From: Citrobacter phage phiNP
Reading direction: 5' to 3' (one strand)
Sequence record: OR565852
Length of the DNA: 44,932 nucleotides
Shown: positions 1 to 44,932 of the stretch, in pieces
How the letters are laid out: every line of letters starts with the position of its first letter
Position numbering within the stretch: the stretch's first letter is position 1
The notes under the pieces: model-generated
What the model was told of the DNA's origin: nothing
Seen by the model: the letters and a program-made list of their open reading frames with translations, nothing else
Database searches by the model: none
Position numbers and translations under genes: made by a program

Positions 1-25
1 GGTTCAACTCCCGCCAGCTCCACCA
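1..25 (+). ncRNA. ssrA: 3'-terminal segment of tmRNA gene ssrA (…GGTTCAACTCCCGCCAGCTCCACCA), serving as the attL core. The body of ssrA must lie upstream of the window.
   Basis: Matches the canonical enterobacterial tmRNA 3' end, including the terminal CCA. The same 25-mer is repeated at 44908-44932. Confidence 0.75.
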
Positions 26-154
26 CTTTAGACAGGACAGTGCAAGGACAGCACCAGTAAAAACAGGAAGTTAGCAGTCCCGGCAGGACACCGACCAGAC
101 GGTAGCGGGACAAAAAAGGATACGTAAAGGAGCCGCGGCTCCAAAACAATCAAG

Positions 155-181
155 CCAGCCTCTCAGGGGCTGGTTTTTTTG
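155..181 (+). terminator. Rho-independent terminator (CCAGCC-loop-GGCTGG + T7), probably the ssrA terminator supplied by the phage arm.
   Basis: A 6-bp GC stem with a 7-nt loop is followed by TTTTTTT. A 14-bp perfect palindrome GGAGCCGCGGCTCC lies just upstream at 129-142. Confidence 0.5.
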
Positions 182-230
182 TGCCATAAATTTGCACAAA
201 AATTCTTACCTGATCGACACAGCTTACAAC

Positions 231-278
231 TTGACACTGTATGTATGACCAGTTAAATATAACTGTATATTCAACCAG
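231..278 (+). promoter_or_regulatory. sigma70-like promoter (TTGACA at 231-236, TAAATA at 254-259) overlapped by two dinI-type LexA boxes (CTGTATGTATGACCAG at 237-252; CTGTATATTCAACCAG at 263-278).
   Basis: CTGT-N8-CCAG resembles the E. coli dinI SOS box CTGTATAAATAACCAG. The spacing between the -35 and -10 elements is 17 nt. Confidence 0.55.
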
Positions 279-294
279 TAAAGGAGATGCTAAA

Positions 295-540
295 ATGCGT
301 GTCGAAATCAGTATTGCCAAAGAAAAATACGGAAAGTTACCGAAAACCGCGCCTTCCGCACTTCAGGAAGAAATGACAAAGCGCCTGGGTAAACAATACC
401 AGGATATTGAAGTCATCGTAAAACCAGCTGGAAGCGACGGTCTATCGGTCTTCCGTGCAGTGGATAAAGATGAAACCAAGAAGAACGTGGAAAAAATGCT
501 GCAAGAGGTCTGGGAGTCGGCTGATGACTGGTTCTTCTGA
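295..540 (+). CDS. dinI: DinI-family DNA-damage-inducible protein (81 aa).
   Basis: MRVEISIAKE… and the C-terminal …EVWESADDWFF are the DinI signatures. An AGGAG RBS lies 7 nt upstream of the ATG at 295. The track ORF start at 241 is probably an over-extension. Confidence 0.75.
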   Translation: MRVEISIAKEKYGKLPKTAPSALQEEMTKRLGKQYQDIEVIVKPAGSDGLSVFRAVDKDETKKNVEKMLQEVWESADDWFF

Positions 541-581
541 CATAGAATAGCCACACTATAACTCCAATAACCCCAAAAAAC

Positions 582-610
582 TTGACCCCGCCCCTCAATT
601 GGGTTACTAT
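582..610 (+). promoter_or_regulatory. Putative hicAB promoter (TTGACC-17 nt-TACTAT).
   Basis: A near-consensus -35/-10 pair with a 17-nt spacer sits directly upstream of hicA. Confidence 0.4.
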
Positions 611-666
611 AACCCCATCAAAACAATACAGAGAGCCGGAGGATGGATAGCAGGAATGCGATAGCA

Positions 667-822
667 ATGATTGAAGCTGACGGGTGGTATCTGGTGAGAG
701 TAAAAGGTAGTCATCACCAGTTTAAGCACCCAACCAAGAAAGGGCTGGTAACGGTGAAACATCCACAGAAAGATATACCGCTACCAACACTCAAAAGCAT
801 CAAGAAACAGGCGGGGCTCTAA
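667..822 (+). CDS. hicA: HicA-family mRNA interferase toxin (51 aa). It falls below the ORF-track length cut-off.
   Basis: Hand translation gives MIEADGWYLVRVKGSHHQFKHPTKKGLVTVKHPQKDIPLPTLKSIKKQAGL. The GSHHxxxHP motif is the HicA YcfA-like fold signature. It sits immediately upstream of hicB. Confidence 0.7.
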   Translation: MIEADGWYLVRVKGSHHQFKHPTKKGLVTVKHPQKDIPLPTLKSIKKQAGL

Positions 823-845
823 GCCCCTGCCTCCTGGAGGTTCAA

Positions 846-1256
846 ATGTTATATCCCGTTGCTATTGATAAAGGCGATTCATCCTTCGGCGTTCGCGTAC
901 CTGATATTCCAGGCTGCTTCTCTGGCGGCGACAACTATCAGGATGCGATAGAGAGCGTGCGTGAGGCTATCGACGCACATATCGAATTACTGGTGGAAGA
1001 TGGTGAAGCGGTGCCGGAAGCTACCAGCGTGGAAAACTGGCTCGCAGATCCCGATTATACAGGCGTAGTATGGGCACTGGTGGATGTAGACGTTACCCGG
1101 TTAATGGGGAAAGCAGAAAAAATCAACGTAACGCTTCCCTCTTTGCTGATCCGTCGTATCGATCAATTTGTTGCCGCTCATCCCGAATATGGTAGCCGCT
1201 CAGGCTTCCTGTCACGTGTGGCTGCTGATAAAGTGATCGGACGGGAAAAACGTTAA
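846..1256 (+). CDS. hicB: HicB-family antitoxin (136 aa).
   Basis: The N-terminal MLYPVAIDKGDSSFGVRVPDIPGCFS… matches the HicB RNase-H-like fold. The C-terminal region is RHH/HTH-like DNA-binding. It is paired with hicA. Confidence 0.7.
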   Translation: MLYPVAIDKGDSSFGVRVPDIPGCFSGGDNYQDAIESVREAIDAHIELLVEDGEAVPEATSVENWLADPDYTGVVWALVDVDVTRLMGKAEKINVTLPSLLIRRIDQFVAAHPEYGSRSGFLSRVAADKVIGREKR

Positions 1257-1280
1257 GCCTCGTTAGAGGCTTTAGGTGAA

Positions 1281-1835
1281 ATGATGCGCAAAAAAGAATT
1301 AGCTTTTCTTAAAGAGTGTTTAAGAGTAGAAGTTATCGGAAATAAGGATAAGAAATTCTCATGGGCTCGCACCATCAGACATGCCTGGCGTCAACCTAAA
1401 CGTAGATTTCTTTTCTGGTGGCGCATTGCATCTTATCTATATGGTTCAAATAACAAACAACTAAAAAAAATAGGGAAAAGAATAAATAGAAAATTATTTT
1501 TTAAATATAACACAGACATTGAACTAGGTGTTTCAATTGCCCCCGGATTATATATTGGACATTATAGCGGGATTGTTATCACAAGATATGCGACGATAGG
1601 CAAAAACTTCAACATAAGACAAAACACCACTATTGGATTAAAAAACAATAACACTAATAAAATCACAATTGGTGATAATGTTAATGTTGGAGCAAACTCC
1701 TGCATTATATCAGAAAACATTGTAATTGGTGACAACGTAAAAATAGGAGCTTTTACATTCGTTAATAAAACGATACCCTCAAACTCTATTTATTACACAA
1801 AAAAAGAAAACATCTGTAAAGAATGGGAGGTTTAA
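1281..1835 (+). CDS. Hexapeptide-repeat (LbH) acetyltransferase in an AT-rich cargo gene. It is a candidate O-antigen or polysaccharide O-acetyltransferase.
   Basis: Tandem [LIV]-G-x-x-x-x hexapeptide repeats are present (IGDNVNVGANSCIISENIVIGDNVKIGAFTFV). Nucleotide composition is strongly AT-rich compared with the neighbouring genes. Confidence 0.6.
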   Translation: MMRKKELAFLKECLRVEVIGNKDKKFSWARTIRHAWRQPKRRFLFWWRIASYLYGSNNKQLKKIGKRINRKLFFKYNTDIELGVSIAPGLYIGHYSGIVITRYATIGKNFNIRQNTTIGLKNNNTNKITIGDNVNVGANSCIISENIVIGDNVKIGAFTFVNKTIPSNSIYYTKKENICKEWEV

Positions 1836-1850
1836 CCTCCCTTCCTTTTA
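1825..1850 (+). terminator. Intrinsic terminator (GGGAGG-TTTAA-CCTCCC followed by a T-rich tract) ending the acetyltransferase gene, whose stop codon lies in the loop.
   Basis: A 6-bp GC stem followed by TTCCTTTTATT. It is convergent with tfa on the opposite strand. Confidence 0.5.
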
Positions 1851-2429
1851 TTACTCTACTAGCTCTGGCCATTGAATGTTGGGCACATCAGTTGGTTGCA
1901 CGCGACTGAGCAATATTCGATATTTTTTCCACTCTTTCAGGCGTATCTTCTCATCATCTGTAGCCATATCTAAATCAACAGCGTCCTGTAAGGTGGCAAT
2001 GATTTCACCAGCCTGTTGGAGCTGTTCTTTCTTCTGCGATTCAGCTTCTCTGATAAATGCCTCACGCTCTGCATCGACATCATCTATCCATGCTTCTCCA
2101 TTCCACTTCTGATAGTTCCTGTCTGGTGAAATAGTTGTCACATTTGGCGGTAATGCACCAAGGGACGAAATATAAATTGGCATACCTGTTTCAGTTTCAT
2201 ACACAGTAATCCCACGATGATCTTCAACCAAAAGCCATGTATTTTCATCAATATCAAAAATGGCCGCATATCCAGCAGGAATTTCTGGTGGCGCAATATT
2301 GGTACAATTTGCAGGTAATCCTGTATATGGTGGTATATATGTATCACTCTCACCAATAAATTCATTAGTACCATCTAGTAAGTTAAACACATTAATTGTT
2401 TGTGCTTCTGCAATCATTTTAAAAGTCAT
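1851..2429 (-). CDS. Tail fibre assembly chaperone (Tfa/gpG-like).
   Basis: Located immediately downstream of the tail fibre gene, with the typical Tfa C-terminal …NIQWPELVE. Confidence 0.7.
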   Translation of the reverse strand: MTFKMIAEAQTINVFNLLDGTNEFIGESDTYIPPYTGLPANCTNIAPPEIPAGYAAIFDIDENTWLLVEDHRGITVYETETGMPIYISSLGALPPNVTTISPDRNYQKWNGEAWIDDVDAEREAFIREAESQKKEQLQQAGEIIATLQDAVDLDMATDDEKIRLKEWKKYRILLSRVQPTDVPNIQWPELVE

Positions 2430-3277
2430 TATGCAAGCCTCACGATGTAATTATATGCAATGTTTTTTACAGTATTTTCTGCATTACCAGAAGCATTTAC
2501 CGTAATGGTATGCCCATGCGAACCGATTGCGATTGTATGAGAATGAGCACCAATACCGACAGTATGGTTGTGTGCACCAATGCCTACGGTATGGGCATGG
2601 TTACCTGCTGAACTGGTCTGAACAGTATTTCGAAGACCATCAGAATCCCAATCACCTCTGGTACCTGATGGCTGTGCACCTGTCGTATAACCGTGGGTAT
2701 GTTCGCCAGTTGTGTTGGTAGTTTTAGTACCGTAATCAAATGTACTGGTCGTTTTAGTCCCATAATCAAACGAACTGGTTGTTTTCGTGCCTAAATCCGT
2801 ATTTGAGGCGCTGGCACTATGGGTATGCGACTTGATGCCATCCTGCTCCTGAGACAGAACTACTCGCCCACTGGCAGGTTTCCCCTTTATTGTCCATCCA
2901 CGCATATCAGGGATAACACCTCCAGGATACGCAATTGCCAGTTTGGGGTATTTCGCTTTATCAAACGTCTGGCCCTGCATCAGCGCATACCCGTCCGGTA
3001 CCGTATCCGACGGCCAGGGAATGGGAGAGCCAACCGGGACACCAGAAGCATCATCTGTGGCCTTTTTAATAAGGCCCTGAATGGCAGTGATAACCTGTGC
3101 ATCATTCGTCGGATCCGGCTCAATACCCGCCCCCGACAGAACAGCGATTAATTCGCGCTGCACGGTGGTAAACCACCCACCCATCAGTTCAGTGGGCTGG
3201 ACATTCCCGGCCACATTACCATCAGTAAACTCACCGTTACCGTCTGCGGTATCAGTGAGATCTCCAATTTTTTGCAT
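2429..3277 (-). CDS. Tail fibre protein with a C-terminal His-x-His repeat tip.
   Basis: It has GTKTTS(S/T)FDY tandem repeats and a C-terminal [32 protein letters not shown] run of periodic HxH motifs. These resemble the metal-binding tip motifs of phage tail fibres. The position ahead of tfa fits. Confidence 0.65.
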
Positions 3278-3330
3278 GCGTTATCCTCACAGTTACGTGA
3301 TTATGAAAAATAATTCAGGGGGTCAGAGAA

Positions 3331-3936
3331 TCAGGAGGCAGCGGGGATATAGTTAATTCGCAGAATCAGGCCAGGATCGACCAGGCGCTGCAGCATACAT
3401 TCCAGCGTTTTGTTACCCCATGACCTGAGTGGGTCACCACATCGTGCCTGCCCGCACTTTGCCCGAAATATGGTGGTTTCAGGGACGTTGACCTGCAGCA
3501 CAAACGGCCAGTCGTCACCATTCAGGGCATCGCCGCACGCAGAAAGCCCGCAGCGCGCCCGGCGATATTCAGTCACAGTAATGGTATAACCCGCCGCGGC
3601 CAGCGTCTGGATCAGCCCGTCAATACTCAGATTGCCACTGCTGGTTAGCCTGGCCACTACCGCCTCACGGCGCCGGGAAATGGTGATCATCTCGGAGATA
3701 GAGCAGTTATCCGGTAGCCCCAGCGTTTCTTCCCATTCCGTCAGCAGGGTGCCCGCCGTCGCGGGAAAGGCGTTTCGCAGCAGGGAAACCGCCGCCGTAT
3801 CGTTGGCCGCGAACGATCTGGCTATTGCCCTGAGTACGCGTCCCATCACCGTCTGGCGGTCATGTTGCCAGGCCTTTCCGGGTGGCAGTAGTTTTCCCAG
3901 CGCTGCGGCATAGTCATCTGTGCTGTACCGGCTCAT
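3331..3936 (-). CDS. Baseplate/tail protein (Mu gp48 / P2 gpI-like).
   Basis: Its position between the baseplate J gene and the tail fibre gene, and its size of ~200 aa, match P2/Mu-type baseplate wedge subunit 2. Confidence 0.5.
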   Translation of the reverse strand: MSRYSTDDYAAALGKLLPPGKAWQHDRQTVMGRVLRAIARSFAANDTAAVSLLRNAFPATAGTLLTEWEETLGLPDNCSISEMITISRRREAVVARLTSSGNLSIDGLIQTLAAAGYTITVTEYRRARCGLSACGDALNGDDWPFVLQVNVPETTIFRAKCGQARCGDPLRSWGNKTLECMLQRLVDPGLILRINYIPAAS

Positions 3937-5090
3937 GTCGTGGTACCCGAAAATGTGATATCACCGCGGACGGGGAGTTCACCCGCGCCCAGCTGGATAA
4001 AGGTTCCGGAGGGGCTGTTAATCACAAAGCCCCGGGTTCCATCGATCGCACCGATGGCCAGCGTTAAATCGGACATAAAAATTTTTCCGCCAGGCTCGCC
4101 ATTGTCAAAGAAGACCTCATCAATAGCGCTTTCAATCGCTGCAACCGTGGCCGCGTCAGCATCCGGAATGCCGCCAATATCAAAATTAATCACCTTTTTA
4201 ATCGGAGAACAGACCCAGATAACAGTAGTGGCCGGGCGGCGTGGAAAAATGTAATCAGCGACCCGCAACTGGTCACCAGTAGCCTTGCCATACGGGTATT
4301 GTTCCTTTGTCGCTACCCCGTCAGTACCAACAGGAAACCCGTTGTTTGAACGATCGGCGCCATCACACATGATATAGACACCAACACTGTTAGCCCCCAT
4401 CAGTCGCGGCGCCACCCAGGCACGGGTAATGCCTGCCACCTCCAGCGCCCAACGTCTGTAATCGTCCGCGTTCCCGCCCTGTGATTCGCTCTGATACGCC
4501 AGCAATCCTCGCTGTCGGAAAGCTTCCCCATCTTCAATATCGGCCCCGCCGGTGGCGGCCTCCAGCAGTATCAGCGCGCTTTCAACGCCCGCAATGTTGG
4601 TATCCAGCGTCAGACGGGTGCCGCTGTCAGCATTTCCTGCCGATCCGCCTCCGCTCACATCCTCCGTAATATCAGAGAGCACCGCTGTGACCGGCACCGT
4701 ACCGGTACCATCAGTACCGATTTTCAGCCCGGCATCGGTGGTGTACTGGTATCCGTCAGAACGATTCAGGATGGAGCCCGCCGGAATAATCGCCCCGGGG
4801 GTACCGGTTGCCTGACAGGCTGGCGAACGGGCTGCGCTGGCCGCCTTGCGGAATACCTTCTTCAACGCCATCCACTGCGCCAGATACTCCCCCGTTGCGG
4901 TAAAGGGAATGGACTGCTTCGCGATGTAGTCCAGATAGGCATAATGCAGATGGGACATTCCGGCATCCATATCCGCCAGAACACGCAGGTTCGAAAATCG
5001 CAACAACGCACCGACGCTTTTCAGCTCGGTTTGCAGGAACTGCCGGTTTCGCTGACGCAGTTCACTCAGGGTGTCTCGTTTAAACGGCAT
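3933..5090 (-). CDS. Baseplate J-like protein (Mu gp47 / P2 gpJ).
   Basis: Gene order V-W-J-I, size and a 4-nt overlap with its neighbours. Confidence 0.6.
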   Translation of the reverse strand: MPFKRDTLSELRQRNRQFLQTELKSVGALLRFSNLRVLADMDAGMSHLHYAYLDYIAKQSIPFTATGEYLAQWMALKKVFRKAASAARSPACQATGTPGAIIPAGSILNRSDGYQYTTDAGLKIGTDGTGTVPVTAVLSDITEDVSGGGSAGNADSGTRLTLDTNIAGVESALILLEAATGGADIEDGEAFRQRGLLAYQSESQGGNADDYRRWALEVAGITRAWVAPRLMGANSVGVYIMCDGADRSNNGFPVGTDGVATKEQYPYGKATGDQLRVADYIFPRRPATTVIWVCSPIKKVINFDIGGIPDADAATVAAIESAIDEVFFDNGEPGGKIFMSDLTLAIGAIDGTRGFVINSPSGTFIQLGAGELPVRGDITFSGTTT

Positions 5091-5532
5091 TCTTTAACTG
5101 CTCCCATACCCAGTAAAATTTGATTTCCTGCTGGCCGTCACCGTCCGGCGAACTCAGGCGAACAATCAGGTTAAGGCGCGCCGGCCATATGATTTGCGCC
5201 TCCACCTGAATATCCCCCACCACACCATCAGATTTCAGCCAGGCCAGTGCCTCCAGCGCGTATTCCTCCGCCCTGACAGCAACACGGGTCGTTAATTTTT
5301 CGCGGCGCAGCAGCCACAGGCGGGAGCCCATCGCCTGAGCCTCTCCGGAATCTCCCCACCATCCCCGGCGGTCAGTGCCTTCATAGTCATCGTCGGCACG
5401 CGCCAGGCGGTCAGTGAACAGGCTGATAATCACCGCTGTCTGGAGGTCATTACCCGACGCCAGTGCGCCAGCGGTGATCCCCCAGTCAGCGTGCATGGCG
5501 TCAGCGTCCCAGAATGATGAAACGTCACTCAT
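5080..5532 (-). CDS. Baseplate protein gpW/gp25-like (Mu gp46).
   Basis: A ~150 aa protein between gpV and gpJ, translationally coupled to both. Confidence 0.5.
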   Translation of the reverse strand: MSDVSSFWDADAMHADWGITAGALASGNDLQTAVIISLFTDRLARADDDYEGTDRRGWWGDSGEAQAMGSRLWLLRREKLTTRVAVRAEEYALEALAWLKSDGVVGDIQVEAQIIWPARLNLIVRLSSPDGDGQQEIKFYWVWEQLKNAV

Positions 5533-6113
5533 GTCACCTGCCCCGCGGTTTTCTCACTGGTAATACTGCTGCTGCCACCAGCGACGCCTTTCGTCACATG
5601 GTTGTGACCGTTATATGCGTCGCGTAACTCTTTCAGCGTGCGCGGGTTGCTCTCGCAGTTATCGACAACATCCCCGGTAACCAGCAGCTTCGGCGTGATC
5701 AGCTTTACCTGCTCTGTCGCTGTGACCGTCAGGTTTCTGGCGTTATTCACCGTCACATCCTGTCCGTTCGCCTCAACAGTGATCCCTTTCTCCGTCATCA
5801 GGATATAAAGCCCCCACTGGTTATAAAGGACCGTTTCTCCCGGGTTCAGCCCGGTATGTCGGTGCCCCTGATGGTTGGAGCCAATGATCACCGGGCTGGA
5901 GCGATCGCCCCCCAGGAAAGCCAGTACCACATCAGAGCCCGCAGGCAGCGCGGAAGAAAAGCCAAACTCCGTTATCCGGCGGGCCGTAGCCACCTCCAGC
6001 GGTGTCTGGTACTGCACGCTCTGAACTGTGCCGCCGTCGTTCTGACCCGTCACACGACCAATACCCAACATCCCGGCGACGCGGGTCGCCAGGTGTCTGA
6101 AAAGTTGATTCAT
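5529..6113 (-). CDS. Baseplate assembly/spike protein gpV-like (Mu gp45).
   Basis: A ~190 aa protein at the conserved position upstream of W/J in P2/Mu tails. Confidence 0.5.
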   Translation of the reverse strand: MNQLFRHLATRVAGMLGIGRVTGQNDGGTVQSVQYQTPLEVATARRITEFGFSSALPAGSDVVLAFLGGDRSSPVIIGSNHQGHRHTGLNPGETVLYNQWGLYILMTEKGITVEANGQDVTVNNARNLTVTATEQVKLITPKLLVTGDVVDNCESNPRTLKELRDAYNGHNHVTKGVAGGSSSITSEKTAGQVT

Positions 6114-7189
6114 GGATTAAGCCCCGGTATCTGTTGGTAGAAAGCGTAAGGCTGGACGGTAAACGCCTCCGGTGGCATCAGGGACAGCCTGGCGTGCGTT
6201 CCGCCTGAATCCCTGATAAACGTCACCTCGGACAGCAACATTTCCCGATCGGTGACTTTCAGCGCCGGAATATTGACCGGGATCAGCGTATTGGGCTCCC
6301 ACAATTTCCCGGACTTATCCCGCCAGCTGTCAATCGTCACATCCAGTTGCCGGGAACGGCCGTAACGCCGGTTCATCTCCCAGTCGATACACTGCTGCGC
6401 CTGCTGTGACGCCATCAGCGTGCTCTCAACAATCACAATGCGTTTCCGGTAGCGCATTCTGGCCGCCTCCGGATCGCGTGCGGTCGCCAGGGTCACCGAA
6501 TCGTAGGCAGTATCCGGCGCCAGCCCGCTAACCGGGGACAGGCTCATGGATACCCCGACATAATCAGAAAACCGCTCAGCCATTGAGGTTCGGAAATATG
6601 CCTGCTCGATGTTTTCCCCCTGGGCGACACCACTGGCCGCCTTCCGGGTTCCCACCCTGGTCAGCAGCAGATTGCCGTCAGGCTGGTCGTAATACAGCAG
6701 CGCAGACCAGCGGCTGACACGTTCGATGATCTCCTGCGGGGATTCACCCCAGTTGAGTGTGAACTGGGGAACAGCAACCAGATCACTGACATCTGACGAT
6801 ACGGATATGCCGTAATACGAGGCCAGACGTGAAGCGATATCCAGCGCGTTGCCACCGTTAATCACGTTATTCGGCCACTCGGCGGAGCAGTCCACCAGGT
6901 CCTGGCACTTTCCGCGCCCCGTTGCTCTGACTTCATGGCGACTCCGGCTTATCGACGGCTCCCAGTCATCGACATAGCCGGTGATCACCAGGTCGTTACC
7001 GATCCGGATTTCGCAGGACTCCCCCTCCCTGACCAGCTGTTCATCCTGGCTACCGGGGAAATAGTCCATCAGCCCTAGGTCAAAATCAGACGGGAAACGC
7101 TCGATTGCCCGGGTGACCCGCACGGAATCCCAGCCCTCTATTCTTCTGCCTCCCACGGTGAGGGAAACGAGATCGCGGGTTTCAGTCAT
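6110..7189 (-). CDS. Baseplate hub / tail protein (Mu gp44 P / P2 gpD-like).
   Basis: A ~360 aa protein between the DNA-circularisation-like protein and gpV. The gene order is conserved in Mu-like tails. Confidence 0.5.
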   Translation of the reverse strand: MTETRDLVSLTVGGRRIEGWDSVRVTRAIERFPSDFDLGLMDYFPGSQDEQLVREGESCEIRIGNDLVITGYVDDWEPSISRSRHEVRATGRGKCQDLVDCSAEWPNNVINGGNALDIASRLASYYGISVSSDVSDLVAVPQFTLNWGESPQEIIERVSRWSALLYYDQPDGNLLLTRVGTRKAASGVAQGENIEQAYFRTSMAERFSDYVGVSMSLSPVSGLAPDTAYDSVTLATARDPEAARMRYRKRIVIVESTLMASQQAQQCIDWEMNRRYGRSRQLDVTIDSWRDKSGKLWEPNTLIPVNIPALKVTDREMLLSEVTFIRDSGGTHARLSLMPPEAFTVQPYAFYQQIPGLNP

Positions 7190-8589
7190 TGCCGTAACAC
7201 CTTCATTTTCACAGGCATAAATGCCGGGTGGGGAACATCCGCTTCCTGCACCAGTTCATCAGCGCGCCCGGCATCCTGATACAACCGGTTTGCCAGCGTC
7301 AGCGCCGGAAGTGGCCGCGCGGTGCTGATCTCCATCAGCTCGCTCAGGTTCGGAGAAATATCGCTCATCCTGTCGATAAATGAGGATCGAAGACTGAGCA
7401 GCGCCCTGTAGAGATCATCATCGCCGCGGTCGCCCACCACCACCAGCGCTACATCCAGCTGATCGGATACCCGCTGCGTCAGTCCTTCGGCTTCGTCACG
7501 GCTGGTCGGATTGGACTCCGCCGCCGCCGCAGTCATCGCCCCGGAGCACAGCACAATGATCAGGGTGTTGACAGAGGCCGCGATTTTTCGCGTGGCCTCT
7601 GACTGCTGGTATTCGGTACTGGTGGCACCGGCCAGAGACTCCAGCAGCGTAACGCGCTCATCAATACCGCCGACGCTGTTCAGTATCAGGTTCACCAGAT
7701 CCGCCGTCAGCTGCATGATATCTTCGGGCGCCGTGGCGCTGTTGAGCCGTTCGACAGCATCTGAAATATTCTGGCGATCCATGACCGCCTGAGCCGTTAC
7801 CTGTTCGACCAGCGCCTGATAATCATCAGTGTCATCGGCCTGGTGAGTACCCGTTGCCCCGGAAGAACTCCCACCTGCCGTCCCTTTGTTGTAGCGTCCA
7901 TAGCGGGTATTCCCGAACGTGGAATTCAGGACGTTACTGACACTGGTCGCTTCGCTGATCGTGCTGTCTACCATCCGGGTCCAGAAGGCGACCGTTCCCC
8001 TGATGGTGTTGATCCCCTGAGTCACCCCCCGGAGTTCACTTTTGATCCGCGCCAGAACGCTGGAAACGGTGGTGGTAACCAGTTTCAGATAATTTGTCAC
8101 GACGTTCACACCGGCGACCTTGCTGCCGGTAATGGCGAACACCTTCAGACCTGATTCAATGGCTGTCAGGGTAAATTCGAACACCCGCCCGGCCTCCGCC
8201 GTTCCGGCAATTCTCAGGCCACCATCCGGAATGGCAACCGTCATTTCCCCCAGCGTCGGGTGTACCAGTGTCCCCGGCCCCTTTTCCTCACAGGCATTAA
8301 TCAGCGCCTGGCGCTGGGTAACGGCATCACCGCCACCGTAAACCTGGCTGTCCTCGACCAGAAAGCCCCTGATGGTTATCCGGCGAACACCCCGCCCCAG
8401 ATCTTCAATCCAGGCGGTATCCCGGTACGGGTATTCATGGACAGCCTGGCGACGTCCATGGACCCCTTCTTCAATCACGACGGCAAAAGGAACGCCCCGG
8501 AAGCTGGACGGCCGTAGCTTATCCTGCCAGCGCTCACCGCCTGTGCCGCCCATCAGAGCGGATATTGCATTCTGGATAATTGCCATCAT
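7186..8589 (-). CDS. Tail/DNA circularisation protein N-like (Mu gp43).
   Basis: A 467 aa protein directly downstream of the tape measure gene, as in Mu-like contractile tails. Confidence 0.45.
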   Translation of the reverse strand: MMAIIQNAISALMGGTGGERWQDKLRPSSFRGVPFAVVIEEGVHGRRQAVHEYPYRDTAWIEDLGRGVRRITIRGFLVEDSQVYGGGDAVTQRQALINACEEKGPGTLVHPTLGEMTVAIPDGGLRIAGTAEAGRVFEFTLTAIESGLKVFAITGSKVAGVNVVTNYLKLVTTTVSSVLARIKSELRGVTQGINTIRGTVAFWTRMVDSTISEATSVSNVLNSTFGNTRYGRYNKGTAGGSSSGATGTHQADDTDDYQALVEQVTAQAVMDRQNISDAVERLNSATAPEDIMQLTADLVNLILNSVGGIDERVTLLESLAGATSTEYQQSEATRKIAASVNTLIIVLCSGAMTAAAAESNPTSRDEAEGLTQRVSDQLDVALVVVGDRGDDDLYRALLSLRSSFIDRMSDISPNLSELMEISTARPLPALTLANRLYQDAGRADELVQEADVPHPAFMPVKMKVLRQ

Positions 8590-8622
8590 TACCCCATAAG
8601 TAAAAACCCGCCGGCTGGCGGG

Positions 8623-10536
8623 TCAGTAGAACATAGGCATGGAGATCCGGCCGCCATTACGGGTTTCAATGGTCTGCTTCTCGCCATTACTGCCGGTCAT
8701 GGTAATTTCCAGCCTGAGTTTCTGATCCTCAAACGCCGCTTTCATCGCGCTGGTCAGATTTTCCCGTTCAGATGCGCTGGTACCACTACGCGGCTGGATA
8801 ATGGAGGGCGTCGCCCTGCTGGTGTTACCGGCGGCAACAGGTGCAGGTGACGCTGGCGACTGGCTGGCTATCACCCCGGGAGCATCCACCGCCGGTTTTT
8901 CTGCCTCCCTCACCACCGGCGGTAGCACCGGTGCCGGAACCCGGGCAGGATTCTGGTTAGCCCCTTGCGCGATATTCCGGTAATGCGCCAGTACGGCGCC
9001 AGGATACGCCGCGTTTTCCCGCCCCCACCGGCTCCGATCATAACCGCCGTTGTAATACCGCAGCGCCAGCGCCACATTTCCCCGGGAGCGTTGCATGTTC
9101 TCCGCGAAAATCTGCGCCCCGGCCATGATGTTTTGCCGGGGATCGGTCCAGTCAGTGACGCCGGTATTGCGGAAGTTTGACGGCATGACCTGCATCAGCC
9201 CCCGGGCGCCCGCCCGACTGATAGCACGCGGATTACCGCCGGACTCCTGGGACATTATCGCCTTAAGGAGTGTCGGATCGACGTTATATTTATCACCGGC
9301 TTCATGGAGAAGGTCGTCATATCGCCCCGCCCGTTCATAGGTTGTTGAGCGGCGGGATACAGGACGCCTCTCTGCTGGCCTGCGTGGCGCAATACCCGTC
9401 AGATCCTCCTGCAGCTGTGCCGCCGCGTCAGTTGCACCATAGCGGGCATCGTAGCGCCTGCGCACGGCGTCAGTATAAAATCCGGCATCCACCGCCCCGC
9501 GCTCCATCCGGGACAGGCTGCCGTACAGGTCTTTATCTCCCTGAATACGTCGCAACTTTTTGGCATTATCGCTGCTGACAAAACCGAGCGCATGAGAGAG
9601 GCCAGTAAAATCGCCGTGAGAGAACAGATCCGTTATGCCCTCCAGTCCATCTTTTACCGAACCGTCGATTTTATTCAGGCTGCCCAGTAACATACCGGCG
9701 GACATTTTCTTTTTCAGACCGTCCCATGATGCGCTGACTTCATTCAGGGTGCCGTTCATATCCTTCAGCTGGTCATTCAGAGCCGGATCCATCGTCAGAC
9801 CAAACTGATCGGACTTCGCCAGCAACTCTTTCAGGCGGGCACCTTCGCGCAGCAGCTGCAGACCGTTAGCATCCAGCCCCAGCGCATCAGCGGCGGTCTT
9901 CTGGTTCTCCGGTGACAGAGAGGGAAATACCCGGGCGATAGATTCCAGGGTTTTCAACACATCCGCCGTACCGTCCTTGTTCCTGACAATCTGTGCGCCA
10001 ATCTGGGACATCGCCCCCAGGACCGCGCTGTTTTTTCCCCAGAGCGCATCATTGAAGGTTTTAAACATCCCTTCTACAGACGCGTTCGCGCTCTGACTGT
10101 CGCTACCGAGGATGCGCATAGCGCCTGAAAGGCGGGTAAACTCGTCCACCCGCATTCCGGCGTTTTTGGCTGACACATCGAGGTTATAAGCCTCCCGCGA
10201 CGCCTCCGCGAAACTCTCTGCGACCCGCTTCATGCCATACCCGACCGCACCGGCCAGGCCAACTGAAGCCAGCTTTCCGGACAGCTCCCCCACCATTTTC
10301 AGGGGAGGAACCATATCACCGACAAACTGGACGTTATCGCGGGCCGCCCGGGCCATGCTGTCCAGTCGTCCGGAAATATTATCCAGCCCGTCAGTAGTAT
10401 CCTGGCCACCCAGCGCAAGCTCATCCTGGGTGTTCTGCAGTAGCGGGAGAAGCTTACGCACGGCCCCATCTATCCGGGAGACAGCATCACTGACCTGATC
10501 ATCTGCCACCAGTTCAAAATCAAATGCATTACTCAT
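8623..10536 (-). CDS. Tail tape measure protein with an internal soluble lytic transglycosylase (SLT) domain.
   Basis: A 637 aa protein downstream of E/E'. It contains …LLKAIMSQESGGNPRAISRAGARGLMQVMP…, which fits the SLT motif E-S…GLMQ. Confidence 0.7.
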   Translation of the reverse strand: MSNAFDFELVADDQVSDAVSRIDGAVRKLLPLLQNTQDELALGGQDTTDGLDNISGRLDSMARAARDNVQFVGDMVPPLKMVGELSGKLASVGLAGAVGYGMKRVAESFAEASREAYNLDVSAKNAGMRVDEFTRLSGAMRILGSDSQSANASVEGMFKTFNDALWGKNSAVLGAMSQIGAQIVRNKDGTADVLKTLESIARVFPSLSPENQKTAADALGLDANGLQLLREGARLKELLAKSDQFGLTMDPALNDQLKDMNGTLNEVSASWDGLKKKMSAGMLLGSLNKIDGSVKDGLEGITDLFSHGDFTGLSHALGFVSSDNAKKLRRIQGDKDLYGSLSRMERGAVDAGFYTDAVRRRYDARYGATDAAAQLQEDLTGIAPRRPAERRPVSRRSTTYERAGRYDDLLHEAGDKYNVDPTLLKAIMSQESGGNPRAISRAGARGLMQVMPSNFRNTGVTDWTDPRQNIMAGAQIFAENMQRSRGNVALALRYYNGGYDRSRWGRENAAYPGAVLAHYRNIAQGANQNPARVPAPVLPPVVREAEKPAVDAPGVIASQSPASPAPVAAGNTSRATPSIIQPRSGTSASERENLTSAMKAAFEDQKLRLEITMTGSNGEKQTIETRNGGRISMPMFY

Positions 10537-10956
10537 CGTCGCCCCTCGCCCTGATCCCGTTGATGCGGTCAGCCTGCGCCACCCACCATTTCAGGCGCTG
10601 CCAGGTCATGTTCCATGCTGTATCAGACGGCCACCTGAAATAAAAGGTGACGTCAGCCGCCGTCACCTGCCATTGTGTCAGGGCTTCCAGGTCAAAAAAC
10701 CGAGTAAATATTCCTCGCATTTGCGGAAGTCCAGAAAGTCCATCGGTGCCAGAACACTCTCACGAACACCGGACACCAGCGCAATCAGTAGCCGCATGGC
10801 CGCCAGCGAGGTCGATGCCGTCTGCTTTTCATAGAATTGTTCAGCCTGGCTTAACGTCGGTGCCTTCAGCTCCAGAGAGTCATAGCGCGTTTTCTGCGCC
10901 TGGTCTTCCAGGGGGACCGTCAGCGTCACCACTTTGATTCTGTCCAGCTCTGCCAT
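10529..10956 (-). CDS. Tail assembly chaperone E+E' fusion produced by a programmed -1 ribosomal frameshift at TTTTTTG (minus strand, 10699..10693).
   Basis: In the zero frame the sequence …GGT TTT TTG ACC TGG AAG CCC TGA terminates. In the -1 frame …TTT TTT GAC CTG GAA… continues into the 10529..10720 ORF (…FFDLEALTQW…). The slippery heptamer is identical to the one used by P2 E/E'. Confidence 0.6.
10678..10956 (-). CDS. Tail assembly chaperone (P2 gpE-like).
   Basis: A small ORF between the tail tube and tape measure genes. Its 3' end contains GGTTTTTTG. Confidence 0.65.
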   Translation of the reverse strand: MAELDRIKVVTLTVPLEDQAQKTRYDSLELKAPTLSQAEQFYEKQTASTSLAAMRLLIALVSGVRESVLAPMDFLDFRKCEEYLLGFLTWKP

Positions 10957-10958
10957 TA

Positions 10959-11330
10959 TCAGTTCTCCGTTACGTCGCGTCCTTCCCAGCGCACATCAAA
11001 AACAGCGTCCTCGCTTTCCACTTCCTGGACATTCACCGTCCAGAGGCTACGACCTATGATGGTTTTGCCGTTAGCCAGCTCCGCGATGACGTTCACATTA
11101 GTCTGGTCGTTAAAGCCCGCCACGACCGTACCGCCGCTGTCGCGCAGACGCGCGGAGATATAGGACGCCACCGGCTTTTCCTTGTAGCCGTGGACGCCAT
11201 CCATCCCCACAAGAGAGGTGCGGTTAACCTTCGCAGCCTGGTATTTAAACGAGCCTTCCACCATCACCGTCACCCCGTTCACGGTGACGTAGGCGGTACC
11301 CGCCAGGCGGTTTGTGGTATCTCCTGTCAT
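10959..11330 (-). CDS. Contractile tail tube protein.
   Basis: A 123 aa protein immediately downstream of the sheath gene. Confidence 0.65.
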   Translation of the reverse strand: MTGDTTNRLAGTAYVTVNGVTVMVEGSFKYQAAKVNRTSLVGMDGVHGYKEKPVASYISARLRDSGGTVVAGFNDQTNVNVIAELANGKTIIGRSLWTVNVQEVESEDAVFDVRWEGRDVTEN

Positions 11331-11333
11331 TGT

Positions 11334-12836
11334 TTAAGCTCCTGTAGTTGACTGCGCCTGGAGGCGGAACTGTGTCAGCAGTGCAAAGATGCGCAGCTGG
11401 TTCATCAGCGTTCCGGGCCAGAGGACATCGACCCGGTTGGGGTTCAATGCGTTCTGCTCGACGATCAGGTTTTTCGCGAATGATGCCGAATCCTGCACAT
11501 AGCCGTTATATTCCAGGGTCTGGTATTCCGCGATCTGGTCTGCCCTGATGACGTTCGGGGTCACGATGGCGGCTCCCGGCGCAAACCGGGTCCCGTCCGC
11601 CGCCAGTTTCATCCGGCCAAATTTGCTGGTTACCTGCGTGCGCAGATAGCGAACCACAAACATCAGGTTAAACAGCGTTTCCACCTGCAGATAGCTGTCA
11701 TCCGCATCGCCGTAAGCGTTGGTCTGGTAGGTGGTGATCACGTTCTCCACGCTAACGGTGCCATCATCCGCTACGGTAAAGGTGGAAATACCGCTGTGCA
11801 GCAGGTTGTTGCGTTCGGTCAGCGTAAACCGATCCTCCAGCGCTGGCGCCAGCACACCATACACCGGCAGGGTCTGAGTGGGACGACCGGGGTCGTTACG
11901 CAGCGACGGCGCTATGGCCCCGGTCAGTGCCGCCGCCCAGACATAAGACGGAGACGGTGACCGGTTCACGCCCATCAGCGTCTCATGCTGGTTATTGCGG
12001 GTTTCTCCCTTTGTCCCCAGCTCCGCGTAGGTGCCACTGGTCACACCAAATGCATGACCATAGAGCTGCTGCTCCCAGGACCAGCGCCCGGTGGCATCCG
12101 ACAGAAACGCCTTTATGGCGTCCAGCGATGCCGTGTCATCCCAGGGGTTTACGATGAAATCAAAGGTCTTGTCCTGCAGGTTTGCCAGCCCACCAACCAT
12201 ATCAGGTGCACCGGCGCCGCCGGTCATGGGCGAAATGGTGATATCCAGGCCGACAGGTGTTGCCTCTCCACCCTGTGAGCCCAGATAGTTCAGGCGCAGA
12301 TCCACCGAGTTACCGCAACTTCCGGGGTTACGGGCCGTCAGCTCTACGGCACCGGCATTCGCAGACGCCGCTACCGGAATCCCCGCCTTTTTATTAATCG
12401 CCGCGGCCAGCGCGGTGGCAATCTGACTACTGGTATCATCGGAGGTTACGGATACCTGTACCCGGGTACCGCCAATATAAAGCGAGATCACACCAGCCCC
12501 TGACGCCGTTCCGCTGATGGCAATGCTACCCGTCGCGCTGACCATGCTGGAGTCAGCGGCCAGCGGCAGGATCCAGATCTCCGCAGCGGTATCGTTCTGC
12601 TGGTAAGCCGTCATCATCGCATGCAGCATCGAGCCCCTGCCGGTCAGCTCCCCGACCACATTCACGGACGAAACGCGAACAGGAATATCCGGCGCCGTGG
12701 TGCCGGTATCCAGCATCTGGCCAATCAGCAGCGTGCGCTGGGTTGCCGTGGCGCTGTTCGCCATAGAGTTATCAAACTCCACAAAAAACAGCGGGGTTCG
12801 AAGATTAGACGGAATTCGGGAAAACGGGACGGTCAT
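11334..12836 (-). CDS. Contractile tail sheath protein.
   Basis: A 500 aa protein following the conserved sheath-tube-chaperone-tape measure order. Confidence 0.7.
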   Translation of the reverse strand: MTVPFSRIPSNLRTPLFFVEFDNSMANSATATQRTLLIGQMLDTGTTAPDIPVRVSSVNVVGELTGRGSMLHAMMTAYQQNDTAAEIWILPLAADSSMVSATGSIAISGTASGAGVISLYIGGTRVQVSVTSDDTSSQIATALAAAINKKAGIPVAASANAGAVELTARNPGSCGNSVDLRLNYLGSQGGEATPVGLDITISPMTGGAGAPDMVGGLANLQDKTFDFIVNPWDDTASLDAIKAFLSDATGRWSWEQQLYGHAFGVTSGTYAELGTKGETRNNQHETLMGVNRSPSPSYVWAAALTGAIAPSLRNDPGRPTQTLPVYGVLAPALEDRFTLTERNNLLHSGISTFTVADDGTVSVENVITTYQTNAYGDADDSYLQVETLFNLMFVVRYLRTQVTSKFGRMKLAADGTRFAPGAAIVTPNVIRADQIAEYQTLEYNGYVQDSASFAKNLIVEQNALNPNRVDVLWPGTLMNQLRIFALLTQFRLQAQSTTGA

Positions 12837-12997
12837 TTACTGGCCCCCTTATTTTTGGTTTCAACCAGTGCCACATCGCCATCGCGCAAACGGCGGCGCC
12901 AGAAAGTATTATCCGGCACCTCGGCGCCGGATTTGGGCAAAGCTTCGCCCCGGACCGGGCAGCGAACGCTGAGCCCGTCCTTCGGTTTTACGAACAT
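12833..12997 (-). CDS. Small conserved tail-module protein (54 aa, Mu gp38/DUF2635-like). It falls below the ORF-track cut-off.
   Basis: Hand-translated as MFVKPKDGLSVRCPVRGEALPKSGAEVPDNTFWRRRLRDGDVALVETKNKGAS. Its TGA stop overlaps the sheath ATG (ATGA). Confidence 0.4.
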   Translation of the reverse strand: MFVKPKDGLSVRCPVRGEALPKSGAEVPDNTFWRRRLRDGDVALVETKNKGASK

Positions 12998-12999
12998 AA

Positions 13000-13545
13000 T
13001 TACTCCTGCAGATCGATACTGACGCCGGGGCGCGGAGTGCCGTCCGGCATTTCAATAGTGATGTCCACGCCCTCCAGGGGGTGGGTTTCGATAGGATAGA
13101 AGTCCTCCGGCCCCTGGTAGTGCTCGATGTCGATTTCCACCAGCAACTGCCCCAGATGTGCCTCACCGTCGGCATCTACGTTGATTGTCGATCGCACTTC
13201 GGCATACTGCTGAATCCGGCGGGTCAGCTCATAGCTGTTGATAACAGCCCGCTCGACCTGATCGCGCAGCGTCTCCAGCGCGATTTCGGCCCGCATGGCG
13301 CCATCATCCTCTGATTCGCCGTCATATTCCTGCACCCGCCCCGTGATCCGGATGGTGGTCACGGTGGTGAATGCCGGCGCATTACGGCCCTGAGAACGCT
13401 TGTGGTCAAAGGGGGTCTGAACCAGTATTGCCGGATAGATATCGGCCCGGGTGGGCCAGTCCCGGGGAGAATAGACGCGCTCCCCGGCGTCCGTCTTCCC
13501 GGCCAGGCTGGCAACAACCAGCTGCCTGATAGTGGATGCATTCAT
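13000..13545 (-). CDS. Virion morphogenesis / tail completion protein.
   Basis: Lies between the head-tail joining gene and the sheath gene. Overlapping start and stop codons indicate translational coupling. Confidence 0.4.
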   Translation of the reverse strand: MNASTIRQLVVASLAGKTDAGERVYSPRDWPTRADIYPAILVQTPFDHKRSQGRNAPAFTTVTTIRITGRVQEYDGESEDDGAMRAEIALETLRDQVERAVINSYELTRRIQQYAEVRSTINVDADGEAHLGQLLVEIDIEHYQGPEDFYPIETHPLEGVDITIEMPDGTPRPGVSIDLQE

Positions 13546-13892
13546 GATCGGGACCTGACGACGTTGAGCACCAGCTTTGTGCCGCCGTGGCTGTCGGGCT
13601 GTTTATCCATAACAACAAACAGCTGATTAACCGGAACACCGCCGACAGTGCGAATAAAAACACGATCTCCCTGCTCCGGAGGTCGGGTAAAATCCGAATC
13701 CCTGACGCCCAGCACCGGACTGGTGGTGTTGATCTCAGCATCGCCATCGAGGTTCTCAGCCAGCTGCACATAGCCCCGATCAAAGATGCCATTCACGTCA
13801 AACGGCGTACCGCCGCGCGGGCGGTACTCATGCCGGTCACCAAAAACCTGATGCAACGGTGCCAGCAGATGGGTATCCCAGTTAACCCCCAT
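13542..13892 (-). CDS. Head-tail joining protein (lambda gpFII-like).
   Basis: …GIFDRGYVQL…SPVLGVRDSDFTRPPEQGDRVFIRTVGG… parallels lambda FII …GVFDDPEN…SPSLFVRTDEVRQLRRGDTLTI…. Confidence 0.5.
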   Translation of the reverse strand: MGVNWDTHLLAPLHQVFGDRHEYRPRGGTPFDVNGIFDRGYVQLAENLDGDAEINTTSPVLGVRDSDFTRPPEQGDRVFIRTVGGVPVNQLFVVMDKQPDSHGGTKLVLNVVRSRS

Positions 13893-13894
13893 AA

Positions 13895-14200
13895 TCAGCC
13901 CTCCGTAATACTGACGCCGGACGCCTTCGCCAGCGCCTTTTTACGGACCGCCTGCAGGTCCGCAATGACACCCGCCTGAATCAGACGTTCAGCATCCGCA
14001 CCGGTGACGGGAATACGCCTATTTTCACCGTATTCCCGCCCGTTATGACGGACACAGTTCCCCTTCAGCACCACATAGTCAGGATCCGATGTTTCGTCCT
14101 GCGACTCTTCGGCGTCCAGAATTTCTTCATCTTCCGGCCCGTCATACCCTGTTTCTTCTGCCTGAAGCAGGGCTTCATTTTCCGGTTTCTTTTTACCCAT
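13895..14200 (-). CDS. Hypothetical acidic head-module protein (101 aa), in the position of an FI-like packaging accessory protein.
   Basis: It sits directly downstream of the major capsid gene and has a D/E-rich N-terminal half. Confidence 0.3.
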   Translation of the reverse strand: MGKKKPENEALLQAEETGYDGPEDEEILDAEESQDETSDPDYVVLKGNCVRHNGREYGENRRIPVTGADAERLIQAGVIADLQAVRKKALAKASGVSITEG

Positions 14201-14201
14201 A

Positions 14202-15251
14202 TCACACCACCGTTGCGCAAAGTGAAGCGTTGACCCGGCTCGGAATCACCAGCGGCGCGGACTGCATCAGCAGAAGGCGCTGAGCGGGATCTTCTTTGAC
14301 CCAGGTTTTCGGCGCGTACGCTAATGGCCCGTAGTTGAAGGCAGGATCCATGATGACGCCAAATGCCCGGGTTCCCATCAAATCGGCACAACTCATCAGA
14401 ACAGCGCCGTCCGGGATGAGGGGTTTTTCCTTGTTATCTTCCGGGTCAATAAACCAGTCGTTATAAAGCCACAGGTCAAAGTTGCCCCAGCGCCCTTTAT
14501 AGACGGCCCCCTTCATGATCTGCGCCCCGGCATTGACCTGGTTACCAAACGGACTCAGTGCCGGGAAGGTGATCGCGTTGTCCTTGATGGTGGTATCCAG
14601 ACGGAACGCACGCCAGGATTTGTTGGTGAAAATCAGATCGGTTGCCACCGCGCCGGACTTCTGCAGGACACGGGTCTGCCAGTCCTCGATATCATCTGAC
14701 GGTCGCGTGTTCGTGGCACCGGCTGCCACAGTGAGCGGCCAGACGTCCGAGCCACTCAGGGTGACGGTCAGAGAGGGATCGCGCCCGAAATTCACCACAC
14801 GGGTTTCGTATCCGTCGCCGGAGACTGTGACGGTGCCGGTAGTCAGTGCGCTGGCGGCCATCCACTCCAGACGGCGGTTAATCATGTCAATCTGATCGGC
14901 CATCTCGAACTGCAGGTTCAGCATTTCGCGCTCAGCCGCGGTATATTCTCCGCCAATGCGTTCACCAATCTGACGACGGATAGGTTTACGCAGATCCGGC
15001 GCGCGCTTATCTTTGATATACGCAGGTTTAAAGGTATTGGTCTGGTAGGTTCGGGACTCCACCAGCTTGCCTTCCACCAGCGGAGACACAAACGGCGACA
15101 TACGGCGAAGACCCACGTCCACGTCAATCGCCACCTCTTCCTGGTCAGATGTCACCACATTTGGAAAGAAGCGGTCCAGCAGCCAGTTCTGGCTGGTTTT
15201 CAGGTTCGGCACCACCTGCACCAGCACACTGGTATCAAAAATATTCTTCAT
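14202..15251 (-). CDS. Major capsid protein (lambda gpE-like).
   Basis: …MSPFVSPLVEGKLVESR… corresponds to lambda …ALYVSPIVSGEVIRSR…. The C-terminal …LMQSAPLVIPS… corresponds to lambda …MIQSAPLMLLA…. Confidence 0.75.
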   Translation of the reverse strand: MKNIFDTSVLVQVVPNLKTSQNWLLDRFFPNVVTSDQEEVAIDVDVGLRRMSPFVSPLVEGKLVESRTYQTNTFKPAYIKDKRAPDLRKPIRRQIGERIGGEYTAAEREMLNLQFEMADQIDMINRRLEWMAASALTTGTVTVSGDGYETRVVNFGRDPSLTVTLSGSDVWPLTVAAGATNTRPSDDIEDWQTRVLQKSGAVATDLIFTNKSWRAFRLDTTIKDNAITFPALSPFGNQVNAGAQIMKGAVYKGRWGNFDLWLYNDWFIDPEDNKEKPLIPDGAVLMSCADLMGTRAFGVIMDPAFNYGPLAYAPKTWVKEDPAQRLLLMQSAPLVIPSRVNASLCATVV

Positions 15252-15344
15252 ATCAGGTCTCTTTGCTATGCCGGCTCACTGGCCGGCCAAATTCAGAACA
15301 GAAGCACCCCTGCCGGTTAAGGCATACGTTCAGTGCTTCGGGGA

Positions 15345-15752
15345 TCAGGAAGAGGAAAGCGGCGTTTGTACACTGTCGCGCAGAAAGATGGCTACCGGGC
15401 GTAGCGCGGTTTTCATCTCCGCCATGGTCCAGCTTTTATCGATAGTGACACGATTCTGGTTAAATTCACCCATCAGATAAACACCGGCCTGCTGCTCTGC
15501 GTCGGTGGCATCAACATCATCCACCAGAATGGCCAGCGGCGTCTGGCTACCGTCAGCAGCCGTTTTAACGCAGGCGGTATAGTTACCGGAGTCGGTGATC
15601 ATACCCAGTACGGTACCGCGTGTTAGCACGTTACCGGCATCAATCATCACCGTATCGGTGACCAGCTGCAGAGTACCGGCAATCAGCTGATCGGGGACAA
15701 ACAGAGAACTCTGCATTCCCGGAGAAAACGGGTTTGGCCCAAACTGATCCAT
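15345..15752 (-). CDS. Head decoration protein (lambda gpD-like).
   Basis: A 135 aa protein between the scaffold and capsid genes, in the gpD position. Confidence 0.55.
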   Translation of the reverse strand: MDQFGPNPFSPGMQSSLFVPDQLIAGTLQLVTDTVMIDAGNVLTRGTVLGMITDSGNYTACVKTAADGSQTPLAILVDDVDATDAEQQAGVYLMGEFNQNRVTIDKSWTMAEMKTALRPVAIFLRDSVQTPLSSS

Positions 15753-16354
15753 TATTTTTCACCTCGCGCATTGTTATAGAGCTGCGTCATTTTGCTGACG
15801 AGCTCCGATTTACCATTTGACGCCTTCCCCCCATCCGCGCCCAGACGGACCTGCTGCCCGGACATCATGCGCTCATCCAGAGAGCGACGCCCGCCAGCAG
15901 CCCCGGCACCACGCTGTGCTGCTGCGGACGATTTCATGACGCTGATAGCGGCGGCCGAACTCATCCCGGTATTGAATGCCAGCGATGCAGCCAGCGCCGG
16001 ATTAGCAGCAGCATGGTGGCTGCCAAAGATACGGGCGCAGCGGCGGCGTTCAGCCGTTCGGGCCTTACGTGTCGCTTTTCCTTCCTTTTCATCATCGCCG
16101 TCATCCTCTTCCGCATCCGGCTCCTGCTCATCATCACCTTCCGCATCCGGATCGGTCTCATCGTCTTCGGCGTCGTCCTCACGGTCGTCATCTTCGGCGT
16201 CACCATCACGATCATCGTCTTCCGCATCGTCCTCGCGCTCGTCTTCTTCAGCGCGGCGGCTGCGGGCCTTCTTCGCTTTTTTATCCTCTTCATCCTCAGA
16301 TGCAGAGGCGCCTAAACCCAACAGATGGGCGAAACTGAATGATGCTTTTGCCAT
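15752..16354 (-). CDS. Capsid scaffolding protein (Nu3-like) with a long acidic low-complexity tract.
   Basis: Lies between the S49 protease and gpD. It contains DDAEDDDRDGDAEDDDREDDAEDDETDPDAEGDDEQEPDAEEDDGDDE. Confidence 0.55.
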   Translation of the reverse strand: MAKASFSFAHLLGLGASASEDEEDKKAKKARSRRAEEDEREDDAEDDDRDGDAEDDDREDDAEDDETDPDAEGDDEQEPDAEEDDGDDEKEGKATRKARTAERRRCARIFGSHHAAANPALAASLAFNTGMSSAAAISVMKSSAAAQRGAGAAGGRRSLDERMMSGQQVRLGADGGKASNGKSELVSKMTQLYNNARGEK

Positions 16355-16355
16355 A

Positions 16356-17222
16356 TCAGGCTCCTGTCAGTGAAAGTAGTTTTCTAAAAGCGGCATCCGG
16401 GGTAATCACCTCATCAGCCAGACCCAGTTCAACGCCATCACCGGCCATAAAACACGCCGCCTGGGTGTTTTTAATGACTTTTGCGCTGATACCACGGTTA
16501 CGTGCAACGGTGTTAACAAACAGTTCCCCCATTGCGTTAATGTCCTGCTGAATGGCCGTAAACGCCTCATCGGACAATTCTTTATAGGGCGACCCCTCCG
16601 CCTTACGGCTGCCAAAGGTAATGATTGTGACCTTCAGGCCGTCATCCATGATGCGCTGGCTCCAGTCCAGATGCATGGTCACCACGCCCACAGAGCCGAC
16701 GCCACCGGTGCGCGGTACGCAGATGCGATCGGCGGCGCTGGCGATAGCATAGGCCGCTGAATAGGCGCTCTCTGACAAAATGGCGTGAATCGGCTTATCG
16801 CCGCGGGCGCTATAGATTTCATCCACCAGGTCAAAACAACCGGCTACCTCCCCACCCGGGGAGTCGATGTCAAGACAAATCCCGGTAATCTCAGGGTCTG
16901 CCATCGCGGTCAGAAAGGTCTGCCGTATTCCGTCATAACCGGTCATTCCACTGTATGGACGCAGGCAGCCCAGCTTCTGGACCAGCGTCCCCTGAATGGG
17001 AATAACCGCAATCCCGGCCACATTGTCATAGCCCGGATCCCGCTGCGTTGAGCGCCGTCGGTTATCGTCATAGCCATACGACTCATCAGACATCGCCATG
17101 GATGCCTCCACCCTGCTGATGCCAAATCGATCCATGACGGCCGCCATAATGACCTCAGCTTTATGCGGGTGAATCGCCAGCGGCGTATTAAAAAGCCGCT
17201 GTGCCAGATGGGGTAAATTCAC
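16356..17222 (-). CDS. Head maturation protease (lambda gpC-like, S49/ClpP-fold).
   Basis: A 288 aa protein downstream of the portal gene, in the position of the lambda C protease. Confidence 0.65.
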   Translation of the reverse strand: MNLPHLAQRLFNTPLAIHPHKAEVIMAAVMDRFGISRVEASMAMSDESYGYDDNRRRSTQRDPGYDNVAGIAVIPIQGTLVQKLGCLRPYSGMTGYDGIRQTFLTAMADPEITGICLDIDSPGGEVAGCFDLVDEIYSARGDKPIHAILSESAYSAAYAIASAADRICVPRTGGVGSVGVVTMHLDWSQRIMDDGLKVTIITFGSRKAEGSPYKELSDEAFTAIQQDINAMGELFVNTVARNRGISAKVIKNTQAACFMAGDGVELGLADEVITPDAAFRKLLSLTGA

Positions 17223-18865
17223 TATTTTTCCTCCGGATCGGTAATCGTCTCACTGGCAAACGTATCTGCCTGCGCCCAGCTCGGCAGCGGAATGCCGCGT
17301 TCCCGACAGGCGTCGATCTCCCGCTTGCGCTGGTCCATGATCTCTTCCCAGTCTTCGCCCACGTTTTCGGCAACCTCCATTTCCAGGGTGGACATGCCGG
17401 CATCGAGCCCCAGAATGGCCCCTTTCTTCTCGGCAACCGGATCCACCCAGCCACGGCCCGGCCCCATCCAGCGGGCGCGGGTATACGCGGCGCGGGCCTC
17501 AATAAAGTCAGGCGCGCCAGCAGGCAGCGGTAAATCTTCGGTATCGTGCACCTCTTCAACAAATGCGCTCAGAATAGGTTGCGCAAATCCAACAGCGAAA
17601 TCGTCGCGGCGCCGGGTCAGGGTTTTCCAGGCTTCCAGCATGGCGGAGCGGGCCGAACTGTAGTTAACGTCTGACCAGTCCTGGGTAACCTGCTGGGTGG
17701 ACAACCCCGTTGCTGCGGCGATATTGCGCAGCGCAGCGGCCTCGAAAACCTCGAAATTACTGTGCGGGCGTGCAGCGTTAACCGTCGCGATTTTTTCCCC
17801 GGGATACAGAATGGGCATCCGGGCGCCGTTCTGCAGCGTCAGACGACGATCGCTGTGAAAGCCAATGCGTCCGTCCTGGTAAGCGCCCAGACTGGTATCA
17901 TCGTAGGATTCACCCATCGCCGCCTGGACCATCTCCGGATCGTAGGGAGACTCGATATAGGCGCCGAAAATGGAGTTAAGAATTGCGGCTTCCAGTTCTG
18001 ACTGGTCGTACTTAATCAGCATCTTCAGGCGCTGGACCACCGGGGTCAGAATGCCGTTGCCGCGGTGCTGGGCGCCCCGCTCATGGTCATAGTCATGGAC
18101 CACATGGGGACGCCCCCAGTAAGTTTCCCGCGGGATGCGCTCCCATGTCAGCGTTTTCTCTCCACTCCACCAGTCGCCGATATGGGCCTGCCTGATGTGG
18201 TAGGCCACCGGCGCCCCGTCATCATCCAGTTCGACGCCGCCGCGAATATGCGGCATATCGAAATTCTGCTGCGGGTTGCTCAGGCGGTCAGGATCCACAA
18301 TCTGAACCGTCGTGGCATACCGCCCGCGACCGGGGCCAAGCCGGTCCAGGCGATACTGCAGGACCGCCAGCGCATCACCATCCAGCAACTTATGACGAAA
18401 CCCCAGACGCAGCATCTGGGAAACGGTCTGCTTACGCTCAACATCGCAATAACGCCCGGGGTCATTCGCCCAGGTGCGCCAGTGCGCTTCGAGGACTTTT
18501 CCGTATTCATCGGCCCAGGTGGCATCGAACGCCTTGTTGCCGGTCATCAGCGCCAGCATCCGGTAATCCGGTTTCATGATGGGCCGGTAGTTCGCCCCAA
18601 CGGCATTATCCAGCACCCGGGTAATCGAGCCGCTGGCCCAACCATCGTTACGCGCCAGATCCCGCACCCGGGAAACGATACGATCCCGGTAGATATTGAT
18701 TTCGTTATCCGGCGACCACAGCGCGGGCTGCCAGTTCGCCAGTTGGTCGCTGAACGAATCCGCAGCGTCGTAGGGCACCCGGCTGCCACCGGTCAGCGCC
18801 GTGTATGAGGGGCGGGAGGGTGCCAGCGGGCGCCCGTCCACGCCCAGGATTTGCACTTTATTCAT
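17222..18865 (-). CDS. Portal protein (lambda gpB-like).
   Basis: A 547 aa protein between gpW and the protease. Confidence 0.75.
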   Translation of the reverse strand: MNKVQILGVDGRPLAPSRPSYTALTGGSRVPYDAADSFSDQLANWQPALWSPDNEINIYRDRIVSRVRDLARNDGWASGSITRVLDNAVGANYRPIMKPDYRMLALMTGNKAFDATWADEYGKVLEAHWRTWANDPGRYCDVERKQTVSQMLRLGFRHKLLDGDALAVLQYRLDRLGPGRGRYATTVQIVDPDRLSNPQQNFDMPHIRGGVELDDDGAPVAYHIRQAHIGDWWSGEKTLTWERIPRETYWGRPHVVHDYDHERGAQHRGNGILTPVVQRLKMLIKYDQSELEAAILNSIFGAYIESPYDPEMVQAAMGESYDDTSLGAYQDGRIGFHSDRRLTLQNGARMPILYPGEKIATVNAARPHSNFEVFEAAALRNIAAATGLSTQQVTQDWSDVNYSSARSAMLEAWKTLTRRRDDFAVGFAQPILSAFVEEVHDTEDLPLPAGAPDFIEARAAYTRARWMGPGRGWVDPVAEKKGAILGLDAGMSTLEMEVAENVGEDWEEIMDQRKREIDACRERGIPLPSWAQADTFASETITDPEEK

Positions 18866-19128
18866 CAGAAACGGAACCTCACCGGTCGGCGTGGCCGCGC
18901 CACAATTCCCAGCTGCGCCTGCAGCAACTGGATCAGCGCCAGCAGGTCAGCCAAGCTGCTTTGCTGGTAAGAAACAGAGCGCGTGCCGTCTCCCTGTGAA
19001 TAGGAGAACGAAACACCACGACTCCCGGTAGTGAGATCGATATACGCCTGCTGTGCCTTTGCCAGTGCCTCCTGGAGCTGCTCACGAGTCATTCCACCGG
19101 CAAGCAGGCTGGTGTTTCGGTTAAACAT
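18865..19128 (-). CDS. Head-tail joining / head completion protein (lambda gpW-like).
   Basis: An 87 aa protein between terminase large subunit and portal. …ALAKAQQAYIDLTTGSRGVSFS… parallels lambda W …AARAALHDLMTGKRVATVQ…. Confidence 0.6.
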   Translation of the reverse strand: MFNRNTSLLAGGMTREQLQEALAKAQQAYIDLTTGSRGVSFSYSQGDGTRSVSYQQSSLADLLALIQLLQAQLGIVARPRRPVRFRF

Positions 19129-19136
19129 GATGGTCC

Positions 19137-21116
19137 TTACTGAGGTAGTAACTGTGATAACCGTCGGCGCTTCGGCGCCGCTGGCTCTTCGATGATGACG
19201 CCCGGCAGCCGGTAATCCGGTTTCGGCTGTGGATCCGGCTCTGCGGCAATCAGTCGTTCCGGGTTAGCGGCGATACTGTCGGCCTTCGCATTCAGCTTCA
19301 GCCCCATATGCAGCAAACCGCAGAGCGCGGCATAGCCGTAAACACGGCAGTCCAGCGCCTCGTTAGCCCTGCCTGCCAGTTGCTCCCAGACGCGATAGGT
19401 CTGGCCGCCGGAGTGTTTTACAACAGAGCGTTCGGCCAGTAGCTGCCCGAAATAATGCAAATCCCGGTCAGCCGGAAAATGCATATACGCCGATTTCGAC
19501 TCCCCGGCCTCCGGCGGCTCAATATGCAGTCGGTTGCGGATAGTATCCTTTGCTGAATTGACGCCAATAATGATTGGTCGGAACGTCGCCTTACTGCGCG
19601 ATGAGGGGCGCTTGGTCGGCCAGACGGGTGACCGCTTTCCGCCCCTGGCGGACTCCCCTTTTACCGCCCAGATACGGCGTCCCAGTCGCTCTTTGGCAAA
19701 CTCGTAAACCTTCTGGGTATGGTGGCCTCCGGAATCGTGGCAGGCGGCCATGATGGTGAATCCCCGGCCATCAGCCCGGCGCCATACCTGCTTCAGGTAC
19801 GCGTCCAGGCGCTGCCAGGGCTCTTCGGTTTCCAGGTCACCCTCGATCACGTCATAGGCAATGGACCAGGACTCTTCGTTACGTCCCCATCCGATGACCT
19901 CGATTTCAAAGCGATCGTCCTGGGTATCAATCCCAGCCGTCAGAACCGCCACGCCATCCGGCACCTCGGCGGCGTAAACCTCACAGCGCTCAGCCAGCCG
20001 TTTTTCACTCAGCGCCTTCTCCCCCCTGTCCTCATAGGGCTCCCCGAGGGTGGTGTTAATGAAGGTCTGGCGCTGCAGGGGATCGTCTTTTACCTTCAGC
20101 CACTCCGCGACCAGATATTTCCATGCCGCATTAGGGAACAGGCTGTATCCGGTCCAGATATGGAATCCCGCATGGCCGCTAAATGGCCGGGTCGCGCGCC
20201 ATTCACCATTTTTCACCATCCATGCTTTATCGCTGTGCTGAATCACACAGCCGTTGTGCCGACAGACGTAATAAGCGGATTCAGGAATGCCGTTGCCGTC
20301 CTTATCCTTTTCCCACTTGATACCGTAAGACGTATCCGGGCCGCCCCACTCCAGAACCTGATATTCGCCGCAGTGTGGACAGGGAACAAAATAGCGACGC
20401 TGATCGCTCTCCAGATACGCTTTCTCGATGCGACTGATGCCTTTCACCGTCGGTGTCGAGCCCAGCGCTATTTTTCGGTTCCAGAACGTTTCCGAGCGCT
20501 TGATCCCCAGCGCTATCTGGTCGCCTTCCGCACCAGCGCCACCTGCGGGGTACCCGTCCACCTCATCAAACAGGATGATGCGGCAGGTGATACGACGGAA
20601 ACCACCAGGACTGTTCGCCCCCACCATGGTCAGGTTAGCACCATTAGTGAACGTCTTTTTGAGGATGGTCTGATTACTGTCCTTCGCTTTGGGACTACCG
20701 CAAATGTCAGCCAGAACGGGGGTATCGCGCAGCATCGGCGATATTTCGGTTTTACTGTAATCCTCGGCATCCTCAACACGGGGCTGCACCACCAGGATCG
20801 GTGACGGGTCATGTGAGAGAAAATAGCCCACTACGTGGTCGAGGATCTTGGTATAGCCGACACGGGCCGATTTCATCACACTAATCTGGACAACAGCAGG
20901 ATCCGTAATGGCATCCATGATGCCGTCCTGGTACGCAAAGGAGCGAAATTTACCCGTCTGGGCGCTGGTTTCCTTGGACAGCACCGCATATTTATTGGCC
21001 CATTCGCTCAGCGATAGAGGTTCCGGCGGGCGAACGTCTGCACGGGCCTGGACCAGCGAGGCGCGGAAGCGGCGCCAGGCGTTATTGCTGATCCCCCCCT
21101 CTGCTGTCTGTGTCAC
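19137..21116 (-). CDS. Terminase large subunit (lambda gpA-like).
   Basis: A 659 aa protein immediately downstream of and overlapping the small-subunit gene. Confidence 0.8.
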   Translation of the reverse strand: MTQTAEGGISNNAWRRFRASLVQARADVRPPEPLSLSEWANKYAVLSKETSAQTGKFRSFAYQDGIMDAITDPAVVQISVMKSARVGYTKILDHVVGYFLSHDPSPILVVQPRVEDAEDYSKTEISPMLRDTPVLADICGSPKAKDSNQTILKKTFTNGANLTMVGANSPGGFRRITCRIILFDEVDGYPAGGAGAEGDQIALGIKRSETFWNRKIALGSTPTVKGISRIEKAYLESDQRRYFVPCPHCGEYQVLEWGGPDTSYGIKWEKDKDGNGIPESAYYVCRHNGCVIQHSDKAWMVKNGEWRATRPFSGHAGFHIWTGYSLFPNAAWKYLVAEWLKVKDDPLQRQTFINTTLGEPYEDRGEKALSEKRLAERCEVYAAEVPDGVAVLTAGIDTQDDRFEIEVIGWGRNEESWSIAYDVIEGDLETEEPWQRLDAYLKQVWRRADGRGFTIMAACHDSGGHHTQKVYEFAKERLGRRIWAVKGESARGGKRSPVWPTKRPSSRSKATFRPIIIGVNSAKDTIRNRLHIEPPEAGESKSAYMHFPADRDLHYFGQLLAERSVVKHSGGQTYRVWEQLAGRANEALDCRVYGYAALCGLLHMGLKLNAKADSIAANPERLIAAEPDPQPKPDYRLPGVIIEEPAAPKRRRLSQLLPQ

Positions 21117-21687
21117 TGCTCAACTCCTCCATAGCCTCATACACCACTTCCTGAAGCGCCTGGACGAATTCAGCATCGCTGACAGTCGGGGCCAGCACAC
21201 GCAGCCGGGGGCCATGTTCCGGGGCGATAGCCACCAGGCGGGTACGCATCCGGGAATATTCTTTCCTGACCTCAGAGATCATTTCTTCGAATGGCAACAG
21301 TGCGCCGGATTTTGTGTCATATTCCAGCTGCGTCAGCAGCGCCAGGTAGTTCTCCTTCATCTGACGGGCTTCATCCAGCGTCATTTCAGCACCACGGGCA
21401 ACCAGGATCCGCTCTGCCACTTTACTGGCCGACTCCGGTCGTTCCGGCGTCGCGGTGTTACCCTGGCTGTTACTCCTGGTGGTGTTACCCTTCCTGTTAC
21501 CCTGGCTGTTACCTTCCGCATTTTTTTTACCCGGGCGACTCACCGTTTTCCGGTAGCGTTCAATGTTCGCGTTGGACGCGTCCACATCGATATCTTCACC
21601 ATCCAGAACCAGCCAGCCCCGGGCTTTCCACTGGGTGACCGTCTTCCGGCTGACGCCGTGCAACCTGGCGAATTCTGACTGGTTCAT
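21082..21687 (-). CDS. Terminase small subunit (lambda Nu1-like) with an N-terminal HTH.
   Basis: N-terminus MNQSEFARLHGVSRKTVTQWKARGWL… parallels the Nu1 HTH. The gene overlaps the large-subunit start. There is an internal NSQGN(R/T) repeat. Confidence 0.7.
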   Translation of the reverse strand: MNQSEFARLHGVSRKTVTQWKARGWLVLDGEDIDVDASNANIERYRKTVSRPGKKNAEGNSQGNRKGNTTRSNSQGNTATPERPESASKVAERILVARGAEMTLDEARQMKENYLALLTQLEYDTKSGALLPFEEMISEVRKEYSRMRTRLVAIAPEHGPRLRVLAPTVSDAEFVQALQEVVYEAMEELSSDTDSRGGDQQ

Positions 21688-21857
21688 GTGTTACCCCGGC
21701 TGTTACCTGTTACCCAAATTTCAAAAGTTCATAGCTAGCCGAACATCGCGGCGCGCAATGCCCGTGTGATATCAGCCAGTTAGGAAGGACCCATTTTTTT
21801 CTGAGCCGTCCTCCCCGGGGGATATCGTCGATTTTCCCGATTTGAAAAATATGCGGA
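21688..21857 (-). other. Probable cos region (cosB/cosN) upstream of the Nu1-like gene, containing TGTTACC(C) direct repeats.
   Basis: GTGTTACCCCGGCTGTTACCTGTTACCC lies immediately 5' of the Nu1 start, and the same motif recurs inside the 5' part of the gene (21440-21520). The position matches lambda cosB. Confidence 0.35.
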
Positions 21858-22562
21858 CTACTTCGCGGTGCGGAGAGCCTCCGCTATTGCCTGACTCAGT
21901 GCACCAGGTAGCAGCGCTTCCGCCATCTGGTTCGCTCTGTCCATGTATCCCAGTACTGGGCTGACAGGAAGCGCATCACCAAAGCGAATAAGGAGTTTCG
22001 GGGCTGGCTGCTTCATCCTGTCGCGGCGCATGCCGTTCGGAGAGCGTTTAGCCCGCTTTTTCCTCTTGCTCTTCTTTGGCTTCCTGCGCTGCCATACACC
22101 GTTAACACCGTTGACGTCACCGATGAAGGTATTCGGCTTTGCCTTTAGCTGGCTCATCTTGTTACGGGTCAGGTTGCCGTATTTGTTCAGCTTGATGTTC
22201 TTGGGGTTCAGCAGTGCTTTGCCGTTCAGCTTATGCTCTCCACCAAATTCGAAAGGCTCCAGGTATCCGGCTGCCGTATCGCGAACAAACACCCGGGCGC
22301 GCAGGTTGCTCTTTCTTGCCCCCACTGAGCCAACCGACTTAACGGTGAATGGTGTCGGATTATCCAGCCTGCGCTGGAATGCCGTCTTCTGCGCAGCCTC
22401 TATCTGTCGAACGACAGACGTCATAGCCTGGGCCGTGGCGAAAGGAATCTGCTTTTTTATCGCCTGCAGCTGGCGTGACAGGTCACGTAAATCAGCCATT
22501 GGACACCCCTTATAGTGCTGGTACCCATGGTAAATTACTGGTCCACGGTTTCGGGTTTCCAT
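21858..22562 (-). CDS. Hypothetical basic protein (about 213-234 aa) upstream of cos.
   Basis: Long ORF with a K/R-rich C-terminal region (RRKPKKSKRKKRAKRSP). It probably starts at the second Met, MADLRDL…. No family could be assigned by eye. Confidence 0.4.
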   Translation of the reverse strand: METRNRGPVIYHGYQHYKGCPMADLRDLSRQLQAIKKQIPFATAQAMTSVVRQIEAAQKTAFQRRLDNPTPFTVKSVGSVGARKSNLRARVFVRDTAAGYLEPFEFGGEHKLNGKALLNPKNIKLNKYGNLTRNKMSQLKAKPNTFIGDVNGVNGVWQRRKPKKSKRKKRAKRSPNGMRRDRMKQPAPKLLIRFGDALPVSPVLGYMDRANQMAEALLPGALSQAIAEALRTAK

Positions 22563-23175
22563 GAAAGCAGACTATTCGTGCATCGGGCGGCAACGTTCCA
22601 TTGCCTTCAGACCTTAATGAGTGCCATCCTGGCATTCCGGCGCACGCGATGTGCTGCTTATAGCTGACTATCTGGCCGGGATACTCGTTCTGCCAGATAA
22701 TCCGGGGCTGAAACACATCATCGAGAAAACCCTGGTCACCCCATTTCTTCCCAGGCTGCGTACACTCCTGCATGATGCGCACCGGCGCTTCCATGAACTG
22801 TTCCCATATCGACGCTTTATTTCCATGCGGTATTCGCATCACGGCAGATCCCACCGTTGAGGGATGATAGAAATCAGCCAGAATTCCCATGCGCTGCTCT
22901 GCCAGCAATTCCGTAATATCACCGGTAATAACCGTATCGAGATCAAGAAAGAAGATGTCGCTATCACACTGAGCCGGATCGAACAATTCGATCTTGCTCC
23001 ACCAGCCCGGCCAGCTCTGCTTCAGGGGAATAGTACGAACTCCCCGGATAGCCCTGTCGGAGAAGCACACAAAGTCATATCCACCAGGTAGCTGCCGTTT
23101 CAGCCATTTCACATGCTCTGGTGCATATGCGCCACCGCTGCGTAAAACCGTTGCGATTACGGGCTTATCTCTCAT
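22510..23175 (-). CDS. Putative nucleotide-sugar glycosyltransferase (GT-A-like, DXD motif).
   Basis: …DIFFLDLDTVITGDI… is a DXD motif in a hydrophobic context typical of GT-A enzymes. It sits in a three-gene cargo block. Confidence 0.4.
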   Translation of the reverse strand: MRDKPVIATVLRSGGAYAPEHVKWLKRQLPGGYDFVCFSDRAIRGVRTIPLKQSWPGWWSKIELFDPAQCDSDIFFLDLDTVITGDITELLAEQRMGILADFYHPSTVGSAVMRIPHGNKASIWEQFMEAPVRIMQECTQPGKKWGDQGFLDDVFQPRIIWQNEYPGQIVSYKQHIACAGMPGWHSLRSEGNGTLPPDARIVCFHGNPKPWTSNLPWVPAL

Positions 23176-23785
23176 CAGTCATATCCATCCATTCGGCAAG
23201 TGTCATTTGAGGTACGGAAGCTAGCTTTCCCAGAGAAACCACATTAATCTGAGGCCGGGCTGACGCGAAAAGTAACGGCAAATGAGACAAGTCTCGGCAC
23301 CAGCCGCCCTCCACACGCTCTTCGTCAGTCGCATCAACCCCCACCAGAGCTACATCGATAAATCCCAGGTGGTACGCCAGACCCAGCGCGCCGTAGGCAC
23401 TGTTACCAGAATGAATTTCGCCAGGGCTATTGCTCAGGCCGGGAGTACACGACCAGCGCCATAACCACCAGCCAGGTGATCCAACCGTTGCCGGTTCAGC
23501 GCCACGCGATGAGATTCGCCTCATCCTGATAACATGCGGCGGTAGCCCGATATCATCCGGAACAGCCGCCACATAGCAGATGTTCGGGCGCGGATTAGCC
23601 AGCCGGCTCATATTTTCCGGACTGGGATCCAGCGTGAAAAAATAATCGGTGCTCGGTAGCCAGTCGATAGCTCCATTCACCGCAATAATTGTCACCCCGT
23701 CCGGTGGACTGAACTCCGCCGCACTGGGACCGGATGCGACGATAATCGCTCTATTGCTGTTTCCAGCCTTTCGCGTTGAAAGCAT
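23165..23785 (-). CDS. GT42/DUF115 (Cst-II / Maf-like) putative glycosyl- or nonulosonate transferase, paralogue 1.
   Basis: N-terminal …NRAIIVASGPSAAEF…VTIIAVNGAIDW… resembles the Cst-II/MAF signature VIIAGNGPSL…DVFRCNQF. A downstream …ALVGVDATD… resembles …YLSGIDFY…. Confidence 0.45.
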   Translation of the reverse strand: MLSTRKAGNSNRAIIVASGPSAAEFSPPDGVTIIAVNGAIDWLPSTDYFFTLDPSPENMSRLANPRPNICYVAAVPDDIGLPPHVIRMRRISSRGAEPATVGSPGWWLWRWSCTPGLSNSPGEIHSGNSAYGALGLAYHLGFIDVALVGVDATDEERVEGGWCRDLSHLPLLFASARPQINVVSLGKLASVPQMTLAEWMDMTDER

Positions 23786-24294
23786 TTCAGAGAGGTATCC
23801 CGTGAACAGTTAACAATTTCCACCCCAGAGCAGGCCGCGGCCAGGCGGGAAAATTCACCCTGCCAGGCGATAACGCTTTCATGTGTCGGGTTTCGTAGTC
23901 GTCCGGCGGCATGGGCCCCATGCCAGTGAATCCCGCGCTTCAGTGAGCAGTCATAGCCCAACAGCAGAATCCGGCTGGCGCCCAGGGTGGCGGCTAACTC
24001 AATGGCTCGCTGCCCTGAGTTAAACGATCCCGGTATTGCTGTTTGCAGGTAGCTAATGCCGAAATGAATGGCGGTGTAACGGCTGCCACACCAGCGCGCC
24101 GCCGTTACAGGAATTTTGCTGGCGTGCTCCCGCCACCATGCAAAATCAGCCGCATAGATTGCCGAGCAGAACGGCGCCACACGCCATGAATCATTAACGG
24201 CAATAATGGGGATTTCAGCCTCATAGAGCAGCTGACAATCGGCAAGCGTCAGGGATGGCCCCGACGCTGCACAAGCGATGACGGAGTTTTTCAC
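23692..24294 (-). CDS. GT42/DUF115-like putative transferase, paralogue 2.
   Basis: …NSVIACAASGPSLTLAD…IPIIAVNDSW… and …ILLLGYDCS… place the same motifs at the same positions as in paralogue 1. Its 3' end overlaps paralogue 1 by 94 nt. Confidence 0.45.
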   Translation of the reverse strand: MKNSVIACAASGPSLTLADCQLLYEAEIPIIAVNDSWRVAPFCSAIYAADFAWWREHASKIPVTAARWCGSRYTAIHFGISYLQTAIPGSFNSGQRAIELAATLGASRILLLGYDCSLKRGIHWHGAHAAGRLRNPTHESVIAWQGEFSRLAAACSGVEIVNCSRDTSLKCFQRERLETAIERLSSHPVPVRRSSVHRTG

Positions 24295-24604
24295 TGTGTA
24301 TCCAAAATATATTCCGGGGAAAGTTGAAACTGGATGCTATCTGAAACAGATCGTTTATGCTGAGTTACCCCGGAAATAAGCCGGGTATTCAGAAGAAAAT
24401 AAAAAGCACTGTCGACGAGCCTCCGAAGAAGCCCGCCTGCACTGCCCGTTATGGTGTTACTCCAGATTATCCCTGGTTATCATAAGGGTTCAGCCCGCCC
24501 ATGCCGACACATGGGCGCACACAGCAACAAGGGGGATGGCTGCTGTAATGCCCTGTTCGCTGGGCCAGCGTCGGTTGCCACCCGATCTACGGCAGTGAAT
24601 TCAT

Positions 24605-24856
24605 TTAGCCCAGCTTTGCACGCACCAGCGCATCTTTCGCTTCAAGAAGTTTACGCAAACCAGCCGACTTCTCCGGGCCATTCGGCAGCATTGCATCCAT
24701 CAGCTTAGCCAGATCACCGATAGGCTTACTGACTTCCTGTAAATGCGGAGGTAAGTGCTCATACTCAAAATACTTAATGATCGGCGTGATGATAGTTGCC
24801 ATCGATAACCTCTGTTTGATTGTTGGATGCTCTAACTGAGTCATAAATACGTTCAC
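24605..24856 (-). CDS. Hypothetical protein (83 aa) downstream of Rz/Rz1.
   Basis: ORF at the end of the lysis cassette with no recognisable motif. Confidence 0.3.
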   Translation of the reverse strand: MNVFMTQLEHPTIKQRLSMATIITPIIKYFEYEHLPPHLQEVSKPIGDLAKLMDAMLPNGPEKSAGLRKLLEAKDALVRAKLG

Positions 24857-25328
24857 ACGTCATTCCAGCGCGGTAGCTTTTGTCAGATCGTCCAGCATAG
24901 TATTTAGCTTCATCTGCAAGGCGTCCGAGCATGTCGGCGAGCATCGCGGCGTTGGCGCTGGCTGTTTTGCTTCGGACGGTAGCGGCAAGATCTGCGGTGT
25001 GCTTTGCGGCGTCCAGGCGGGTGGCAAGTTTTTTAGCTTGTTGCTGCAGCTGGCTAACAGTGGCAGACAAACCAGCAGCAGTGGCAGCAGCTTTTGCGGC
25101 TTGCGTTTGTGCATCTTTCACGGCCTCATCACGGGCAATAATGCGCCCTTGCTCAATCATTCGGGCAGCAGTCTGCGCGTTAGCAGCCTGTGAGGACTCT
25201 GCGCTGTCACGATCCGCCCATTTTATTCGCCAGGCCCGGTCGCGCCAGCTATCTCCCGTAACAAACGCAATGACCACCAGCAGTATGATCGCCAGAGGCT
25301 TCCAGAATGTCTTCAGCAGAGAGAACAT
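24774..25328 (-). CDS. i-spanin (Rz-like).
   Basis: It has an N-terminal TM helix (LLKTFWKPLAIILLVVIAFV) followed by an A/Q-rich periplasmic coiled coil. It lies downstream of the endolysin gene. Confidence 0.7.
   Translation of the reverse strand: MFSLLKTFWKPLAIILLVVIAFVTGDSWRDRAWRIKWADRDSAESSQAANAQTAARMIEQGRIIARDEAVKDAQTQAAKAAATAAGLSATVSQLQQQAKKLATRLDAAKHTADLAATVRSKTASANAAMLADMLGRLADEAKYYAGRSDKSYRAGMTCERIYDSVRASNNQTEVIDGNYHHADH
24860..25114 (-). CDS. o-spanin (Rz1-like lipoprotein) fully embedded in the +1 frame of the Rz gene.
   Basis: It carries a signal peptide with lipobox LLASC (MHKRKPQKLLPLLLVCLPLLASCSN) and a Pro-rich mature region. The embedded architecture is the classic one. Confidence 0.65.
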   Translation of the reverse strand: MHKRKPQKLLPLLLVCLPLLASCSNKLKNLPPAWTPQSTPQILPLPSEAKQPAPTPRCSPTCSDALQMKLNTMLDDLTKATALE

Positions 25329-25331
25329 CTG

Positions 25332-25739
25332 TCACCCCGCCAGATCGATAGCCTTAACGAAAACATCAAATCTGTATGGCTGGTCCCCGTTCTCATGCTG
25401 AATGATGGCCTGCAACAGCTTCATCATGAATCGGCTGTCGCTGGTATCAATACGCTGGTCGGGATCAACGCCCGTCGCTTTCGCTACGCTGTTGATATAG
25501 GACTGCGTGTCGTTCTCATTGGTCGGTGCCCAGCGGTTTATGATCCCGCTGATGGTGCTGAGCCCATGTTTACGCTGGTAGTTGCGCAAAATGATGATCA
25601 TCGCCCGAATGCCATACTCCGCCGATTTGAACTGACAGAATGATTTATCAGTGCGCTGAGTTTCTGGCACCAGCCCCTTCCACTCGTCACCCCAGCGAAT
25701 ATTGCCGGGGTTGTTATTGCGGATCCCGCGTGCTGTCAT
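25332..25739 (-). CDS. Putative endolysin (135 aa), assigned by position between holin and spanins.
   Basis: Synteny is holin → this gene → Rz/Rz1. The N-terminus has an NNNPGNIRW motif. The family could not be assigned by eye. Confidence 0.4.
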   Translation of the reverse strand: MTARGIRNNNPGNIRWGDEWKGLVPETQRTDKSFCQFKSAEYGIRAMIIILRNYQRKHGLSTISGIINRWAPTNENDTQSYINSVAKATGVDPDQRIDTSDSRFMMKLLQAIIQHENGDQPYRFDVFVKAIDLAG

Positions 25740-26068
25740 TTATTGCTCTCCCTTGTGTTGATGCCGGCTCTCCTGGAGACAACAGCCAGCGCCATATCGC
25801 GGAGGCGATCAGCACCAACGAAGCCCACCAGCGCACCCACAAACGCGCCGGAATTAGCAGGGAGGCCGAAGTATTCAAGTAATGCTGAAATGGCCAGGGC
25901 GAAAATACCGCAGATCAGCGCTCCCGTTGCCGTGTACAGCTTCGGCTTTCCTGCCCTGATGTCGATCAGCGCTGAAATGCCCAGGGCGCACAGACCTGCG
26001 TATACCGAAGGGAGGTACATCGCGATCCATTTCATAGTTTGCTCAAAAATCCCGTTTGCATGGTTCAT
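25736..26068 (-). CDS. Holin (class I-like, 2-3 TM segments). A possible dual start exists at M1/M12.
   Basis: Hydrophobic segments IAMYLPSVYAGLCALGISALI and LICGIFALAISALLEYF are followed by a charged C-terminus. The gene overlaps the endolysin start. Confidence 0.6.
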   Translation of the reverse strand: MNHANGIFEQTMKWIAMYLPSVYAGLCALGISALIDIRAGKPKLYTATGALICGIFALAISALLEYFGLPANSGAFVGALVGFVGADRLRDMALAVVSRRAGINTRESNK

Positions 26069-26245
26069 GAATCCACCTCCGAAGTGATGTTCGAGGTGCT
26101 GTGTTGGGGGAAATTCAGGCTTCAGGGTGGTGGCGCTACATGGCTATATAGAGGATGAAACCCTGAGCCTGAAAGAGATGACCACCACAGCATGACAAAC
26201 GTGGTGAGCCGATTGATGACGCTTTCGGCTCATTGAGTGAGCCGT

Positions 26246-27298
26246 TTATTTTTCTGGTAACGCTCTGATTTCTTCAACGGTCTGGTTAAACCGCTCTGTT
26301 TCCAGCTCGACGCCAATAGCCTTACGGCCTAAATCGATCGCCGCTTTTAACGTGGAACCGGAGCCCATGAAGAAATCAGCTACCACATCCCCGGGTCTGC
26401 TGCTCGCGCTGATGATTTGCTTCAGCATGTCAGCAGGCTTTTCGCAGGGATGTTTGCCGGGATAAAACTGGACGGGTTTATGCGTCCATACGTCGGTATA
26501 TGGCACGGCCACCGACACGGCAAAATACCGCCGAAGGGATTTGTACTCCTCCAGCAGTTCGGAATATTTACGGTTCAGTGACTGGTATGTTGCCACCAGT
26601 TGGTGATGAGGCTGCGCCAGTTCGGCACGCTGATGCTTCTCGATAGCGATCCGGGTGAAAAGCTCCTGCAATTTGAGGTAATCCGCTTCACCCGGCAGCT
26701 GCCACTGGCTGGAACCAAACCAGTGCGAAACCATGTTCTTCTTACCAGTGGCCTCGGTGATTTGTTTCGAGGTAACGCCAAGGGATTCCCGGGCATTCTG
26801 AAAATAGGTAATAAGCGGTGTCAGCACATGCTGTTTGAGTTCACCACATTTTGCCGCGTAACCATCGTCTTTGGGCTTGCATGGCCCCTGATAGTGTTCA
26901 GCAAACAGAACACGCTCAGTGGCCGGGAAATACGCGCGCAGACTTTCTTTATTGCAGCCATTCCAGCGACCGCTCGGTTTAGCCCAAATGATGTGGTTCA
27001 GGATGCTGAAGCGGTCGCGCATTAAGATTTCAATATCTGCAGCCAGCCGGTGGCCGCAAAACAGGTAAAGGCTACCGGCGGGTTTCAACACTCGCCAGAA
27101 TTCAGCCAGGCAGCGATCGAGCCAGCGAAGATAGTCTTCATCCCCTTTCCACTGGTTATCCCATCCGTTTGGCTTCACCTTGAAGTAAGGCGGATCGGTA
27201 ACAATCAGGTCGATGGAGTTATCAGGAAGGGTGGCGATGTAATGCAGGCAGTCAGCGTTGATTAACTCAACACTGTTTATTTTTACAGTATTTTTCAT
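26246..27298 (-). CDS. DNA methyltransferase, beta-class N6-adenine/N4-cytosine family (DPPY … FxGSGS order). It is the first long gene of the late operon.
   Basis: Motif IV LIVTDPPYF lies near the N-terminus and motif I DFFMGSGSTL near the C-terminus. Confidence 0.7.
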   Translation of the reverse strand: MKNTVKINSVELINADCLHYIATLPDNSIDLIVTDPPYFKVKPNGWDNQWKGDEDYLRWLDRCLAEFWRVLKPAGSLYLFCGHRLAADIEILMRDRFSILNHIIWAKPSGRWNGCNKESLRAYFPATERVLFAEHYQGPCKPKDDGYAAKCGELKQHVLTPLITYFQNARESLGVTSKQITEATGKKNMVSHWFGSSQWQLPGEADYLKLQELFTRIAIEKHQRAELAQPHHQLVATYQSLNRKYSELLEEYKSLRRYFAVSVAVPYTDVWTHKPVQFYPGKHPCEKPADMLKQIISASSRPGDVVADFFMGSGSTLKAAIDLGRKAIGVELETERFNQTVEEIRALPEK

Positions 27299-27447
27299 AG
27301 ATCAGTAAGCGGGACTCTGATAGGCTCACTGTGCTTTAGCGCTAAAGCGGTGGGCCTCGGTTCGCTTGTGACCTCAAACATGAGCGAATGGCTGGTGGAG
27401 TGCTCCAACACCCACCAGCCGCCCATTTTCACAGCCAATAGCCACCA

Positions 27448-27636
27448 TTACTGGAGGCGCTTATAACATCCGAATTGATAAAACGAAAACCCCGCCATCA
27501 CTAATTGCGTGAGTATAAATTCACAGCGTGCAAGGCTCAGGTGTGTATTCTCTGCAATTTCCCCAGCGGTCGCTGGCGTTGTACTTAGTTCATTAAGAAT
27601 TGCTTTCGCTTCTTCTGTCATATCTTGCTGATTTAG
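27448..27636 (-). CDS. Small hypothetical protein, the first ORF after the late promoter. The track ORF extends to 27711.
   Basis: A 62-87 aa ORF between the pR'-like promoter/terminator and the MTase gene. Confidence 0.3.
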   Translation of the reverse strand, partial: LNQQDMTEEAKAILNELSTTPATAGEIAENTHLSLARCEFILTQLVMAGFSFYQFGCYKRLQ

Positions 27637-27718
27637 CATGTCTTTTACCTTAAAAAATAGTGTGACATACAGATAACTCTGGTCGCCGACAGCAGCAAGA
27701 AGTCTTTGCAAAAGACAT

Positions 27719-27741
27719 AAAAAAACCCCGCCGAAACGAGG
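27719..27741 (-). terminator. tR'-like intrinsic terminator on the minus strand (5'-CCUCG-UUUCGG-CGGGG-UUUUUUU).
   Basis: A hairpin with one G·U pair followed by a 7-U tract. It lies ~60 nt downstream of a candidate late promoter and just downstream of the Q-position gene, which is the lambdoid pR'-qut-tR' arrangement. Confidence 0.45.
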
Positions 27742-27772
27742 TTAGATACAGTTTTGACAAAATATCAAATTA

Positions 27773-27810
27773 GCCTTAAATATGGCTCATTTTGTTGCAT
27801 TTTGCAAGCG
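27773..27810 (-). promoter_or_regulatory. Candidate late promoter pR' (minus strand: TTGCAA … CATATTT).
   Basis: A -35/-10-like pair is immediately downstream of the Q-position gene and upstream of the short terminated leader. Confidence 0.35.
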
Positions 27811-27837
27811 CGTTAGACGGAGTTAGTGAAATTTAGG

Positions 27838-28533
27838 TCACATTTCCAGCGCATTAGCCACTTCCAGCCCTTCGCGCCTGATGAGGATCGTTTGCAGCGC
27901 CTGAGTGTCAAGCTCGACGAATGCCGCTTTAAATCTCGCCCAGTGCGATGCATACACACGTAACCAGGTTGAACGATCCACAGACATCATTCGCGCCAGC
28001 GCCGCACCGGCGTATTCTTTATATGTGTCATTGCTTCTGGCCGCAGCCACCTCCTGCGCTGCCAGCCAGACAAGACCGACCAGTTTTTTCACTACCCGTG
28101 ATTGCAGCTTCTTCTCTACCCTGCAATTCTGAAACTCATTCCATACATGCTGGCACATCAGCGTCTGGTACCTGAAGTTCAGATCGAAACCGTAGCAGTA
28201 ACGGATCCATGCCTGCTGGTAGTCATCCAGTGAATTGATTACCCGGCGCCACGGCGCGTAACTAAATTCCAGATCCTGCATTGGCGGGAACGGTCGCCGC
28301 CGGCTTCTCGTTTCCAGCACATAAACAGGCGTGGTTAATGCCTTCACAAGCGAGTGTCCACAGCCTTCCCCGCCCTCCAGTTCGATAAGAGGCTGCCCGC
28401 AGCGGGGCGTTTTATTTTTGTCTGCCGGTGGATGTTCGCTAAACGCCTGCAGTTGCCCCTTTGTCCCTTCAGATAAATTCGCCAGGGCGCGCTTTACTTC
28501 TATACGGGTATATTCAATGGCCTGTAAGTTCAT
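27838..28533 (-). CDS. Putative late-gene antiterminator Q.
   Basis: A 231 aa protein at the canonical position, downstream of the nin-like genes and directly upstream of the pR'/tR'-like elements and lysis cassette. Sequence alone is not diagnostic. Confidence 0.5.
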   Translation of the reverse strand: MNLQAIEYTRIEVKRALANLSEGTKGQLQAFSEHPPADKNKTPRCGQPLIELEGGEGCGHSLVKALTTPVYVLETRSRRRPFPPMQDLEFSYAPWRRVINSLDDYQQAWIRYCYGFDLNFRYQTLMCQHVWNEFQNCRVEKKLQSRVVKKLVGLVWLAAQEVAAARSNDTYKEYAGAALARMMSVDRSTWLRVYASHWARFKAAFVELDTQALQTILIRREGLEVANALEM

Positions 28534-28554
28534 TCAGATTAGCGCTCCATACAC

Positions 28555-29646
28555 TTACGCTTTAACAATTACGCCGATCGCCAGCGCCCGATCCAGAAAA
28601 CGAAACAGCAGTTCCAGCTGTGTGCCATATTTCTGCTCGAACGCCGCTACATCGGCATGCAATTTGTCGTGGCACTCTCTGCACAGAGGGAACACGAACA
28701 GGTCATGGGCTTTGGTAGCAGTGCCACCCATCCCATGACCGATAACATGATGCGGATCGTCTGCCGGACGGCGACAACACTCGCAGGGCTGACTTTTAAC
28801 CCAGCGCGTATACTTCTCATTCTCCCAGCGGCGGCGCTTAGGCCGTAACATGAACGACTCCGGTGATTCAGGATCTGCGCTCAATGCAATAACCCTTGGC
28901 TGCTGCTCCTGCATTACCTGCTGATTTTCCTGTGGCCTGCACCTTTTTAACGATCCAGCCGTTTTTATCCTCCTCTGCAGGGCGACGGTTGGTCGGTTAT
29001 CTGCGGCAATAATGTCGCTTTCTTTATATACAGATGGGAACGGTTCATAGGGCATCTGCATCACTCTGGCTGCCAGTTCTTCCGGAATGGCATCTGCCAC
29101 ACCGACATAAATAGCCCACCAGCACAGCTCAGCGATCGACAATTCCCGCTCGCGATTAAACCGAAGGCCGACCAGCACGGTATCAATGATCCAGTCAATA
29201 ACGTTACGGCGCGCTATACCAGCCAACAGATCGGTTGACTGCTCACGAAGTTTGTTATCGCAGTGCCAGCAAAGCATCATCGCGCCCGGGGCGTGTCGCA
29301 TGGTCACCAGCTCATGATGGTGATAATCCGAGTGCGGGTACTGACATTCACCGATATTCCGCTCAAGCCAGTGATCCAGCCCGGAGAGACTACCCGCAGC
29401 ACGGATCACCCTCTCATCAGTGAAGAATGGGATCAGCGCTTCATCCTCCGCCAGCGGCTGCCGGGCATCAGGAACACGGCCGGTTGACAGCCTGGCCATG
29501 TTCTCCGGTTCGGACTCCACCAGCACGCGCCCCGCGGAGAAAAGGCGCATTAACTCTTTGCCCGGTTTGAGCAGTACCACGCCAAGACGTGGCACAACTT
29601 CAGGGGTTAACAGCGCTCTCATGCAACCTCCCGCTGCTGGTTGCAT
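28555..29646 (-). CDS. NinG/DUF968-like protein with a C-terminal HNH/zinc-binding motif.
   Basis: The C-terminus reads …CECCRRPADDPHHVIGHGMGG…CRECHDKLH…. It occupies a nin-region position. Confidence 0.45.
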   Translation of the reverse strand: MQPAAGGCMRALLTPEVVPRLGVVLLKPGKELMRLFSAGRVLVESEPENMARLSTGRVPDARQPLAEDEALIPFFTDERVIRAAGSLSGLDHWLERNIGECQYPHSDYHHHELVTMRHAPGAMMLCWHCDNKLREQSTDLLAGIARRNVIDWIIDTVLVGLRFNRERELSIAELCWWAIYVGVADAIPEELAARVMQMPYEPFPSVYKESDIIAADNRPTVALQRRIKTAGSLKRCRPQENQQVMQEQQPRVIALSADPESPESFMLRPKRRRWENEKYTRWVKSQPCECCRRPADDPHHVIGHGMGGTATKAHDLFVFPLCRECHDKLHADVAAFEQKYGTQLELLFRFLDRALAIGVIVKA

Positions 29647-31379
29647 AACTCGGGCAGGTTGGCTTCTACCAGCGCACGGGCAAACGGGGGCGGAACGGCG
29701 TTACCGCAGCGCGCTACCTGCTTGTCTTTTGCATAGCGCTGGCCGCGATAATCACGATCGATAATGTAACCTTCAGGAAAGCCCTGGGCCTTATACAACT
29801 CATGAGGCTGCAACATGCGCATGCCAATATCGACGATCTGGTAGTCGGCACCATCAACCGTTACCAGGCCGAAGCGATCATTGGTTGTGACGGTTCCCAG
29901 CGGTTCATCCAGCGATACGCCGCTTTTTTCATTTCCGTAGTACTTCATCAGGAAGGCGCGAACCTCTCCGATATGCAGACCGCCGGCGGTCACCGTAGGC
30001 ATGGGCTGATCCACTTTTCGACCGTCTTTGCAGGTACCGCGCAGATGAACCAGGTGTGAGGTCACAACAGCATGGTGATCAGTGGTCGTAACGGTATGCG
30101 CAGGTGCATCCATAGCGGCACCCGGCCCCGTATAATTACCGCCGAAGTGTTTCGCCAGAAAGGTGGTCACCAGCTGCGACTTTCCACCACCGCCAGCGGT
30201 TACTGTTCCATTGGGTTCATCAGCGCCGTGTCCGGTACTGTTACCAAACTGGCGGGCTATCATTGGCGCCACCAGGCAGGCGCGGGACTCTTTTAACACG
30301 GTGTGGGCCGGTTTATTTATCGCCCGCGGCTTCGCCTGATATTCGCTACCACCATTACCGGCGATAAACGGGGTAACGACAGCGTATCCATGGGTTTTGG
30401 TAATAGTCTGCAGCGGACTATCAATGCCCTGCCCACGAAAGCAGTCATATGCCGTGCGGCTGCTGGTGTGATTACACTTCACAATAAACGGTGTCGGGTT
30501 GTTCAGCACAAACCGCTCAATACCACGCGCAATGCGCTTCAGCGTATTTTCCGCCAGCAGCTTTGGGCGCTCAAAAATGCTCTGGCAGGGGATTGACCAG
30601 TCGATACACTCCGCCGCGGTACGCCATGGCGCCAGCCTGCCGCTCTGAACTTCCAGCGATTTAGGATCGCCATGTGTTGGCTCTGGCCAGTGAATTTCCT
30701 CACCATCACAGCGCATGACCATGAAGAATCGCTTGCGGATCGTCGGCGCGCCGAAATCGCAGGCTCGCAGTTCGCGATAATCGATGCCGTAGCCCAGCCC
30801 GTTAATAAGGCGCTGCGCCTGCTCGCTGCCTTTAGGTACAGACAGGAACTCGCACACCTCAGACAGGGCGGGATGATCCGCAGGTATGCCGGTGGATAGC
30901 ATGCCAACAAACGCCGCGAAGGTTTCGCCCGCGCGGGATGGATCCGGGCGCATTTCGTCTGCCAGCAGCGGCCCCCACGTTTTGAACTCCTCCACGTTCT
31001 CCAGCATCATGACACGCGGGCGCTTCGCCAGCGCCCAGCGTACTACTACCCACGCCAGACCGCGAATCTCTTTTTTTACCGGCTTAGCACCCTTCGCCTT
31101 TGAGAAGTGGCGGCAATCAGGGCTAAACCAGGCCAGGCCGACCGGATTACCACCAGTGGCCGCCAGCGGATCAACGTCAAACACGGACTCGCAGTAATGC
31201 AGGGTATCGGGGTGGTTAGTTTTGTGCATAGCGATCGCGTTTTCATCGTGGTTGATGGCAATATCCACGCTGCGCCCGATCGCCAGCTCGATCCCGGTAC
31301 TCGCGCCGCCGCCACCAGCAAAGTTATCAACGATAATTTCACGCATTGACGGCTCCCTGCATGCTGTAGACCAGACCAC
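29619..31379 (-). CDS. C5-cytosine DNA methyltransferase (Dcm-like) with an expanded, repeat-containing variable region. It is probably multispecific.
   Basis: Motif I IVDNFAGGGGAS, motif IV FSPDCRHFS, motif VI MLENV and motif X CGNAVPP are all present. The variable region has about six repeats of the TRD-like element xPxxT(V/I)T(A)xGGG…(L/V)V: DSPLQTITK, NKPAHTVLK, DEPNGTVTAGGGG, DAPAHTVTTT, DQPMPTVTAGG and DEPLGTVTTN. Confidence 0.75.
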   Translation of the reverse strand: MVWSTACREPSMREIIVDNFAGGGGASTGIELAIGRSVDIAINHDENAIAMHKTNHPDTLHYCESVFDVDPLAATGGNPVGLAWFSPDCRHFSKAKGAKPVKKEIRGLAWVVVRWALAKRPRVMMLENVEEFKTWGPLLADEMRPDPSRAGETFAAFVGMLSTGIPADHPALSEVCEFLSVPKGSEQAQRLINGLGYGIDYRELRACDFGAPTIRKRFFMVMRCDGEEIHWPEPTHGDPKSLEVQSGRLAPWRTAAECIDWSIPCQSIFERPKLLAENTLKRIARGIERFVLNNPTPFIVKCNHTSSRTAYDCFRGQGIDSPLQTITKTHGYAVVTPFIAGNGGSEYQAKPRAINKPAHTVLKESRACLVAPMIARQFGNSTGHGADEPNGTVTAGGGGKSQLVTTFLAKHFGGNYTGPGAAMDAPAHTVTTTDHHAVVTSHLVHLRGTCKDGRKVDQPMPTVTAGGLHIGEVRAFLMKYYGNEKSGVSLDEPLGTVTTNDRFGLVTVDGADYQIVDIGMRMLQPHELYKAQGFPEGYIIDRDYRGQRYAKDKQVARCGNAVPPPFARALVEANLPELCNQQREVA

Positions 31380-32220
31380 CAGCCACGGTGATTATTTCGC
31401 TGGTGGGCATACGCTCAAGCCAGAGCTGATTGATGTTCGCCTTCAGCTTGTTCTGCTGGGCCAACTCCAGAGAATCCGCTCCCTCAACCTGATTGAATAC
31501 CAGGCCAACCTCCAGCGGCCAGATACGCGACTCCACTTCTGGCTGTCCCAAGCCAGCAGGCATAACGTCTTCCACCGGGGCTGGCGGCACCACTTTTTCC
31601 GCGGCAAATTGGGCCAGCGACATAAATGCCCGCCCCTTAGCCTCTAGATCACTGCGATGAATGTAGCTGAAACGCTCGCCCCGCCATGTCTTATCGAATA
31701 CCACTATGGCGCCAGCGAAAAATGCGCTGGTAGGCTGCTGTTTCTCGTCTGCCGGGATAAACCATGCAGGCAGGTCGAAGCCAATGCGGCCACGGATGAA
31801 AACAATATGATCAGCATCTTCAGGCCACCATGTTTCACTAGGTGCCGCTTTGATGAGGAACACATAGCGACCGCCCTTCTCACGCATGGCAGAGGCATAG
31901 CTCATGATATGACTCATGCCGGTGATCGCCTGCTTACCGTCGTATTGCGATCGGCTATAGGGCGGATTGCCGAACGCGGCGCCACCGATGGCGATCAGCA
32001 TTTCCGACCAATCCTGTGTCAGAGCGTTATCTTCGGCGGTGTACCAGACCGGGCATTTGGCGTTACTGTCGTCGGCGAACAAATCCAGCATCAGCGGCCC
32101 AAACATCGCATTGATGCCCCAGAACAACAGTTCCGGCGTGCGCCACTGATCGCCAACTTCTTTTAACTCGTGGACTGGCTTGCTACGTAGTTCAGCCAGC
32201 GCCAGGCAGTATTTATTCAT
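31339..32220 (-). CDS. Phage Dam-family (PF05869-like) N6-adenine DNA methyltransferase.
   Basis: …DQWRTPELLFWGINAMFGPLMLDLFADDSNAKCPVWYTAEDNAL…AFGNPPYSR… gives the TP…LF, NAKC and NPPYS signatures. The gene is translationally coupled to the replication gene (ATGA). Confidence 0.7.
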   Translation of the reverse strand: MNKYCLALAELRSKPVHELKEVGDQWRTPELLFWGINAMFGPLMLDLFADDSNAKCPVWYTAEDNALTQDWSEMLIAIGGAAFGNPPYSRSQYDGKQAITGMSHIMSYASAMREKGGRYVFLIKAAPSETWWPEDADHIVFIRGRIGFDLPAWFIPADEKQQPTSAFFAGAIVVFDKTWRGERFSYIHRSDLEAKGRAFMSLAQFAAEKVVPPAPVEDVMPAGLGQPEVESRIWPLEVGLVFNQVEGADSLELAQQNKLKANINQLWLERMPTSEIITVAGGLVYSMQGAVNA

Positions 32221-33089
32221 GAGCGAAATCCCGAGTTTTCTGGTAGTGAATAATCCACATCTTTGAAGGTTGCCCGCGCAGCAGGGCTGTGGTTGTTAAC
32301 CCACTCGCCATTTTTGCGCTCAGGGCGACCAGCCTTGTGCCATTTGTTCGCGGCCTGCAGGTAACCAGGGAATTTCGTTGGGTGAAACAGTGTCGTAGGT
32401 CGAAGGTACTCGGACATTTTAAAATCCTGCCCCCATTTCTCGGTCATGTACTCCACAACCAGAGTGAGTTCGTAGATGGTGAACCCCTCCCCCAGCCGGG
32501 CGCGAATATTCTCCAGCGACGTTTTCCCCACCTGATAACGGGATCCTGTTTTTTGGTTCAGAAAAGTCAGAACCTGTTTAGCCTGATCAGTGATCTCCAC
32601 AGCAGGGGCGGGTTGCGACGCAACCGGACAAGAAGTTTTTTTATCTGATGGATCAGTAGTTGATTTTACTGACGGATCCCCGCCAGATTCTGACGGGTGA
32701 AAACCGCCATTTTTATCAGATTTTGACGCCTCAATTTTTGACGGGTCAGATTTTGATGCGTCAGATTTTGACGGGTCAGAATCTGGCAGGTGAGAGAATG
32801 CCGCCGCCTGGAGTTTCCTCACATTAAGTCGATAAACATTGGATGCATTACGGTTACCCTGGCGGCGAGCGGTACGGGTCAACCACCCTTCAGCTTCCAG
32901 CTTTGCAATAGCCGTTCTGACTGTGCTGGACCCCGCCCCAATCTGGCGAGCGATAGTCTCAATGGACGGCCAGGAAACGCCTTCATCGTTACTGAAGTCT
33001 GCCAGGCGTGCCATGATTGCGACACTGGAAATCTTCATGCCAGCCGCCGCACAGCCATCCCAGACGTATGCAGATAATTTAACGCTCAC
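32217..33089 (-). CDS. Replication initiation protein with an N-terminal winged HTH, a C-terminal conserved phage replication domain and iterons embedded in its coding sequence. The start is GTG.
   Basis: The N-terminus reads …ISSVAIMARLADFSNDEGVSWPSIETIARQIGAGSSTVRTAIAKLEAEGWL…. An internal S/D/K linker (DSDPSKSDASKSDPSKIEASKSD) is encoded by the direct repeats. The arrangement mirrors lambda O with ori-lambda. Confidence 0.6.
   Translation of the reverse strand: MSVKLSAYVWDGCAAAGMKISSVAIMARLADFSNDEGVSWPSIETIARQIGAGSSTVRTAIAKLEAEGWLTRTARRQGNRNASNVYRLNVRKLQAAAFSHLPDSDPSKSDASKSDPSKIEASKSDKNGGFHPSESGGDPSVKSTTDPSDKKTSCPVASQPAPAVEITDQAKQVLTFLNQKTGSRYQVGKTSLENIRARLGEGFTIYELTLVVEYMTEKWGQDFKMSEYLRPTTLFHPTKFPGYLQAANKWHKAGRPERKNGEWVNNHSPAARATFKDVDYSLPENSGFRS
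32683..32795. repeat. Origin iterons: about six direct repeats of the consensus TCAGATTTTGACGGG inside the replication gene.
   Basis: The repeat copies are CCAGATTCTGACGGG, TCAGATTTTGACGCC, TCAATTTTTGACGGG, TCAGATTTTGATGCG, TCAGATTTTGACGGG and TCAGAATCTGGCAGG, at 15-16 bp periodicity. Confidence 0.6.
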
Positions 33090-33265
33090 TTATCTACCCT
33101 CACGAATCTGGAACGAAACACGATCAGCGGTGCCGCACATTCCCAGTCATATCCTGGGCGGCGGTAGATAACACGCTGTCCAGTTGCGTCATAACCGATC
33201 ACATTTACGACAATACCGTGATGATCCCGGTAATATCGGTTCAGAGGTTGAATATGCTCTGTCAC
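33090..33265 (-). CDS. Small hypothetical ORF (58 aa, GTG start) abutting the replication gene start.
   Basis: Hand translation gives VTEHIQPLNRYYRDHHGIVVNVIGYDATGQRVIYRRPGYDWECAAPLIVFRSRFVRVDK. Its stop is adjacent to the GTG start of the replication gene. Confidence 0.2.
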
Positions 33266-33266
33266 G

Positions 33267-34001
33267 TTAGCCCCCCATCAATTCGGAGGCGTAGCGCTCG
33301 GCGATCCACTGGACGCCACGAGGTGTTACGCGGGTTTGCGTATAGGCATGACCGAAATCAGACGTGCCGGTTTTGACAGTGAACAGGCCCTCCCGCTGGC
33401 GCAGGGCATGAGGCAGCAAATTGCCGGACTGGCGGAACAAAACCTTGTCACGCACCAGTGCATCTATCATGGCTTTTTCCGGCATGTTGAGGATCTTCGC
33501 CGTCTCACGCAGGCCTTTGGCGCCGCCAGACTCTACGTAGTGGTTTACGAACGCCACCTTTGGCGCGTCCTGCTGAACCTTATGTGACAGCTGCGCATTC
33601 TGCTCTGCCATATCGGCGGCCAGGCGGAGCGCTTCGGGGAGGGTCTGGGGAATTAATGCTGTGCTTTCCAGCTCCTGCCAGCGATCCACAACCGCAGCCG
33701 TAAACTCAGGAGAAAGTCTGGCAACCAGCACCAAAGAATCGCGTTTGTTGAACCGATATTCCTGATAAACGTTGCCGTTATGCTCAAAATCGAACTGCGC
33801 CAACGGCGCGGTTAAAAGACCAGCAGCATTCAGGCGCTCAGCGGAGCGTTTGACGTCACCATGTTTACTCTGCACAAGAGCGGCGATTTCACGGCTGCTC
33901 ATTGTCACTACGCCGCCGAATGCAGGTGAAAAACCAGCAGCCTGTGCGCGATTAATCAATTGCTGTGGCATTTTGCTGACCTCCCCGGGAAATAAAGTCA
34001 C
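33267..34001 (-). CDS. Rha-family regulatory protein / antirepressor-like (Phage_pRha N-terminal domain plus KilA-C-like C-terminal domain).
   Basis: …[24 protein letters not shown]… is the Rha N-domain signature. The C-terminal ~120 aa resemble the ANT/KilA-C DNA-binding domain. The start may be an internal Met. Confidence 0.5.
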
Positions 34002-34149
34002 CCACAGCCCACTCGGTAAAGCTGTGGTTCACGAGTGCCCAGCCGCCGGGTACTCTTACGGCATAGCAATACGTGACATCGCCTTTGCCACCACGAACTG
34101 GCAGCGCGCGAAGTTGCGAACGCTGGCTATTTGCGGTTAAATTGCTCAT
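33952..34149 (-). CDS. Small hypothetical protein (66 aa).
   Basis: ORF coupled to the stop of the upstream gene (ATGA at 34146-34149). Confidence 0.2.
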
Positions 34150-34703
34150 GCGGATTTCTCCATACACATAGATTTATCTGCCACGACGCCCGGAGCTGCA
34201 CACTCGCGGGCGTCACTCTTTTCTGGCTGGCAGAAAACGCGGAAAAGCAGCGTTAAATGCTCCTGCCACTTAGCCATGACCTGATAGCTGTTCTCCTCTA
34301 TCTGCGCCCTTTCGGCATCGTCAATCACGCCGTCTGCTGTCGCCTTTCGCACATACTGAGAATGACGCCCGATCCATTCGACCGACTCCATCAGACGTTG
34401 ATTGATGTCGGCGTTATCAACTTCTTCCACGTCCGCCAGCGGCACGAATACGCCGTTTGAATGGCGCGCTATGGCATCGGCGATGTGGTTTGAGCCACCA
34501 GCGCTCTGCAGCACCATTGCCCAGCCCAGCGGGAAAACCTGGTCGCCGTCGGCACGCAGGCGGTTAAAGAGCGAATTTTCCGTAACATCAAGCCATTCAG
34601 CCGCCTCGGCGTATCCGCCAGGCAGTTCAGCGATCGTTTTTTTAATTGCTGCCACCAGCCAGGCTGGCTGACGTTCAACTTTCCACTGCGGTTCGTTACC
34701 CAC
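34146..34703 (-). CDS. Early regulatory protein at the cII position (185 aa), possibly YdaT-like.
   Basis: It lies immediately downstream of and overlaps the Cro-like gene. No clear family motif is visible. Confidence 0.3.
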
Positions 34704-34959
34704 GGCTATCCCCTTTTTTCTGTGGTGCAGCTTTAACGCTCTTCCCTGTAGGGTTTACATAACGCTGCGGGTACAAAATCTGGAGTTCGTCTATCTGGCC
34801 CGAATAAAACTTCACCAGCCTTTCAGCTACATCGAGAGAAGCAATTTGCTGTCCCCGTTCAATTCGGCTTAAGTTGGCAGGATCAATGCCCACCAAGTTG
34901 GCGACATATGAGAGTGTTAAATTTTGCGATTTTCGCAAATTTCTTAGCGGTGATTGCAT
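34696..34959 (-). CDS. cro: Cro-like XRE-family HTH repressor.
   Basis: …NLTLSYVANLVGIDPANLSRIERGQQIASLDVAERL… is an XRE HTH. The gene is divergent from cI across an operator-rich 98-bp region. Confidence 0.65.
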   Translation of the reverse strand: MQSPLRNLRKSQNLTLSYVANLVGIDPANLSRIERGQQIASLDVAERLVKFYSGQIDELQILYPQRYVNPTGKSVKAAPQKKGDSRG

Positions 34960-35057
34960 AAAGCCCCCTATAATTGCGCAATACGCATATTAATGTGTAC
35001 TTACGACTTGCGCAAGTTGCTTTGCATATCACGCAAAAACAACCTGTAATAGAACGC
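34960..35057. promoter_or_regulatory. OR-like immunity control region with divergent promoters and repeated TTGCGCAA-type operator half-palindromes.
   Basis: AATTGCGCAATACGCAT (34970-34986), CTTGCGCAAGTTGC (35008-35021) and TCACGCAAAAAC (35029-35040) lie between the cro and cI starts. Confidence 0.5.
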
Positions 35058-35753
35058 ATGAACATAGGAAACCGCATTAGAGAATTGCGCCTCGCAAGAG
35101 GCATGAAAATTTCTGACCTTGCTGATGCTGTTGGTATTGACGGCGCGAACGTTTCTCGCGTAGAGACCGGTAAGCAAAAGTCATTTACTGAACAATCGCT
35201 TAGCAAATATGCAAATGCGCTCGGCGTTGATGTTGCTGAACTCTTTACACCTTCCATAAATGAAACTACTGTATACAAATCCAGTGAGAATAATCCAGTT
35301 TATGGAGAGGATGACCCGGTGTTTAGAGTCGAAATGCTTGATGTCAGTGCCAGCGCTGGCATGGGTTTTATACAGGGTAGTGATGTCATCGATGTCATCA
35401 GATCGATTGAATACAACAGCGAACGGGCGGTCGCTCTGTTTGGTGGAAGAACGCCAGATACCGTTAAAGTGATCAACGTTCGCGGTGATAGTATGGCTGA
35501 TACTATAGAGCCAGGTGACCTAATCTTTGTTGATGTTTCAATTAATGAATTTGATGGTGATGGCATTTATGTGTTTGGTTTTGACGAGAAAATTTATGTC
35601 AAACGGTTACAGATGATTCCCGATAAAATTCTGGTGATATCTGATAATCCCAAATACAGAGAGTGGTCAGTTGATCAATCTAACGAAGACCGTTTTTATG
35701 TGTTTGGGAAAGTGATGCTTAGCCAATCACAAGCAATGAAAAGACACGGATAA
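35058..35753 (+). CDS. cI: CI-like repressor (N-terminal HTH plus C-terminal S24 LexA-like autopeptidase).
   Basis: The HTH is …IRELRLARGMKISDLADAVGIDGANVSRVETGKQ…. The S24 catalytic region is …VRGDSMADTIEPGDLIFVD…, with the catalytic Lys in …VKRL…. The track start at 34974 is probably an over-extension. Confidence 0.75.
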   Translation: MNIGNRIRELRLARGMKISDLADAVGIDGANVSRVETGKQKSFTEQSLSKYANALGVDVAELFTPSINETTVYKSSENNPVYGEDDPVFRVEMLDVSASAGMGFIQGSDVIDVIRSIEYNSERAVALFGGRTPDTVKVINVRGDSMADTIEPGDLIFVDVSINEFDGDGIYVFGFDEKIYVKRLQMIPDKILVISDNPKYREWSVDQSNEDRFYVFGKVMLSQSQAMKRHG

Positions 35754-35768
35754 CCCCTCTCCAGCAAA

Positions 35769-35794
35769 GAGCCGCCGCTTAATGGCGGCTTTTT
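35769..35794 (+). terminator. Intrinsic terminator after cI (GCCGCC-GCTTAAT-GGCGGC-TTTTT).
   Basis: A 6-bp GC stem followed by a U-tract, 16 nt after the cI stop. Confidence 0.55.
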
Positions 35795-35803
35795 CATACC
35801 CTA

Positions 35804-35859
35804 AATATTGCGAATTACGCATTTTATTACTTGCGTAATTCGCAATATTATTTTATCTT
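35804..35859 (+). promoter_or_regulatory. pL/OL-like element: a 17-bp perfect inverted repeat overlapping a rightward promoter (TTGCGT-17-TATCTT).
   Basis: The repeat arms are AATATTGCGAATTACGC at 35804-35820 and GCGTAATTCGCAATATT at 35833-35849. The arm sequence ATTGCGAATTACGCAT is near-identical to the OR site ATTGCGCAATACGCAT. The -35 box is at 35831-35836 and the -10 box at 35854-35859. Confidence 0.5.
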
Positions 35860-36745
35860 CATTCCATCAACAGCGAACAGGCAGGACGCCCACGAAGTAG
35901 CCGCCCGGGGCATATGAAGGCCGGGATGATTCGCTCAGAACATGGCGAAAGCCGAAAGACTTGAAGGCGGTTTTCTCAGGTTGCGCGCTAAAGCATAGCG
36001 GGGAGAACCTGGGGCGGAGAGCAAACCCCGCGATTCAGGACATGATCGCCTGTGCATACCAATAAGCCGTCTGGCAGCGTAACTGCTCTTTACATTGGCA
36101 CCGGCAAAGTGGCGCCGCTGAACCGAGGCTGGTGGATCGTAAAACCGCAGGAGCAAGCAACAAACGGTAGTCCGTATGGAGAAAAATCCGTTGAGTAAGG
36201 GGCCTGGCCGGAACCGTAACCGGCACACAACGATGAGAGCATTGACGAGCAAGGTTTAATGTCCGGTTCGATTCCAGACACCACGAAGCGGTGGCAATGG
36301 GCAGGGAAAAGGTCCGTTCAATTCGGACACCGGCAGTGCTCTCTTCGTTGTGGAGTATACAAGCGTATTGCAGCGCCGGTCGACGCAAAGACCCGTAAAT
36401 CGACTGAGCCGTAGTTACTGGCGGCCAATACCAAAACAGAGCGGCGGGAAGTAAGTAGGGGTAGCGCCCTGGTGTCACAACCAAATCACGCTTAGGACCG
36501 TGATAACCGTAGTACCAATATTGCTGTGTGTAGTCTTGGCGGTACCAGTTCCATCCCTTGAAGTCCCTGGTACCGCCCTTTTTACACAAGAGACAAGAGC
36601 ATCACCGGGCGACGGGCTCATAACCCAATCCACCCGGGCGTTAAGGAAGTGGTCTTCTCACCCATGACCAGCGCGCAGGTGCTCTTTTCTGTTGTGTATG
36701 GAGAAACTTACGGCGGCGGCAGCCGCTTAACCGAGAGGAAATGCT
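35860..36745 (+). ncRNA. ORF-free ~0.87 kb transcribed leader / candidate structured non-coding RNA downstream of the pL-like promoter.
   Basis: No plus-strand ORF of 60 aa or more is present. Hand-checked ATGs give peptides of 18 aa or fewer. Composition is phage-like. There are many local hairpins, including T-arm-like GTCCG-TTCAATT-CGGAC at ~36313-36329. Confidence 0.3.
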
Positions 36746-37117
36746 ATGAGCAATGATCGCATGACCGTAGTACCCGATTTTCTGGGTGAGCTGGACGCCG
36801 GCGTGTTCATGAACAAAATCGCCGCCGCGCTTAATACCACCGCGCTGGGTGTTCTAAATAACGGCACCAAAGGCAAAGTTGTTCTCACCTTTGATTTTGA
36901 GCGTATGGGGAATTCCGTTGAAGAGAAGCGCGTCAAGATCAAGCACAAGCTGAATTACAGCACCCCGACGCCGCGCGGTAAAGCCTCCGAAGAGGACACC
37001 ACTGAAACGCCAATGTGGGTTAACAAAGGCGGCAAGCTCACCATCCTGCAGGAGGATCAGGGGCAATTGTTCAGTATCAACGGCGCCACAGACGGAAAGC
37101 TTAAAGCGGCTCAGTGA
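36746..37117 (+). CDS. YfdP-like prophage protein (123 aa).
   Basis: First gene of a block syntenic with E. coli CPS-53 yfdPQRST. An AGGAAA RBS is present. Confidence 0.4.
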   Translation: MSNDRMTVVPDFLGELDAGVFMNKIAAALNTTALGVLNNGTKGKVVLTFDFERMGNSVEEKRVKIKHKLNYSTPTPRGKASEEDTTETPMWVNKGGKLTILQEDQGQLFSINGATDGKLKAAQ

Positions 37118-37173
37118 ACCGCTGACAACTAATTCACTGCCACCAATTCGATCATTTGTTAATAAGGAATTTT

Positions 37174-38001
37174 ATGTCTCAGGTAGACAGCGGTACTTTT
37201 AAGCAGGTTAAAGATCTGGTTCTTTCTGGTTATCACCTGAATGATATTAACGGCCTGGCTTGCCCAACAGCATTACTCCCGGAAGAAACTCGCGTTGAAA
37301 GCCTCGAGCGCTTTTCTCTTGAGCGCTTCCGTTTCCGTGGGGCCATGACCACAACCAGCATTGATGATTTTGCCCGTTATTCTAAAGGCTACGCCAGTAC
37401 CGAGGAACCTGCTCGCTGCTTTATTGATGCGGACAATATGACTGCGCGATCCGTGTTCAATATCGGCACGCTGGATAATCCGGGCCATGCTGATAACGTT
37501 GCTGCAATCACCCTGAAGCAGACTGCGCCTTTCCGCGCGCTGCTGGCGATCAACGGCGACCGCCTGAAGCAAAAGCAAATCGCTGAATGGCTGGAAGACT
37601 GGAGTGATTATCTGCTGGCCTTTGATGCTGACGGAAATACCATGCAAATTTCACAGGCTGCTCAGGCTGTTCGACGCATCACTATCCAGCAGGCCACCCA
37701 ACAAGATCATGAAGACGGTGATTTCAGCGGGAAAAAATCGCTGATGCAGAGTGTTGAGGCCAGCAGCAAAGATGTTATGCCTGTAGCGTTTGAGTTCAAA
37801 TGCGTGCCATACGAAGGGCTTGGTGAGCGTGCATTCAGCCTGCGCAATAGTCTGCTCACTGGTGACGAACCGCGTTTTGTACTGCGCATTGTTCAACTGG
37901 AAGCGCAGGAAGAAGCGATCGCCAACGAATTCCGCGACCTGCTGATCGGCAAATTCGACGGCGAGCCAGTGGAAACCTTTATCGGTAACTTTAAAGCGTA
38001 A
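37174..38001 (+). CDS. YfdQ-like DUF2303 protein.
   Basis: A ~275 aa protein following the yfdP-like gene. MSQVDSGTFKQVKD… has an AAGGAA RBS. The track start at 37156 is a TTG. Confidence 0.4.
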   Translation: MSQVDSGTFKQVKDLVLSGYHLNDINGLACPTALLPEETRVESLERFSLERFRFRGAMTTTSIDDFARYSKGYASTEEPARCFIDADNMTARSVFNIGTLDNPGHADNVAAITLKQTAPFRALLAINGDRLKQKQIAEWLEDWSDYLLAFDADGNTMQISQAAQAVRRITIQQATQQDHEDGDFSGKKSLMQSVEASSKDVMPVAFEFKCVPYEGLGERAFSLRNSLLTGDEPRFVLRIVQLEAQEEAIANEFRDLLIGKFDGEPVETFIGNFKA

Positions 38002-38139
38002 TTGCTCAGCCTTAATTGCCCTGCCCCGCGGGGCAATTAGTGAAGCGTAATTCATTTAAATATCGCCATCTGGCGAGGGATTCGTGCAACCAAAAATCAG
38101 CCGAAGGTGCAGCTGCGAATAAATGGAGAAATAAAACCG

Positions 38140-38682
38140 ATGAGCTACATACAGACATTATCAGGCAAGAAATTCGACTATGTGAATGCCACTGTTGACG
38201 ATATTGAGATCGAAGATATAGCGACCGCGCTTTCCCATATCTGCCGCTTTGCCGGCCACCTGCCGGAGTTCTACTCCGTGGCCCAACACTCAGTTCTGTG
38301 CAGCCAGCTGGTAGAGCCTGAGTTTGCCTTTGAAGCGCTGATGCACGACGCCGCAGAAGCGTATTGTCAGGATATTCCCGCACCGCTTAAAGCCCTGCTG
38401 CCGGACTACCGCCGGATTGAGGCGTTTGTCGACGAACTGATCCGCTTTAAATTCAATCTGCCGCTCACACAGTCTCCTGTAGTGAAATATGCCGATCTGA
38501 CAATGCTGGCTACCGAACGCCGGGATCTGGACATTGACGACGGTACATCGTGGCCCATCCTCGAAGGAATCCCCACCAGCGACCTTATCCAGATCGCTCC
38601 TCTTCGCCCGGGCCAGGCTTACGGACTTTTCATGACCCGCTTTAACGAACTGATGGAGCTGCGCGCATGCAACACCATATGA
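38140..38682 (+). CDS. HD-domain 5'-deoxynucleotidase (YfdR-like).
   Basis: The HD motif is …LSHICRFAGHLPEFYSVAQHS…ALMHDAAEAY…. It sits at the yfdR position. A GGAGA RBS precedes the ATG at 38140. Confidence 0.55.
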   Translation: MSYIQTLSGKKFDYVNATVDDIEIEDIATALSHICRFAGHLPEFYSVAQHSVLCSQLVEPEFAFEALMHDAAEAYCQDIPAPLKALLPDYRRIEAFVDELIRFKFNLPLTQSPVVKYADLTMLATERRDLDIDDGTSWPILEGIPTSDLIQIAPLRPGQAYGLFMTRFNELMELRACNTI

Positions 38683-38867
38683 AAGTAAAAGAACTGGTTG
38701 CCGCGGCACGCATGGCAGCGTCTGACCTTCCACCAGCAGCGGCACAGTTAATGCGTGAAGTCGCCACCAGACTGGATGTGACCTTTGTTGCCCTGAGTGA
38801 AGCTCTGGATCAGCGCGTCACCCTTATGGCAGAGAACGAAATTTTACGCGGGGATAAATCGCAATGA
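38667..38867 (+). CDS. Small hypothetical protein (66 aa).
   Basis: ORF overlapping its neighbours by 16 and 4 nt in the early-left operon. Confidence 0.3.
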   Translation: MQHHMKVKELVAAARMAASDLPPAAAQLMREVATRLDVTFVALSEALDQRVTLMAENEILRGDKSQ

Positions 38868-39190
38868 ACGAACAAACTACAGTTAAACACCTCCATTTCT
38901 ACGGTGCCAGCGATGATCTGCTGGAATGCGAAGGCGCGATCCGCGAGGAGATTGGTTGCTATAACTCTCCAGGCATCTATCACCTCAAATCCGCCGAGGG
39001 TGAAATGCAGGTTGTCGGTTATTACCTCGACTCCGGGCTGTGGAGCATCGGAATCAGCCAGGTCGCCGAAGATACGCCGCTGCCAGCGTGGCCCGTCACT
39101 TACGCCATGCATGAGCGTGGTTACAGTGTCCAGCTCACCATCACTGTGCCGGACGACGCCATTCTGGTTTTGTCAGAGGAAGATGAATGA
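38864..39190 (+). CDS. Hypothetical protein (108 aa), in the yfdT position.
   Basis: Coupled ORF in the early-left operon. Confidence 0.3.
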   Translation: MNEQTTVKHLHFYGASDDLLECEGAIREEIGCYNSPGIYHLKSAEGEMQVVGYYLDSGLWSIGISQVAEDTPLPAWPVTYAMHERGYSVQLTITVPDDAILVLSEEDE

Positions 39191-39918
39191 GCATTACCCT
39201 GCATAACGCCGACTGCTTCGATGTTTTTCCGACGATTGCCAGCGGTTCCGTAGACATGGTGTGTGCGGATATTCCCTACGGTACCACGCAGTGCTGCTGG
39301 GATTCGGTGCTTGACCTCGAGGTGATGTGGCATGAACTGTACCGCATCGCCAAGCCGTCAGCGGCAATTGTCCTGTTTTCGGCTCAACCGTTTACCGCGG
39401 TGCTGGTCGGCAGCAACCTGGCGGACTGGCGATCCGAGTGGATTTGGGAAAAAGGCAACGCCACCGGCTTCCTTAATGCCAAAAAACAGCCGTTGCGTGC
39501 CCATGAAAATATAGAGGTGTTTTATCGTCGCCAGCCGACATACAACCCGCAGTTTACCCATGGTCATGCGCGCAGAACATCGAAGCGCAAAACCGTCAAT
39601 TCGGAGTGCTACGGCAAAGCGCTGACGCTGACTAAGTATGACTCAACCAGCCGGTACCCGCGCGATGTGCAGTTTTTCTCGAGTGACAAGCAAACCGGTA
39701 ATTTCCATCCCACCCAGAAGCCGCTGGCGCTGGTTCAGTACCTGATCGAGACCTACAGCAACCCCGGCGATACGGTGCTGGATTTCACAATGGGAAGCGG
39801 TACCGCAGGAGTCGCCTGCCTGCGTGTCGGGCGCTGCTTTATTGGCATTGAGAAAGACACCTCAATATTTCAGGTCGCGCGTCATCGTATAGGGACTAAG
39901 CAGGAGCATGCAGCATGA
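39187..39918 (+). CDS. DNA methyltransferase, beta-class (DIPY variant of D/NPPY … FxGSGT), probably N6-adenine.
   Basis: Motif IV is …VCADIPYGT… and motif I is …DFTMGSGTAG…. Between them is an ParB-less 243 aa core. The protein is expressed from the early-left operon. Confidence 0.65.
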   Translation: MSITLHNADCFDVFPTIASGSVDMVCADIPYGTTQCCWDSVLDLEVMWHELYRIAKPSAAIVLFSAQPFTAVLVGSNLADWRSEWIWEKGNATGFLNAKKQPLRAHENIEVFYRRQPTYNPQFTHGHARRTSKRKTVNSECYGKALTLTKYDSTSRYPRDVQFFSSDKQTGNFHPTQKPLALVQYLIETYSNPGDTVLDFTMGSGTAGVACLRVGRCFIGIEKDTSIFQVARHRIGTKQEHAA

Positions 39919-40112
39919 AGATCCGCTGTTTTTTCGGGCTTCATAAATGGGTGCTGTTCAAGAAAGAGCTTCACCCATATCAATCTCTTAACGGACTGCA
40001 GCCAACTATTATTTTCCACTATGGGTGTAATGGCTGCGGCAAGACCAGAACAGAGACTCGCGAAGAGGGTTACTGGCATTCTTTTAAACCATCAGATTTG
40101 GAGCACATGTAA
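39915..40112 (+). CDS. Small Cys-containing hypothetical protein (65 aa).
   Basis: …HYGCNGCGK… may be a zinc-ribbon half-site. The ORF is coupled to its neighbours. Confidence 0.25.
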   Translation: MKIRCFFGLHKWVLFKKELHPYQSLNGLQPTIIFHYGCNGCGKTRTETREEGYWHSFKPSDLEHM

Positions 40113-40679
40113 TGAACCACCTTATGATCGACCTAGAAACGATGGGTAATAAGCCTGCTGCGCCAATTGTCGCGATCGGCGCTGTGTTTTTCGACCCGAA
40201 AAGCGGTGAGCTGGGCGCCGAGTTCTATGTGGCCGTCAACCTCGCCAGCGCCATGGATCAGGGTGCTACCCCTGACGGTGACACGATCCTGTGGTGGCTG
40301 AAGCAATCAGCGGAAGCTCGCGCTGCTATTTGTACCGACGACACTAAGAACATCGCCGAAGCGCTCTCCGAGCTTAGGTCATTTATTAGCCGTAACTCTG
40401 ACAAACCGCGTTATCTGAAAGTCTGGGGCAATGGCGCCAATTTCGACAACGTTATTTTGCGTTCAGCCTATGAACGCGCCGGCCAAACCTGCCCGTGGCA
40501 ATTCTGGAACGACAGCGACGTGCAGCACCATGGTGCTGCTCGGCAAACAGCTTGGTTTCGATCCAAAGCGCGATATGCCATTTGATGGTGTAGCCCACAA
40601 CGCACTGGCCGATGCCCACCACCAGGTGAAATATGTATCGGCAATCTGGCAGCGACTATTGCCCGCCAGCGCCGAATAA
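40112..40679 (+). pseudogene. DEDDh-family (DnaQ/RNase T-like) 3'-5' exonuclease gene split by a +1 frame change near 40511-40531.
   Basis: Exo I (MIDLETMG) and Exo II (WGNGANFDNVIL) lie in the frame of ORF 40112..40585. Exo III (…GVAHNALADAHHQV…) lies in the frame of ORF 40431..40679. The two frames share the junction WNDSDVQ/TMVLLGKQ. Confidence 0.55.
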
Positions 40680-40721
40680 TACCCCTAATAGCCCGGGTGC
40701 AGCCGGGCAATGGAGAAATTT

Positions 40722-40928
40722 ATGCTGAGCCTCGATTGTGTTCCCATCTCAACTTATTGCAAAGAGACAGGCGAAACTCCTGATGCGATCAACAAGCGCG
40801 TACAGCGCGGTGTGTGGCGTGAAGGGGTTCAGGTGCTGAAAGTCGAAGGCGTTAAGGAGAGATGGATAGATCTTAGTGAGGTTGCAAAATGGGCCAGACA
40901 GAATCGCCTAAACTCCCGCGCGGCGTAA
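40722..40928 (+). CDS. xis: Excisionase-like protein (Xis).
   Basis: A 68 aa basic protein immediately upstream of and overlapping int. A GGAGA RBS is present. Sequence begins MLSLDCVPISTYCKETGETPDAINKRVQRGVW…. Confidence 0.5.
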   Translation: MLSLDCVPISTYCKETGETPDAINKRVQRGVWREGVQVLKVEGVKERWIDLSEVAKWARQNRLNSRAA

Positions 40929-42055
40929 CCATCAGGAAACATCGCAACGGTCAAACCATCAATATTACTTTTACATATAAAGGGGTGAAATGCCGTGAGC
41001 CTCTTTCTAATCTGGACGTAACCCCTAAAAATATCAAATACGCCGAGCGCACACTCGGCGAAATCCATAACAAGATCGAAAGGGGAACGTTTGTTTACGC
41101 GGAATACTTTCCCCGTTCTACCCGATTAAAAATTTTCGGAAACGCTGCCGCAGGAAAAACGGTGAAGATGTATCTGGATGAGTATCTGGTGATCTGCGAA
41201 ACGAGGAAGCTTTCCCCTTCGACAATAGGCGGGTACAAGAAATGCCGAAGCGCATTGTCATCACTTCATATTTATCCTGCAAGTGAGTTGACGCCGGCTG
41301 CATTGAAGACATGGATCCAGAACCAGAAAACGACATTGAAGACCATCCGAAACCAGTTGTCATTCCTGCGTTCTGCATTGGATGAAGCAGTGACAGATGG
41401 TGTGCTTCAGATTAACCCTGTATCTCTGGTAACAGCCTCACGATACCAAAGTGATAAATCAGAGGCAGAAAGTAGTTATGTGGTTGATCCGCTATCACCA
41501 GCAGAAGTTGATGCTTTGCTCTCTGCTACTGGCAATAAGCAGTGGGAGAATCTTTTCCGGTTCGCGATACAAACAGGGCTGCGTAGTTCCGAATTGTGTG
41601 CTCTTCGTTGGCGTGATATCGACTTTGTAGGGAAGACTGCCCATATCCAGAGCGCCAGTGTTGTTGGTGTGATCAAAGGGACCAAGACAAAAGCAGGTAC
41701 CCGTAAAGTTGAACTCACAGATGAAGCAATGTCGGCTCTGATAAATCAGAAACCGTTCACGTTCATGAAGGGCGCTACTGTCTTTGAGGATCCAAAGACC
41801 AATAAGCCGTGGGCAAGTGCTGATGCAATTAGAAAAAAGGCATGGGTGCCGACATTGCGAAAGGCTGGTATTCGGTACAGAAACCCATATCAGACTAGAC
41901 ATACATTCGCCACATGCCATATCAGCCGGGGAACAAACTTGTTCTGGCTTGCGACTCAAATGGGACATAAAGGCCCAGAGATGCTTTTCCGTCACTACGG
42001 CTCATATCTGAAGGAATATGATGGACAAACAAGCCTGAAGAAGATAAAAATATAA
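40889..42055 (+). CDS. int: Tyrosine integrase (lambda Int family, IntS-like).
   Basis: The catalytic region …RHTFATCHISRGTNLFWLATQMGHKGPEMLFRHYGSY… carries the R…HxxR…Y signature. The gene is transcribed towards attR. Confidence 0.8.
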   Translation: MGQTESPKLPRGVTIRKHRNGQTINITFTYKGVKCREPLSNLDVTPKNIKYAERTLGEIHNKIERGTFVYAEYFPRSTRLKIFGNAAAGKTVKMYLDEYLVICETRKLSPSTIGGYKKCRSALSSLHIYPASELTPAALKTWIQNQKTTLKTIRNQLSFLRSALDEAVTDGVLQINPVSLVTASRYQSDKSEAESSYVVDPLSPAEVDALLSATGNKQWENLFRFAIQTGLRSSELCALRWRDIDFVGKTAHIQSASVVGVIKGTKTKAGTRKVELTDEAMSALINQKPFTFMKGATVFEDPKTNKPWASADAIRKKAWVPTLRKAGIRYRNPYQTRHTFATCHISRGTNLFWLATQMGHKGPEMLFRHYGSYLKEYDGQTSLKKIKI

Positions 42056-42058
42056 TCC

Positions 42059-43846
42059 ATGTCTGAATTATTGGCCGCAATTTGTGGCCATTTCATGGAA
42101 CAAGGTACAAACATGGCAAATCCAATAACCAAACTAAAAAAAATAAACGTTGTAAAATTTCGAGGACTAAAAAATATAAATATAGAATTTGGTTCGCGAC
42201 TAACTGTTATTTGTGGTAAAAACGGCACATCTAAATCGACAATTCTTGGTATTATCGCCCAAATTTTTAGTTTTACAAAAGATCTGTCTAAGAACCCCGA
42301 GGTTGATTTAACACAATATAAGACATTAACTAATGGCACCTTCAAGTCAGCTTTCAGTGAACATTTTAGACTTTCAGAACAATTTGATACTGCAGGTTCA
42401 ATGGAAGTCAGGATTAGTGTTTATGATGGTGCATCTAACAAACATCTTGAAAAGCTAACATTGGGTCTATACAGCTCCAGTGACAGGGATAAATCAAGGC
42501 CAATAGTCAGGGGCAATGATTCCATACCGGGGAAAAACCAAAGTAGAAACGTCACTCATCCAGTTATTTTTCTAAGCTTAGCAAGACTTCTCCCTATTAC
42601 TCTACGGACTGATTACTCAACAAGGGATGTTCAGTATATCAATGAAAACGCAGATGATATAAGAATAATGAGCAATCAACTCTTACTTAAGAATAATGGG
42701 TGCTCAGTAACAGCCACGAAAGGGACGATCGATTCAATGGTCGTACACGGCGATAATTACGACCATCAATCAGTCTCTGTTGGTGAGGATAATGTTGGAC
42801 AATTAATTCAAGCAATATTTTCCTTTAAAAGGCTAAAAGAACTTTATGACGATTATCATGGAGGTATTTTATTAATTGATGAAGCGGACGCAGGTCTTTT
42901 CCCTGCTGCTCAGTTAGAATTAATTGACATTCTAGCTAAAGCAGCTAAAAAATATGACTTGCAAATAATCATGACTTCTCACTCACCATTAATAATAGAA
43001 GATATTTTCAATCGTTCCAAACAAGATGCCAACGGATTTAAAACAATATATCTGACAGATACTTATGGTGATATTAAAACAAAAGACAATCTATCATGGG
43101 CCGATATCAATGCTGATTTGCATGTTGAAACTGTAAAAATAAATGATGAGATTAGCCTTCCAAAAGCCAACGTATATTTTGAAGATAAAGAAGGCTTCGA
43201 TTTTTTCAAACAATTGATAATTGATAGAAGAATAAACAGAATATTGAATCCATTAGGAAACATAAATATTAGTTGTACTGCTATCCTAGATTTAATGGCT
43301 AGAAAAGTCCCTGAGTTTACTAACAAAAGCCTAGTTGTCTTAGACGGTGATGTTGCTCTCGATAACAGTGACAATGCTAAAAAAGCGAAAAAAGAGAGAA
43401 GCTTATGCTTGCTTCCAGGCATTCTTCCCCCAGATCAAATGATTTTTGAATTCTTATATAACTTACCTCCAGACGATATATATTGGAACAATAAAAATAG
43501 ATTTACAAAAGCAGTATTTATGAAAATAACAAAAGACATAATTACAACATTAAAAATAAGTAACTATCCTATTGATTTACTAAATTCTATAGAGAATTAT
43601 AAAAAATCAAACAAAAACCATGGCGGAGTGGTTAGAAAACTATTTAAAGATTTTGTCCATACGCCTGAGTTCCTAGCACAAGTAAAAGGGCGAGTTAAAG
43701 ATAATCCTTATCGATATTGGGTCGAGAAACACCCCGTAGAATCCGATAATTTCAAGCATGAATTAATCAAAAACCTTAAAATTATTATGACAAATGGACA
43801 TGGCGTTGACTCTGCTACCATCACTTCGTATCTGTCTGGCAACTAA
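42059..43846 (+). CDS. OLD-family ABC-type ATPase with a C-terminal TOPRIM-like nuclease domain (putative anti-phage or abortive-infection nuclease) in an AT-rich cargo cassette.
   Basis: Walker A is …TVICGKNGTSKSTILGII… and Walker B is …GGILLIDEADAGLF…. The ABC H-loop is …MTSHSPLII…. The C-terminal half carries …VYFEDKEGFDF… and …LVVLDGDVALDNSD…, which fit the Toprim Glu and DxD elements. The ATG lies 3 nt after the int stop. The gene is markedly AT-rich. Confidence 0.5.
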   Translation: MSELLAAICGHFMEQGTNMANPITKLKKINVVKFRGLKNINIEFGSRLTVICGKNGTSKSTILGIIAQIFSFTKDLSKNPEVDLTQYKTLTNGTFKSAFSEHFRLSEQFDTAGSMEVRISVYDGASNKHLEKLTLGLYSSSDRDKSRPIVRGNDSIPGKNQSRNVTHPVIFLSLARLLPITLRTDYSTRDVQYINENADDIRIMSNQLLLKNNGCSVTATKGTIDSMVVHGDNYDHQSVSVGEDNVGQLIQAIFSFKRLKELYDDYHGGILLIDEADAGLFPAAQLELIDILAKAAKKYDLQIIMTSHSPLIIEDIFNRSKQDANGFKTIYLTDTYGDIKTKDNLSWADINADLHVETVKINDEISLPKANVYFEDKEGFDFFKQLIIDRRINRILNPLGNINISCTAILDLMARKVPEFTNKSLVVLDGDVALDNSDNAKKAKKERSLCLLPGILPPDQMIFEFLYNLPPDDIYWNNKNRFTKAVFMKITKDIITTLKISNYPIDLLNSIENYKKSNKNHGGVVRKLFKDFVHTPEFLAQVKGRVKDNPYRYWVEKHPVESDNFKHELIKNLKIIMTNGHGVDSATITSYLSGN

Positions 43847-43857
43847 TTGATTGAAAA

Positions 43858-43892
43858 GGGCTTTATATGATGGCCATAAAGCCCTTTTTTTG
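43858..43892 (+). terminator. Intrinsic terminator (AAAGGGCTTTAT…ATAAAGCCCTTTTTTT).
   Basis: A long stem followed by a T7 tract, directly after the OLD-like gene. Confidence 0.55.
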
Positions 43893-43925
43893 ATATACTT
43901 TAGACTTGACATTTAGAGGTATCAT

Positions 43926-44807
43926 ATGCGTTTTAACACCCCACTTCGTTATCCTGGCGGCAAAGGCAAGCTTTCTAATTTCATGCTTCGGATTATTGAA
44001 GATAATAAGCTTTCGCCTATACATTATGCAGAGCCATATGCTGGGGGTGCTGGTTTAGCGCTGAAGCTGTTACACTTAAATGTAGCTGAAAAAATCATTC
44101 TTAATGATATTAATATCTCAGTTTATGCTTTTTGGCACAGTGTATTAAATAATGCAGATCATTTATGTGCTTTAATTGAGGATACTGAAGTCACAATGGA
44201 TGAGTGGTTCAAACAGAAAGAAATAATTAATCATCCAAGAGACCATGATATGCTAACAATTGGTTTTTCTACCTTTTTTCTTAATAGAACAAATCGTTCT
44301 GGAATATTAAAAGGCGGTGTAATTGGTGGTAAAAATCAAGAAGGGCAATGGAAACTTGATGCTCGTTATAACAAGAGCGATTTAATTTCTCGGATTCAGA
44401 AAATATCAAAAAACCGTGAAAGAATAGATTTGTATAACATGGATGCAATTGATTTCATAAAAAAAATAGTTGTTCAATTGCCTAAAAAATCATTAACATA
44501 TTTAGATCCGCCATATTATATAAAAGGTAAGGGATTATATATCAATCATTATGAACATAGTGACCATGTTAATGTTGCAAAAGTAGTGCAGCATGATATT
44601 AAAACACCGTGGATTGTTTCTTACGATAACACTCCTGAGATCCAAGGTATGTATAAGGCATCATCATTAGTGTATGGAATAAACTACAGTGCTCAAGATC
44701 GATATAAGGGCTCAGAAGTGATGTTCTTCAGTAAACGATTGAAAGTCTTTAAAACCGATGATCCAACTAAGGTAAAAGCACCTACCAATAAAAATGCTAT
44801 GAGCTAG
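43926..44807 (+). CDS. Dam-like (D12 class, alpha) N6-adenine DNA methyltransferase in an AT-rich cargo cassette.
   Basis: …LRYPGGKGKL… matches the Dam KWAGGK motif. Motif I is …AEPYAGGAGL… and motif IV is …YLDPPYY…. A TTGACA -35 element lies upstream at 43906. Confidence 0.7.
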   Translation: MRFNTPLRYPGGKGKLSNFMLRIIEDNKLSPIHYAEPYAGGAGLALKLLHLNVAEKIILNDINISVYAFWHSVLNNADHLCALIEDTEVTMDEWFKQKEIINHPRDHDMLTIGFSTFFLNRTNRSGILKGGVIGGKNQEGQWKLDARYNKSDLISRIQKISKNRERIDLYNMDAIDFIKKIVVQLPKKSLTYLDPPYYIKGKGLYINHYEHSDHVNVAKVVQHDIKTPWIVSYDNTPEIQGMYKASSLVYGINYSAQDRYKGSEVMFFSKRLKVFKTDDPTKVKAPTNKNAMS

Positions 44808-44892
44808 ACGACTACCCACGGACAGAAAAAGCGCCGTAAAAGAGCCGCAGCAAAGTCACTTTTTAATAAATCATTTTTAATCAAAAAGATAA

Positions 44893-44932
44893 TAAGTTTC
44901 GGACGCTGGTTCAACTCCCGCCAGCTCCACCA
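44893..44932 (+). repeat. attR: a second copy of the ssrA 3' end (AAGTTTCGGACGCT + the 25-nt core GGTTCAACTCCCGCCAGCTCCACCA).
   Basis: The 25-mer at 44908-44932 is identical to 1-25. The 15 nt upstream imitate ssrA imperfectly (tttcggacgcTggttc versus native …tttcggacgcGggttc), as expected for a phage-borne mimic of the gene end. Confidence 0.7.

What the first reader, a model, noticed from the sequence alone, without database searches (positions are those of the whole stretch)
22510..24294. Three-gene glycosyltransferase-like cargo block between the lysis cassette and cos, containing two overlapping GT42/DUF115-like paralogues.
Two adjacent paralogous proteins carry the N-terminal (I/V)IA…SGPS(L/A)…IIAVN… signature. 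This is shared by Campylobacter Cst-II-type GT42 sialyltransferases and MAF/DUF115 proteins, which are nonulosonic-acid transferases. The paralogues overlap by 94 nt. A third protein in the block has a GT-A DXD motif (FFLDLDTVITGDI). This late-region position is where lambdoid phages carry lysogenic-conversion morons. A phage-borne GT42/DUF115 set in an enterobacterial prophage suggests sialic-acid- or pseudaminic-acid-type decoration of LPS, capsule or a surface protein. Less likely, it modifies virion or DNA. Together with the hexapeptide O-acetyltransferase at 1281-1835, the prophage carries two separate candidate surface-glycan modification loci.
Basis: partly seen in the sequence, partly recalled or inferred. 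Interest (0 to 1): 0.6.

Follow-up and report, generated by a model that had tools for sequence, protein, structure and literature searches.

The report
Phage P1-type three-enzyme glycosylation cassette
The three genes are real and are the counterpart of phage P1's uncharacterised pmgO-pmgP-pmgQ genes: a sugar-transferase cassette found in many unrelated phages of Gram-negative bacteria, usually among the virus-particle genes, so it more likely decorates the phage particle than the bacterial surface.

Summary
Three co-oriented minus-strand genes lie at 22510-24294: A (200 aa), B (206 aa) and C (221 aa). The A/B overlap of 94 nt is real.

The lysogenic-conversion reading is only weakly supported. 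The block is the orthologue of P1 pmgO-pmgP-(ppp)-pmgQ, with the same order and a 103-nt overlap. In P1 these genes are C1-repressed, late-transcribed and dispensable.

The cassette recurs in many unrelated phages. It sits in or beside head and packaging genes, sometimes with extra transferases or sugar-type methyltransferases.

Around it in the window there is:
- no promoter or terminator signal above chance
- no membrane segment
- no sialic or pseudaminic acid pathway among the roughly 30 ORFs scanned

My best reading (about 0.4) is a late, cytoplasmic cassette that glycosylates a virion protein from host sugar nucleotides, plausibly CMP-Kdo and a UDP-hexose. LPS modification (0.25) stays open. 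It is a new member of a catalogued family whose function has never been tested.

The parts
23692..24294 (-). Gene A: PmgO-like, 200 aa. Minimal single-domain protein with a Maf/GT42/MptE-like fold; predicted CMP-ulosonic-acid-type glycosyltransferase.
23165..23785 (-). Gene B: PmgP-like, 206 aa. Remote homologue of A with the same fold; predicted second transferase that works with A.
22510..23175 (-). Gene C: PmgQ-like, 221 aa. GT8-like GT-A glycosyltransferase, predicted retaining hexosyltransferase, with D78-L-D80 and F204-H-G-N-P-K-P-W211.
   Evidence: ORF. phrog_1962 'glycosyltransferase' at E 1.7e-95. 43% identical to P1 PmgQ and P7 HdmD. The family profile hits the Skp1 alpha-galactosyltransferase 6mw5 at E 2.1e-5, the GT8 entry 5gvv at 0.0036 and glycogenins at about 0.02, aligning both the DxD and the HxxxPKPW stretch. 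D78, D80, H205, G206, P208 and P210 are invariant.
23692..23785 (-). 94-nt dual-coding overlap. It encodes the last 31 codons of A (including helix 177-186) in one frame and the first 31 codons of B (strand 12-16 and the S-G-P-S motif) in another.
   Evidence: The equivalent pmgO/pmgP overlap in P1 is 103 nt. Overlaps of 4 to about 100 nt occur in other loci.
24295..24604 (-). 310-nt gap between the small ORF downstream of the spanin gene (24605-24856) and gene A. It is the only place where a private promoter could sit.
   Evidence: Sequence. The one promoter-like match (24507-24479, 9 of 12 positions) is within chance expectation: 4 found against 5.0 expected in the region.
21858..22562 (-). 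Context gene directly downstream (phrog_1924 'minor tail protein', weak neck-like match). The PHROG match starts at M22, so the likely start is 22499, about 10 nt after the stop of C. TerS and TerL follow.
   Evidence: No homologue of this gene is present in the other cassette-bearing loci, so it is not part of the conserved cassette.

Best explanation
The block is a mobile, three-enzyme glycan-building cassette, orthologous to phage P1 pmgO-pmgP-pmgQ. It is transcribed with the late (lysis, head and packaging) genes.

Shown here:
- It encodes three soluble proteins.
- C has the GT8 hallmarks (DxD plus HxxxPKPW).
- A and B are remote homologues whose models look most like the catalytic core of Maf and Cst-type CMP-ulosonic-acid transferases.
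- Gene order A-B-C and A/B overlap recur across many unrelated phages.
- The cassette is variably joined by another GT-A enzyme or a SAM methyltransferase. A different cassette type pairs A with an ORF011-like protein and a methyltransferase. In fusions A is joined to a sugar-type (TylF-like) O-methyltransferase or to the ORF011-like protein.

Inferred:
- During lytic growth the three enzymes act in the cytoplasm.
- C adds a hexose from a UDP-sugar. A and B add acidic sugars from a CMP-sugar. In enterobacterial hosts that lack sialic and pseudaminic acid pathways, the only such donor is CMP-Kdo.
- The acceptor is a newly made virion protein, most likely in the head. This would parallel the glycosyltransferases in mycobacteriophage structural operons that glycosylate capsid and tail-tube subunits.
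- The modification is dispensable for plaque formation in the laboratory, as in P1. It would matter for virion surface properties such as stability, adsorption to non-host material or immune recognition.
For: Family and fold:
- Searches give the PHROG and P1/P7 matches. Searches give the fold and profile evidence.

Synteny with P1:
- The order is the same and the overlap is 103 nt.
- The A-B-C order holds in 80 or more loci.

Regulation and dispensability in P1:
- The P1 genes lie behind late promoter LPpmgL. A C1-controlled operator (Oppp) and a predicted sigma-70 promoter sit just upstream.
- The P1 genes are dispensable (PMC10695390; PMC9024508).

The window:
- The window shows no promoter or terminator excess, no hydrophobic segment and tight coupling to the next late gene.

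Placement among virion genes in phages with different terminase and portal families:
- Directly after the major head gene in D3, L005/L010, L018 and TvV-S20. L012 is probably the same, though its head gene was not called.
- After the head-tail adaptor in PAJU2, where the A homologue is annotated 'structural protein'.
- After the portal gene in L008.
- Before TerS in the window, L002 and L014.
- Next to the PmgS-like head-morphogenesis gene in P1-likes.

Cassette composition:
- Accessory genes are glycan-tailoring types: Methyltransf_23 and Nucleotid_trans.
- A is fused to a TylF-type sugar O-methyltransferase, to a second domain of the same fold (B-type in P0373), and to the ORF011-like partner.

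Nearest structures:
- The best structural and profile matches are protein-glycan enzymes: Maf, the Skp1 galactosyltransferase and glycogenin.

Host range and precedent:
- All 72 phage records with an A hit have proteobacterial hosts where a host is recorded, apart from three Tetraselmis viridis virus records. That fits dependence on Gram-negative sugar nucleotides.
- Precedent for virion glycosylation comes from Freeman et al. 2023, as described in PMC12619734.
Against: - No glycan has been shown on any virion of a cassette-bearing phage.
- PmgO, PmgP and PmgQ do not appear in the main text of the P1 virion proteome paper, and that paper does not mention glycosylation.
- The cassette is the only thing the window shares with other cassette-bearing phages. 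A virion acceptor would therefore have to be recognised across unrelated capsid sequences. A universal host acceptor would explain that mobility more simply.
- A lone C homologue sits at a classic lysogenic-conversion site between int and the tail-fibre genes in phage Chlobot.
- In the window the block occupies the lysis-to-cos position where lambda carries morons, and a 310-nt gap precedes A.
- Foldseek did not recover Maf or Cst.
- MptE and thiamine diphosphokinases score nearly as well for B.
- The donor assignment (CMP-Kdo, UDP-hexose) is inference only.
Confidence: 0.4

Rival explanations
1. Host-envelope modification. The enzymes add sugars to LPS core, O-antigen or capsule precursors at the inner face of the membrane. 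This would change the receptor landscape, giving lysogenic conversion, superinfection exclusion, or protection of progeny from adsorbing to debris.
For: - GT8 and GT42-like families are typical LPS and LOS enzymes (established knowledge).
- The enzyme set resembles the set that builds an LPS core: a Kdo-type transferase and a GT8 hexosyltransferase (inference).
- A lone C homologue lies between int and tail-fibre assembly/lom in lambdoid phage Chlobot.
- The window position, lysis to cos, is a lambda moron site.
- A 310-nt gap upstream of A could hide a promoter.
- A universal host acceptor would explain why the cassette works in unrelated phages.
Against: - No promoter or terminator signal above chance, and no compositional break.
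- The P1 orthologues are C1-repressed and late-transcribed, so they are silent in lysogens.
- In most lineages the genes are embedded within head and neck gene runs. In D3 they are even split between two sites inside that run. D3's known seroconversion genes lie elsewhere (own knowledge).
- No membrane protein or flippase partner of the Gtr type, and no TM segment.
- P1 knockouts have no plating phenotype.
Confidence: 0.25
2. Glycosylation of another cytoplasmic target during lytic growth, such as a host protein, in the way Maf modifies flagellin. The purpose would be to redirect or disable a host function or defence.
For: - The proteins are soluble and small, with no acceptor-binding domains.
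- The closest structures act on proteins.
- The genes are dispensable on laboratory strains, as many counter-defence genes are.
- In P1 a protein phosphatase gene (ppp) is inserted within the cassette.
Against: - No match to known defence or counter-defence models.
- Persistent placement among structural genes rather than early host-takeover genes.
- Accessory sugar methyltransferases and extra transferases suggest an elaborate glycan, not a single inactivating sugar.
Confidence: 0.12
3. A and B are not glycosyltransferases. They would be MptE/thiamine-diphosphokinase-like pyrophosphokinases or non-catalytic partners, and only C would transfer sugar.
For: - Foldseek's only high-probability hits for A are thiamine pyrophosphokinases.
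- The Pfam family PF01973 is named for the kinase, and the window proteins score below its threshold.
Against: - The conserved motifs fit what I recall of GT42 motifs (from memory, not tested): S-G-P-S, V-N, N-S-G, G-x-D, then an invariant His.
- The family is fused or adjacent to glycan-tailoring enzymes, not to folate or thiamine genes.
Confidence: 0.1
4. DNA hypermodification. The enzymes would glycosylate phage DNA bases to evade restriction, as in T4 or the 5hmC-glycosylating phage clusters.
For: - Phage DNA glycosyltransferases that attach Kdo-like and heptose sugars to 5hmC exist (10.1101/2023.12.21.572611).
- The prophage encodes a C5-cytosine methylase and several other DNA methylases.
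Against: - No 5-methylpyrimidine dioxygenase or hydroxymethylase was found among the ORFs scanned.
- The 586-aa C5 methylase is covered end to end by methylase models.
- P1 deletion mutants show no change in antirestriction.
- P1 DNA is not known to be hypermodified (own knowledge).
- The cassette lies with head genes, not replication genes.
- The folds differ from known DNA glycosyltransferases (describes GT-B, T4-like enzymes).
Confidence: 0.08

Closest known systems
Phage P1 PmgO-PmgP-(Ppp)-PmgQ, equal to P7 HdmB-HdmC-HdmD (PHROGs 4603, 2111, 1962)
   Same: Orthologous proteins at 41%, 57% and 43% identity. Same order and strand, with the same type of A/B overlap (103 nt against 94 nt). Lytic-cycle, late-operon setting.
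   Different: P1 carries a phosphatase gene between B and C, and the cassette lies in the pmg operon of a plasmid prophage. Here the three genes are contiguous, between the lysis genes and the terminase genes of an integrated myovirus-type prophage. No member has a tested function. The P1 genes are known only to be dispensable.
Maf flagellin glycosyltransferases (DUF115 / PF01973; PDB 5mu5)
   Different: Maf is a protein of about 630 aa whose N- and C-terminal domains flank the catalytic core (one search gives the chain length; the domain layout is own knowledge). A and B are bare 200-aa cores. There are no flagellin or pseudaminic/legionaminic acid synthesis genes nearby. The Pfam score is below threshold.
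GT42 sialyltransferases (Campylobacter Cst-I/Cst-II, Haemophilus Lic3A)
   Different: No sequence-level match to any solved GT42 chain, even at E 10, and no CST-I Pfam hit. The usual hosts make no CMP-sialic acid, so the donor is probably different.
GT8 retaining glycosyltransferases (Skp1 alpha-galactosyltransferase, glycogenin, LPS core enzymes of the LgtC/WaaJ type)
   Same: C shares the DxD and the C-terminal H..KPW metal- and donor-binding motifs. It aligns over about 170 residues.
   Different: Only weak Pfam PF01501 signal. C is shorter than the matched solved chains (221 aa against 263-501). The acceptor is unknown.
Mycobacteriophage virion glycosylation (Che8, Corndog and others; Freeman et al. 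2023)
   Same: Glycosyltransferases, sometimes with a methyltransferase, placed within virion structural gene clusters. They are dispensable for growth (Freeman et al. as cited in PMC12619734; remaining details from own knowledge).
   Different: Different enzyme families and Gram-positive-type hosts. Glycosylated virion proteins are demonstrated there. Here they are only inferred.
Lysogenic-conversion glycosylation loci (GtrABC, D3 seroconversion genes, lambda-type morons)
   Same: Phage-borne sugar-modifying genes that are dispensable for growth. The window position between lysis genes and cos resembles a moron site.
   Different: No own promoter or terminator, no membrane components, and not expressed from a lysogen-active promoter in P1. 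The cassette is usually embedded in head gene clusters.

Membership tests
P1 PmgO/PmgP/PmgQ cassette (PHROGs 4603, 2111, 1962) | Significant full-length similarity of each protein to the respective family | tested here: met
   E 6.6e-55, 1.6e-95 and 1.7e-95, each covering nearly the whole profile. tblastn identities of 41%, 57% and 43% to P1.
P1 PmgO/PmgP/PmgQ cassette (PHROGs 4603, 2111, 1962) | Colinear A-B-C order on one strand, with A overlapping B | tested here: met
   Window overlap 94 nt, P1 overlap 103 nt. The same order holds in essentially all 80 or more loci that contain B.
Maf / DUF115 / MptE-like (Pfam PF01973) | Score at or above Pfam's gathering cut-off (34.6 bits) | tested here: not met
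   A scores 23.5 bits and B 20.2 bits. Many close homologues carry a precomputed PF01973 hit, and the fusion P0373 reaches 44.6 bits.
Maf / DUF115 / MptE-like (Pfam PF01973) | Fold of the central Maf catalytic domain | tested here: met
Maf / DUF115 / MptE-like (Pfam PF01973) | Multidomain Maf architecture and linkage to flagellin and pseudaminic/legionaminic acid genes | tested here: not met
   A and B are single-domain proteins of about 200 aa. No such genes were found among the window ORFs scanned.
CAZy GT42 (Cst-I/Cst-II-type sialyltransferases) | Sequence membership (CST-I Pfam family or a match to solved GT42 chains) | tested here: not met
   No such Pfam hit. Family profiles find no GT42 chain in the PDB even at E 10.
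CAZy GT42 (Cst-I/Cst-II-type sialyltransferases) | Sialyltransferase-type fold | tested here: met
CAZy GT42 (Cst-I/Cst-II-type sialyltransferases) | Use of CMP-Neu5Ac, and a catalytic His base | not testable with these tools
   Invariant His residues follow the G-x-D strand: H123/H125/H128 in A and H168 in B. Their equivalence to the Cst-II catalytic His was not established. Donor specificity needs an enzyme assay.
CAZy GT8 (retaining GT-A) | DxD motif and C-terminal H-x(n)-K-P-W motif | tested here: met
   D78-L-D80 and F204-H-G-N-P-K-P-W211. D78, D80, H205, G206, P208 and P210 are invariant in 36 sequences. Both motifs align to 6mw5.
CAZy GT8 (retaining GT-A) | Profile-level sequence similarity to GT8 members | tested here: inconclusive
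   The family profile against the PDB gives 6mw5 at E 2.1e-5, 5gvv at 0.0036 and glycogenins at about 0.02. Pfam PF01501 gives only E 0.31 for the window protein, and 9 of 36 relatives match at E up to 1 (best 0.033).
Lysogenic-conversion moron | Own promoter and terminator, expression in the lysogen, compositional contrast | tested here: not met
   Promoter- and terminator-like sites are at chance level. C abuts the next late gene. GC is 52-57% against 51-61% in neighbouring genes. The P1 orthologues are C1-repressed and late. Expression itself was not testable.
Phage DNA-base glycosylation systems | A pathway making a hydroxymethylated base (dioxygenase or hydroxymethylase) plus a DNA glycosyltransferase | tested here: not met
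   The early region holds methylases only, including a C5 methylase, and no dioxygenase. Not every small ORF in the window was scanned.
Phage virion glycosylation systems | Glycosyltransferase genes inside the virion structural gene cluster | tested here: met
   Seen in relatives. In the window the cassette lies just upstream of the terminase genes, in the late operon.
Phage virion glycosylation systems | Glycan covalently attached to a virion protein | not testable with these tools
   Needs mass spectrometry or glycoprotein staining of purified virions.

The most novel reading that the evidence does not exclude
The PmgO/PmgP/PmgQ-type cassette is the first virion-glycosylation system of phages of Gram-negative bacteria, present in textbook phages such as P1 and D3.

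Its two minimal 200-aa Maf-like enzymes would be a new class of Kdo (CMP-ulosonic acid) transferases. They would decorate capsid proteins with LPS-core-like sugars taken from the host's own CMP-Kdo and UDP-hexose pools.
Probability: 0.22. Interest if true: 0.75.

Novelty: new member of a known kind. Interest (0 to 1): 0.5.

Why it matters
The genes are not exotic. Orthologues sit in P1, P7, D3 and PAJU2. A-type homologues occur in jumbo phages of Klebsiella, Caulobacter and Xanthomonas. The A family alone has about 5,900 clusters at 50% identity.

Yet no member has a known substrate.

If the cassette glycosylates virions, it extends a phenomenon shown so far only in mycobacteriophages to the main model phages of Gram-negative bacteria. 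That bears on phage therapy, through immune recognition and stability, and on transduction tools.

It would also define a minimal new type of acidic-sugar transferase.

If it instead alters LPS, it is an unrecognised receptor-modification system.

Either answer is within reach. This prophage is probably phiNP of Citrobacter rodentium, which makes virions and lysogenises E. coli K-12. P1 deletion mutants already exist.

Tried and rejected
- **Nucleotide search.** Megablast of the block against the phage and E. coli collections found nothing. Only protein-level searches were informative.
- **Profile searches of A and B against PDB sequences.** These gave only noise, such as sugar kinase and phage CI.
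- **NCBIfam and PADLOC.** No hit for A, B or C.
- **The ORF011-like partner of A in PAJU2, D3 and Eowyn.** I guessed a heptosyltransferase-like protein from its N-terminal G-x-G-D motif. Pfam and a PDB profile search gave nothing, so I dropped the idea.
- **A conserved acceptor encoded next to the cassette.** The flanking genes of the window (the 83-aa ORF, the phrog_1924 gene, TerS, TerL, portal and the major head protein) have no homologues in other cassette-bearing loci.
- **Capsid C-termini.** Three HK97-type capsid proteins from cassette-bearing phages end in short Ser-rich tails. The window's capsid protein does not. This is too weak to use.
- **Cluster look-ups to get taxonomy for distant or fused relatives.** They returned no organism names.
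- **The Freeman et al. paper.** It is not held in the library.
- **tmRNA.** None is in the window. Identity with phiNP therefore rests only on matching gene content.
Full report

Yes. One search lists three co-oriented minus-strand ORFs at exactly the stated coordinates:
- A, 23692-24294, 200 aa, GTG start
- B, 23165-23785, 206 aa
- C, 22510-23175, 221 aa

A and B overlap by 94 nt, and B and C by 11 nt. The quoted motifs are all present: ..AASGPSL..IIAVN.. in A, ..VASGPSA..IIAVN.. in B, and FFLDLDTVITGDI in C.

These are genes, not chance ORFs. They match PHROG families 4603, 2111 and 1962 at E 6.6e-55, 1.6e-95 and 1.7e-95. Each has hundreds to more than a thousand homologues.

Identical proteins are recorded from Citrobacter rodentium on a 5,346,827-bp contig. 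NCBI annotates B with a start 30 codons downstream (P0121, 176 aa). That start would delete the first strand and the S-G-P-S motif, which are conserved across the family. No alternative start exists upstream of residue 12. The 94-nt overlap is therefore genuine.

**2. What are the proteins?**

A and B are not similar by BLASTP (E 0.032). Their family profiles do align at 97.5% probability, E 5.7e-12. They are old homologues, not a recent duplication.

| Match | A | B |
|---|---|---|

SteA, thiamine pyrophosphokinases and GT29 sialyltransferases follow.

Several lines are weaker. Pfam PF01973 matches only below threshold. Sequence profiles find no solved relative. Foldseek does not recover Maf or Cst. 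The fold assignment is sound, but the choice between transferase and diphosphokinase rests on context.

C has no Pfam hit. Its family profile matches the Skp1 alpha-galactosyltransferase 6mw5 at E 2.1e-5, a GT8 entry at 0.0036 and glycogenins at about 0.02. The alignment covers both the invariant D78-x-D80 and the invariant F-H-G-x-P-K/R-P-W stretch. This is the GT8 signature.

None of the three proteins has a hydrophobic segment. They are soluble cytoplasmic proteins.

**3. The key identification**

tblastn against phage genomes shows that A, B and C are the counterparts of phage P1 PmgO, PmgP and PmgQ, which are HdmB, HdmC and HdmD in P7. Identities are 41%, 57% and 43%.

The P1 record shows the same order. 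pmgO overlaps pmgP by 103 nt, and a phosphatase gene (ppp) is inserted before pmgQ. The genes lie downstream of the late promoter LPpmgL. A predicted sigma-70 promoter guarded by a C1 repressor operator (Oppp) also lies upstream. In P1 they are therefore lytic-cycle genes, silent in the lysogen.

CRISPRi and single-gene deletions found them non-essential, with no plaque or antirestriction phenotype (PMC10695390; PMC9024508). 'Putative morphogenetic function' was only ever a guess from their location.

**4. A conserved mobile cassette**

I scored profiles of the three families on 87 fetched loci. A-B-C colinearity on one strand holds in essentially every locus that contains B.

Variations exist:
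- ppp inserted (P1-likes)
- a second GT-A gene inserted or appended (L008, L005; PF03407-like)
- a SAM methyltransferase inserted or replacing C (L012, L018)
- order B-C-A (L014)

A second cassette type pairs A with an unrelated protein of about 280 aa plus a Methyltransf_23 enzyme. It occurs in PAJU2, D3, Eowyn and probably Mulvp2.

The exhaustive search finds 5,887 clusters (50% identity) related to A. Among them are natural fusions:
- A to a second domain of the same fold (B-type in P0373)
- A to the 280-aa partner
- A to a TylF-type sugar O-methyltransferase
- A to Ig-like domains (a single case)

Several of these fusions recur on many contigs. They say that A works together with B or the other partners, and that the product is a tailored glycan.

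Nothing else in the window is shared with other cassette-bearing phages: not TerS, TerL, portal, capsid or the flanking small genes. The cassette moves as a unit.

**5. Where the cassette sits**

The window holds a complete myovirus-type prophage. On the minus strand, the late operon reads:
- Q antiterminator (27838-28533)
- DNA methylase
- holin, endolysin and spanins (26068 down to 24774)
- an 83-aa ORF
- A, B, C
- a phrog_1924 gene
- TerS, TerL, portal, protease and capsid
- sheath, tape measure, baseplate and fibres

Around the cassette, promoter-like and terminator-like sites are no more frequent than in shuffled sequence. C ends about 10 nt before the likely start of the next gene, or overlaps it if the longer start is used. 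GC content is close to that of neighbouring genes. The only loose point is a 310-nt gap upstream of A.

In other phages the cassette or its A-containing variant lies:
- directly after the major head gene in D3, L005/L010, L018 and TvV-S20; L012 looks the same, but its head gene was not called
- after the head-tail adaptor (PAJU2, where the A homologue is annotated 'structural protein')
- after the portal gene (L008)
- just before the terminase genes (the window, L002 and L014)
- beside a PmgS-like head-morphogenesis gene (P1-likes)
- after the tail genes (CcrBL9)

In D3 the parts are even split between two positions within the head-to-neck gene run.

One clear exception exists. A lone C homologue in lambdoid phage Chlobot lies between int and the tail-fibre/lom genes, which is a classic moron site.

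**6. Most likely mechanism**

Shown:
- three soluble enzymes of glycosyltransferase type
- conserved as a unit
- transcriptionally tied to late and virion genes
- dispensable in P1

Inferred:
- The enzymes build a short glycan in the cytoplasm during lytic growth.
- C transfers a hexose from a UDP-sugar.
- A and B transfer CMP-activated acidic sugars.

P1 and probably this phage grow on E. coli K-12, which makes no CMP-sialic, CMP-pseudaminic or CMP-legionaminic acid (established knowledge). No synthesis genes accompany the cassette in the flanks examined. The only available donor of that class is therefore CMP-Kdo. Sialyltransferase-like enzymes that use CMP-Kdo are known in plants (own knowledge).

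All 72 phage records with an A hit have proteobacterial hosts where a host is recorded, apart from three Tetraselmis viridis virus records. That is consistent with this donor but does not prove it.

For the acceptor I favour a virion protein, probably in the head. The reasons are the persistent placement among head genes, the protein-directed nature of the nearest structural relatives, and the precedent of mycobacteriophage virion glycosylation (cited in PMC12619734). My confidence is about 0.4.

**7. Rivals**

- **Envelope (LPS or capsule) modification, about 0.25.** It is kept alive by the Chlobot case, by the LPS-like enzyme families, by the lysis-to-cos position in this prophage, and by the argument that a cassette hopping between unrelated phages should act on something common to all hosts. 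Against it stand the P1 regulation, the lack of moron signals, and the embedding in head gene clusters.
- **A host-protein target, about 0.12.** It cannot be excluded.
- **DNA glycosylation, about 0.08.** Phage enzymes that put Kdo-like sugars on 5hmC exist, and the prophage has a C5 methylase. However, no dioxygenase or hydroxymethylase was found, the methylase is covered end to end by methylase models, and P1 mutants keep normal antirestriction.

**8. Comparison with known systems, and novelty**

The block is a member of the catalogued but functionally untested PmgO/PmgP/PmgQ families. RefSeq already labels the P1 genes 'alpha-2,3-sialyltransferase' and 'glycosyltransferase'.

It works like a Maf/GT42-type plus GT8-type glycan assembly line. 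It is not a member of GT42 by sequence. It does not reach the DUF115 threshold, and it lacks Maf's architecture and genomic context.

What this analysis adds:
- the link to P1 and D3
- the recognition of a mobile cassette with variable tailoring partners
- its systematic association with virion genes
- the donor argument

The novelty class is a new member of a known kind. Interest is moderate (0.5). It would be considerably higher if virion glycosylation or Kdo transfer is confirmed.

**9. Identity of the prophage**

The gene content matches the published cargo list of C. rodentium phage phiNP, a myovirus that forms virions and lysogenises E. coli K-12 (PMC6456863; PMC3072379). The matching items are a contractile tail, an acetyltransferase near the left end, a GntR-like replication-region protein, and ATPases near the right end. 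The tmRNA attachment site is not inside the window, so this identification is probable rather than proven.

Noticed in passing
window 42059-43846 (+) and 43926-44807 (+): A low-GC (about 33%) gene pair sits just beyond the integrase (40889-42055). It comprises an AAA_15/AAA_21 ATPase and a D12-class adenine methylase. The methylase matches the PD-Lambda-5_B defence model at E 2.8e-123. This looks like a PD-Lambda-5-type anti-phage system carried at the prophage end.
   Followed up: partly
window 26246-27298, 29619-31379, 31339-32220, 39187-39918, 43926-44807: The prophage encodes five DNA methyltransferases: two of N6_N4 type, one Dam type, one 586-aa C5-cytosine type and one D12 type. That is an unusually heavy methylation load for a 40-kb phage.
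   Followed up: partly
window 1281-1835 (+): A hexapeptide-repeat acetyltransferase lies on the strand opposite the late operon, next to the tail-fibre assembly gene, in a low-GC stretch (37-39%). A HicB-like antitoxin lies upstream at 846-1256. Unlike the three-gene block, this one does look like a classic moron.
   Followed up: partly
window 23165-23785; L088 (phage D3) 5858-6409: Public annotations truncate these genes. NCBI's C. rodentium model of B starts 30 codons late. D3 orf7 (the A homologue) starts at least 31 codons late, with a spurious 'orf6.5' annotated over the missing part. In both cases the nucleotide-binding G-P-S motif is cut off.
   Followed up: yes
protein names; L001 pmgM note: The product name 'norphogenetic protein' is given by NCBI and UniRef to PmgP-type proteins. 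It matches a typing error, 'putative norphogenetic function', in the original P1 GenBank record and has probably propagated from there.
   Followed up: no
window 21858-22562 (-): A gene matching a 'minor tail protein' PHROG (E 1.8e-63), with weak neck-protein similarity and a very basic stretch (KPKKSKRKKRAKR), sits alone between the cassette and TerS, far from the other tail genes. It has no Pfam, NCBIfam or PADLOC match and no counterpart in other cassette-bearing loci.
   Followed up: partly
L003 236-1678: In the closest relatives of the cassette (74% identity, metagenome contigs), the gene just upstream encodes a protein with a colicin pore-forming domain.
   Followed up: no
P0366 (metagenome protein, 556 aa): One A-family protein carries C-terminal Ig-like domains (Big_1, Big_13), a feature typical of virion surface proteins in phages. 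It is a singleton on one 12-kb contig, so it could be an artefact.
   Followed up: partly

Follow-up and report, generated by a model that had tools for sequence, protein, structure and literature searches.

Five DNA methyltransferase genes in the Citrobacter rodentium prophage ΦNP form a rare combination of known modules

Introduction

How does a single temperate phage come to carry five DNA methyltransferase (MTase) genes, and do these genes share one purpose? In a survey of gut phages, 34% of phages had an MTase and 72% of those had only one (PMC10477858). The DNA analyzed here (the window, 44,932 bases) is the whole prophage ΦNP of Citrobacter rodentium ICC168, from attL to attR; its length equals the published 44,907 bp (PMC6456863) plus one 25-bp att copy. 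ΦNP integrates at ssrA, is released spontaneously by C. rodentium at 1e5-1e7 pfu/ml and forms plaques on E. coli K-12, including MG1655 (PMC3072379). An initial annotation had called the element a 45 kb prophage, which is borne out exactly by 25-bp repeats at 1-25 and 44908-44932. It had also read the five genes, here M1 to M5, as one heavy investment in anti-restriction or epigenetic functions, and had asked which of them, if any, partners a nuclease.

Five MTase genes of four families

Exactly five MTase genes are present in the window; they fall into four Pfam families and score far above the Pfam gathering thresholds, and each of the five open reading frames was recovered at the coordinates given initially (Table 1). 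None of the five lacks catalytic motifs, which are intact or else conserved across the respective family, SPDC in M2 and D[I/L/V]PY in M4 being family traits. The M5 sequence is identical in FN543502.1. No sixth MTase was found in a motif scan of all open reading frames of the window; Pfam covered ~30 of the ~60 genes, and the structural genes were covered by the motif scan only.

Table 1. Positions of the MTase genes and associated features in the ΦNP window
Feature	Position	Strand	Match or property
attL copy, 25-bp ssrA 3'-end core (GGTTCAACTCCCGCCAGCTCCACCA)	1..25	+	exact direct repeat with 44908-44932
M1, beta-class N6-adenine MTase, M.EcoGII ortholog	26246..27298	-	PF01555 1.4e-42
Putative tR'-like intrinsic-terminator hairpin between Q and the late genes	27724..27743	-	8-bp stem then TTTTTAT; consensus match only
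Antiterminator Q	27838..28533	-	PF06323 6.9e-35
DUF968/HNH-like nin-region gene	28555..29622	-	PF06147 1.7e-71
M2, C5-cytosine MTase, 575 aa, SPDC motif IV	29619..31346	-	PF00145 2.7e-20
M2 variable region, residues 294-503, putative TRD array	29838..30467	-	six tandem units
M3, phage N6-adenine MTase, PF05869/TIGR01712	31339..32220	-	PF05869 1.1e-43; NPPY85
Replication-initiation-type gene (HTH + Phg_2220_C)	32217..33089	-	PF09524 6.4e-22, PF13730 8e-11
M4, small beta-class amino-MTase, DIPY motif, early-left operon	39187..39918	+	PF01555 5.1e-27
Integrase	40889..42055	+	PF12167 8.8e-24, PF00589 1.7e-15
OLD-family-like ABC ATPase, Toprim-like C-terminal domain, 577 aa	42113..43846	+	AAA_15 1.5e-16, AAA_21 2e-12
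Hairpin between ATPase gene and M5	43853..43889	+	14-bp stem then T-run; -16.3 kcal/mol, z -4.05 vs shuffles
M5, alpha-class (D12) N6-adenine MTase, PD-λ-5_B type	43926..44807	+	PF02086 1.1e-17
attR copy, 25-bp core	44908..44932	+	exact direct repeat with 1-25

The genes lie in four regions, early-right, early-left, late and att-proximal cargo, and the placements proposed earlier hold. The replication gene, M3, M2 and the DUF968 gene are chained through overlapping stop and start codons: the M3 start overlaps the replication-gene stop as ATGA, so that the translational coupling suggested for this junction can be read in the sequence, the M3 end overlaps the M2 start (ATG..TGA), and the start of the DUF968 gene probably overlaps the M2 stop, again as ATGA. 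M4 overlaps both of its neighbors as ATGA. M1 follows Q and a terminator-like hairpin and precedes the lysis genes, and M5 lies between int and attR. As a possible MTase partner, the DUF968 gene was rejected because the E. coli M10 prophage has it without M2 or M3.

M2 carries a repeat array between motifs VIII and IX

M2 has the motifs FAGGGG (I), SPDC (IV), ENV (VI), TIRKRFF (VIII) and GNAVPPP (X), which are invariant or nearly so in 120 homologs among the matches listed; among these same listed matches SPDC occurs in 119 of the 120. The catalytic Cys aligns with the PPCQ Cys of 3g7u and is preceded by Asp rather than the usual Pro. No documented activity for this SPDC family was found in the literature searched. 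A GTG start at 31379, used initially, was rejected, since the homologs all begin M-x-EIIVDNFAGGGG and the ATG at 31346 has a GGGAG Shine-Dalgarno sequence.

Between motifs VIII and IX, M2 has six tandem units of 32-37 aa (~34), each built on the core P-x-x-T-[VI]-[TL]. Relatives have four to ten such units and differ by the gain or loss of whole units, with 14 unit types arranged in 29 collinear architectures among 118 proteins. One M2 unit together with motif IX aligns in register with a unit of M.SPBetaI (36% over 45 aa, E 0.002), and a two-unit alignment of the same pair gives E 0.94. M.SPBetaI has two units comparable to those of M2. It also has two target sequences, which would match its two units. 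The repeat units and their wholesale gain and loss thus support, at the level of sequence, the 'multi-TRD' reading given to M2 initially.

The array could instead be one repeat-built DNA-binding domain, with M2 monospecific or relaxed rather than multispecific, a reading that we regard as unlikely, though one that several observations would suit. The units are far more alike (z ~20 vs shuffles) than independent TRDs need be, and they are shorter than Bacillus-phage TRDs, reportedly ~38-45 aa according to Trautner et al. in 1996. The M2 repeat-unit profile, run against the PDB, matched no solved C5-MTase TRD, and the predicted structure of M2 is poor (pLDDT 37.6). However, relatives of M2 lose or gain entire units in a fixed order while the catalytic halves stay unchanged, which a single repeat-built domain would tolerate less easily, and M.SPBetaI, a true multispecific enzyme, has its two units on the core found in M2.

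The set is rare but its parts are common

Each module is common on its own. Relatives of M1 occur in 95 phage records, those of M3 in 282 and the M4 family in 387, and M2 has at least 8000 homologs at E<=1e-10. Close relatives of all five together occur in no record among 50,697 deposited phages; this and the survey figures (PMC10477858) agree with the earlier remark that the MTase count is unusually high. Outside ΦNP, no sampled locus had M4 and M5 together. Of 80 related viral loci from IMG/VR, 65 have an M3 homolog directly upstream of an M2 homolog, and 28 of the 80 have M1 alongside this pair. The M3-M2 pair, often with M1, is thus a stock lambdoid module, so that much of the apparent investment was inherited as a block. 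The ΦNP set is a rare combination of known modules, two of which are under-described variants.

Such a set might also be a chance mosaic, five hitch-hiking MTase modules with no combined function, of which M2, M4 or others may be inactive or redundant. We consider this improbable. It would fit the abundance of each module alone, the inheritance of the M1, M2 and M3 trio as a block, the absence of M4 with M5 elsewhere in the loci sampled, and the 34% GC content shared by M5 and its ATPase partner, which marks their cassette as a separate, recent acquisition; among the very many prophages in nature some rare combinations are to be expected. Against it, none of the five reading frames is disrupted, their catalytic motifs are conserved within the families, and four of the MTases are embedded through overlapping codons in essential operons, which argues for their expression. 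In Symbiopectobacterium several copies of M5 carry frameshifts, so unused copies evidently decay, whereas the ΦNP copy is intact.

M5 is paired with an ATPase of predicted OLD-like fold

M5 has the motifs DPPY194 and YAGGAG and matches PADLOC PD-Lambda-5_B over residues 1-283 of 293 (2.8e-123). The gene upstream, whose open reading frame may alternatively start at 42059, encodes an ATPase with invariant Walker A (GKNGTSKS) and Walker B (LIDEAD) motifs. Its C-terminal 266 aa have no Pfam or PADLOC match; sequence models detect no Toprim domain in the protein, their profiles reaching the ATPase motifs only. In the AF2 model (pLDDT 87.9) a beta-alpha-beta domain spans residues 352-433, E357/D358 and D411-x-D413 are invariant, and the model is matched best in the PDB by GajA, the Thermus OLD nuclease and the retron-Eco8 effector (E 1e-11 to 1e-12, TM ~0.3). 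The fold and the E...DxD pattern support a predicted OLD-family, Toprim-like protein, so the 'OLD' label given to the M5 partner initially stands at the level of the fold and is not recovered by sequence models. The best PADLOC matches of the ATPase are the PtuA, AriA and GajA ATPases. No GajB (UvrD-like helicase), retron or AriB lies near it, its neighbors being the integrase and the D12 MTase; Gabija (Class 2 OLD) was rejected on the absence of an adjacent GajB helicase gene. PD-Lambda-5_A was absent from the top PADLOC matches, so the ΦNP cassette is not strictly PD-λ-5.

In each of the loci sampled, an M5 homolog was accompanied by an effector gene, either upstream or adjacent. Across phyla the upstream neighbor was PD-Lambda-5_A in 6 of 6 tested and an ATPase in 3 others, and in Enterovibrio the ATPase stands beside a full PD-λ-5 A+B pair. 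The ATPase and MTase are intact as a pair in 85 of 5426 E. coli genomes, and in Citrobacter, Pseudomonas and Yersinia prophages the pair also adjoins a different integrase, cI or Q. Overall it spans 51-98% protein identity, four insertion contexts and four genera. On this conserved pairing, M5 is, as predicted from sequence, the modification half of a conserved two-gene defense module and not an orphan, so that it would serve defense of the lysogen and not escape of the phage. This points to M5 as the answer to the question of which MTase partners a nuclease, here a putative one, and the view of all five as a single anti-restriction investment fails at M5.

It is quite improbable, in our judgment, that M5 is a true orphan next to a stand-alone Class 1 OLD abortive-infection protein, their adjacency being without functional meaning. 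In favor of this, a D12 MTase neighbor is absent from published OLD Classes 1-4, none of which has an MTase partner and which include stand-alone genes (PMC10568477), and a D12 MTase of an E. coli ST131 prophage, which may or may not be kin to M5, was judged an inactive orphan (PMC4659465). In addition, the hairpin and T-run that separate the two genes may act as a terminator or attenuator, and co-transcription of the two may then fail. Nevertheless, the pair stays together across the identities, contexts and genera given above, other members of the M5 family are tied to the PD-λ-5_A effector, and the Enterovibrio ATPase adjoins the full A+B pair, all of which tells against an orphan M5.

M3, M4 and M1 as candidate protection enzymes

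M3 scores 201.9 bits against TIGR01712, for which the equivalog cut-off is 97.05; coverage reaches at least 80% in only 11 of the 282 phage records. Some of its relatives are fused to, or annotated as, a PAPS-reductase protein. Phages T1, HP1 and VT2 have PF05869 enzymes specific for GATC. M4 has the motifs DIPY28 and TMGSG and is probably an N6-adenine enzyme. Its DIPY aligns with the DPPY of solved beta-class MTases, including HpyAVI, with Ile replacing the first Pro. D[I/L/V]PY occurs in 78 of 80 M4 homologs, and this conservation argues for function without showing it. That M3, M4 or both are mainly regulators of replication, packaging or lysis-lysogeny, like Dam at P1 pac, rather than anti-restriction enzymes is very improbable. 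In its favor, M3 is coupled to the replication gene, P1 packaging requires Dam methylation (PMC12707154), and all GATC sites examined are already methylated in C. rodentium (PMC12805903), so that a phage Dam specific for GATC would give this host's phage little further protection. Against it, M3 seldom occurs without the C5-MTase M2 beside it, a pairing more in keeping with protection than with regulation.

M1 follows the beta-class order, with an N-terminal DPPY35, a central, helical TRD and a C-terminal FxGxG (FMGSG310). It shares 78% identity and 89% similarity over 348 aa with M.EcoGII, whose reference sequence (PMC11551740, Table S1) was machine-read, so that a few residues may err. In E. 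coli M10 and in phage Flotzy, orthologs likewise lie between Q and the holin gene, and by analogy with the lambda pR'/tR' layout the hairpin downstream of Q may act as a tR'-like terminator. Adenine methylation by M.EcoGII is independent of context; the enzyme is silent in lysogens, and its constitutive expression is toxic (PMC5778455), traits also described for the near-identical M.EcoGI type (PMC4659465). Based on its sequence, M1 probably methylates adenine in almost any context. As M1 is an M.EcoGII ortholog, the suggestion that methylation is available throughout the phage life cycle is unlikely to hold for this enzyme.

A model with two purposes

These observations lead us to favor, with moderate confidence, a model in which ΦNP is a mosaic temperate phage with three separate methylation modules serving two purposes. 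Gene identities, motifs, order, overlapping junctions, co-occurrence and conserved pairing were read directly; for the enzyme activities, specificities, timing and self/non-self logic of M1-M5 and the effector, what follows is what we infer. The first purpose would be self-protection of the phage in lytic growth by M1-M4. M3 (N6-adenine) and M2 (C5-cytosine, six TRD-like units) would be made from the early-right transcript and, being translationally coupled to the replication gene, could act while phage DNA is copied. M4 would be produced from the early-left operon, and M1 would appear only once Q-dependent antitermination has set in, shortly before lysis and packaging, a timing that would keep its toxicity in check. 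Virion DNA would then carry broad m6A and several m5C patterns, which would protect it from many Type I, II and III restriction systems of the next host. The second purpose would be defense of the lysogen by the low-GC cassette between int and attR: M5 would mark host and prophage DNA as self, and the effector would attack unmarked incoming DNA or trigger abortive infection, so that the cassette would work like PD-λ-5 with its effector swapped.

Two observations sit uneasily with such an arrangement. Were M1 to methylate almost all adenines, M3 and M4 would seem redundant, to which the model answers only with timing or completeness. Moreover, DNA heavy in m6A and m5C should be a target of Mrr and McrBC, yet MG1655 supports plaque formation by ΦNP (PMC3072379), so its methylation may be partial or its plating efficiency reduced.

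More broadly, and tentatively, two parts of ΦNP could be widespread yet undescribed variants, namely the effector-M5 pair and the SPDC C5-MTase family. The combination of an OLD-like ATPase-Toprim protein with a PD-λ-5_B-type MTase may be a distinct methylation-gated OLD system outside Classes 1-4; if so, it is a two-gene unit that moves among integrase-, repressor- and Q-adjacent cargo sites in Citrobacter, Escherichia, Yersinia and Pseudomonas prophages. The SPDC family (at least 8000 homologs, Enterobacterales) may be a Gram-negative counterpart of the Bacillus-phage multispecific MTases; if so, the shuffling of four to ten TRD units would be its means of diversifying target range.

Comparison with known systems

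M3 belongs with the TIGR01712/PF05869 family, lying above the equivalog cut-off with NPPY, and differs in a C-terminal extension of ~95 aa. M1 resembles M.EcoGII and M.EcoGI of E. coli O104:H4 prophages in its full-length match, beta-class order, prophage setting and size (350 aa in M1, 349 aa in M.EcoGII) (PMC5778455; PMC11551740); theirs are cryptic prophages, whereas M1 is carried by a demonstrably active Citrobacter phage and its activity is predicted. In its proposed role M1 also recalls phage Mu Mom, a late DNA modifier, silent in lysogens and toxic on mis-expression, that protects broadly against restriction (PMC12707154), although Mom is a functional analogue only, of unrelated chemistry and protein family. 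A 2025 review treats multi-TRD arrays and M.EcoGII alike as exit-time anti-restriction devices of temperate phages (PMC12707154).

The M5 partner finds its best structural matches in the OLD family, which includes P2 Old, Thermus OLD, Gabija GajA and the retron-Eco8 effector, and like P2 Old is prophage-encoded, but sequence models see no Toprim domain in it. The cassette as a whole is closest to PD-λ-5 (Vassallo et al. 2022; ECOR7 prophage), an experimentally validated defense described as 'compact RM+Abi', the cloning of which required a Δmrr host (PMC9519451): both are prophage-borne, have two genes with the MTase downstream, and match in the B component. The A component of PD-λ-5 is a ParB/HEPN protein, whereas the upstream gene in ΦNP encodes the ABC ATPase-Toprim-like protein and defense is predicted; the validated phenotype is therefore not simply transferable.

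Finally, M2 compares with the multispecific C5-MTases of Bacillus phages (M.SPBetaI, M.SPRI, M.Phi3TI, M.H2I). Overall similarity is marginal (E 0.001-0.002), the M2 units are shorter and more alike, motif IV is SPDC in M2 and PC-x in theirs, and the hosts of M2 are Enterobacterales. In common are a phage C5-MTase with tandem units between motifs VIII and IX, a place among the early genes of temperate phages (PMC12707154), and a T-[LV] core in the units, as seen in 'SPTLTTMGGGH' and 'EPAFTVNTIDRHGV' of M.SPBetaI beside 'PNGTVTAGGGGK' and 'PLGTVTTNDRFGLV' of M2.

Identity of the prophage and its five methyltransferase genes

An exact 25-base direct repeat, GGTTCAACTCCCGCCAGCTCCACCA, lies at both ends of the window and matches the 3′ end of ssrA. 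The published length of Citrobacter phage ΦNP is 44,907 bp (PMC6456863); the window, at 44,932 bases, is that length plus one 25-bp att copy. The ATPase encoded beside M5 is named in the database as a 'Citrobacter phage phiNP' protein, and an identical M5 is encoded in the Citrobacter rodentium ICC168 chromosome (FN543502.1, 2,774,330-2,775,211), where it adjoins IS elements and lifA. ΦNP is an active temperate myovirus that integrates at ssrA, is released spontaneously at 1e5-1e7 pfu/ml, and both plaques on and lysogenizes E. coli K-12, including MG1655; RNA-seq in culture gave signal for 65 of its 65 CDSs (PMC3072379). Neither of the two C. rodentium prophage papers mentions methyltransferases (PMC6456863, PMC3072379).

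The initial annotation had placed five DNA methyltransferase (MTase) genes of four classes in this prophage. All five were found, well above threshold, as PF01555 (twice), PF00145, PF05869 and PF02086, and NCBIfam, PADLOC and PHROGs concur with Pfam. Absence of catalytic motifs had been named as the observation that would undo this reading; all five proteins have catalytic as well as AdoMet-binding motifs, and are predicted to be active enzymes. Two of the motifs are unusual. SPDC, the motif IV of M2, is present in 119 of the 120 homologs listed, alongside motifs I, VI, VIII and X in intact form; in an alignment with a solved C5-MTase, the SPDC Cys falls on the Cys of PPCQ. Likewise, the DIPY of M4 aligns with the DPPY of solved beta-class enzymes, and D[I/L/V]PY occurs in 78 of 80 family members. 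Because both motifs are conserved among relatives, they are family traits rather than signs of decay. A motif scan of every ORF in the window found no sixth MTase; Pfam covered about half of the ΦNP genes, and the structural genes were checked by the motif scan only.

MTase genes, partner gene and other features discussed (window positions)
Feature	Position	Strand	Description
DinI	241-540		left-arm cargo
Small ORF	643-822		ahead of HicB-like gene; could be HicA
HicB-like antitoxin	846-1256		left-arm cargo
Hexapeptide-repeat acetyltransferase	1281-1835		left-arm cargo
Three consecutive ORFs	21858-23785	-	234, 221 and 206 aa; just past lysis genes
M1	26246-27298	-	beta-class MTase
87-aa ORF	27448-27711	-	between tR'-like hairpin and M1
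Terminator-like hairpin	27743-27724	-	downstream of Q
DUF968/HNH ORF	28555-29646	-	listed start
M2	29619-31346	-	C5-MTase, corrected start
M3	31339-32220	-	PF05869 N6-adenine MTase
184-aa ORF	36035-36589	-	no Pfam match
M4	39187-39918	+	beta-class DIPY MTase
ATPase	42113-43846	+	OLD-like partner of M5
M5	43926-44807	+	D12 MTase

The left arm at attL (241-1835) carries low-GC cargo of its own. By RNA-seq the most highly expressed ΦNP 'cargo' genes are ROD_26221-26241 (PMC3072379), which, as estimated from gene numbering, appear to lie beside the cI repressor (35900-36700) and not at the MTases.

M1 and the late region

M1 shares 78% identity and 89% similarity with M.EcoGII over the full length (reference sequence: supplement of PMC11551740). 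M.EcoGII methylates adenine whatever the surrounding sequence, is unexpressed in the lysogen and is harmful if constitutive (PMC5778455), and a near-identical enzyme of the M.EcoGI type is transcriptionally silent in E. coli ST131 (PMC4659465). On the minus strand of ΦNP, Q is followed by a terminator-like hairpin, a small winged-helix ORF, M1 and the lysis genes, which include a DUF2514 Rz-like gene. From this layout we infer late, Q-dependent expression of M1. The order Q, MTase, holin is shared with an E. coli M10 prophage and phage Flotzy, and M1 orthologs occur in about 95 deposited phages, including SfV, cdtI, mEp460, φP27 and Stx2c phages.

The 87-aa ORF that comes first in the late transcript has a weak, below-threshold match to DprA_WH (1.2e-4). 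Past the lysis genes, the three consecutive ORFs gave no significant Pfam match, the sole hit being MptE-like and sub-threshold; in Flotzy a serine-threonine kinase gene comes right after the lysis genes.

The M3-M2 module and the repeat array of M2

Overlapping stop and start codons chain the replication gene, M3, M2 and the DUF968/HNH gene, so the proposed translational coupling of M3 to the replication gene holds and reaches M2 too. For M2 the start codon is the ATG at 31346 rather than the GTG at 31379. For the DUF968/HNH gene, the ATG at 29622, which overlaps the M2 stop (ATGA), is more likely to be the start than the position listed. We searched 80 IMG/VR loci around M2 homologs with all five ΦNP proteins. 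In at least 65 of them M2 has an M3 homolog as its immediate upstream neighbour, in at least 32 M1 lies downstream, and all three genes occur together in at least 28, these being lower bounds because many of the contigs are short. This co-occurrence identifies M3-M2, often joined by M1, as a stock lambdoid module.

M3 clearly belongs to TIGR01712; its 293 aa include a C-terminal extension of about 95 aa, and no solved relative was found. Among PF05869 enzymes, those of the phages T1, HP1 and VT2 have GATC as their target. In many M3 relatives the Dam domain lies inside a longer protein that carries the annotation phosphoadenosine phosphosulfate reductase (phrog_33262), as in phage Flotzy (L005:38618-39952) and Chi-like Salmonella phages. 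M.EcoGIX, considered as a related prophage enzyme, was set aside because it is plasmid-borne (PMC7736820). The DUF968/HNH protein and an Rv2179c-like exonuclease were rejected as nuclease partners of M2 or M4, since both are found in related prophages that lack those MTases.

M2 belongs to a family of at least 8000 homologs, with lengths of 507-728 aa. When homologs of different length were aligned, all length variation took the form of discrete blocks, present or absent between unchanged catalytic halves, each with a P-x-x-T-[VIL]-T core. Among 118 close homologs we counted 14 unit types; with four to ten units per protein, they make up 29 collinear architectures. The ΦNP protein has six units (residues 294-503, period 32-37 aa), whose resemblance to one another exceeds that of shuffled controls by about 20 standard deviations. 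The multispecific enzyme M.SPBetaI of Bacillus phage SPβ, which has two target sequences, carries two such units, 'SPTLTTMGGGH' and 'EPAFTVNTIDRHGV', resembling 'PNGTVTAGGGGK' and 'PLGTVTTNDRFGLV' of M2; the alignment of the second keeps motif IX in register (36% over 45 aa, E 0.002). The tandem units, their variation as whole units and the likeness to M.SPBetaI support, at the sequence level, the description of M2 as a multi-TRD enzyme. Two further tests added nothing to it: the AF2 model was discarded as unusable (mean pLDDT 37.6), because no available homolog falls below 57% identity to M2, and the 14 unit types, searched as a profile against PDB sequences, gave chance matches only, with no solved TRD. 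That the units form a single repeat-built DNA-binding domain is a live alternative to separate TRDs. A 2025 review credits multi-TRD arrays to Bacillus phages only (PMC12707154), and the unit-shuffling SPDC C5-MTase family appears to be under-described.

M4, an early adenine MTase candidate

M4 is a 243-aa beta-class enzyme, and ATGA overlaps on both sides lock its gene into the early-left operon. The Asp of D-I-P-Y suggests adenine rather than N4-cytosine as its target. The family is found in phages of many phyla (387 records); JL22 is the only enterobacterial phage with a relative above 70% identity. M4 was present in none of the 80 M2 loci. Of 80 loci around M4 homologs, 17 hold an M2-type gene, in many cases directly downstream of M4, and none holds M5. 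Viral contigs with an M2-type gene directly after an M4-type gene (L104:10001-12900; L095, L102-L108, L141, L143, L145) indicate that the C5-MTase pairs with different adenine MTases in different phages.

M5 is paired with an OLD-like ATPase

M5 matches PADLOC PD-Lambda-5_B at 2.8e-123. PD-λ-5 is an experimentally validated system of an ECOR7 prophage, composed of a ParB/HEPN protein and a methyltransferase, and described as a compact RM+Abi system clonable only in a Δmrr host (PMC9519451). In ΦNP, however, the gene upstream of M5 encodes an AAA_15/AAA_21 ATPase and not a ParB/HEPN protein. The best PDB matches of its model (33 homologs, pLDDT 87.9) are Gabija GajA, the Thermus OLD nuclease and the retron-Eco8 effector (E 1e-11 to 1e-12, TM ~0.3). 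The 'OLD' label given earlier to this cassette thus stands at the level of fold, while the C-terminal half (266 residues) is without a Pfam or PADLOC match. Within its C-terminal beta-alpha-beta domain E357/D358 and D411-x-D413 are invariant, and Toprim chemistry may be proposed for it; a profile of the ATPase alignment against PDB sequences reached the ATPase motifs but not this domain.

The pairing of M5 with an effector is a stronger result than the assignment of the ATPase fold, and bears on the alternative that M5 is a true orphan. At 22 genomic loci, drawn from many phyla, the same-strand gene ahead of the M5 homolog encodes an ORF of 450-500 aa or an ATPase of 563-595 aa (3 loci); the shorter ORF is PD-Lambda-5_A in six of six tested. 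Among 5426 E. coli genomes, 85 hold the ΦNP-type pair intact, and the pair is kept beside a different integrase in Citrobacter sp. Cpo102, beside cI in P. aeruginosa prophages and between Q and holin in Y. enterocolitica prophages (L194:1-8731, L195). In Enterovibrio norvegicus (L196:3501-7709) the ATPase gene adjoins a convergent 506-aa ORF and D12 MTase gene that look like a complete PD-λ-5 A+B pair, and judging by this locus the ATPase may act as an additional effector, not as a strict replacement. None of the published OLD classes has an MTase in its gene context (PMC10568477), and the OLD-MTase pair appears to be under-described.

The Yersinia enterocolitica prophage with the pair also encodes a Mom homolog (PF25680) and a 686-aa C5-MTase, and is thus another stacker of DNA-modification genes. 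Symbiopectobacterium sp. RP has five M5 copies of about 95% identity in one genome (L166, L168-L171). Four of the five are frameshifted, three of these with ATPase sequence that is itself frameshifted or a short remnant, which indicates that the module is decaying in this symbiont genome.

In ΦNP, the ATPase gene and M5 each have a GC content of 34%, against 53% for the whole prophage, and a hairpin with a T-run lies between them. A promoter scan of this AT-rich cassette was at chance level (15 matches, 12.1 expected).

Two proposed functions in one genome

The best-supported reading is that ΦNP combines lytic-cycle protection with lysogen defence. M1-M4 would be orphan enzymes of the lytic cycle, methylating progeny DNA in advance so that it withstands restriction in the next host, and the ATPase-M5 cassette would be a module for defence of the lysogen, with M5 as the marker of self. 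The initial annotation, correct and carefully located as an observation, was partly right in interpreting the genes as anti-restriction or epigenetic investment. Two points are unexplained by the two-function model: the retention of M3 and M4 if M1 is non-specific, and the plating on Mrr+ McrBC+ MG1655 of ΦNP DNA that is predicted to be heavily methylated. A chance mosaic and regulatory roles for M3 or M4 are further alternatives; if the two-function model fails, ΦNP is an unusually well-stocked mosaic prophage and nothing more.

Spontaneous release and growth on E. coli K-12 make ΦNP tractable, so that these predictions are open to standard genetics and methylome analysis. If they hold, a 45-kb genome joins non-specific adenine methylation, a multi-target cytosine MTase and methylation-linked OLD-type defence, and ΦNP would be a compact model for stacked restriction evasion in temperate phages, for tolerance of heavily methylated DNA in Mrr/McrBC hosts and for how prophages arm lysogens. 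C. rodentium is the standard mouse model for attaching-and-effacing pathogens, in which prophage-encoded methylation could affect transformation efficiency, CRISPR tools and phage therapy experiments. GATC methylation blocks SaCas9 at certain PAMs, and the SaCas9 study on C. rodentium methylation covers host Dam GATC methylation only, with nothing on prophage MTases (PMC12805903). Outside the window, the RNA-seq supplement lists at least two more C. rodentium genes as 'putative prophage DNA adenine methylase' (dam), ROD_02631 and ROD_09331, the latter among CRP99 genes; the prophage-borne MTase load of this host thus exceeds ΦNP alone.

Among gut phages, 34% have an MTase, and 72% of the carriers have exactly one (PMC10477858). 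In 50,697 deposited phages the best match of M5 is 50% identical and non-enterobacterial, and close relatives of M4 do not overlap with the M1 matches listed; therefore no deposited phage has the ΦNP set of five. The nearest relatives hold two or three of the five, with M1, M2 and M3 in Flotzy and M1 and M5 in the E. coli M10 prophage. Each MTase module of ΦNP is of a known kind; the combination is rare.

Follow-up and report, generated by a model that had tools for sequence, protein, structure and literature searches.

The window analysed here, 44,932 nucleotides of Citrobacter phage phiNP (sequence record OR565852), encodes a predicted C5-cytosine DNA methyltransferase that carries six tandem units of about 33 residues between motifs VIII and IX. 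It is probably this array that determines the target range of the enzyme. Our preferred reading, held tentatively and with slightly less than even confidence, is that of a broad-range anti-restriction methylase in which the modules would act as alternative mini target-recognition domains (mini-TRDs). The broad protection in this reading is taken from the literature on homologues, not from the window protein, and would apply here by analogy. Judged by its sequence, the protein is a member of the known ARM81/Paracoccus-type family, few members of which have been experimentally tested. Literature searches turned up no relevant earlier account of this repeat arrangement, and within the literature searched the modular architecture seems to be previously undescribed.

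The open reading frame reported in the initial annotation (29619..31379, minus strand) is present and gives 586 aa if it is read from GTG, and a start at ATG 31346 is better supported. This ATG (31346-31344) is most likely the true start, with a product of 575 aa; the GTG at 31379 adds 11 residues. It is favoured because a GGGAG element lies 6 nt upstream, because it overlaps the stop codon of the Dam gene and because the homologue P0001, which is 96% identical, has the same length of 575 aa. The gene and its surroundings are as follows.

29619..31346, minus strand: C5-cytosine DNA methyltransferase coding sequence, 575 aa plus stop, from the preferred ATG
31353..31357, minus strand: Shine-Dalgarno GGGAG, 6 nt 5' of ATG 31346
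31346-31339, minus strand: start/stop overlap ATGCGTGA, the C5 ATG overlapping the Dam stop
31339..32220, minus strand: phage N6-adenine methyltransferase Dam (PF05869, TIGR01712), upstream in the same operon, overlapping the C5 start
28555..29646, minus strand: DUF968/HNH-like gene, downstream of the C5-methyltransferase

The overlap of the C5 ATG with the Dam stop suggests translational coupling. At the other end, an internal ATG of the DUF968 gene (29622) overlaps the methyltransferase stop as ATGA, with GGGAGG upstream at 29632-29627, and the C5-methyltransferase appears to be translationally coupled to its neighbours. The early/replication operon runs in the order replication initiator, Dam, C5-methyltransferase, DUF968 and Q, which places the enzyme between replication initiator/Dam and Q. 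Its nearest relatives come from Erwinia, Enterobacter, Citrobacter, Salmonella and Klebsiella, and the window holds the prophage-type genes for an integrase, a CI-like repressor, CII, the Q antiterminator and a terminase; both observations bear out the assignment to an enterobacterial prophage.

The catalytic core is that of a C5-methyltransferase. The PF00145 match scores 73.5 bits (cut-off 22; E = 2.7e-20), and the NCBIfam model TIGR00675 'dcm' scores 54.4 bits, under its cut-off of 100.65, thus the protein is a divergent member of the C5-methyltransferases. In the AlphaFold model the catalytic domain (residues 1-250 and 510-570) has a pLDDT >90 and is matched by Foldseek with probability 1.00 to 3g7u, DNMT1, M.HaeIII and M.HhaI; the profile search matches the same four proteins. 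M.HaeIII and M.HhaI share both the catalytic fold and the motif order with the window protein. The motifs and the segment that precedes the array are located as follows.

31305..31322, minus strand: motif I, FAGGGG (AdoMet binding)
31113..31124, minus strand: motif IV variant SPDC, catalytic Cys kept, canonical Pro replaced by Asp
30993..31001, minus strand: motif VI, ENV
30729..30746, minus strand: motif VIII, PTIRKR (canonical QxRxR)
30480..30704, minus strand: conserved segment, aa 215-289, with many invariant residues, between motif VIII and the array
29778..29819, minus strand: motif IX, RMLQPHELYKAQGF
29688..29705, minus strand: motif X, GNAVPP

All 141 family sequences keep motifs I, IV (Cys), VI, VIII, IX and X without change. 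The enzyme class given initially is therefore confirmed by PF00145, by the ordered motifs and by the fold of the catalytic domain. The claim that motifs I, IV, VI and X are canonical is correct for I, VI and X and has to be amended for motif IV, which reads SPDC and not PPCQ. This variant is invariant in the 141 family members and is also found in ARM81mr_p29, ARM81ld_p31 and Pyei1_p05.

The six units follow the consensus GVDEPLHTVTAGGHHALVTAFLAKYYGTEYQGV. The pattern P..T[VIL][TL] is matched six times, with its proline at 322, 357, 389, 426, 459 and 493 in the 586-aa numbering, and the period of the array is 32-37 aa. A chance motif is ruled out, since 20,000 shuffles of the protein gave a mean of 0.06 such units and a maximum of 3. 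Most unit-pair scores exceed the 99th percentile of the shuffled-unit null, and a hidden Markov model (HMM) of the unit finds exactly six units in the window protein, each with E of about 1e-13 to 1e-18. The pattern count, the shuffles and the unit HMM thus uphold the roughly six tandem units that had been noticed in the variable region. In the order of the protein, the window architecture T05-T06-T01-T03-T02-T04 is as follows.

30330..30428, minus strand: unit 1, type T05 (GIDSPLQTITKTHGYAVVTPFIAGNGGSEYQAK), a type usually first in arrays
30228..30323, minus strand: unit 2, type T06 (AINKPAHTVLKESRACLVAPMIARQFGNSTGH)
30123..30227, minus strand: unit 3, type T01 (GADEPNGTVTAGGGGKSQLVTTFLAKHFGGNYTGP)
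30018..30116, minus strand: unit 4, type T03 (AMDAPAHTVTTTDHHAVVTSHLVHLRGTCKDGR)
29916..30014, minus strand: unit 5, type T02 (VDQPMPTVTAGGLHIGEVRAFLMKYYGNEKSGV), a type penultimate in 93% of its occurrences
29832..29915, minus strand: unit 6, type T04 (SLDEPLGTVTTNDRFGLVTVDGADYQIV), a type last in 99% of its occurrences; abuts motif IX

The interval between motifs VIII and IX is the usual site of target-recognition domains (TRDs) in C5-methyltransferases. The array fills this variable slot, because solved methyltransferases align only to positions 17-206 and 479-531 of the profile. Unit 6 (T04) occupies the position of the canonical TRD core; the TRD element of M.HaeIII sits at the place of T04, directly before motif IX. 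Tandem Repeats Finder detected no DNA-level tandem repeat in the array, so the duplication of the units is old. Concerted evolution or recent duplication is ruled out, the unit types being orthologous across distant relatives.

Within the unit, P5, T8, V18 and G27 are near-invariant scaffold positions, and the information that defines the types lies in the hairpin-loop positions 13-16 and the tail positions 19-33. A mean-field coupling analysis suggests that each unit forms a beta-hairpin followed by a short helix; this analysis had too little power (Meff 555 with single units, about 270 with unit pairs) and was confounded by the unit types. In the unit-pair analysis, under-powered at Meff ~270, units i and i+1 are coupled as strongly as positions within a unit. 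Such couplings between neighbours could stem from the units packing together as one superstructure, or from co-inheritance alone. The coupling analysis was also used as a hint for the module boundary. AlphaFold2 gave a pLDDT of 35.5 on an alignment of 25 sequences with a mean identity of 79%, and with the deeper alignment of 141 sequences the array had a pLDDT of about 35-68 and no folded independent modules.

The family is large, with 2,732 clusters at 50% identity across Proteobacteria and into Actinobacteria phages. Its members carry 2-12 units, each adding about 35 aa to the protein length, and 146 different architectures are found among 150 unbiased representatives. The units were typed by average linkage, single linkage having merged 2,507 of 2,662 unique units into one cluster. 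Discrete unit types are kept across relatives that are >50% diverged, and the homologues P0053, P0004 and P0020 (72-85% identical) show in-register fusions and insertions of units. Among natural variants, P0053 has four units, P0004, P0020 and P0024 have 7-9, and a short member with the string T01-T03-T02-T04 has a length of about 505 aa. In the evolution of the family, unit types are acquired, lost and exchanged by in-register recombination. Each of the middle types is absent from some natural protein and is hence dispensable. T02 and T04 are near-constant and at fixed positions, and 91% of 510 analysed proteins contain T01; this constancy looks more like a scaffold than like swappable specificity cassettes.

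A comparison with the multispecific methyltransferases of Bacillus phages shows a similar layout. M.SPRI, M.Rho11sI, M.H2I and the phi3T/SPbeta enzymes combine, like the window protein, one catalytic core with tandem cores between motifs VIII and IX, and both are orphan enzymes of temperate phages directed against host restriction. The tandem cores of SPR are SPTITTNKGEGLKIAV, SHTLSASDW..NAVV and EPAFTVNTIDRHGVAV, with a spacing of 30 and 46 aa. SPR and rho11s contain 3-4 cores that are 30-49 aa apart, whereas the window protein has six at 32-37 aa; in both, the core reads P-x-x-T-[ILV]-[TS] followed after 5-10 residues by a hydrophobic residue and V. More broadly, the Bacillus enzymes have 3-4 TRDs and the window family has 2-12 highly regular units. 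Motif IV is SPCQ/PC in the Bacillus enzymes but SPDC in the window protein. M.HaeIII and M.HhaI differ from it in having one TRD core instead of six and PC instead of DC in motif IV.

The likeness in pattern is not matched by significant sequence similarity. With the unit HMM, SPR, rho11s, H2, HhaI and HaeIII all score below significance (at most 2.9 bits in HMMER), and hhalign of the unit against the TRD cores of SPR, rho11s and HaeIII gave P values of 0.015-0.12 and a probability of at most 3% (0.5-1.8% for the SPR/rho11s group). Even so, for HaeIII, SPR and rho11s alike, hhalign aligned the unit with the TRD core each time, in matches that are not significant. The best alignment of the unit profile to M.HaeIII is the TRD core WNEPAFTVQASGRQCQ at 231-246, which is short and likewise not significant, and a search of the unit profile against PDB sequences found nothing at E <= 10. 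The initial annotation had equated the units with the aPTLTAxGGG element of TRDs; the pattern, the slot and the placement agree with this, while the HMMER and hhalign scores do not. The alignment to SPR-type enzymes and M.HhaI that it had proposed as a check gives the same picture, in that slot, core pattern and period correspond to those of SPR and rho11s and the similarity is not significant.

The closest tested relative is ARM81mr_p29 of Aeromonas phage phiARM81mr, with full-length homology at 59% identity over 579 columns (E = 0). It has the motif SPDCKHFS and five units, T06-T01-T03-T02-T04, which reproduce five of the six window types and their order; the sixth, T05, is an additional N-terminal module of the window protein. 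The gene of ARM81mr_p29 adjoins those for the replication proteins O and P. ARM81ld_p31 of phiARM81ld is 50% identical to the window protein (E = 0), and Pyei1_p05, which shares about 69% identity with the Paracoccus enzymes, is 36% identical. The window protein and the ARM81/Paracoccus group have in common SPDC, tandem units and a temperate-phage replication module. The units of the Paracoccus and Sinorhizobium members are more divergent, and many fit no assigned type. The ARM81 and Paracoccus enzymes are the work of the Dziewit and Radlinska laboratory.

ARM81mr_p29 is reportedly an enzyme of "relaxed specificity" (PMC5537653), thus the novelty implied in the initial annotation was overstated. 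Relaxed specificity is reported for the distant Paracoccus aminophilus prophage enzymes JCM7686_0772/_2655 as well; they protect 16 of 28 restriction sites in part (PMC3925955; PMC6536676) and none of the 28 completely, in a panel that included nine 4-bp sites (PMC3925955). The authors summarise the activity of the relatives as modification of C in CC (PMC5537653; PMC3925955). No mapping of target to unit was found in the literature consulted on the tested relatives. The proposal that one enzyme could act against several restriction systems is therefore sustained insofar as the relatives protect against many, and weakened insofar as no protected site is more than partly protected.

In the preferred reading, the protein would be an orphan, prophage-borne, AdoMet-dependent DNA cytosine-C5 methyltransferase with a standard catalytic core. 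It would be expressed on prophage induction and would methylate the replicating phage DNA. The single active site would meet a different short context (~2-4 bp) through each module, and the union of these contexts would give a broad 'relaxed' methylation by which many C5-sensitive restriction enzymes would be blunted. Module gain, loss and in-register recombination would retune this range. Against the mini-TRD model, partial protection would fit a single low-specificity mode or incomplete methylation in vivo too, the similarity between unit and TRD is not significant and the array is modelled by AlphaFold without folded modules. With lower confidence, the array may be a hypervariable set of 2-12 mini-TRD cassettes, an evolvable combinatorial anti-restriction device in which each module type corresponds to one short context. 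It is possible as well, at the same low confidence, that such an array would be a counterpart of the SPR/phi3T enzymes, far more extensive and either independently evolved or anciently diverged.

It is rather unlikely, though still a serious alternative, that the array forms a single composite recognition domain, with T02-T04 alone as the TRD for a short or degenerate context (CC or G-C-H). Just as doubtful is its second part, that the remaining units would serve as an extension, either structural or binding DNA non-specifically, as a spacer, a clamp or a processivity element, whose copy number tunes affinity but not specificity. The fixed places of T04 and T02 at the end of the array (99% and 93% of occurrences) argue for it, as do the coupling between neighbouring units, equal to that within units, and the tested relatives, in which each protected site was protected in part only and the activity is summarised as C in CC. 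A G-C-H context is common to many of the protected Paracoccus sites (our own reading of PMC3925955), and phage C5-methyltransferases with motifs of 2-3 nt (GpC[C/T], GpCN) are known (PMC8256090). However, a spacer would not be expected to keep discrete types, each with its own loop and tail residues conserved between distant taxa, or to occur in 146 architectures among 150 representatives, and the protected ACGT and CCWGG fit no one simple context.

Bacillus multispecific enzymes methylate discrete 4-6 bp sites. That the window protein works strictly in this way, with six independent TRDs that each fully methylate a discrete 4-6 bp target of their own, is improbable. Slot and core pattern are those of SPR/rho11s, the period is similar, and the units are modular and can be lost singly in nature; Bacillus phages, as a review confirms, overcome many restriction-modification systems with several TRDs lined up in a single polypeptide (PMC12707154). 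Yet none of the 28 sites was fully protected by the tested homologues, the nine 4-bp sites included, and their protection is spread over many sites, unlike the discrete targets of SPR-type enzymes. Nor is there significant homology to SPR TRDs, and with several unit types near-universal, relatives would share most of their targets. Of the SPR-like multispecific reading in the initial annotation, the tandem cores in the TRD slot remain; the non-significant TRD similarity, the array without folded modules in AlphaFold, the near-constant T02/T04 and the partial protection leave the rest unsupported. Finally, it is highly improbable that the enzyme is inactive on DNA in its host or installs a base other than 5-methylcytosine, with SPDC as the sign of an altered chemistry comparable to that of the carboxymethyltransferase CmoX. 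Motif IV does deviate from the near-universal Pro-Cys, CmoX (8yf3) is among the structural matches, the homologue Phi2LM21_p23 is inactive in E. coli (PMC5537653), and in the literature consulted the relatives were assayed by restriction protection, not by base identification. But SPDC is also carried by the tested ARM81mr_p29 and ARM81ld_p31 and by Pyei1_p05, the tested enzymes block 5mC-sensitive restriction enzymes according to the literature, and the AdoMet and catalytic motifs are invariant family-wide, in an intact reading frame within an operon.

No explanation for the origin of the 'relaxed specificity' of the family was found in the literature on the tested enzymes. If the module strings encode targets, they would explain how one catalytic core serves many contexts, a question structurally open since the Bacillus phage work. 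The methylation repertoire could then be read from the module string, the anti-restriction range could be predicted across thousands of prophages, and the modules would be natural swappable recognition elements for the engineering of cytosine methyltransferases. If the modules are structural only, what remains would be a common type of orphan prophage methyltransferase that stands out only by its unusual repeats. The annotation 'Dcm-like' for such prophage genes hides a probable broad-range enzyme, which can confound the interpretation of 5mC methylomes and cloning, for example through McrBC sensitivity. A functional analogy is offered by the TET-associated GpC[C/T] C5-methyltransferases, M.CviPI and M.EcoGII, enzymes of mobile elements in which methylation of very frequent contexts allows many restriction systems to be evaded; M.EcoGII is an adenine methyltransferase and belongs to a different class from the window protein.

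The identification of the window protein as a C5-cytosine methyltransferase is borne out. Its Pfam match to PF00145 (73.5 bits) is confined to both ends of the protein, and the family profile aligns with solved methyltransferases (3g7u, M.HhaI, M.HaeIII, DNMT1, MET1) only at profile positions 17-206, comprising motifs I-VIII, and 479-531, comprising motifs IX-X. A Foldseek search with the AlphaFold model agrees with this alignment. [quoted passage not shown] With 141 diverse sequences, AlphaFold gives pLDDT >90 for the catalytic domain and only 35-68 for residues 289-507; on a shallow alignment pLDDT is 35.5. Motif IV had been described as canonical, which is not the case: it is SPDC (31113-31124, minus strand) instead of PPCQ, the catalytic Cys being kept and the preceding Pro replaced by Asp. 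SPDC is invariant in 141/141 aligned relatives, while the near-universal form elsewhere is Pro-Cys.

As initially annotated, an open reading frame occupies 29619..31379 (minus strand; 586 aa when read from GTG); the ATG 31346-31344 (minus strand) is a better start. Inspection of the DNA shows GGGAG 6 nt 5' of this ATG, the ATG shares bases with the stop of the preceding Dam gene (ATGCGTGA, within 31339-31357), and the Erwinia tracheiphila homologue P0001 (96% identity) is 575 aa long. Because all three fit ATG 31346, the 575-aa numbering is used. At the 3' end (29619-29632) the methyltransferase stop overlaps an internal ATG of the DUF968 frame (ATGA), with a Shine-Dalgarno sequence. The overlapping codons and the Shine-Dalgarno sequence at each end of the gene suggest that Dam, the C5-methyltransferase and DUF968 are translationally coupled, and that DUF968 may start at 29622 rather than 29646.

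The claim of about six tandem repeats holds. Six matches to P..T[VIL][TL] follow one another every 32-37 residues, while 20,000 shuffles of the protein give a mean count of 0.06 and a maximum of 3. For most unit pairs the score exceeds the 99th percentile of the shuffled null, and the unit HMM finds exactly six copies, each with E ~1e-13 to 1e-18:

Residues 307-339: unit 1
Residues 342-373: unit 2
Residues 374-408: unit 3
Residues 411-443: unit 4
Residues 445-477: unit 5
Residues 478-505: unit 6

Tandem Repeats Finder detects no DNA-level tandem repeat, so the duplication is old.

An exhaustive HMMER search yields 9,106 representative clusters (50% identity) at E <= 1e-3 and 2,732 at E <= 1e-30. 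Matches are found in phages of Escherichia (Flotzy, 69%), Pectobacterium (ZF40), Vibrio, Pseudomonas (F116 and others), Burkholderia, Rhizobiales and Aeromonas, and more distantly of Gordonia, Mycobacterium and Arthrobacter. The best 150 representatives are 403-1,113 aa long. Representatives carry 2-12 units of the consensus GVDEPLHTVTAGGHHALVTAFLAKYYGTEYQGV, each adding ~35 aa of length; 120 close homologues (57-96% identity) carry 4-11, the count following protein length. The units are not homogenised; they sort into discrete types, each marked by a conserved signature:

T01: ..TV.AGGKHALV.AFLAKHYGG, middle
T02: ..TITAGGH.GEVRAFL.KYYG, penultimate in 93%
T03: ..TVTT.DHHALVTSHLVKLRGTC, middle
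T04: ..TVTTKDRFGLVTV..G.DYQIV, last in 99%
T05: first in 69%

The architecture of the window protein is T05-T06-T01-T03-T02-T04. Unit types are orthologous between relatives more than 50% diverged, 146 distinct architectures are found among 150 unbiased representatives, and every middle type is missing from some natural protein. The unit scaffold is near-invariant at P5, T8, V18 and G27, and what sets the types apart resides in the hairpin loop (positions 13-16) and the tail (positions 19-33). An under-powered coupling analysis hints that each unit is a beta-hairpin plus a short helix; in the same under-powered data the tail of a unit co-varies with the hairpin of the next, and the signal fades at the second neighbour. 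Close homologues differ by in-register events: in one (P0053) the N-half of unit 3 is joined to the C-half of unit 5, and four others (P0004, P0020, P0024, P0064) have whole-module insertions directly after the LVT strand. Agreement of this indel evidence with the under-powered coupling is suggestive of an evolutionary module consisting of helix, linker and hairpin. Some members of 840-990 aa (P0086, P0423, P0431, P0351) contain Hint/intein and LAGLIDADG (PF13403, PF14528, PF14890) or HNH (PF13392) domains, and selfish elements thus appear to have inserted in some methyltransferase genes of the family.

A likeness to the tandem TRDs of Bacillus phage enzymes had been proposed, and the actual SPR, rho11s and H2 methyltransferase genes were retrieved for comparison. 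SPR has three cores, SPTITTNKGEGLKIAV (279), SHTLSASDW..NAVV (309) and EPAFTVNTIDRHGVAV (355), spaced by 30 and 46 aa; rho11s has four by eye and three by pattern search. Core pattern, slot and period are the same in SPR and rho11s as in the window protein, but the unit HMM scores only <=2.9 bits against SPR, rho11s and H2 (HMMER), and the unit profile has no match among PDB sequences at E <= 10. By hhalign the unit falls each time on the TRD core, in HaeIII at 231-246 (P = 0.015), rho11s at 417-432 (0.027) and SPR at 354-368 (0.12), with probabilities <=3%. These three TRDs have alike GGCC-type cores (EPAFTV in 3/3), and because of this mutual similarity the placements amount to about one independent observation. 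Statistically, the TRD similarity is weak. The window protein may act in the manner of SPR-type enzymes, but membership of their group is not demonstrable.

Closer relatives have been assayed. The Aeromonas phage enzyme ARM81mr_p29, which is reported to have relaxed specificity (PMC5537653), shares 59% identity from end to end, has SPDC and reads T06-T01-T03-T02-T04, i.e. the window protein without the first of its modules; ARM81ld_p31 shows 50% identity. Phi2LM21_p23 (36% identity) was inactive in E. coli, and such ~700-aa proteins were described as widespread (PMC5537653). Paracoccus prophage enzymes partly protected DNA against AluI, BglI, Bme1390I, BsuRI, CaiI, EcoO109I, EcoRII, Hin6I, HpaII, HpyF10VI, MspI, NciI, PauI, PvuII, TaiI and XhoI, and not at all against 12 other restriction enzymes (PMC3925955; also PMC6536676). 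In our reading, many of the partly protected sites share a G-C-H context (PMC3925955 supplement 8), which resembles the GpC[C/T] motif of phage TET-associated C5-methyltransferases (PMC8256090). Given the ARM81 homology and the tested relatives, the window gene adds a member to a family already sampled by experiment, and by homology it belongs to a known group, the relaxed-specificity phage m5C methyltransferases. We found no mention of the tandem-module architecture in the literature covered on this family, which does not include the primary ARM81 report. The modular array is a concrete candidate for the structural basis of relaxed specificity.

For the window protein it is established that the C5 catalytic core is standard, that six typed modules occupy the TRD slot and that this array has evolved in a modular way; the broad but partial restriction protection comes from the literature on homologues. 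The earlier interpretation is supported in part, the observation of a tandem-unit C5-methyltransferase being confirmed. We tentatively favour the modules as alternative mini-TRDs. Each would present the one active site with a short sequence context, and the union of these contexts would produce a relaxed methylation pattern. The main rival, which we consider rather doubtful, is that the constant T02-T04 end alone is the TRD and reads a short degenerate motif, the other units being a structural or DNA-holding extension. The near constancy of T02 and T04, the only partial protection in tested relatives and the 2-3 nt motifs known in phage C5-methyltransferases (GpC[C/T]; PMC8256090) all fit this rival.

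Multispecificity of the strict SPR type, each target being a discrete 4-6 bp site, is improbable and fits poorly with the tested homologues, which fully protect 0 sites of the 28-enzyme panel (PMC3925955). That SPDC causes altered chemistry or inactivity is very unlikely, as it is also carried by the tested ARM81 enzymes and by Pyei1_p05, which is closely homologous to the Paracoccus enzymes that were assayed.

The methyltransferase gene is part of a lambdoid prophage, the window containing an integrase, a CI-like repressor, a Q antiterminator and a terminase:

40889-42055: integrase
34974-35753: CI-like repressor
32217-33089: CII, Ant, replication initiator
31339-32220, minus strand: Dam, N6A-type (PF05869)
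29619-31346, minus strand: C5-methyltransferase
28555-29646, minus strand: DUF968/HNH
27838-28533: Q antiterminator
26246-27298, minus strand: PF01555 N6/N4 methyltransferase, downstream of Q (PADLOC MTase_II PDLC03265, E = 2e-148)
19137-21116: terminase
42059-43846, plus strand: AAA_15/AAA_21 ATPase, weak PtuA/AriA/GajA-like matches
43926-44807, plus strand: D12-class adenine methyltransferase (PD-Lambda-5_B, full length, E = 2.8e-123)

Three DNA methyltransferase genes (PF05869 Dam, C5 and PF01555) lie on one strand in the prophage early region, and this trio looks like a methylation battery. In Flotzy (1707-3041) an annotated PAPS reductase gene stands in Dam's place upstream of the 69%-identical methyltransferase, so the upstream partner gene varies in this family. 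The DUF968 gene is directly 3' of the methyltransferase pair, and its product matches HNHc_6 weakly (E = 7e-4) and is rich in Cys/His at the C-terminus; in E. coli prophages partially matching this region, the DUF968 gene is likewise near methyltransferase genes. The ATPase and D12 methyltransferase genes come just after the integrase, where GC content is low (33-47%), and this pair probably forms a PD-lambda-5 defence system that the prophage carries as cargo at its edge.

Follow-up and report, generated by a model that had tools for sequence, protein, structure and literature searches.

The early leader of Citrobacter phage phiNP is an array of separately conserved RNA modules, with a candidate antitermination RNA at its 5′ end

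Introduction

The put RNAs of HK022-type phages allow protein-free read-through of terminators, which is blocked by mutations in the zinc-binding domain of the β′ subunit, and King et al. reportedly described newly found put-like RNAs in 2011. Leader transcripts of phages can also be a source of small RNAs, since the P4 CI RNA and the C4 RNA of P1 and P7 are cut from such transcripts by RNase P. In HK022 and HK639, which are N-less lambdoid phages, put is a structured RNA of ~65–70 nt with which the pL transcript begins (PMC9378689), and it forms two long stem-loops in a V shape. For lambdoid phages that have neither N nor a classical put, the literature consulted has only speculated that polymerase might cross the early operons by using put.

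Here, we analyzed a 44,932-nt stretch of Citrobacter phage phiNP (OR565852; hereafter, the window), in which a first-pass annotation made from the sequence alone had singled out a long ORF-free leader as a candidate large structured RNA. We find that the interval after the repressor gene is a genuine noncoding leader that consists of several folded RNA modules, each conserved separately. The first of these, module A, resembles the put RNA of HK022 in its place, immediately after the point where the pL transcript of an N-less lambdoid phage begins, but folds differently, as a closing stem around two hairpins. It is a concrete, compact, and testable candidate for early-operon read-through in N-less, put-less phages, and the leader may show how lambda-like phages lacking N turn on their early genes.

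Results

An ORF-free leader follows the repressor gene

The cI-like gene is followed by its own intrinsic terminator, an OL-type operator, and a pL-type promoter (Table 1). The operator combines a perfect inverted repeat (I4), at first put at 17 bp and here measured at 18 nt, with a direct repeat (D7), the latter being the arm that shares 85% identity with the OR-side site at 34973–34992. The promoter is present as originally read, but its description as near-consensus was too strong, since it agrees with the consensus at 7 of 12 positions and is missed by a consensus scan. When the window was aligned with 56 other loci, the TTGACA and –10 elements of other immunity types shared its columns. 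With an operator palindrome and a pL-type promoter 3′ of the cI terminator, the site is indeed the pL/OL equivalent, and transcription probably starts near 35866.

The plus strand holds no ORF of at least 60 aa before the yfdP-like gene at 36746, as had been noticed; the longest one listed has 55 aa, and the three frames contain 8, 10, and 16 stops between 35866 and 36745. The GC content (0.53–0.56) agrees with a composition that is not AT-rich. Missing ORFs alone are not significant because random sequence yields ORF-free stretches that are equally long. We judged the interval to be real because of its conservation and base-pair covariation across hundreds of related loci, the best of which are ~80% identical over 34–38 kb of the window. 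Parts of the leader are present in 3,041 of 5,426 complete Escherichia coli genomes. Nor is a 0.9-kb leader as unusual as first thought, ST64B and Stx2a_1447 having unannotated gaps of equal length. Annotation pipelines now leave such regions blank or fill them with spurious ORFs.

Relatives bear a gene after module A (orf33 in SfV, an ORF of ClpX-type zinc-finger family in an E. coli prophage), and PHROG profiles give short matches to ORFs of the interval, both of which would be expected of the remains of a protein-coding gene, whether an N-like pseudogene or the 184-aa ORF on the minus strand. These matches, however, cover only 20–30 residues and lie on both strands of the same DNA. Proteins encoded by genuine first ORFs (SfV orf33, the ClpX-type zinc-finger family, and the rest) reached at best E = 0.02 by tblastn in the leader; significant matches were given only by two short ORFs whose own sequences include parts of modules B and D. 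We therefore rejected a degraded N gene, as well as a broken copy of a gene intact in homologues: genes after module A elsewhere belong to at least 51 unrelated families, none of which has left remnants here. The minus-strand ORF, whose composition had looked implausible, is spurious. It has no Pfam match, and among 144 loci with similarity, none keeps it open over at least 150 aa free of stops and frameshifts, so that it is broken in every homologue. Length differences between homologues of the region are not multiples of three, which, together with the compensatory changes described below, argues for selection at the RNA level and makes a decayed gene extremely improbable.

Table 1. Features of the phiNP immunity region and pL leader (window coordinates)
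Feature	Position	Strand	Details
cI-like repressor ORF	35059–35753		within listed ORF 34974..35753
Intrinsic terminator of cI-like repressor gene	35774–35789	+	hairpin GCCGC-TTAA-GGCGGC, then TTTTT
OL-type operator	35804–35849	.	perfect 18-nt inverted repeat 35804–35821/35832–35849, overlaps –35 element
pL-type promoter	35831–35859	+	TTGCGT 35831–36, 17-nt spacer, TATCTT 35854–59
Module A, 5′-terminal structured RNA	35873–35937	+	P1 35873–78 with 35932–37; small hairpin 35881–83 with 35889–91; P2 35905–09 with 35922–26; joining regions invariant
Module A2, multihairpin domain	35938–36152	+	directly joined to A in the window
Minus-strand ORF, 184 aa	36035–36589	–	judged spurious
Linker with small hairpins	36153–36225	+	lowest conservation within the leader; matches limited to the L008/L120 locus type
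Module B, four-helix RNA	36226–36353	+	alignment A2, fold z-score –3.2; P1 (~18 bp) 36226–44 with 36334–52; P2, T-arm-like, 36261–66/36274–79, loop TTCGATT (GG-TTCGATT-CC, 36261–36279); P3, variable hairpin, 36281–84/36291–94; P4, T-arm-like, 36312–16/36324–28, loop TTCAATT (GTCCG-TTCAATT-CGGAC, 36312–36328)
Module B2, conserved multihairpin domain	36354–36483	+	ends in GGTGTCACAAC
Module C, sRNA-like unit	36520–36583	+	seed ATTGCTGTGTGTAGTCTT 36520–37; intrinsic terminator, stem 36538–48 with 36567–77, T-run 36579–83
Module D, structured 5′ UTR of yfdP-like gene	36584–36745	+	alignment A4, inverted repeat I1; P1 ~36584–36603 with 36677–36696; inner hairpins; then GC hairpin and Shine–Dalgarno sequence
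YfdP family gene, first protein-coding gene of operon	36746–37117	+	
YfdQ/DUF2303 gene	37174–38001		3′ of YfdP family gene
YfdR-type phosphohydrolase gene	38107–38682		3′ of YfdQ/DUF2303 gene

Module A starts the transcripts of many unrelated promoters

The fold of module A, a 6-bp closing stem enclosing a 3-bp hairpin and a 5-bp hairpin, is supported by covariation. In alignment A1, compensatory changes occur at 10 of the 14 pairs, 97.2% of the cells are paired, and none of 500 shuffles reaches the covariation score. A further 77 distinct genomic copies, fitted to the model derived from A1, contain 253 compensatory cells and score 0.579 for covariation vs. 0.157 when shuffled.

Across many unrelated promoter/operator types, module A begins ~5–8 nt past the inferred start of transcription, and it follows 76 promoter/operator sequence types across Enterobacterales. 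A sigma-70–like promoter was found within 80 nt of the module in 117 of 153 distinct upstream sequences, vs. 4 of 192 control windows, and the –10 element ends 11–14 nt before P1 in 73 of these 117 promoters. In annotated phages, the module always comes directly after the repressor gene. The core sequence was found at 88 sites among species-representative genomes, nearly all of them from Enterobacterales, and in 50 phage records, including Shigella serotype-converting phages and the Salmonella prophage ST64B.

The leader is a mosaic of modules

The order of the modules is fixed (repressor, pL, A, [A2], B, [B2], C, D, yfdP), and modules turn up independently and in differing combinations in other phages. 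Structure runs unbroken between the start of transcription and the first codon of yfdP, as it would if all 870 nt formed a single unit comparable to OLE, GOLLD, or ROOL. Yet the module borders are sharp and each module occurs without the others: some loci have only A followed by D, Stx2a_1447-type phages of the family have B, C, and D without A, and A2 is found elsewhere 400–800 nt away from A. Moreover, no long-range pairing between modules was seen. The independence and varied combination of the modules thus speak against the one large RNA first proposed, which we regard as very improbable.

That RNA structure is abundant was nevertheless a sound observation. The search for covariation that had been recommended found base pairs kept through compensatory changes in modules A, B, and D, where covariation was quantified, and in A2 and B2, where it was seen by inspection. 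Module A2 is common to 16 distinct sequences, with several hairpins showing such changes, including a 12-bp stem. Module B2 has eight distinct homologues and four hairpins with compensatory changes and is also present in Klebsiella phages (86% identity).

Scanned with Rfam 15, neither the window nor the pL leaders of eight relatives gave a match at the gathering threshold. When the limit was relaxed to E of up to 10, the leader gave only chance-level matches besides weak ones to DicF and RprA, and no intron family, which leaves nothing in favor of an intron-like element. No searchable paper contains the literal sequences of modules A, B, or C. Rfam has none of the modules of the leader, and A, B, and D would be new RNA families with measured covariation. 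The cassette organization suggests that noncoding RNAs are traded among phages like accessory genes.

Module B contains two T-arm–like hairpins

Module B has a closing stem of the same kind and length as module D. In the alignment of 69 distinct sequences, compensatory changes occur at 16 of its 34 pairs, 94.6% of the cells are paired, and the covariation score is not reached in any of 500 shuffles. The two tRNA T-arm–like stem-loops that had been picked out by eye both exist and both covary, and the module would add a natural RNA made of two T-loop hairpins. Only the T-arm features of a tRNA are present: ARAGORN called no tRNA or tmRNA in the window, and the Rfam tRNA model had no match in the leader at E up to 10. 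Three loci have a genuine tRNA-Arg(TCT) gene that directly adjoins the 3′ end of module B.

In topology, module B resembles the tRNA-like Y RNA YrlA (PMC4201824): in both, a long terminal stem is followed by a T-arm, then by a hairpin whose sequence varies, and lastly by a third, conserved hairpin. It differs in that its third hairpin has a second T-loop and no D-loop, and it has no Rfam match. This likeness, the match of both hairpins to a tRNA T-arm (5-bp stem, TTCRATT loop), the adjoining tRNA genes, and the exchange of cassettes among phages would all suit a role in trans. The modules, chiefly the double–T-arm module B, would then be cargo made early after induction, acting as tRNA mimics or decoys for host enzymes that recognize tRNA or for defense nucleases that target it, and the leader would be mainly a launch pad for small RNAs, not a regulator of the operon. 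We consider this distinctly unlikely. ARAGORN and Rfam find neither a tRNA nor a Y RNA here, no target is known, none of the ORFs annotated at 24.8–44.8 kb is Ro60-like, and module B keeps a fixed position in the leader instead of being mobile across the genome.

Modules C and D precede the yfdPQR genes

Module C looks like a small RNA made of a seed and a terminator (fold z-score of –4.3). Its 40 distinct homologues keep the seed, the stem, and the U-tail, whereas the upper part of the stem varies or is expanded; some homologues have an entirely different seed. The 18-nt seed is identical to a stretch of the consensus of the host sRNA RprA, AUUGCUGUGUGUAGUCUU, but module C is not a member of that family (RF00034), scoring 23.6 bits vs. 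a gathering threshold of 70, with the match confined to the part just before the terminator. Like DicF, from the dicBF operon of the Qin prophage, it is a seed-plus-terminator unit in a repressor-controlled early operon, and the terminators are alike, but the seed is different and the score of 20.5 bits compares with a threshold of 48 (RF00039). Other prophage sRNAs that we considered (AgvB, AsxR, and the Pas family) either are located elsewhere in prophages or belong to Rfam families with no match here.

In ST64B, STnc1310 is a noncoding RNA defined by RNA sequencing that increases upon peroxide and NO shock along with the two genes downstream of it (PMC7067206). We found that it maps within the homologous cI-to-yfdP leader and ends in the U-tract of a terminator. 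It is a different module, however, as BLAST of the phiNP leader against the ST64B locus aligned nothing in the STnc1310 stretch.

Module D lies upstream of yfdP in nearly every locus, and alignment A4 shows compensatory changes at 11 of its 36 predicted pairs. The genes that follow were assigned as yfdP, yfdQ, and yfdR type by PHROG 204, 210, and 318, Pfam DUF2303, and the RefSeq names in a related E. coli prophage.

Discussion

Taken together, these findings are compatible with an explanation to which we give about an even chance, namely that this is the untranslated pL-operon leader of an N-less lambdoid prophage of the SfV/ST64B/yfdPQR type, a portable array of RNA modules in which A is a put-like element acting in cis. 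Once the repressor leaves OL, RNA polymerase would transcribe module A first. Folding on the nascent transcript, A would act in cis on the elongation complex as the put RNA of HK022 does, and polymerase could then pass through the 0.8 kb of the leader that is not translated, as well as the terminator of module C, to reach yfdPQR, xis, and int. Transcripts halted at C might yield a seed-plus-terminator sRNA, by termination there or by later processing. The long stems of the cassettes may be sites for double-strand–specific processing and the T-arm–like hairpins of module B may be recognized as tRNA-like, which together would release stable small RNAs, whereas module D would set the translation of yfdP. 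From all this, we infer that A acts on polymerase like put, though outside the put family, and that the cassettes and module C give rise to small RNAs. The functions proposed for modules A2, B, B2, and D are guesses. Two of the options originally listed, an antitermination RNA and an sRNA cluster, come closest to this picture; the degraded N gene, the intron, and the single large RNA fall away.

Read-through appears to be needed here because a strong intrinsic terminator, that of module C, sits 160 nt before yfdP; the ST64B leader has two terminators of this sort. Positional equivalence with put is supported by one locus (L201), where a classical put-like element takes the place of A behind the same type of promoter and an identical stretch of 14 initial transcribed bases. 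The place in the operon is that of lambda nutL and N, with the same need to pass terminators and reach distal genes through int, but this system lacks an N homologue and a conserved boxA and boxB. PHROG annotation found no N-like gene in the operons scanned, the only antiterminator being a late Q-like gene. Using lambda N, P22 gp24, and HK022 Nun as tblastn queries, we found no N or Nun homologue in the window or in any fetched locus except for HK022's own Nun. No conserved boxA followed by a boxB hairpin was found either. Three TGCTCT-type motifs were examined and set aside: the best, boxA-like TGCTCTTTACA at 36084, is not kept in A2 homologues, and the other two are the 3′ strands of cassette stems.

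Several observations count against antitermination by module A. 1) It has no similarity to put: BLAST against HK022 and HK639 put aligned nothing, covariance model R1 for module A had no match in either locus at E up to 10, and nothing similar to the annotated "M3-like RNA" of HK639 was found in the leader. 2) The only copy that R1 detects in the window is the one in the leader, with no second one on the pR side. 3) Two home-made scanners, run on 63–68 genomic loci, found no excess of terminators downstream of A over the antisense strand, with strong intrinsic terminators within 1.2 kb in 14 loci for sense and 16 for antisense among 63 genomic loci; the terminator argument thus draws on individual cases (this window, ST64B, and SfV). 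4) There are relatives without A. 5) In L201, put and A are both present in one rearranged operon.

Some of this would sit comfortably with a module A that is not a self-sufficient antiterminator but a promoter-proximal RNA site for a protein, which could be a host factor or a nut-like partner whose gene lies elsewhere in the phage, or else a 5′ stabilizer shielding the leader from 5′-end–dependent decay. The lack of terminator enrichment and the location at the extreme 5′ end suit both versions, and joining regions that are invariant would be expected of a specific binding surface. About nine loci have, after A, a small ORF whose N terminus is rich in arginine (MNAAQRRKAYRK...) and reminiscent of N. 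Against a protein partner stand the many unrelated families of the following gene, which may even be absent as in the window, the missing N or Nun homologue, and the missing boxA. A stabilizer, for its part, could be a simple hairpin and would need no ~30 invariant unpaired bases. We consider either role unlikely.

A more far-reaching version of the put-like proposal, which we consider less likely than not, is that module A represents a new class of cis-acting antiterminator RNA, unlike put in sequence and fold, that enables early gene expression in the N-less branch. The rest of the leader would then consist of exchangeable, processed cassettes bracketed by a common stem, one of them a double–T-loop tRNA mimic acting on the host tRNA machinery or on tRNA-targeting defense. 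The N-less lambdoid branch in question comprises SfV, ST64B, ZF40, SPN3UB, LLS-like phages, and many prophages.

For release of small regulatory RNAs directed by tRNA-like features of a leader, the P4 CI and P1/P7 C4 RNAs offer a precedent, but they have no sequence relation to the leader studied here. C4/isrK is absent from the window at the Rfam gathering threshold. In the relatives SfV, ST64B, and Stx2a_1447, C4 and isrK are located on the pR side.

The leader heads the early-left operon and is non-coding

The window holds a lambdoid prophage, and its gene layout on both sides of the leader therefore places the leader at the head of the early-left operon (table). The sequence elements named in the first-pass annotation are all present. 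The cI terminator lies at 35774-35789, the perfect inverted repeat is 18 nt long (35804-35821 / 35832-35849), and one repeat arm is 85% identical to an OR-side site. The promoter called near-consensus does consist of TTGCGT, a 17-nt spacer and TATCTT (ending at 35859), but with only 7 of 12 consensus positions matched it does not deserve that label. In an alignment of the window promoter with 56 other loci, its columns are shared by the TTGACA and -10 boxes of other immunity types.

The leader is as ORF-poor as first described: the longest listed plus-strand ORF has 55 aa, and the plus-strand frames of 35866-36745 contain 8, 10 and 16 stops. Since 880 nt without an ORF is what random sequence is expected to give, the case for the leader rests on conservation and not on the gap. 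A 184-aa minus-strand ORF was rejected, having no Pfam match and being intact in none of 144 loci with similarity. ORFs that follow module A, the first module of the leader, represent at least 51 families unrelated to one another. No remnant of genuine first-ORF proteins was found in the window's leader by tblastn, the only significant matches coming from two short ORFs overlapping modules B and D, and module A2 adjoins A exactly at the module border. N or Nun homologues (queries lambda N, P22 gp24 and HK022 Nun) are absent from the window and all fetched loci except for HK022's own Nun. L070 and about eight other loci have a 70-aa ORF immediately 3' of module A; it begins MNAAQRRKAYRKHPK, and its arginine-rich N-terminus recalls the RNA-binding motif of N proteins. 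The window lacks this ORF.

Features of the window, and contigs in which module B meets a tRNA gene
Feature	Position	Strand	Remark
Antirepressor, O-like replication gene, several methyltransferases, Q-like late antiterminator, lysis genes			behind cII-like gene, minus-strand side
Q-like late antiterminator	27838-28533
cII-like gene	34146-34703	minus
cro-like gene	34696-34959	minus
cI-like repressor	35059-35753	plus	inside ORF listed 34974..35753
Module A	35866/9-35935		piece borders in yfdP contigs
Module A2	35938-36141		piece borders in yfdP contigs
Module B	36219-36353		piece borders in yfdP contigs
Module B2	36347-36481		piece borders in yfdP contigs
Module C	about 36520-36590		piece borders in yfdP contigs
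Module D	36585-36745		piece borders in yfdP contigs
YfdP-, YfdQ- (DUF2303), YfdR-like genes, small genes, methyltransferase, exonuclease fragment, xis, int		plus	downstream of leader
int	40889-42055	plus	
B + tRNA-Arg(TCT)	L188:8573-8781
B + tRNA-Arg(TCT)	L090:4399-4607
B + tRNA-Arg(TCT)	L192:630-838

The leader is a mosaic of modules in constant order

BLAST against public phages and complete E. coli genomes returned no record covering at least 80% of the leader; sharply bounded pieces of it, mostly unannotated, occur in 113 phage records and 3041 of 5426 E. coli genomes. On plasmids, presumably phage-plasmids, there are 539 E. coli places matching leader parts. We defined the modules from 80 fetched viral contigs that have this yfdP gene in common. 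Another 119 contigs, selected for module B, never depart from the order repressor, A, (A2), B, (B2), C, D, yfdP, yfdQ, while single modules come and go and spacing differs. The phages SfV, ST64B and Stx2a_1447 share the architecture of the window's leader, which in the latter two corresponds to unannotated gaps of ~0.8 kb.

Module A is a portable RNA element at the start of pL transcripts

Module A comprises ~65 nearly invariant nt, and the promoter/operator directly upstream differs completely among loci. It folds as a closing stem of 6 bp around two hairpins, one of 3 bp and one of 5 bp with a 12-nt loop. Compensatory changes affect 10 of the 14 pairs in 57 distinct sequences, where 97.2% of cells are paired; shuffles and slid registers all fall far from the observed score. 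Pairing is kept even in ZF40, SPN3UB, mEp237 and an Aeromonas phage, where the stem sequences are wholly different. A covariance model built from this first set hits the window once and HK022 and HK639 not at all.

An exact-match scan of species-representative genomes located the invariant core in 88 places, with hosts almost all Enterobacterales, from Xenorhabdus and Yersinia to Enterobacter, Citrobacter, Pantoea and Pectobacterium. Two copies outside this order, in assemblies labelled Chryseobacterium sp. and Pseudomonas lundensis, may be contamination or real transfer. All 80 loci fetched from the core scan match the model. In this second set 253 cells are compensatory, and the covariation score is 0.579 (0.157 when shuffled). 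Its pair counts lean toward the first structure since the sequences were aligned to the model derived from it, and the 3-bp hairpin had no room to vary, its bases being fixed by the search pattern. Upstream of A, 117 of 153 distinct sequences contain a sigma-70-like promoter, versus 4 of 192 control windows; in 73 of these 117 the -10 element ends 11-14 nt before A's stem, and 76 promoter/operator sequence types are represented. In annotated phages A lies directly 3' of the repressor gene. A is thus a portable RNA element found at the 5' end of pL transcripts.

Structured cassettes and candidate small RNAs follow module A

Module B consists of an 18-bp stem around three hairpins, with 16 of 34 pairs compensatory and 94.6% of cells paired in 69 distinct sequences. 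The T-arm-like hairpins of the first-pass annotation are real: B's first and third hairpins are exact T-arm look-alikes, each closed by a G-C pair and carrying a TTCRATT loop. The second varies in sequence and length, its pairing always kept. Invariant joining strands, including AAGG and UGGGCAGGG, are candidate caps for both T-loops. Neither ARAGORN nor Rfam calls module B. Its topology recalls YrlA, a tRNA-like Y RNA, although B has no D-loop and the ORFs annotated nearby, from 24.8 to 44.8 kb, include no Ro60-like gene. In three contigs (table), a genuine tRNA-Arg(TCT) gene on the same strand overlaps the last bases of B's closing stem, and RNase P cutting of this abutting tRNA would cleave exactly at B's 3' edge.

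Inspection of 16 distinct A2 and 8 distinct B2 sequences shows compensatory changes in several hairpins of each. Of D's 36 predicted pairs, 11 are compensatory. The strands of D's closing stem, ACACAA.AGA.AAGAGCAUC / GGUGCUCUU.UCU.GUUGUGU, are closely resembled by those of B's stem, CACAACGAUGAGAGCAUUG / CAGUGCUCUCUUCGUUGUG. When the loci were searched for this stem pattern, at least three more interior classes turned up between stems of this type, and CACAAC is repeated at module junctions. We read this as a probable design of exchangeable cassettes, whose stems may be sites of RNase III-type processing, joints for recombination, or both.

In module C, a single-stranded stretch of 18 conserved nt leads into a GC-rich stem of 11 bp and then a U-run. 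Seed, stem and tail are retained in homologues, the stem top being variable or enlarged by up to ~30 nt; a minority have a different seed. In the window (36520-36537) the seed matches at every base the RprA consensus AUUGCUGUGUGUAGUCUU, which lies just upstream of the RprA terminator, and a prophage sRNA with this seed might be a mimic or competitor of RprA. The terminator of C resembles that of DicF, which likewise belongs to a defective lambdoid prophage and lies in an early operon under repressor control. Rfam scores of C for RprA and DicF are both far below threshold; given the shared operon setting and these scores, the resemblance to DicF is good in kind and membership is not established.

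STnc1310 is a published ncRNA of the Salmonella prophage ST64B (D23580 coordinates 2099207-2099280). With the repressor and yfdP genes as reference points for transferring coordinates, it falls at positions 2800-2873 of our ST64B locus, inside the equivalent leader and ending in the U-tract of a terminator hairpin; a second, C-like terminator lies ahead of yfdP. Upon peroxide or nitric-oxide shock, STnc1310 is reported to go up along with the two genes downstream of the repressor (PMC7067206).

Module A as a putative antiterminator

The leader is a non-coding, selected RNA structure that opens the pL operon, with A transcribed first and a strong terminator between pL and the first gene. We propose that A would alter elongation in cis, as put does, and that polymerase would survive a long untranslated stretch otherwise inviting Rho and cross the terminator; C would give rise to a trans-acting sRNA, and the cassettes would be processed into stable RNAs. 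The position of A, its independence from immunity type and downstream cargo, and the lack of N, Nun or classical put argue for antitermination. Against it stand a fold unrelated to put, the lack of a pR-side copy, relatives without A, and the finding of no terminator enrichment downstream of A. Further support comes from contig L201 (reverse strand, ~1370-3070), where the pL type that carries A elsewhere, with the same first 14 transcribed bases, is joined directly, in place of A, to a classical put-like element that shares 94% identity with HK639 putL across 33 nt. An opposite-strand 304-aa ORF, a module C terminator fragment, a truncated ST64B-like promoter and then A follow. L201 is a recombinant holding both elements, and is only suggestive because it is rearranged and also carries A further downstream.

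The first-pass annotation had proposed an Rfam scan of the leader; when run, it matched no module to any Rfam 15 family. Phage and RefSeq records leave the modules blank or call them short hypothetical ORFs on either strand, and their sequences are absent from searchable papers. The modules therefore appear to be undescribed RNA families, and we regard the leader built of them as a phage early-leader RNA with predicted antiterminator, sRNA and processing functions.

Other features of the prophages

Rfam C4 antisense RNA and isrK lie on the pR side, beside the antirepressor, in SfV (L001:316-504), Stx2a_1447 (L003:46-234) and ST64B (L209:335-523, minus); the window has an antirepressor gene (33267-34001) and no match to either. 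SPN3UB has a strong isrB match (L086:3263-3350, minus; 99 bits), antisense to the early-left operon ~700 nt after module A. The HK639 record annotates an "M3-like RNA" (37910-37969) directly after the cII-like gene, where the window has a 145-nt gap before the antirepressor gene (34002-34145, minus); BLAST matches this RNA to nothing in the window or the fetched loci. Finally, five window ORFs match DNA methyltransferase families (26246-27298, 29619-31379, 31339-32220, 39187-39918 and 43926-44807), one of them also matching a PAPS-reductase family, an unusually heavy methylase load for a single prophage.

What the first reader, a model, noticed from the sequence alone, without database searches (positions are those of the whole stretch)
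42056..44810. AT-rich two-gene cassette (OLD-family ATPase/TOPRIM nuclease + Dam-like MTase) inserted between int and attR. It is a candidate undescribed R-M-like defence pair.
In most integrase-bearing prophages the int stop abuts attP. Here 2.8 kb of strongly AT-rich DNA lies between the int stop (42055) and the att core (44908). The ATG of a 595 aa protein sits only 3 nt after the int stop. This protein combines an ABC/AAA_15-type ATPase (GKNGTSKST, LLIDEAD, TSHSP) with a C-terminal region bearing Toprim-like Glu and DxD elements. That is the architecture of the P2 Old / class 1 OLD nucleases. After a strong terminator comes a stand-alone Dam-like D12 adenine methyltransferase with its own TTGACA promoter. 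An OLD-type nuclease paired with an orphan-looking adenine MTase is, to my knowledge, not a described defence system. The pair could act like an R-M or modification-dependent self/non-self system, with the MTase protecting the lysogen from the nuclease. Alternatively they are two independent cargo genes. The integrase-proximal position is a known defence hotspot.
Basis: partly seen in the sequence, partly recalled or inferred. Interest (0 to 1): 0.8.

Follow-up and report, generated by a model that had tools for sequence, protein, structure and literature searches.

The report
ATPase-nuclease plus methylase defence cassette
At the right end of Citrobacter prophage phiNP sit two always-linked genes, a DNA adenine methylase and an ATP-driven OLD-like (Toprim) nuclease, which most likely form an untested restriction-modification-like anti-phage system related to the validated PD-lambda-5 and HEC-04 defences.

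Summary
The window is the whole Citrobacter rodentium prophage phiNP. A 2.75 kb cassette of 34% GC (the rest is 54%) lies between int and the 25-bp ssrA att core. It encodes an ABC-ATPase with a divergent C-terminal Toprim domain and a D12 adenine methyltransferase.

Two details need correcting. The conserved start of the ATPase is M19 (42113, 577 aa). The methylase promoter is a conserved extended -10, not the TTGACA.

The pair is not two independent cargo genes. In 78 of 78 informative loci from many phyla the methylase sits next to the ATPase, and the two proteins co-diverge.

The methylase belongs to the clade of the validated PD-lambda-5 system (51% identity). In that clade it pairs with a ParB/HEPN protein, with this ATPase-Toprim, or with both. 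The Toprim region matches the mutation-validated Toprim of HEC-04.

No library or paper I searched describes this pair.

My best reading, at about 0.55, is a restriction-modification-like module. The methylase marks self DNA and the ATP-dependent Toprim nuclease attacks unmarked DNA. An abortive-infection or guard mechanism remains possible. Function is untested.

I rate it a new variant of a known kind, of moderate to high interest.

The parts
1..25 (+). Left copy of the 25-bp att core (3' end of ssrA/tmRNA). It marks the other end of prophage phiNP.
   Evidence: Exact repeat of 44908-44932, with no match in any of 100 shuffles. It is the reverse complement of the published attP (PMC6456863).
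40889..42055 (+). Tyrosine integrase (388 aa). It forms the left boundary of the cassette.
   Evidence: Arm-DNA-bind_2 8.8e-24 and Phage_integrase 1.7e-15. The same int+cassette block is found in E. coli.
42059..43846 (+). ABC-ATPase-Toprim gene. The longest ORF is 595 aa. The probable real start is the ATG at 42113 (577 aa).
   Evidence: ORF list. Homologues and NCBI models are 577 aa. AAA_15 1.5e-16 and AAA_21 2e-12.
42113..43123 (+). ABC-type ATPase head with a beta-rich insert (residues 1-337). It carries Walker A at 42215-42238, a signature-like SVGEDN at 42776-42793, Walker B at 42869-42889 and the H-loop at 42974-42988.
   Evidence: Motif positions verified. All are invariant in 26 homologues of 49-77% identity. 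PDB sequence hits are PtuA, Thermus OLD and AriA. Fold hits are OLD, GajA and retron Eco8.
43160..43462 (+). Divergent Toprim core (residues about 350-450). It holds YFED (E357/D358, 43175-43186), LDGDV (D411/D413, 43340-43354) and PPDQ..E (43427-43450).
43463..43843 (+). All-helical C-terminal extension (residues about 451-577). It is specific to the roughly 575-aa form and its function is unknown.
   Evidence: Secondary structure. Shorter sister proteins of 495-545 aa match only positions 13-135 of the C-terminal profile. It has no similarity to PD-lambda-5_A (hhalign probability 0.1).
43853..43892 (+). Intrinsic-terminator-like hairpin (14-bp stem, 9-nt loop) followed by a T-run, lying between the two genes.
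   Evidence: Folding energy -23.9 kcal/mol, z = -3.9, with none of 200 shuffles as stable. It is conserved in close E. coli relatives.
43871..43899 (+). Probable methylase promoter: TGGCCA, 17 nt, TG-extended TATACT. It overlaps the terminator. The RBS AGAGG lies at 43915-43919.
   Evidence: Promoter scan. TGnTATAnT is conserved upstream of the methylase in six enterobacterial variants, including divergent ICE and e14-like versions.
43926..44807 (+). D12-class N6-adenine DNA methyltransferase (293 aa) of the PD-lambda-5_B clade. The SAM motif EPYAGGAG is at 44031-44054 and the catalytic DPPY at 44505-44516.
   Evidence: Pfam MethyltransfD12 1.1e-17. PADLOC PD-Lambda-5_B 2.8e-123 over the full length. 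It is 51% identical to the methylase of a canonical PD-lambda-5 locus. The motifs are invariant in 14 homologues.
44908..44932 (+). Right copy of the 25-bp att core (attR side).

Best explanation
The cassette is a self-contained, horizontally mobile, two-gene restriction-modification-like defence module carried as cargo by prophage phiNP.

**Shown**
- One gene encodes an intact D12 N6-adenine DNA methyltransferase with its own promoter.
- The other encodes an ABC-ATPase fused to a divergent Toprim domain with intact metal-binding acidic residues.
- The two genes are inherited together across phyla.
- The methylase clade is the one used by the validated PD-lambda-5 defence system.

**Inferred**
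- The methylase marks a short motif, not GATC, on the lysogen's DNA.
- The ATPase-Toprim protein is probably an oligomer like OLD or GajA. It uses ATP binding or hydrolysis to engage DNA and cuts or nicks DNA that lacks the mark, so incoming phage DNA is restricted.
- Separate expression of the methylase, from an extended -10 promoter downstream of a terminator, keeps the host protected.
- Within this methylase clade the ParB/HEPN protein of PD-lambda-5 and the ATPase-Toprim protein are interchangeable or combinable restriction-side effectors.
For: **Linkage**
- An ATPase-anchored scan of one genome per species returned 80 loci from Proteobacteria, Mycobacterium, Bacteroidota, Acidobacteriota and Listeria. 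A homologous methylase was found in 78 of them, and the two without one end at a contig edge.
- In 70 of the 78 the methylase lies on the same strand within 150 bp downstream. The rest show other orders and orientations, as R-M systems do.
- The pairwise identity matrices of the two proteins correlate (Mantel r = 0.75, p = 0.001, 76 loci).
- No third gene is shared by the loci.

**Asymmetry typical of R-M**
- No locus has the ATPase without the methylase.
- Methylase-anchored loci include several lone methylases.

**Mobility as a unit.** In E. coli the pair occurs in lambdoid prophages next to int, in P4-like satellites, in an ICE and in an e14-like element.

**Methylase**
- PADLOC PD-Lambda-5_B 2.8e-123 and MTase_II 6.6e-109.
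- It is 51% identical to the methylase of a canonical PD-lambda-5 locus.
- PD-lambda-5 is an experimentally validated, broad defence. Its authors describe it as a compacted RM+Abi system, and it had to be cloned in an mrr-deleted host. That implies an active methylase that does not target Dam sites (PMC9519451).

**Partners of the methylase clade in viral contigs**
- Of 63 loci with at least 35% methylase identity, 32 have a PD-lambda-5_A partner, 15 have an ATPase-Toprim partner and 2 have both. Six more have a divergent ATPase, five of them with E-D...DxD motifs.
- None of 17 loci with more distant Dam-like methylases has either partner.
- Three-gene operons also exist: ATPase-Toprim, a PD-lambda-5_A-like gene and the methylase.

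**Nuclease**
- Fold, motif and HEC-04 evidence.
- In HEC-04, Walker A and E/D/D mutants lose defence (bioRxiv 10.1101/2024.01.29.577857).

**Precedent for sequence specificity in this fold.** GajA is a site-specific nicking enzyme (PMC10568477).
Against: - No experiment bears on this pair. No methylated motif, no toxicity of the nuclease alone and no phage phenotype are known.
- Characterised relatives act as abortive-infection or trigger-activated effectors, not as readers of methylation. These are P2 Old, Gabija, PARIS, retron Eco8 and HEC-04. HEC-04 defends without any methylase.
- At least one short sister protein is stand-alone.
- PD-lambda-5 protects best against T-even phages, which classical R-M handles poorly. 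Its authors suspected an Abi component.
- phiNP lysogens of mrr+ E. coli K-12 grow normally (PMC6456863), whereas PD-lambda-5 needed an mrr deletion. The specificity or expression level of this methylase may therefore differ.
- Nothing identifies a DNA sequence-reading element in the nuclease.
Confidence: 0.55

Rival explanations
1. Abortive-infection or guard model. The ATPase-Toprim protein is a trigger-activated suicide or dormancy effector, like PARIS, Gabija, P2 Old or HEC-04. The methylase acts as its partner or antitoxin, either by protein contact or by keeping the genome in a methylated 'all is well' state. Phage factors or phage-induced loss of methylation release the nuclease, which then degrades host and phage nucleic acid indiscriminately.
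For: - All characterised ABC-ATPase-Toprim relatives are trigger-activated (PMC10568477).
- HEC-04 is toxic when induced and defends as a single gene.
- The PD-lambda-5 authors describe it as 'RM+Abi', and it is strongest against T-even phages.
- In three-gene operons the ATPase-Toprim sits beside a complete PD-lambda-5 A+B pair, as a backup layer would.
- In about 19 loci the pair is embedded inside Type III R-M islands, like PrrC in EcoprrI.
Against: - In the two-gene form there is no other restriction component for the nuclease to guard. A lone methylase is not an obvious target of phage counter-defence.
- Strict linkage to a catalytically intact DNA methylase, with invariant DPPY and SAM motifs, is most simply explained by methylation itself being read.
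- Variable gene order and a separate methylase promoter resemble R-M.
Confidence: 0.25
2. The C-terminal domain is not a nuclease. The ATPase is a DNA-binding, clamp or translocase accessory that targets or regulates the methylase. This would be an epigenetic or anti-restriction module for the phage, with no restriction activity.
For: - Domain-level fold scores are in the grey zone, and flavodoxin- or receiver-like folds score as well as Toprim.
- No Pfam nuclease family matches.
- Many phages carry methylases for self-protection.
Against: - The acidic residues are invariant at the canonical Toprim positions (E357/D358, D411/D413). Their spacing is 54 aa, against 56 aa in HEC-04, where they are essential.
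- The full-length best matches are OLD and GajA.
- The pair also sits in chromosomal defence islands and ICEs, not only in phages.
- The other partner of this methylase clade, PD-lambda-5_A, is part of a proven defence.
Confidence: 0.1
3. The two genes are independent cargo that merely share an insertion hotspot: a stand-alone class-1-OLD-like defence gene and an orphan phage methylase.
For: - A terminator-like hairpin and a separate promoter lie between the genes.
- One short sister ATPase-Toprim is stand-alone.
- Orphan methylases of this clade exist.
Against: - Adjacency holds in 78 of 78 loci across phyla and in at least five different kinds of mobile element or island.
- The two proteins co-diverge.
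- Most non-enterobacterial loci have only 41-60 bp between the genes.
Confidence: 0.05

Closest known systems
PD-lambda-5 (Vassallo et al. 2022, E. coli ECOR7; PADLOC PD-Lambda-5_A/B)
   Same: - It is a two-gene prophage-borne cassette built around the same D12 methyltransferase clade. The window methylase scores 2.8e-123 against PD-Lambda-5_B and is 51% identical to the methylase of a canonical P2-hotspot locus.
- It shows the same kind of tight pairing with a larger effector gene.
- Natural three-gene operons unite both effector types with this methylase.
   Different: - The effector is unrelated. PD-lambda-5_A is a roughly 470-500 aa ParB/HEPN protein without an ATPase.
- Here the effector is a 577-aa ABC-ATPase-Toprim. 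BLASTP finds nothing, and hhalign gives probability 0.1.
- PADLOC's two-gene PD-lambda-5 rule would not be met here.
HEC-04 (Payne et al. 2024 preprint): single-gene ABC-ATPase-TOPRIM defence
   Same: - Both fuse an ABC ATPase to a Toprim domain in one polypeptide.
- The C-terminal regions of homologues match the HEC-04 profile at positions 313-406, which cover its essential E319/D375/D377.
- The spacing from E to DxD is the same.
   Different: - HEC-04 is about 494 aa, works alone and has no methylase partner.
- The window protein is a distant relative: its own C-terminus gives no hit.
- The window protein has an extra helical C-terminal extension of about 125 aa and is strictly linked to a methylase.
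OLD-family nucleases: class 1 (P2 Old, Thermus OLD), class 2 (Gabija GajA), class 3 (retron Eco8)
   Same: - The overall architecture is the same: an N-terminal ABC ATPase with an insert and a C-terminal Toprim with E and DxD.
- These are the best full-length structural matches (6p74 and 8u7i at 1.4e-11).
- The prophage-cargo setting resembles that of P2 old.
   Different: - About 10-14% identity.
- No match to the Pfam OLD-like_TOPRIM models.
- The partner gene is a methylase, not none, a UvrD-like helicase or a retron. The cassette therefore fits none of the context-defined classes (PMC10568477).
PARIS (AriA ABC ATPase + AriB DUF4435 Toprim)
   Same: - ABC ATPase plus Toprim logic.
- AriA profile hits at 1.7e-19.
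- It is often prophage- or satellite-borne.
   Different: - PARIS has two separate proteins, is triggered by Ocr and cleaves tRNA, and has no methylase.
- The window protein gives no DUF4435 hit.
Menshen (NsnABC) and MADS (Mad3 ATPase/Mad4 Toprim): ABC-ATPase systems associated with ParB-DUF262 sensors and methylases
   Same: - The ATPase aligns in one stretch with NsnB (5.3e-16) and weakly with Mad3.
- The trio of ParB-like protein, ABC ATPase and Toprim effector, sometimes with a methylase, recalls the three-gene variants found here (PMC12065111).
   Different: - Those are multi-protein systems with a separate effector and a DUF3696 ATPase tail.
- Here the effector is fused, and the only partner is a small D12 methylase.
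Classical Type II restriction-modification
   Same: - Both are two-gene units of a solitary small methylase with its own promoter and a larger adjacent partner.
- Gene order is variable.
- Both are carried on mobile elements and in defence islands.
- PADLOC also scores the methylase as MTase_II (6.6e-109).
   Different: - The presumed restriction component is an ATP-dependent ABC-ATPase-Toprim.
- To my knowledge that fold is not used by characterised Type II endonucleases.

Membership tests
OLD-family nuclease | N-terminal ABC-type ATPase with Walker A, Walker B and H-loop | tested here: met
   - GKNGTSKS, LLIDEAD and TSHSP are present and invariant.
- AAA_15 scores 1.5e-16.
- Thermus OLD 6p74 is matched by sequence profile at 8.7e-09 and by fold.
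OLD-family nuclease | C-terminal Toprim fold with a catalytic Glu after beta1 and DxD after beta3 | tested here: inconclusive
   - Motifs and secondary-structure order fit.
- The full-length Foldseek top hits are OLD and GajA.
OLD-family nuclease | Match to curated OLD Toprim sequence models (Pfam OLD-like_TOPRIM families) | tested here: not met
   - The full protein gives no hit.
- Only 1 of 21 C-terminal domains reaches E 0.27 for OLD-like_TOPRIM_1.
OLD-family nuclease classes 1-4 (defined by gene context) | Single gene (class 1), UvrD-like GajB neighbour (class 2), retron RT/ncRNA (class 3) or split AriA/AriB (class 4) | tested here: not met
   The constant neighbour is a D12 methylase in 78 of 78 loci. 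No helicase or RT gene is conserved nearby.
PD-lambda-5 | PD-Lambda-5_B methyltransferase | tested here: met
   PADLOC PDLC04018 scores 2.8e-123 over the full length. The methylase is 51-53% identical to the methylases of two PD-lambda-5 loci.
PD-lambda-5 | PD-Lambda-5_A (ParB/HEPN) effector adjacent to the methylase | tested here: not met
   - No such ORF lies between int and att.
- The ATPase does not match PD-Lambda-5_A models, whereas true A proteins score 5e-168.
- hhalign gives probability 0.1.
HEC-04 | [quoted passage not shown] | tested here: met
   The architecture and motif spacing match. Homologues' C-termini align to HEC-04 profile positions 313-406.
HEC-04 | Sequence membership of the HEC-04 family and stand-alone single-gene organisation | tested here: not met
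   - The whole-protein HEC-04 score (2.5e-16) is no better than generic ATPase hits such as PtuA (2.1e-20).
- The window C-terminus alone gives no hit.
- The gene is always paired with a methylase.
Type II restriction-modification system | Catalytically competent DNA methyltransferase with a tightly linked partner gene | tested here: met
   DPPY and SAM motifs are invariant. Linkage and co-divergence are shown.
Type II restriction-modification system | The partner is an endonuclease whose cleavage is blocked by the cognate methylation | not testable with these tools
   This needs biochemistry or genetics. See the decisive next steps.
Dam (GATC) orthologue | Score above the curated cut-off of TIGR00571 (dam) | tested here: not met
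   The score is 50.5 bits against a cut-off of 114.85. The PD-lambda-5 relative needs an mrr-deleted host, which argues against GATC specificity.
PARIS | Separate AriA plus an AriB with DUF4435 | tested here: not met
   It is a single polypeptide with no DUF4435 hit. Only the ATPase part matches AriA.

The most novel reading that the evidence does not exclude
The cassette represents a new, phylogenetically widespread type of methylation-based restriction system. In it an OLD-like ABC-ATPase-Toprim enzyme is the ATP-dependent restriction component.

It belongs to a modular family in which one clade of D12 adenine methylases serves two interchangeable or combinable effectors: the ParB/HEPN protein PD-lambda-5_A and the ABC-ATPase-Toprim.

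This would add a fifth, methylase-coupled class to the OLD nucleases. It would also give a mechanistic frame for the unexplained PD-lambda-5 system.
Probability: 0.45. Interest if true: 0.75.

Novelty: new variant of a known kind. Interest (0 to 1): 0.62.

Why it matters
How OLD-like ATPase-Toprim nucleases tell self from non-self is an open question for P2 Old, Gabija, PARIS, retron Eco8 and HEC-04.

A clade that is obligately coupled to a DNA methylase offers a simple and directly testable answer for at least one branch: the methyl mark. It would also be a restriction enzyme built on a fold not known from classical R-M systems.

The finding gives context to PD-lambda-5, a validated broad-spectrum defence of unknown mechanism. 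Its methylase turns out to be the hub of a modular family with two alternative effectors.

The pair is common. C-terminal-domain relatives fall into 408 clusters at 50% identity. It is present in 85 of 5,426 complete E. coli genomes, including ST131 strains JJ1886 and JJ1887 and EAEC 042. PADLOC, Pfam and NCBIfam have no specific model for the nuclease, so current defence-finding tools probably under-call it.

phiNP is an active temperate phage that lysogenises E. coli K-12, so the experiments are easy.

Tried and rejected
- **Sequence profiles for the C-terminal domain.** Pfam gave nothing for the full protein or for 21 isolated C-terminal domains. NCBIfam gave only sub-threshold ATPase hits.
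- **PDB sequence-profile search.** It found only the ATPase head.
- **Phage GenBank collection.** Megablast of the cassette found no match.
- **Is the helical C-terminal extension a fused piece of PD-lambda-5_A?** This was rejected: hhalign probability 0.1 and no BLASTP similarity.
- **Are the shorter sister proteins (about 505-520 aa) HEC-04 itself?** They give no HEC-04 hit at E <= 1e-20, so they are a further sister group.
- **Identity to the window protein as a co-evolution measure.** It was uninformative: Spearman 0.07, with the Pearson value driven by one close homologue. I replaced it with a Mantel test on all pairwise identities.
- **Was the cluster around about 19 loci an Hma system?** I first thought so, but PADLOC shows an HKD+Snf2 helicase plus Type III Mod/Res.
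- **Literature.** Searches for a described OLD or Toprim plus methyltransferase system found only unrelated cases. One example is P. aeruginosa PA1939/PA2735, where the two were shown to be independent. The phiNP papers list the gene only as 'ATPase' cargo.
- **Supplement of the embedding preprint.** It lists many rejected two-gene cassettes by family number only. I could not tell whether this pair was among them.
- **Recognition motif.** I did not try to infer it from motif avoidance.

Full report
**What is there**

The window is the complete Citrobacter rodentium prophage phiNP. The ATPase protein is 100% identical to 'AAA family ATPase [Citrobacter phage phiNP]'. The same 25-bp sequence lies at 1-25 and at 44908-44932. 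It is the reverse complement of the published phiNP attP, the 3' end of ssrA (PMC6456863).

The tyrosine integrase (40889-42055) is followed by 2.75 kb of 34.1% GC DNA, against 54.4% for the rest of the prophage.

This stretch holds two + strand genes. The first is a 595-aa ORF at 42059-43846. The second is a 293-aa ORF at 43926-44807. Between them lies a strong hairpin with a T-run (43853-43892; -23.9 kcal/mol, z = -3.9).

- Homologues and NCBI gene models are 577 aa and align from M19. The likely start is 42113, not the ATG 3 nt after the int stop.
- The TTGACA lies at 43906-43911, only 14 nt from the methylase ATG, so it cannot serve as a -35. A TG-extended -10 (TATACT, 43894-43899) is conserved as TGnTATAnT in six enterobacterial versions of the cassette, including divergent ones. 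The methylase therefore probably does have its own promoter, but a different one.

**The two proteins**

The methylase is a D12-class N6-adenine enzyme (Pfam 1.1e-17). Its SAM motif (EPYAGGAG) and catalytic motif (DPPY) are intact and invariant. It scores below the Dam cut-off, 50.5 against 114.85 bits. It matches PADLOC's PD-Lambda-5_B model over its full length at 2.8e-123, and a Type II methylase model at 6.6e-109.

The larger protein has an ABC-type ATPase head. Walker A, a signature-like SVGEDN, Walker B and the H-loop are all invariant in 26 homologues of 49-77% identity.

By sequence, only this head is recognised:
- Pfam AAA_15 and AAA_21;
- PADLOC PtuA, AriA, GajA and NsnB;
- PDB PtuA, Thermus OLD and AriA.

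No Pfam family matches the C-terminal 240 residues, either in the window protein or in 20 homologues.

**Is the C-terminus a Toprim nuclease?**

Several independent but individually modest lines agree.

- The full-length AlphaFold model (pLDDT 88.9) has as its best PDB matches Thermus OLD and Gabija GajA. Both score E 1.4e-11, with alignments of about 600-700 columns. Retron Eco8 follows, and only then the ATPase-only PtuA proteins.
- The isolated C-terminal domain (pLDDT 92.2) has a beta1-alpha-beta2-alpha-beta3-alpha-beta4-alpha core followed by a helical bundle.
- The Foldseek top hit is the Xanthomonas OLD C-terminal region (E 0.086, probability 0.82).
- The invariant acidic residues sit where Toprim needs them: E357/D358 at the end of beta1 and D411-x-D413 at the end of beta3. 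A further invariant PPDQ..E follows beta4.
- When C-terminal domains alone are scanned against PADLOC, 12 of 21 hit HEC-04 (best 4.9e-05). The aligned region is HEC-04 profile positions 313-406. This region contains E319, D375 and D377, whose mutation abolishes HEC-04 defence (bioRxiv 10.1101/2024.01.29.577857). The spacing from E to DxD is 54 aa here and 56 aa in HEC-04.

I take the domain to be a divergent Toprim with about 85% confidence. The window's own C-terminus gives no profile hit, so membership of any curated OLD or Toprim family is not shown.

**Are the two genes a unit?**

Yes.

- I scanned one genome per species with the ATPase alignment and obtained 80 loci. They come from Gamma- and Betaproteobacteria, Geobacter, Azospirillum, Mycobacterium, Bacteroidota, Acidobacteriota and Listeria.
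- tblastn finds a homologue of the methylase in 78 of them. The other two end 4 and 113 bp after the ATPase.
- In 70 of the 78 the methylase lies on the same strand within 150 bp downstream. The remainder show upstream, convergent or spaced arrangements.
- No third gene is common to the loci.
- The pairwise identity matrices of the two proteins correlate (Mantel r = 0.75, p = 0.001).
- In E. coli, 85 of 5,426 complete genomes carry the int-proximal cassette at 86-87% nucleotide identity. Diverged copies of the pair lie in P4-like satellites, in an ICE and in an e14-like element at icd.
- In about 19 loci the pair is nested between an HKD+Snf2 helicase and Type III Mod/Res genes.

The pair therefore moves as an autonomous module through mobile elements and defence islands.

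**Relation to PD-lambda-5**

PD-lambda-5 was found by functional selection in E. coli ECOR7. It is a two-gene system annotated 'ParB/HEPN, methyltransferase' and spans 2,461 bp. It gave the broadest protection in that study, had to be cloned in an mrr-deleted host, and was described as a compacted prophage RM+Abi system (PMC9519451).

A locus of exactly that layout in a P2 hotspot (L090) scores 5e-168 for PD-Lambda-5_A. Its methylase is 51% identical to the window's. The window's partner is unrelated to PD-Lambda-5_A.

I then anchored a scan on the methylase in viral contigs. Among 63 loci with at least 35% methylase identity:

| Partner next to the methylase | Loci |
|---|---|
| PD-Lambda-5_A-like | 32 |
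| ATPase-Toprim | 15 |
| Both | 2 |
| More divergent ATPase (five with the same E-D...DxD motifs) | 6 |
| No partner (some at contig ends) | about 8 |

None of 17 loci with more distant Dam-like methylases has either partner.

A profile search with the C-terminal domain found 408 cluster representatives. They include shorter sister proteins of 495-545 aa that share only the Toprim core. I inspected four of these:
- one stands alone;
- one has the methylase immediately upstream;
- two form three-gene operons of ATPase-Toprim, a PD-Lambda-5_A-like gene and a PD-Lambda-5_B methylase.

One methylase clade is thus the hub of a modular family with two alternative or combined effectors.

**Mechanism**

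*Shown:* an intact methylase with its own promoter; an intact ATPase and Toprim-type acidic site; obligate linkage and co-divergence; and kinship to two validated defences.

*Inferred:* the methylase marks self DNA at a non-GATC motif, and the ATPase-Toprim protein restricts DNA that lacks the mark in an ATP-dependent way.

Several observations favour this reading.
- The ATPase is never found without the methylase, while lone methylases do occur. This asymmetry is typical of R-M.
- Gene order varies, and the methylase is expressed separately.
- Each effector can pair alone with the methylase. This suggests that each reads the same mark.
- GajA shows that this fold can be sequence-specific (PMC10568477).

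I put this reading at 0.55.

The main rival, at 0.25, is a trigger-activated abortive-infection effector coupled to the methylase. All characterised relatives (P2 Old, Gabija, PARIS, retron Eco8, HEC-04) behave in that way. PD-lambda-5 itself is strongest against T-even phages, and its authors suspected an Abi component.

Two smaller rivals remain: a non-nuclease accessory of the methylase (0.1) and independent genes (0.05).

One point is noted but unexplained. phiNP lysogens of mrr+ K-12 grow normally, whereas PD-lambda-5 needed an mrr deletion.

**Comparison and novelty**

The cassette works like an R-M system and looks like an OLD or HEC-04 nuclease. It fails the membership tests of each named family.
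- It matches no OLD Toprim profile and has none of the class-defining neighbours.
- It has no PD-Lambda-5_A.
- It is not stand-alone like HEC-04.
- It lacks AriB/DUF4435 and GajB.

I found no description of an ABC-ATPase-Toprim plus D12 methylase system in the paper library. The OLD-family review lists only single-gene, helicase and retron contexts. The phiNP literature lists the gene merely as 'ATPase' cargo. I could not consult REBASE.

I therefore rate it a new variant of a known kind: a methylation-linked defence with a swapped effector. It is not categorically new.

**Verdict**

Interest is 0.62. The module is widespread, unannotated and experimentally tractable. It ties together PD-lambda-5, HEC-04 and the OLD family, but its function is still only inferred.

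Noticed in passing
window 1-25 and 44908-44932: The window is exactly one prophage. The 25-bp ssrA att core occurs at both ends, so the sequence runs from attL core to attR core of phiNP (44,932 bp).
   Followed up: yes
window 43871-43899; alignment A4 of L001, L002, L083, L087, L089: An extended -10 element (TGnTATAnT) just upstream of the methylase is conserved even in divergent ICE and e14-like versions. In the close relatives it overlaps the T-run of the terminator hairpin. This suggests that the methylase is transcribed independently of the nuclease.
   Followed up: partly
L076:1930-10564, L045:10345-13146 and about 17 similar genome loci: In about 19 of 78 loci the ATPase+methylase pair is nested between an HKD+Snf2 helicase (PADLOC C3a139, 4.6e-126) and Type III Mod/Res genes. 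This is an example of one defence module embedded in another.
   Followed up: partly
L094:2144-5786, L097:146-4114; also viral loci L108 and L110: Three-gene operons exist with overlapping or abutting genes: a short ATPase-Toprim, a PD-Lambda-5_A-like ParB protein and a PD-Lambda-5_B methylase. In L094 the operon sits next to a Type I specificity-subunit gene.
   Followed up: partly
PADLOC model PDLC04607 (PDC-M38A, 715 positions); The untested candidate PDC-M38A matches the window ATPase over profile positions 382-692. It also matches the ParB-like N-terminus of a PD-Lambda-5_A-like protein over positions 82-196. This looks like a natural fusion of the two effector types, which would hint that they act together.
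   Followed up: no
L003 (Symbiopectobacterium) and L080 (Listeria rocourtiae): In these two loci both the ATPase and the methylase give only partial tblastn matches. The two genes may be decaying together.
   Followed up: no
window 44808-44907: A 100-nt AT-rich non-coding stretch lies between the methylase stop and the att core. It is likely to hold integrase arm-type or accessory-factor sites of attP. I did not analyse it.
   Followed up: no
window 40710-40928 and 40112-40585: A 72-aa ORF overlaps the int start by 40 nt and may be an excisionase. A 157-aa ORF lies upstream of it. In E. coli relatives the corresponding upstream block is yfdP/yfdQ/yfdR-like.
   Followed up: no
literature on phiNP (PMC6456863) and PD-lambda-5 (PMC9519451): phiNP lysogenises mrr+ E. 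coli K-12 without a growth defect. The related PD-lambda-5 methylase system had to be cloned in an mrr-deleted strain. The two methylases may differ in target motif or in expression level.
   Followed up: no
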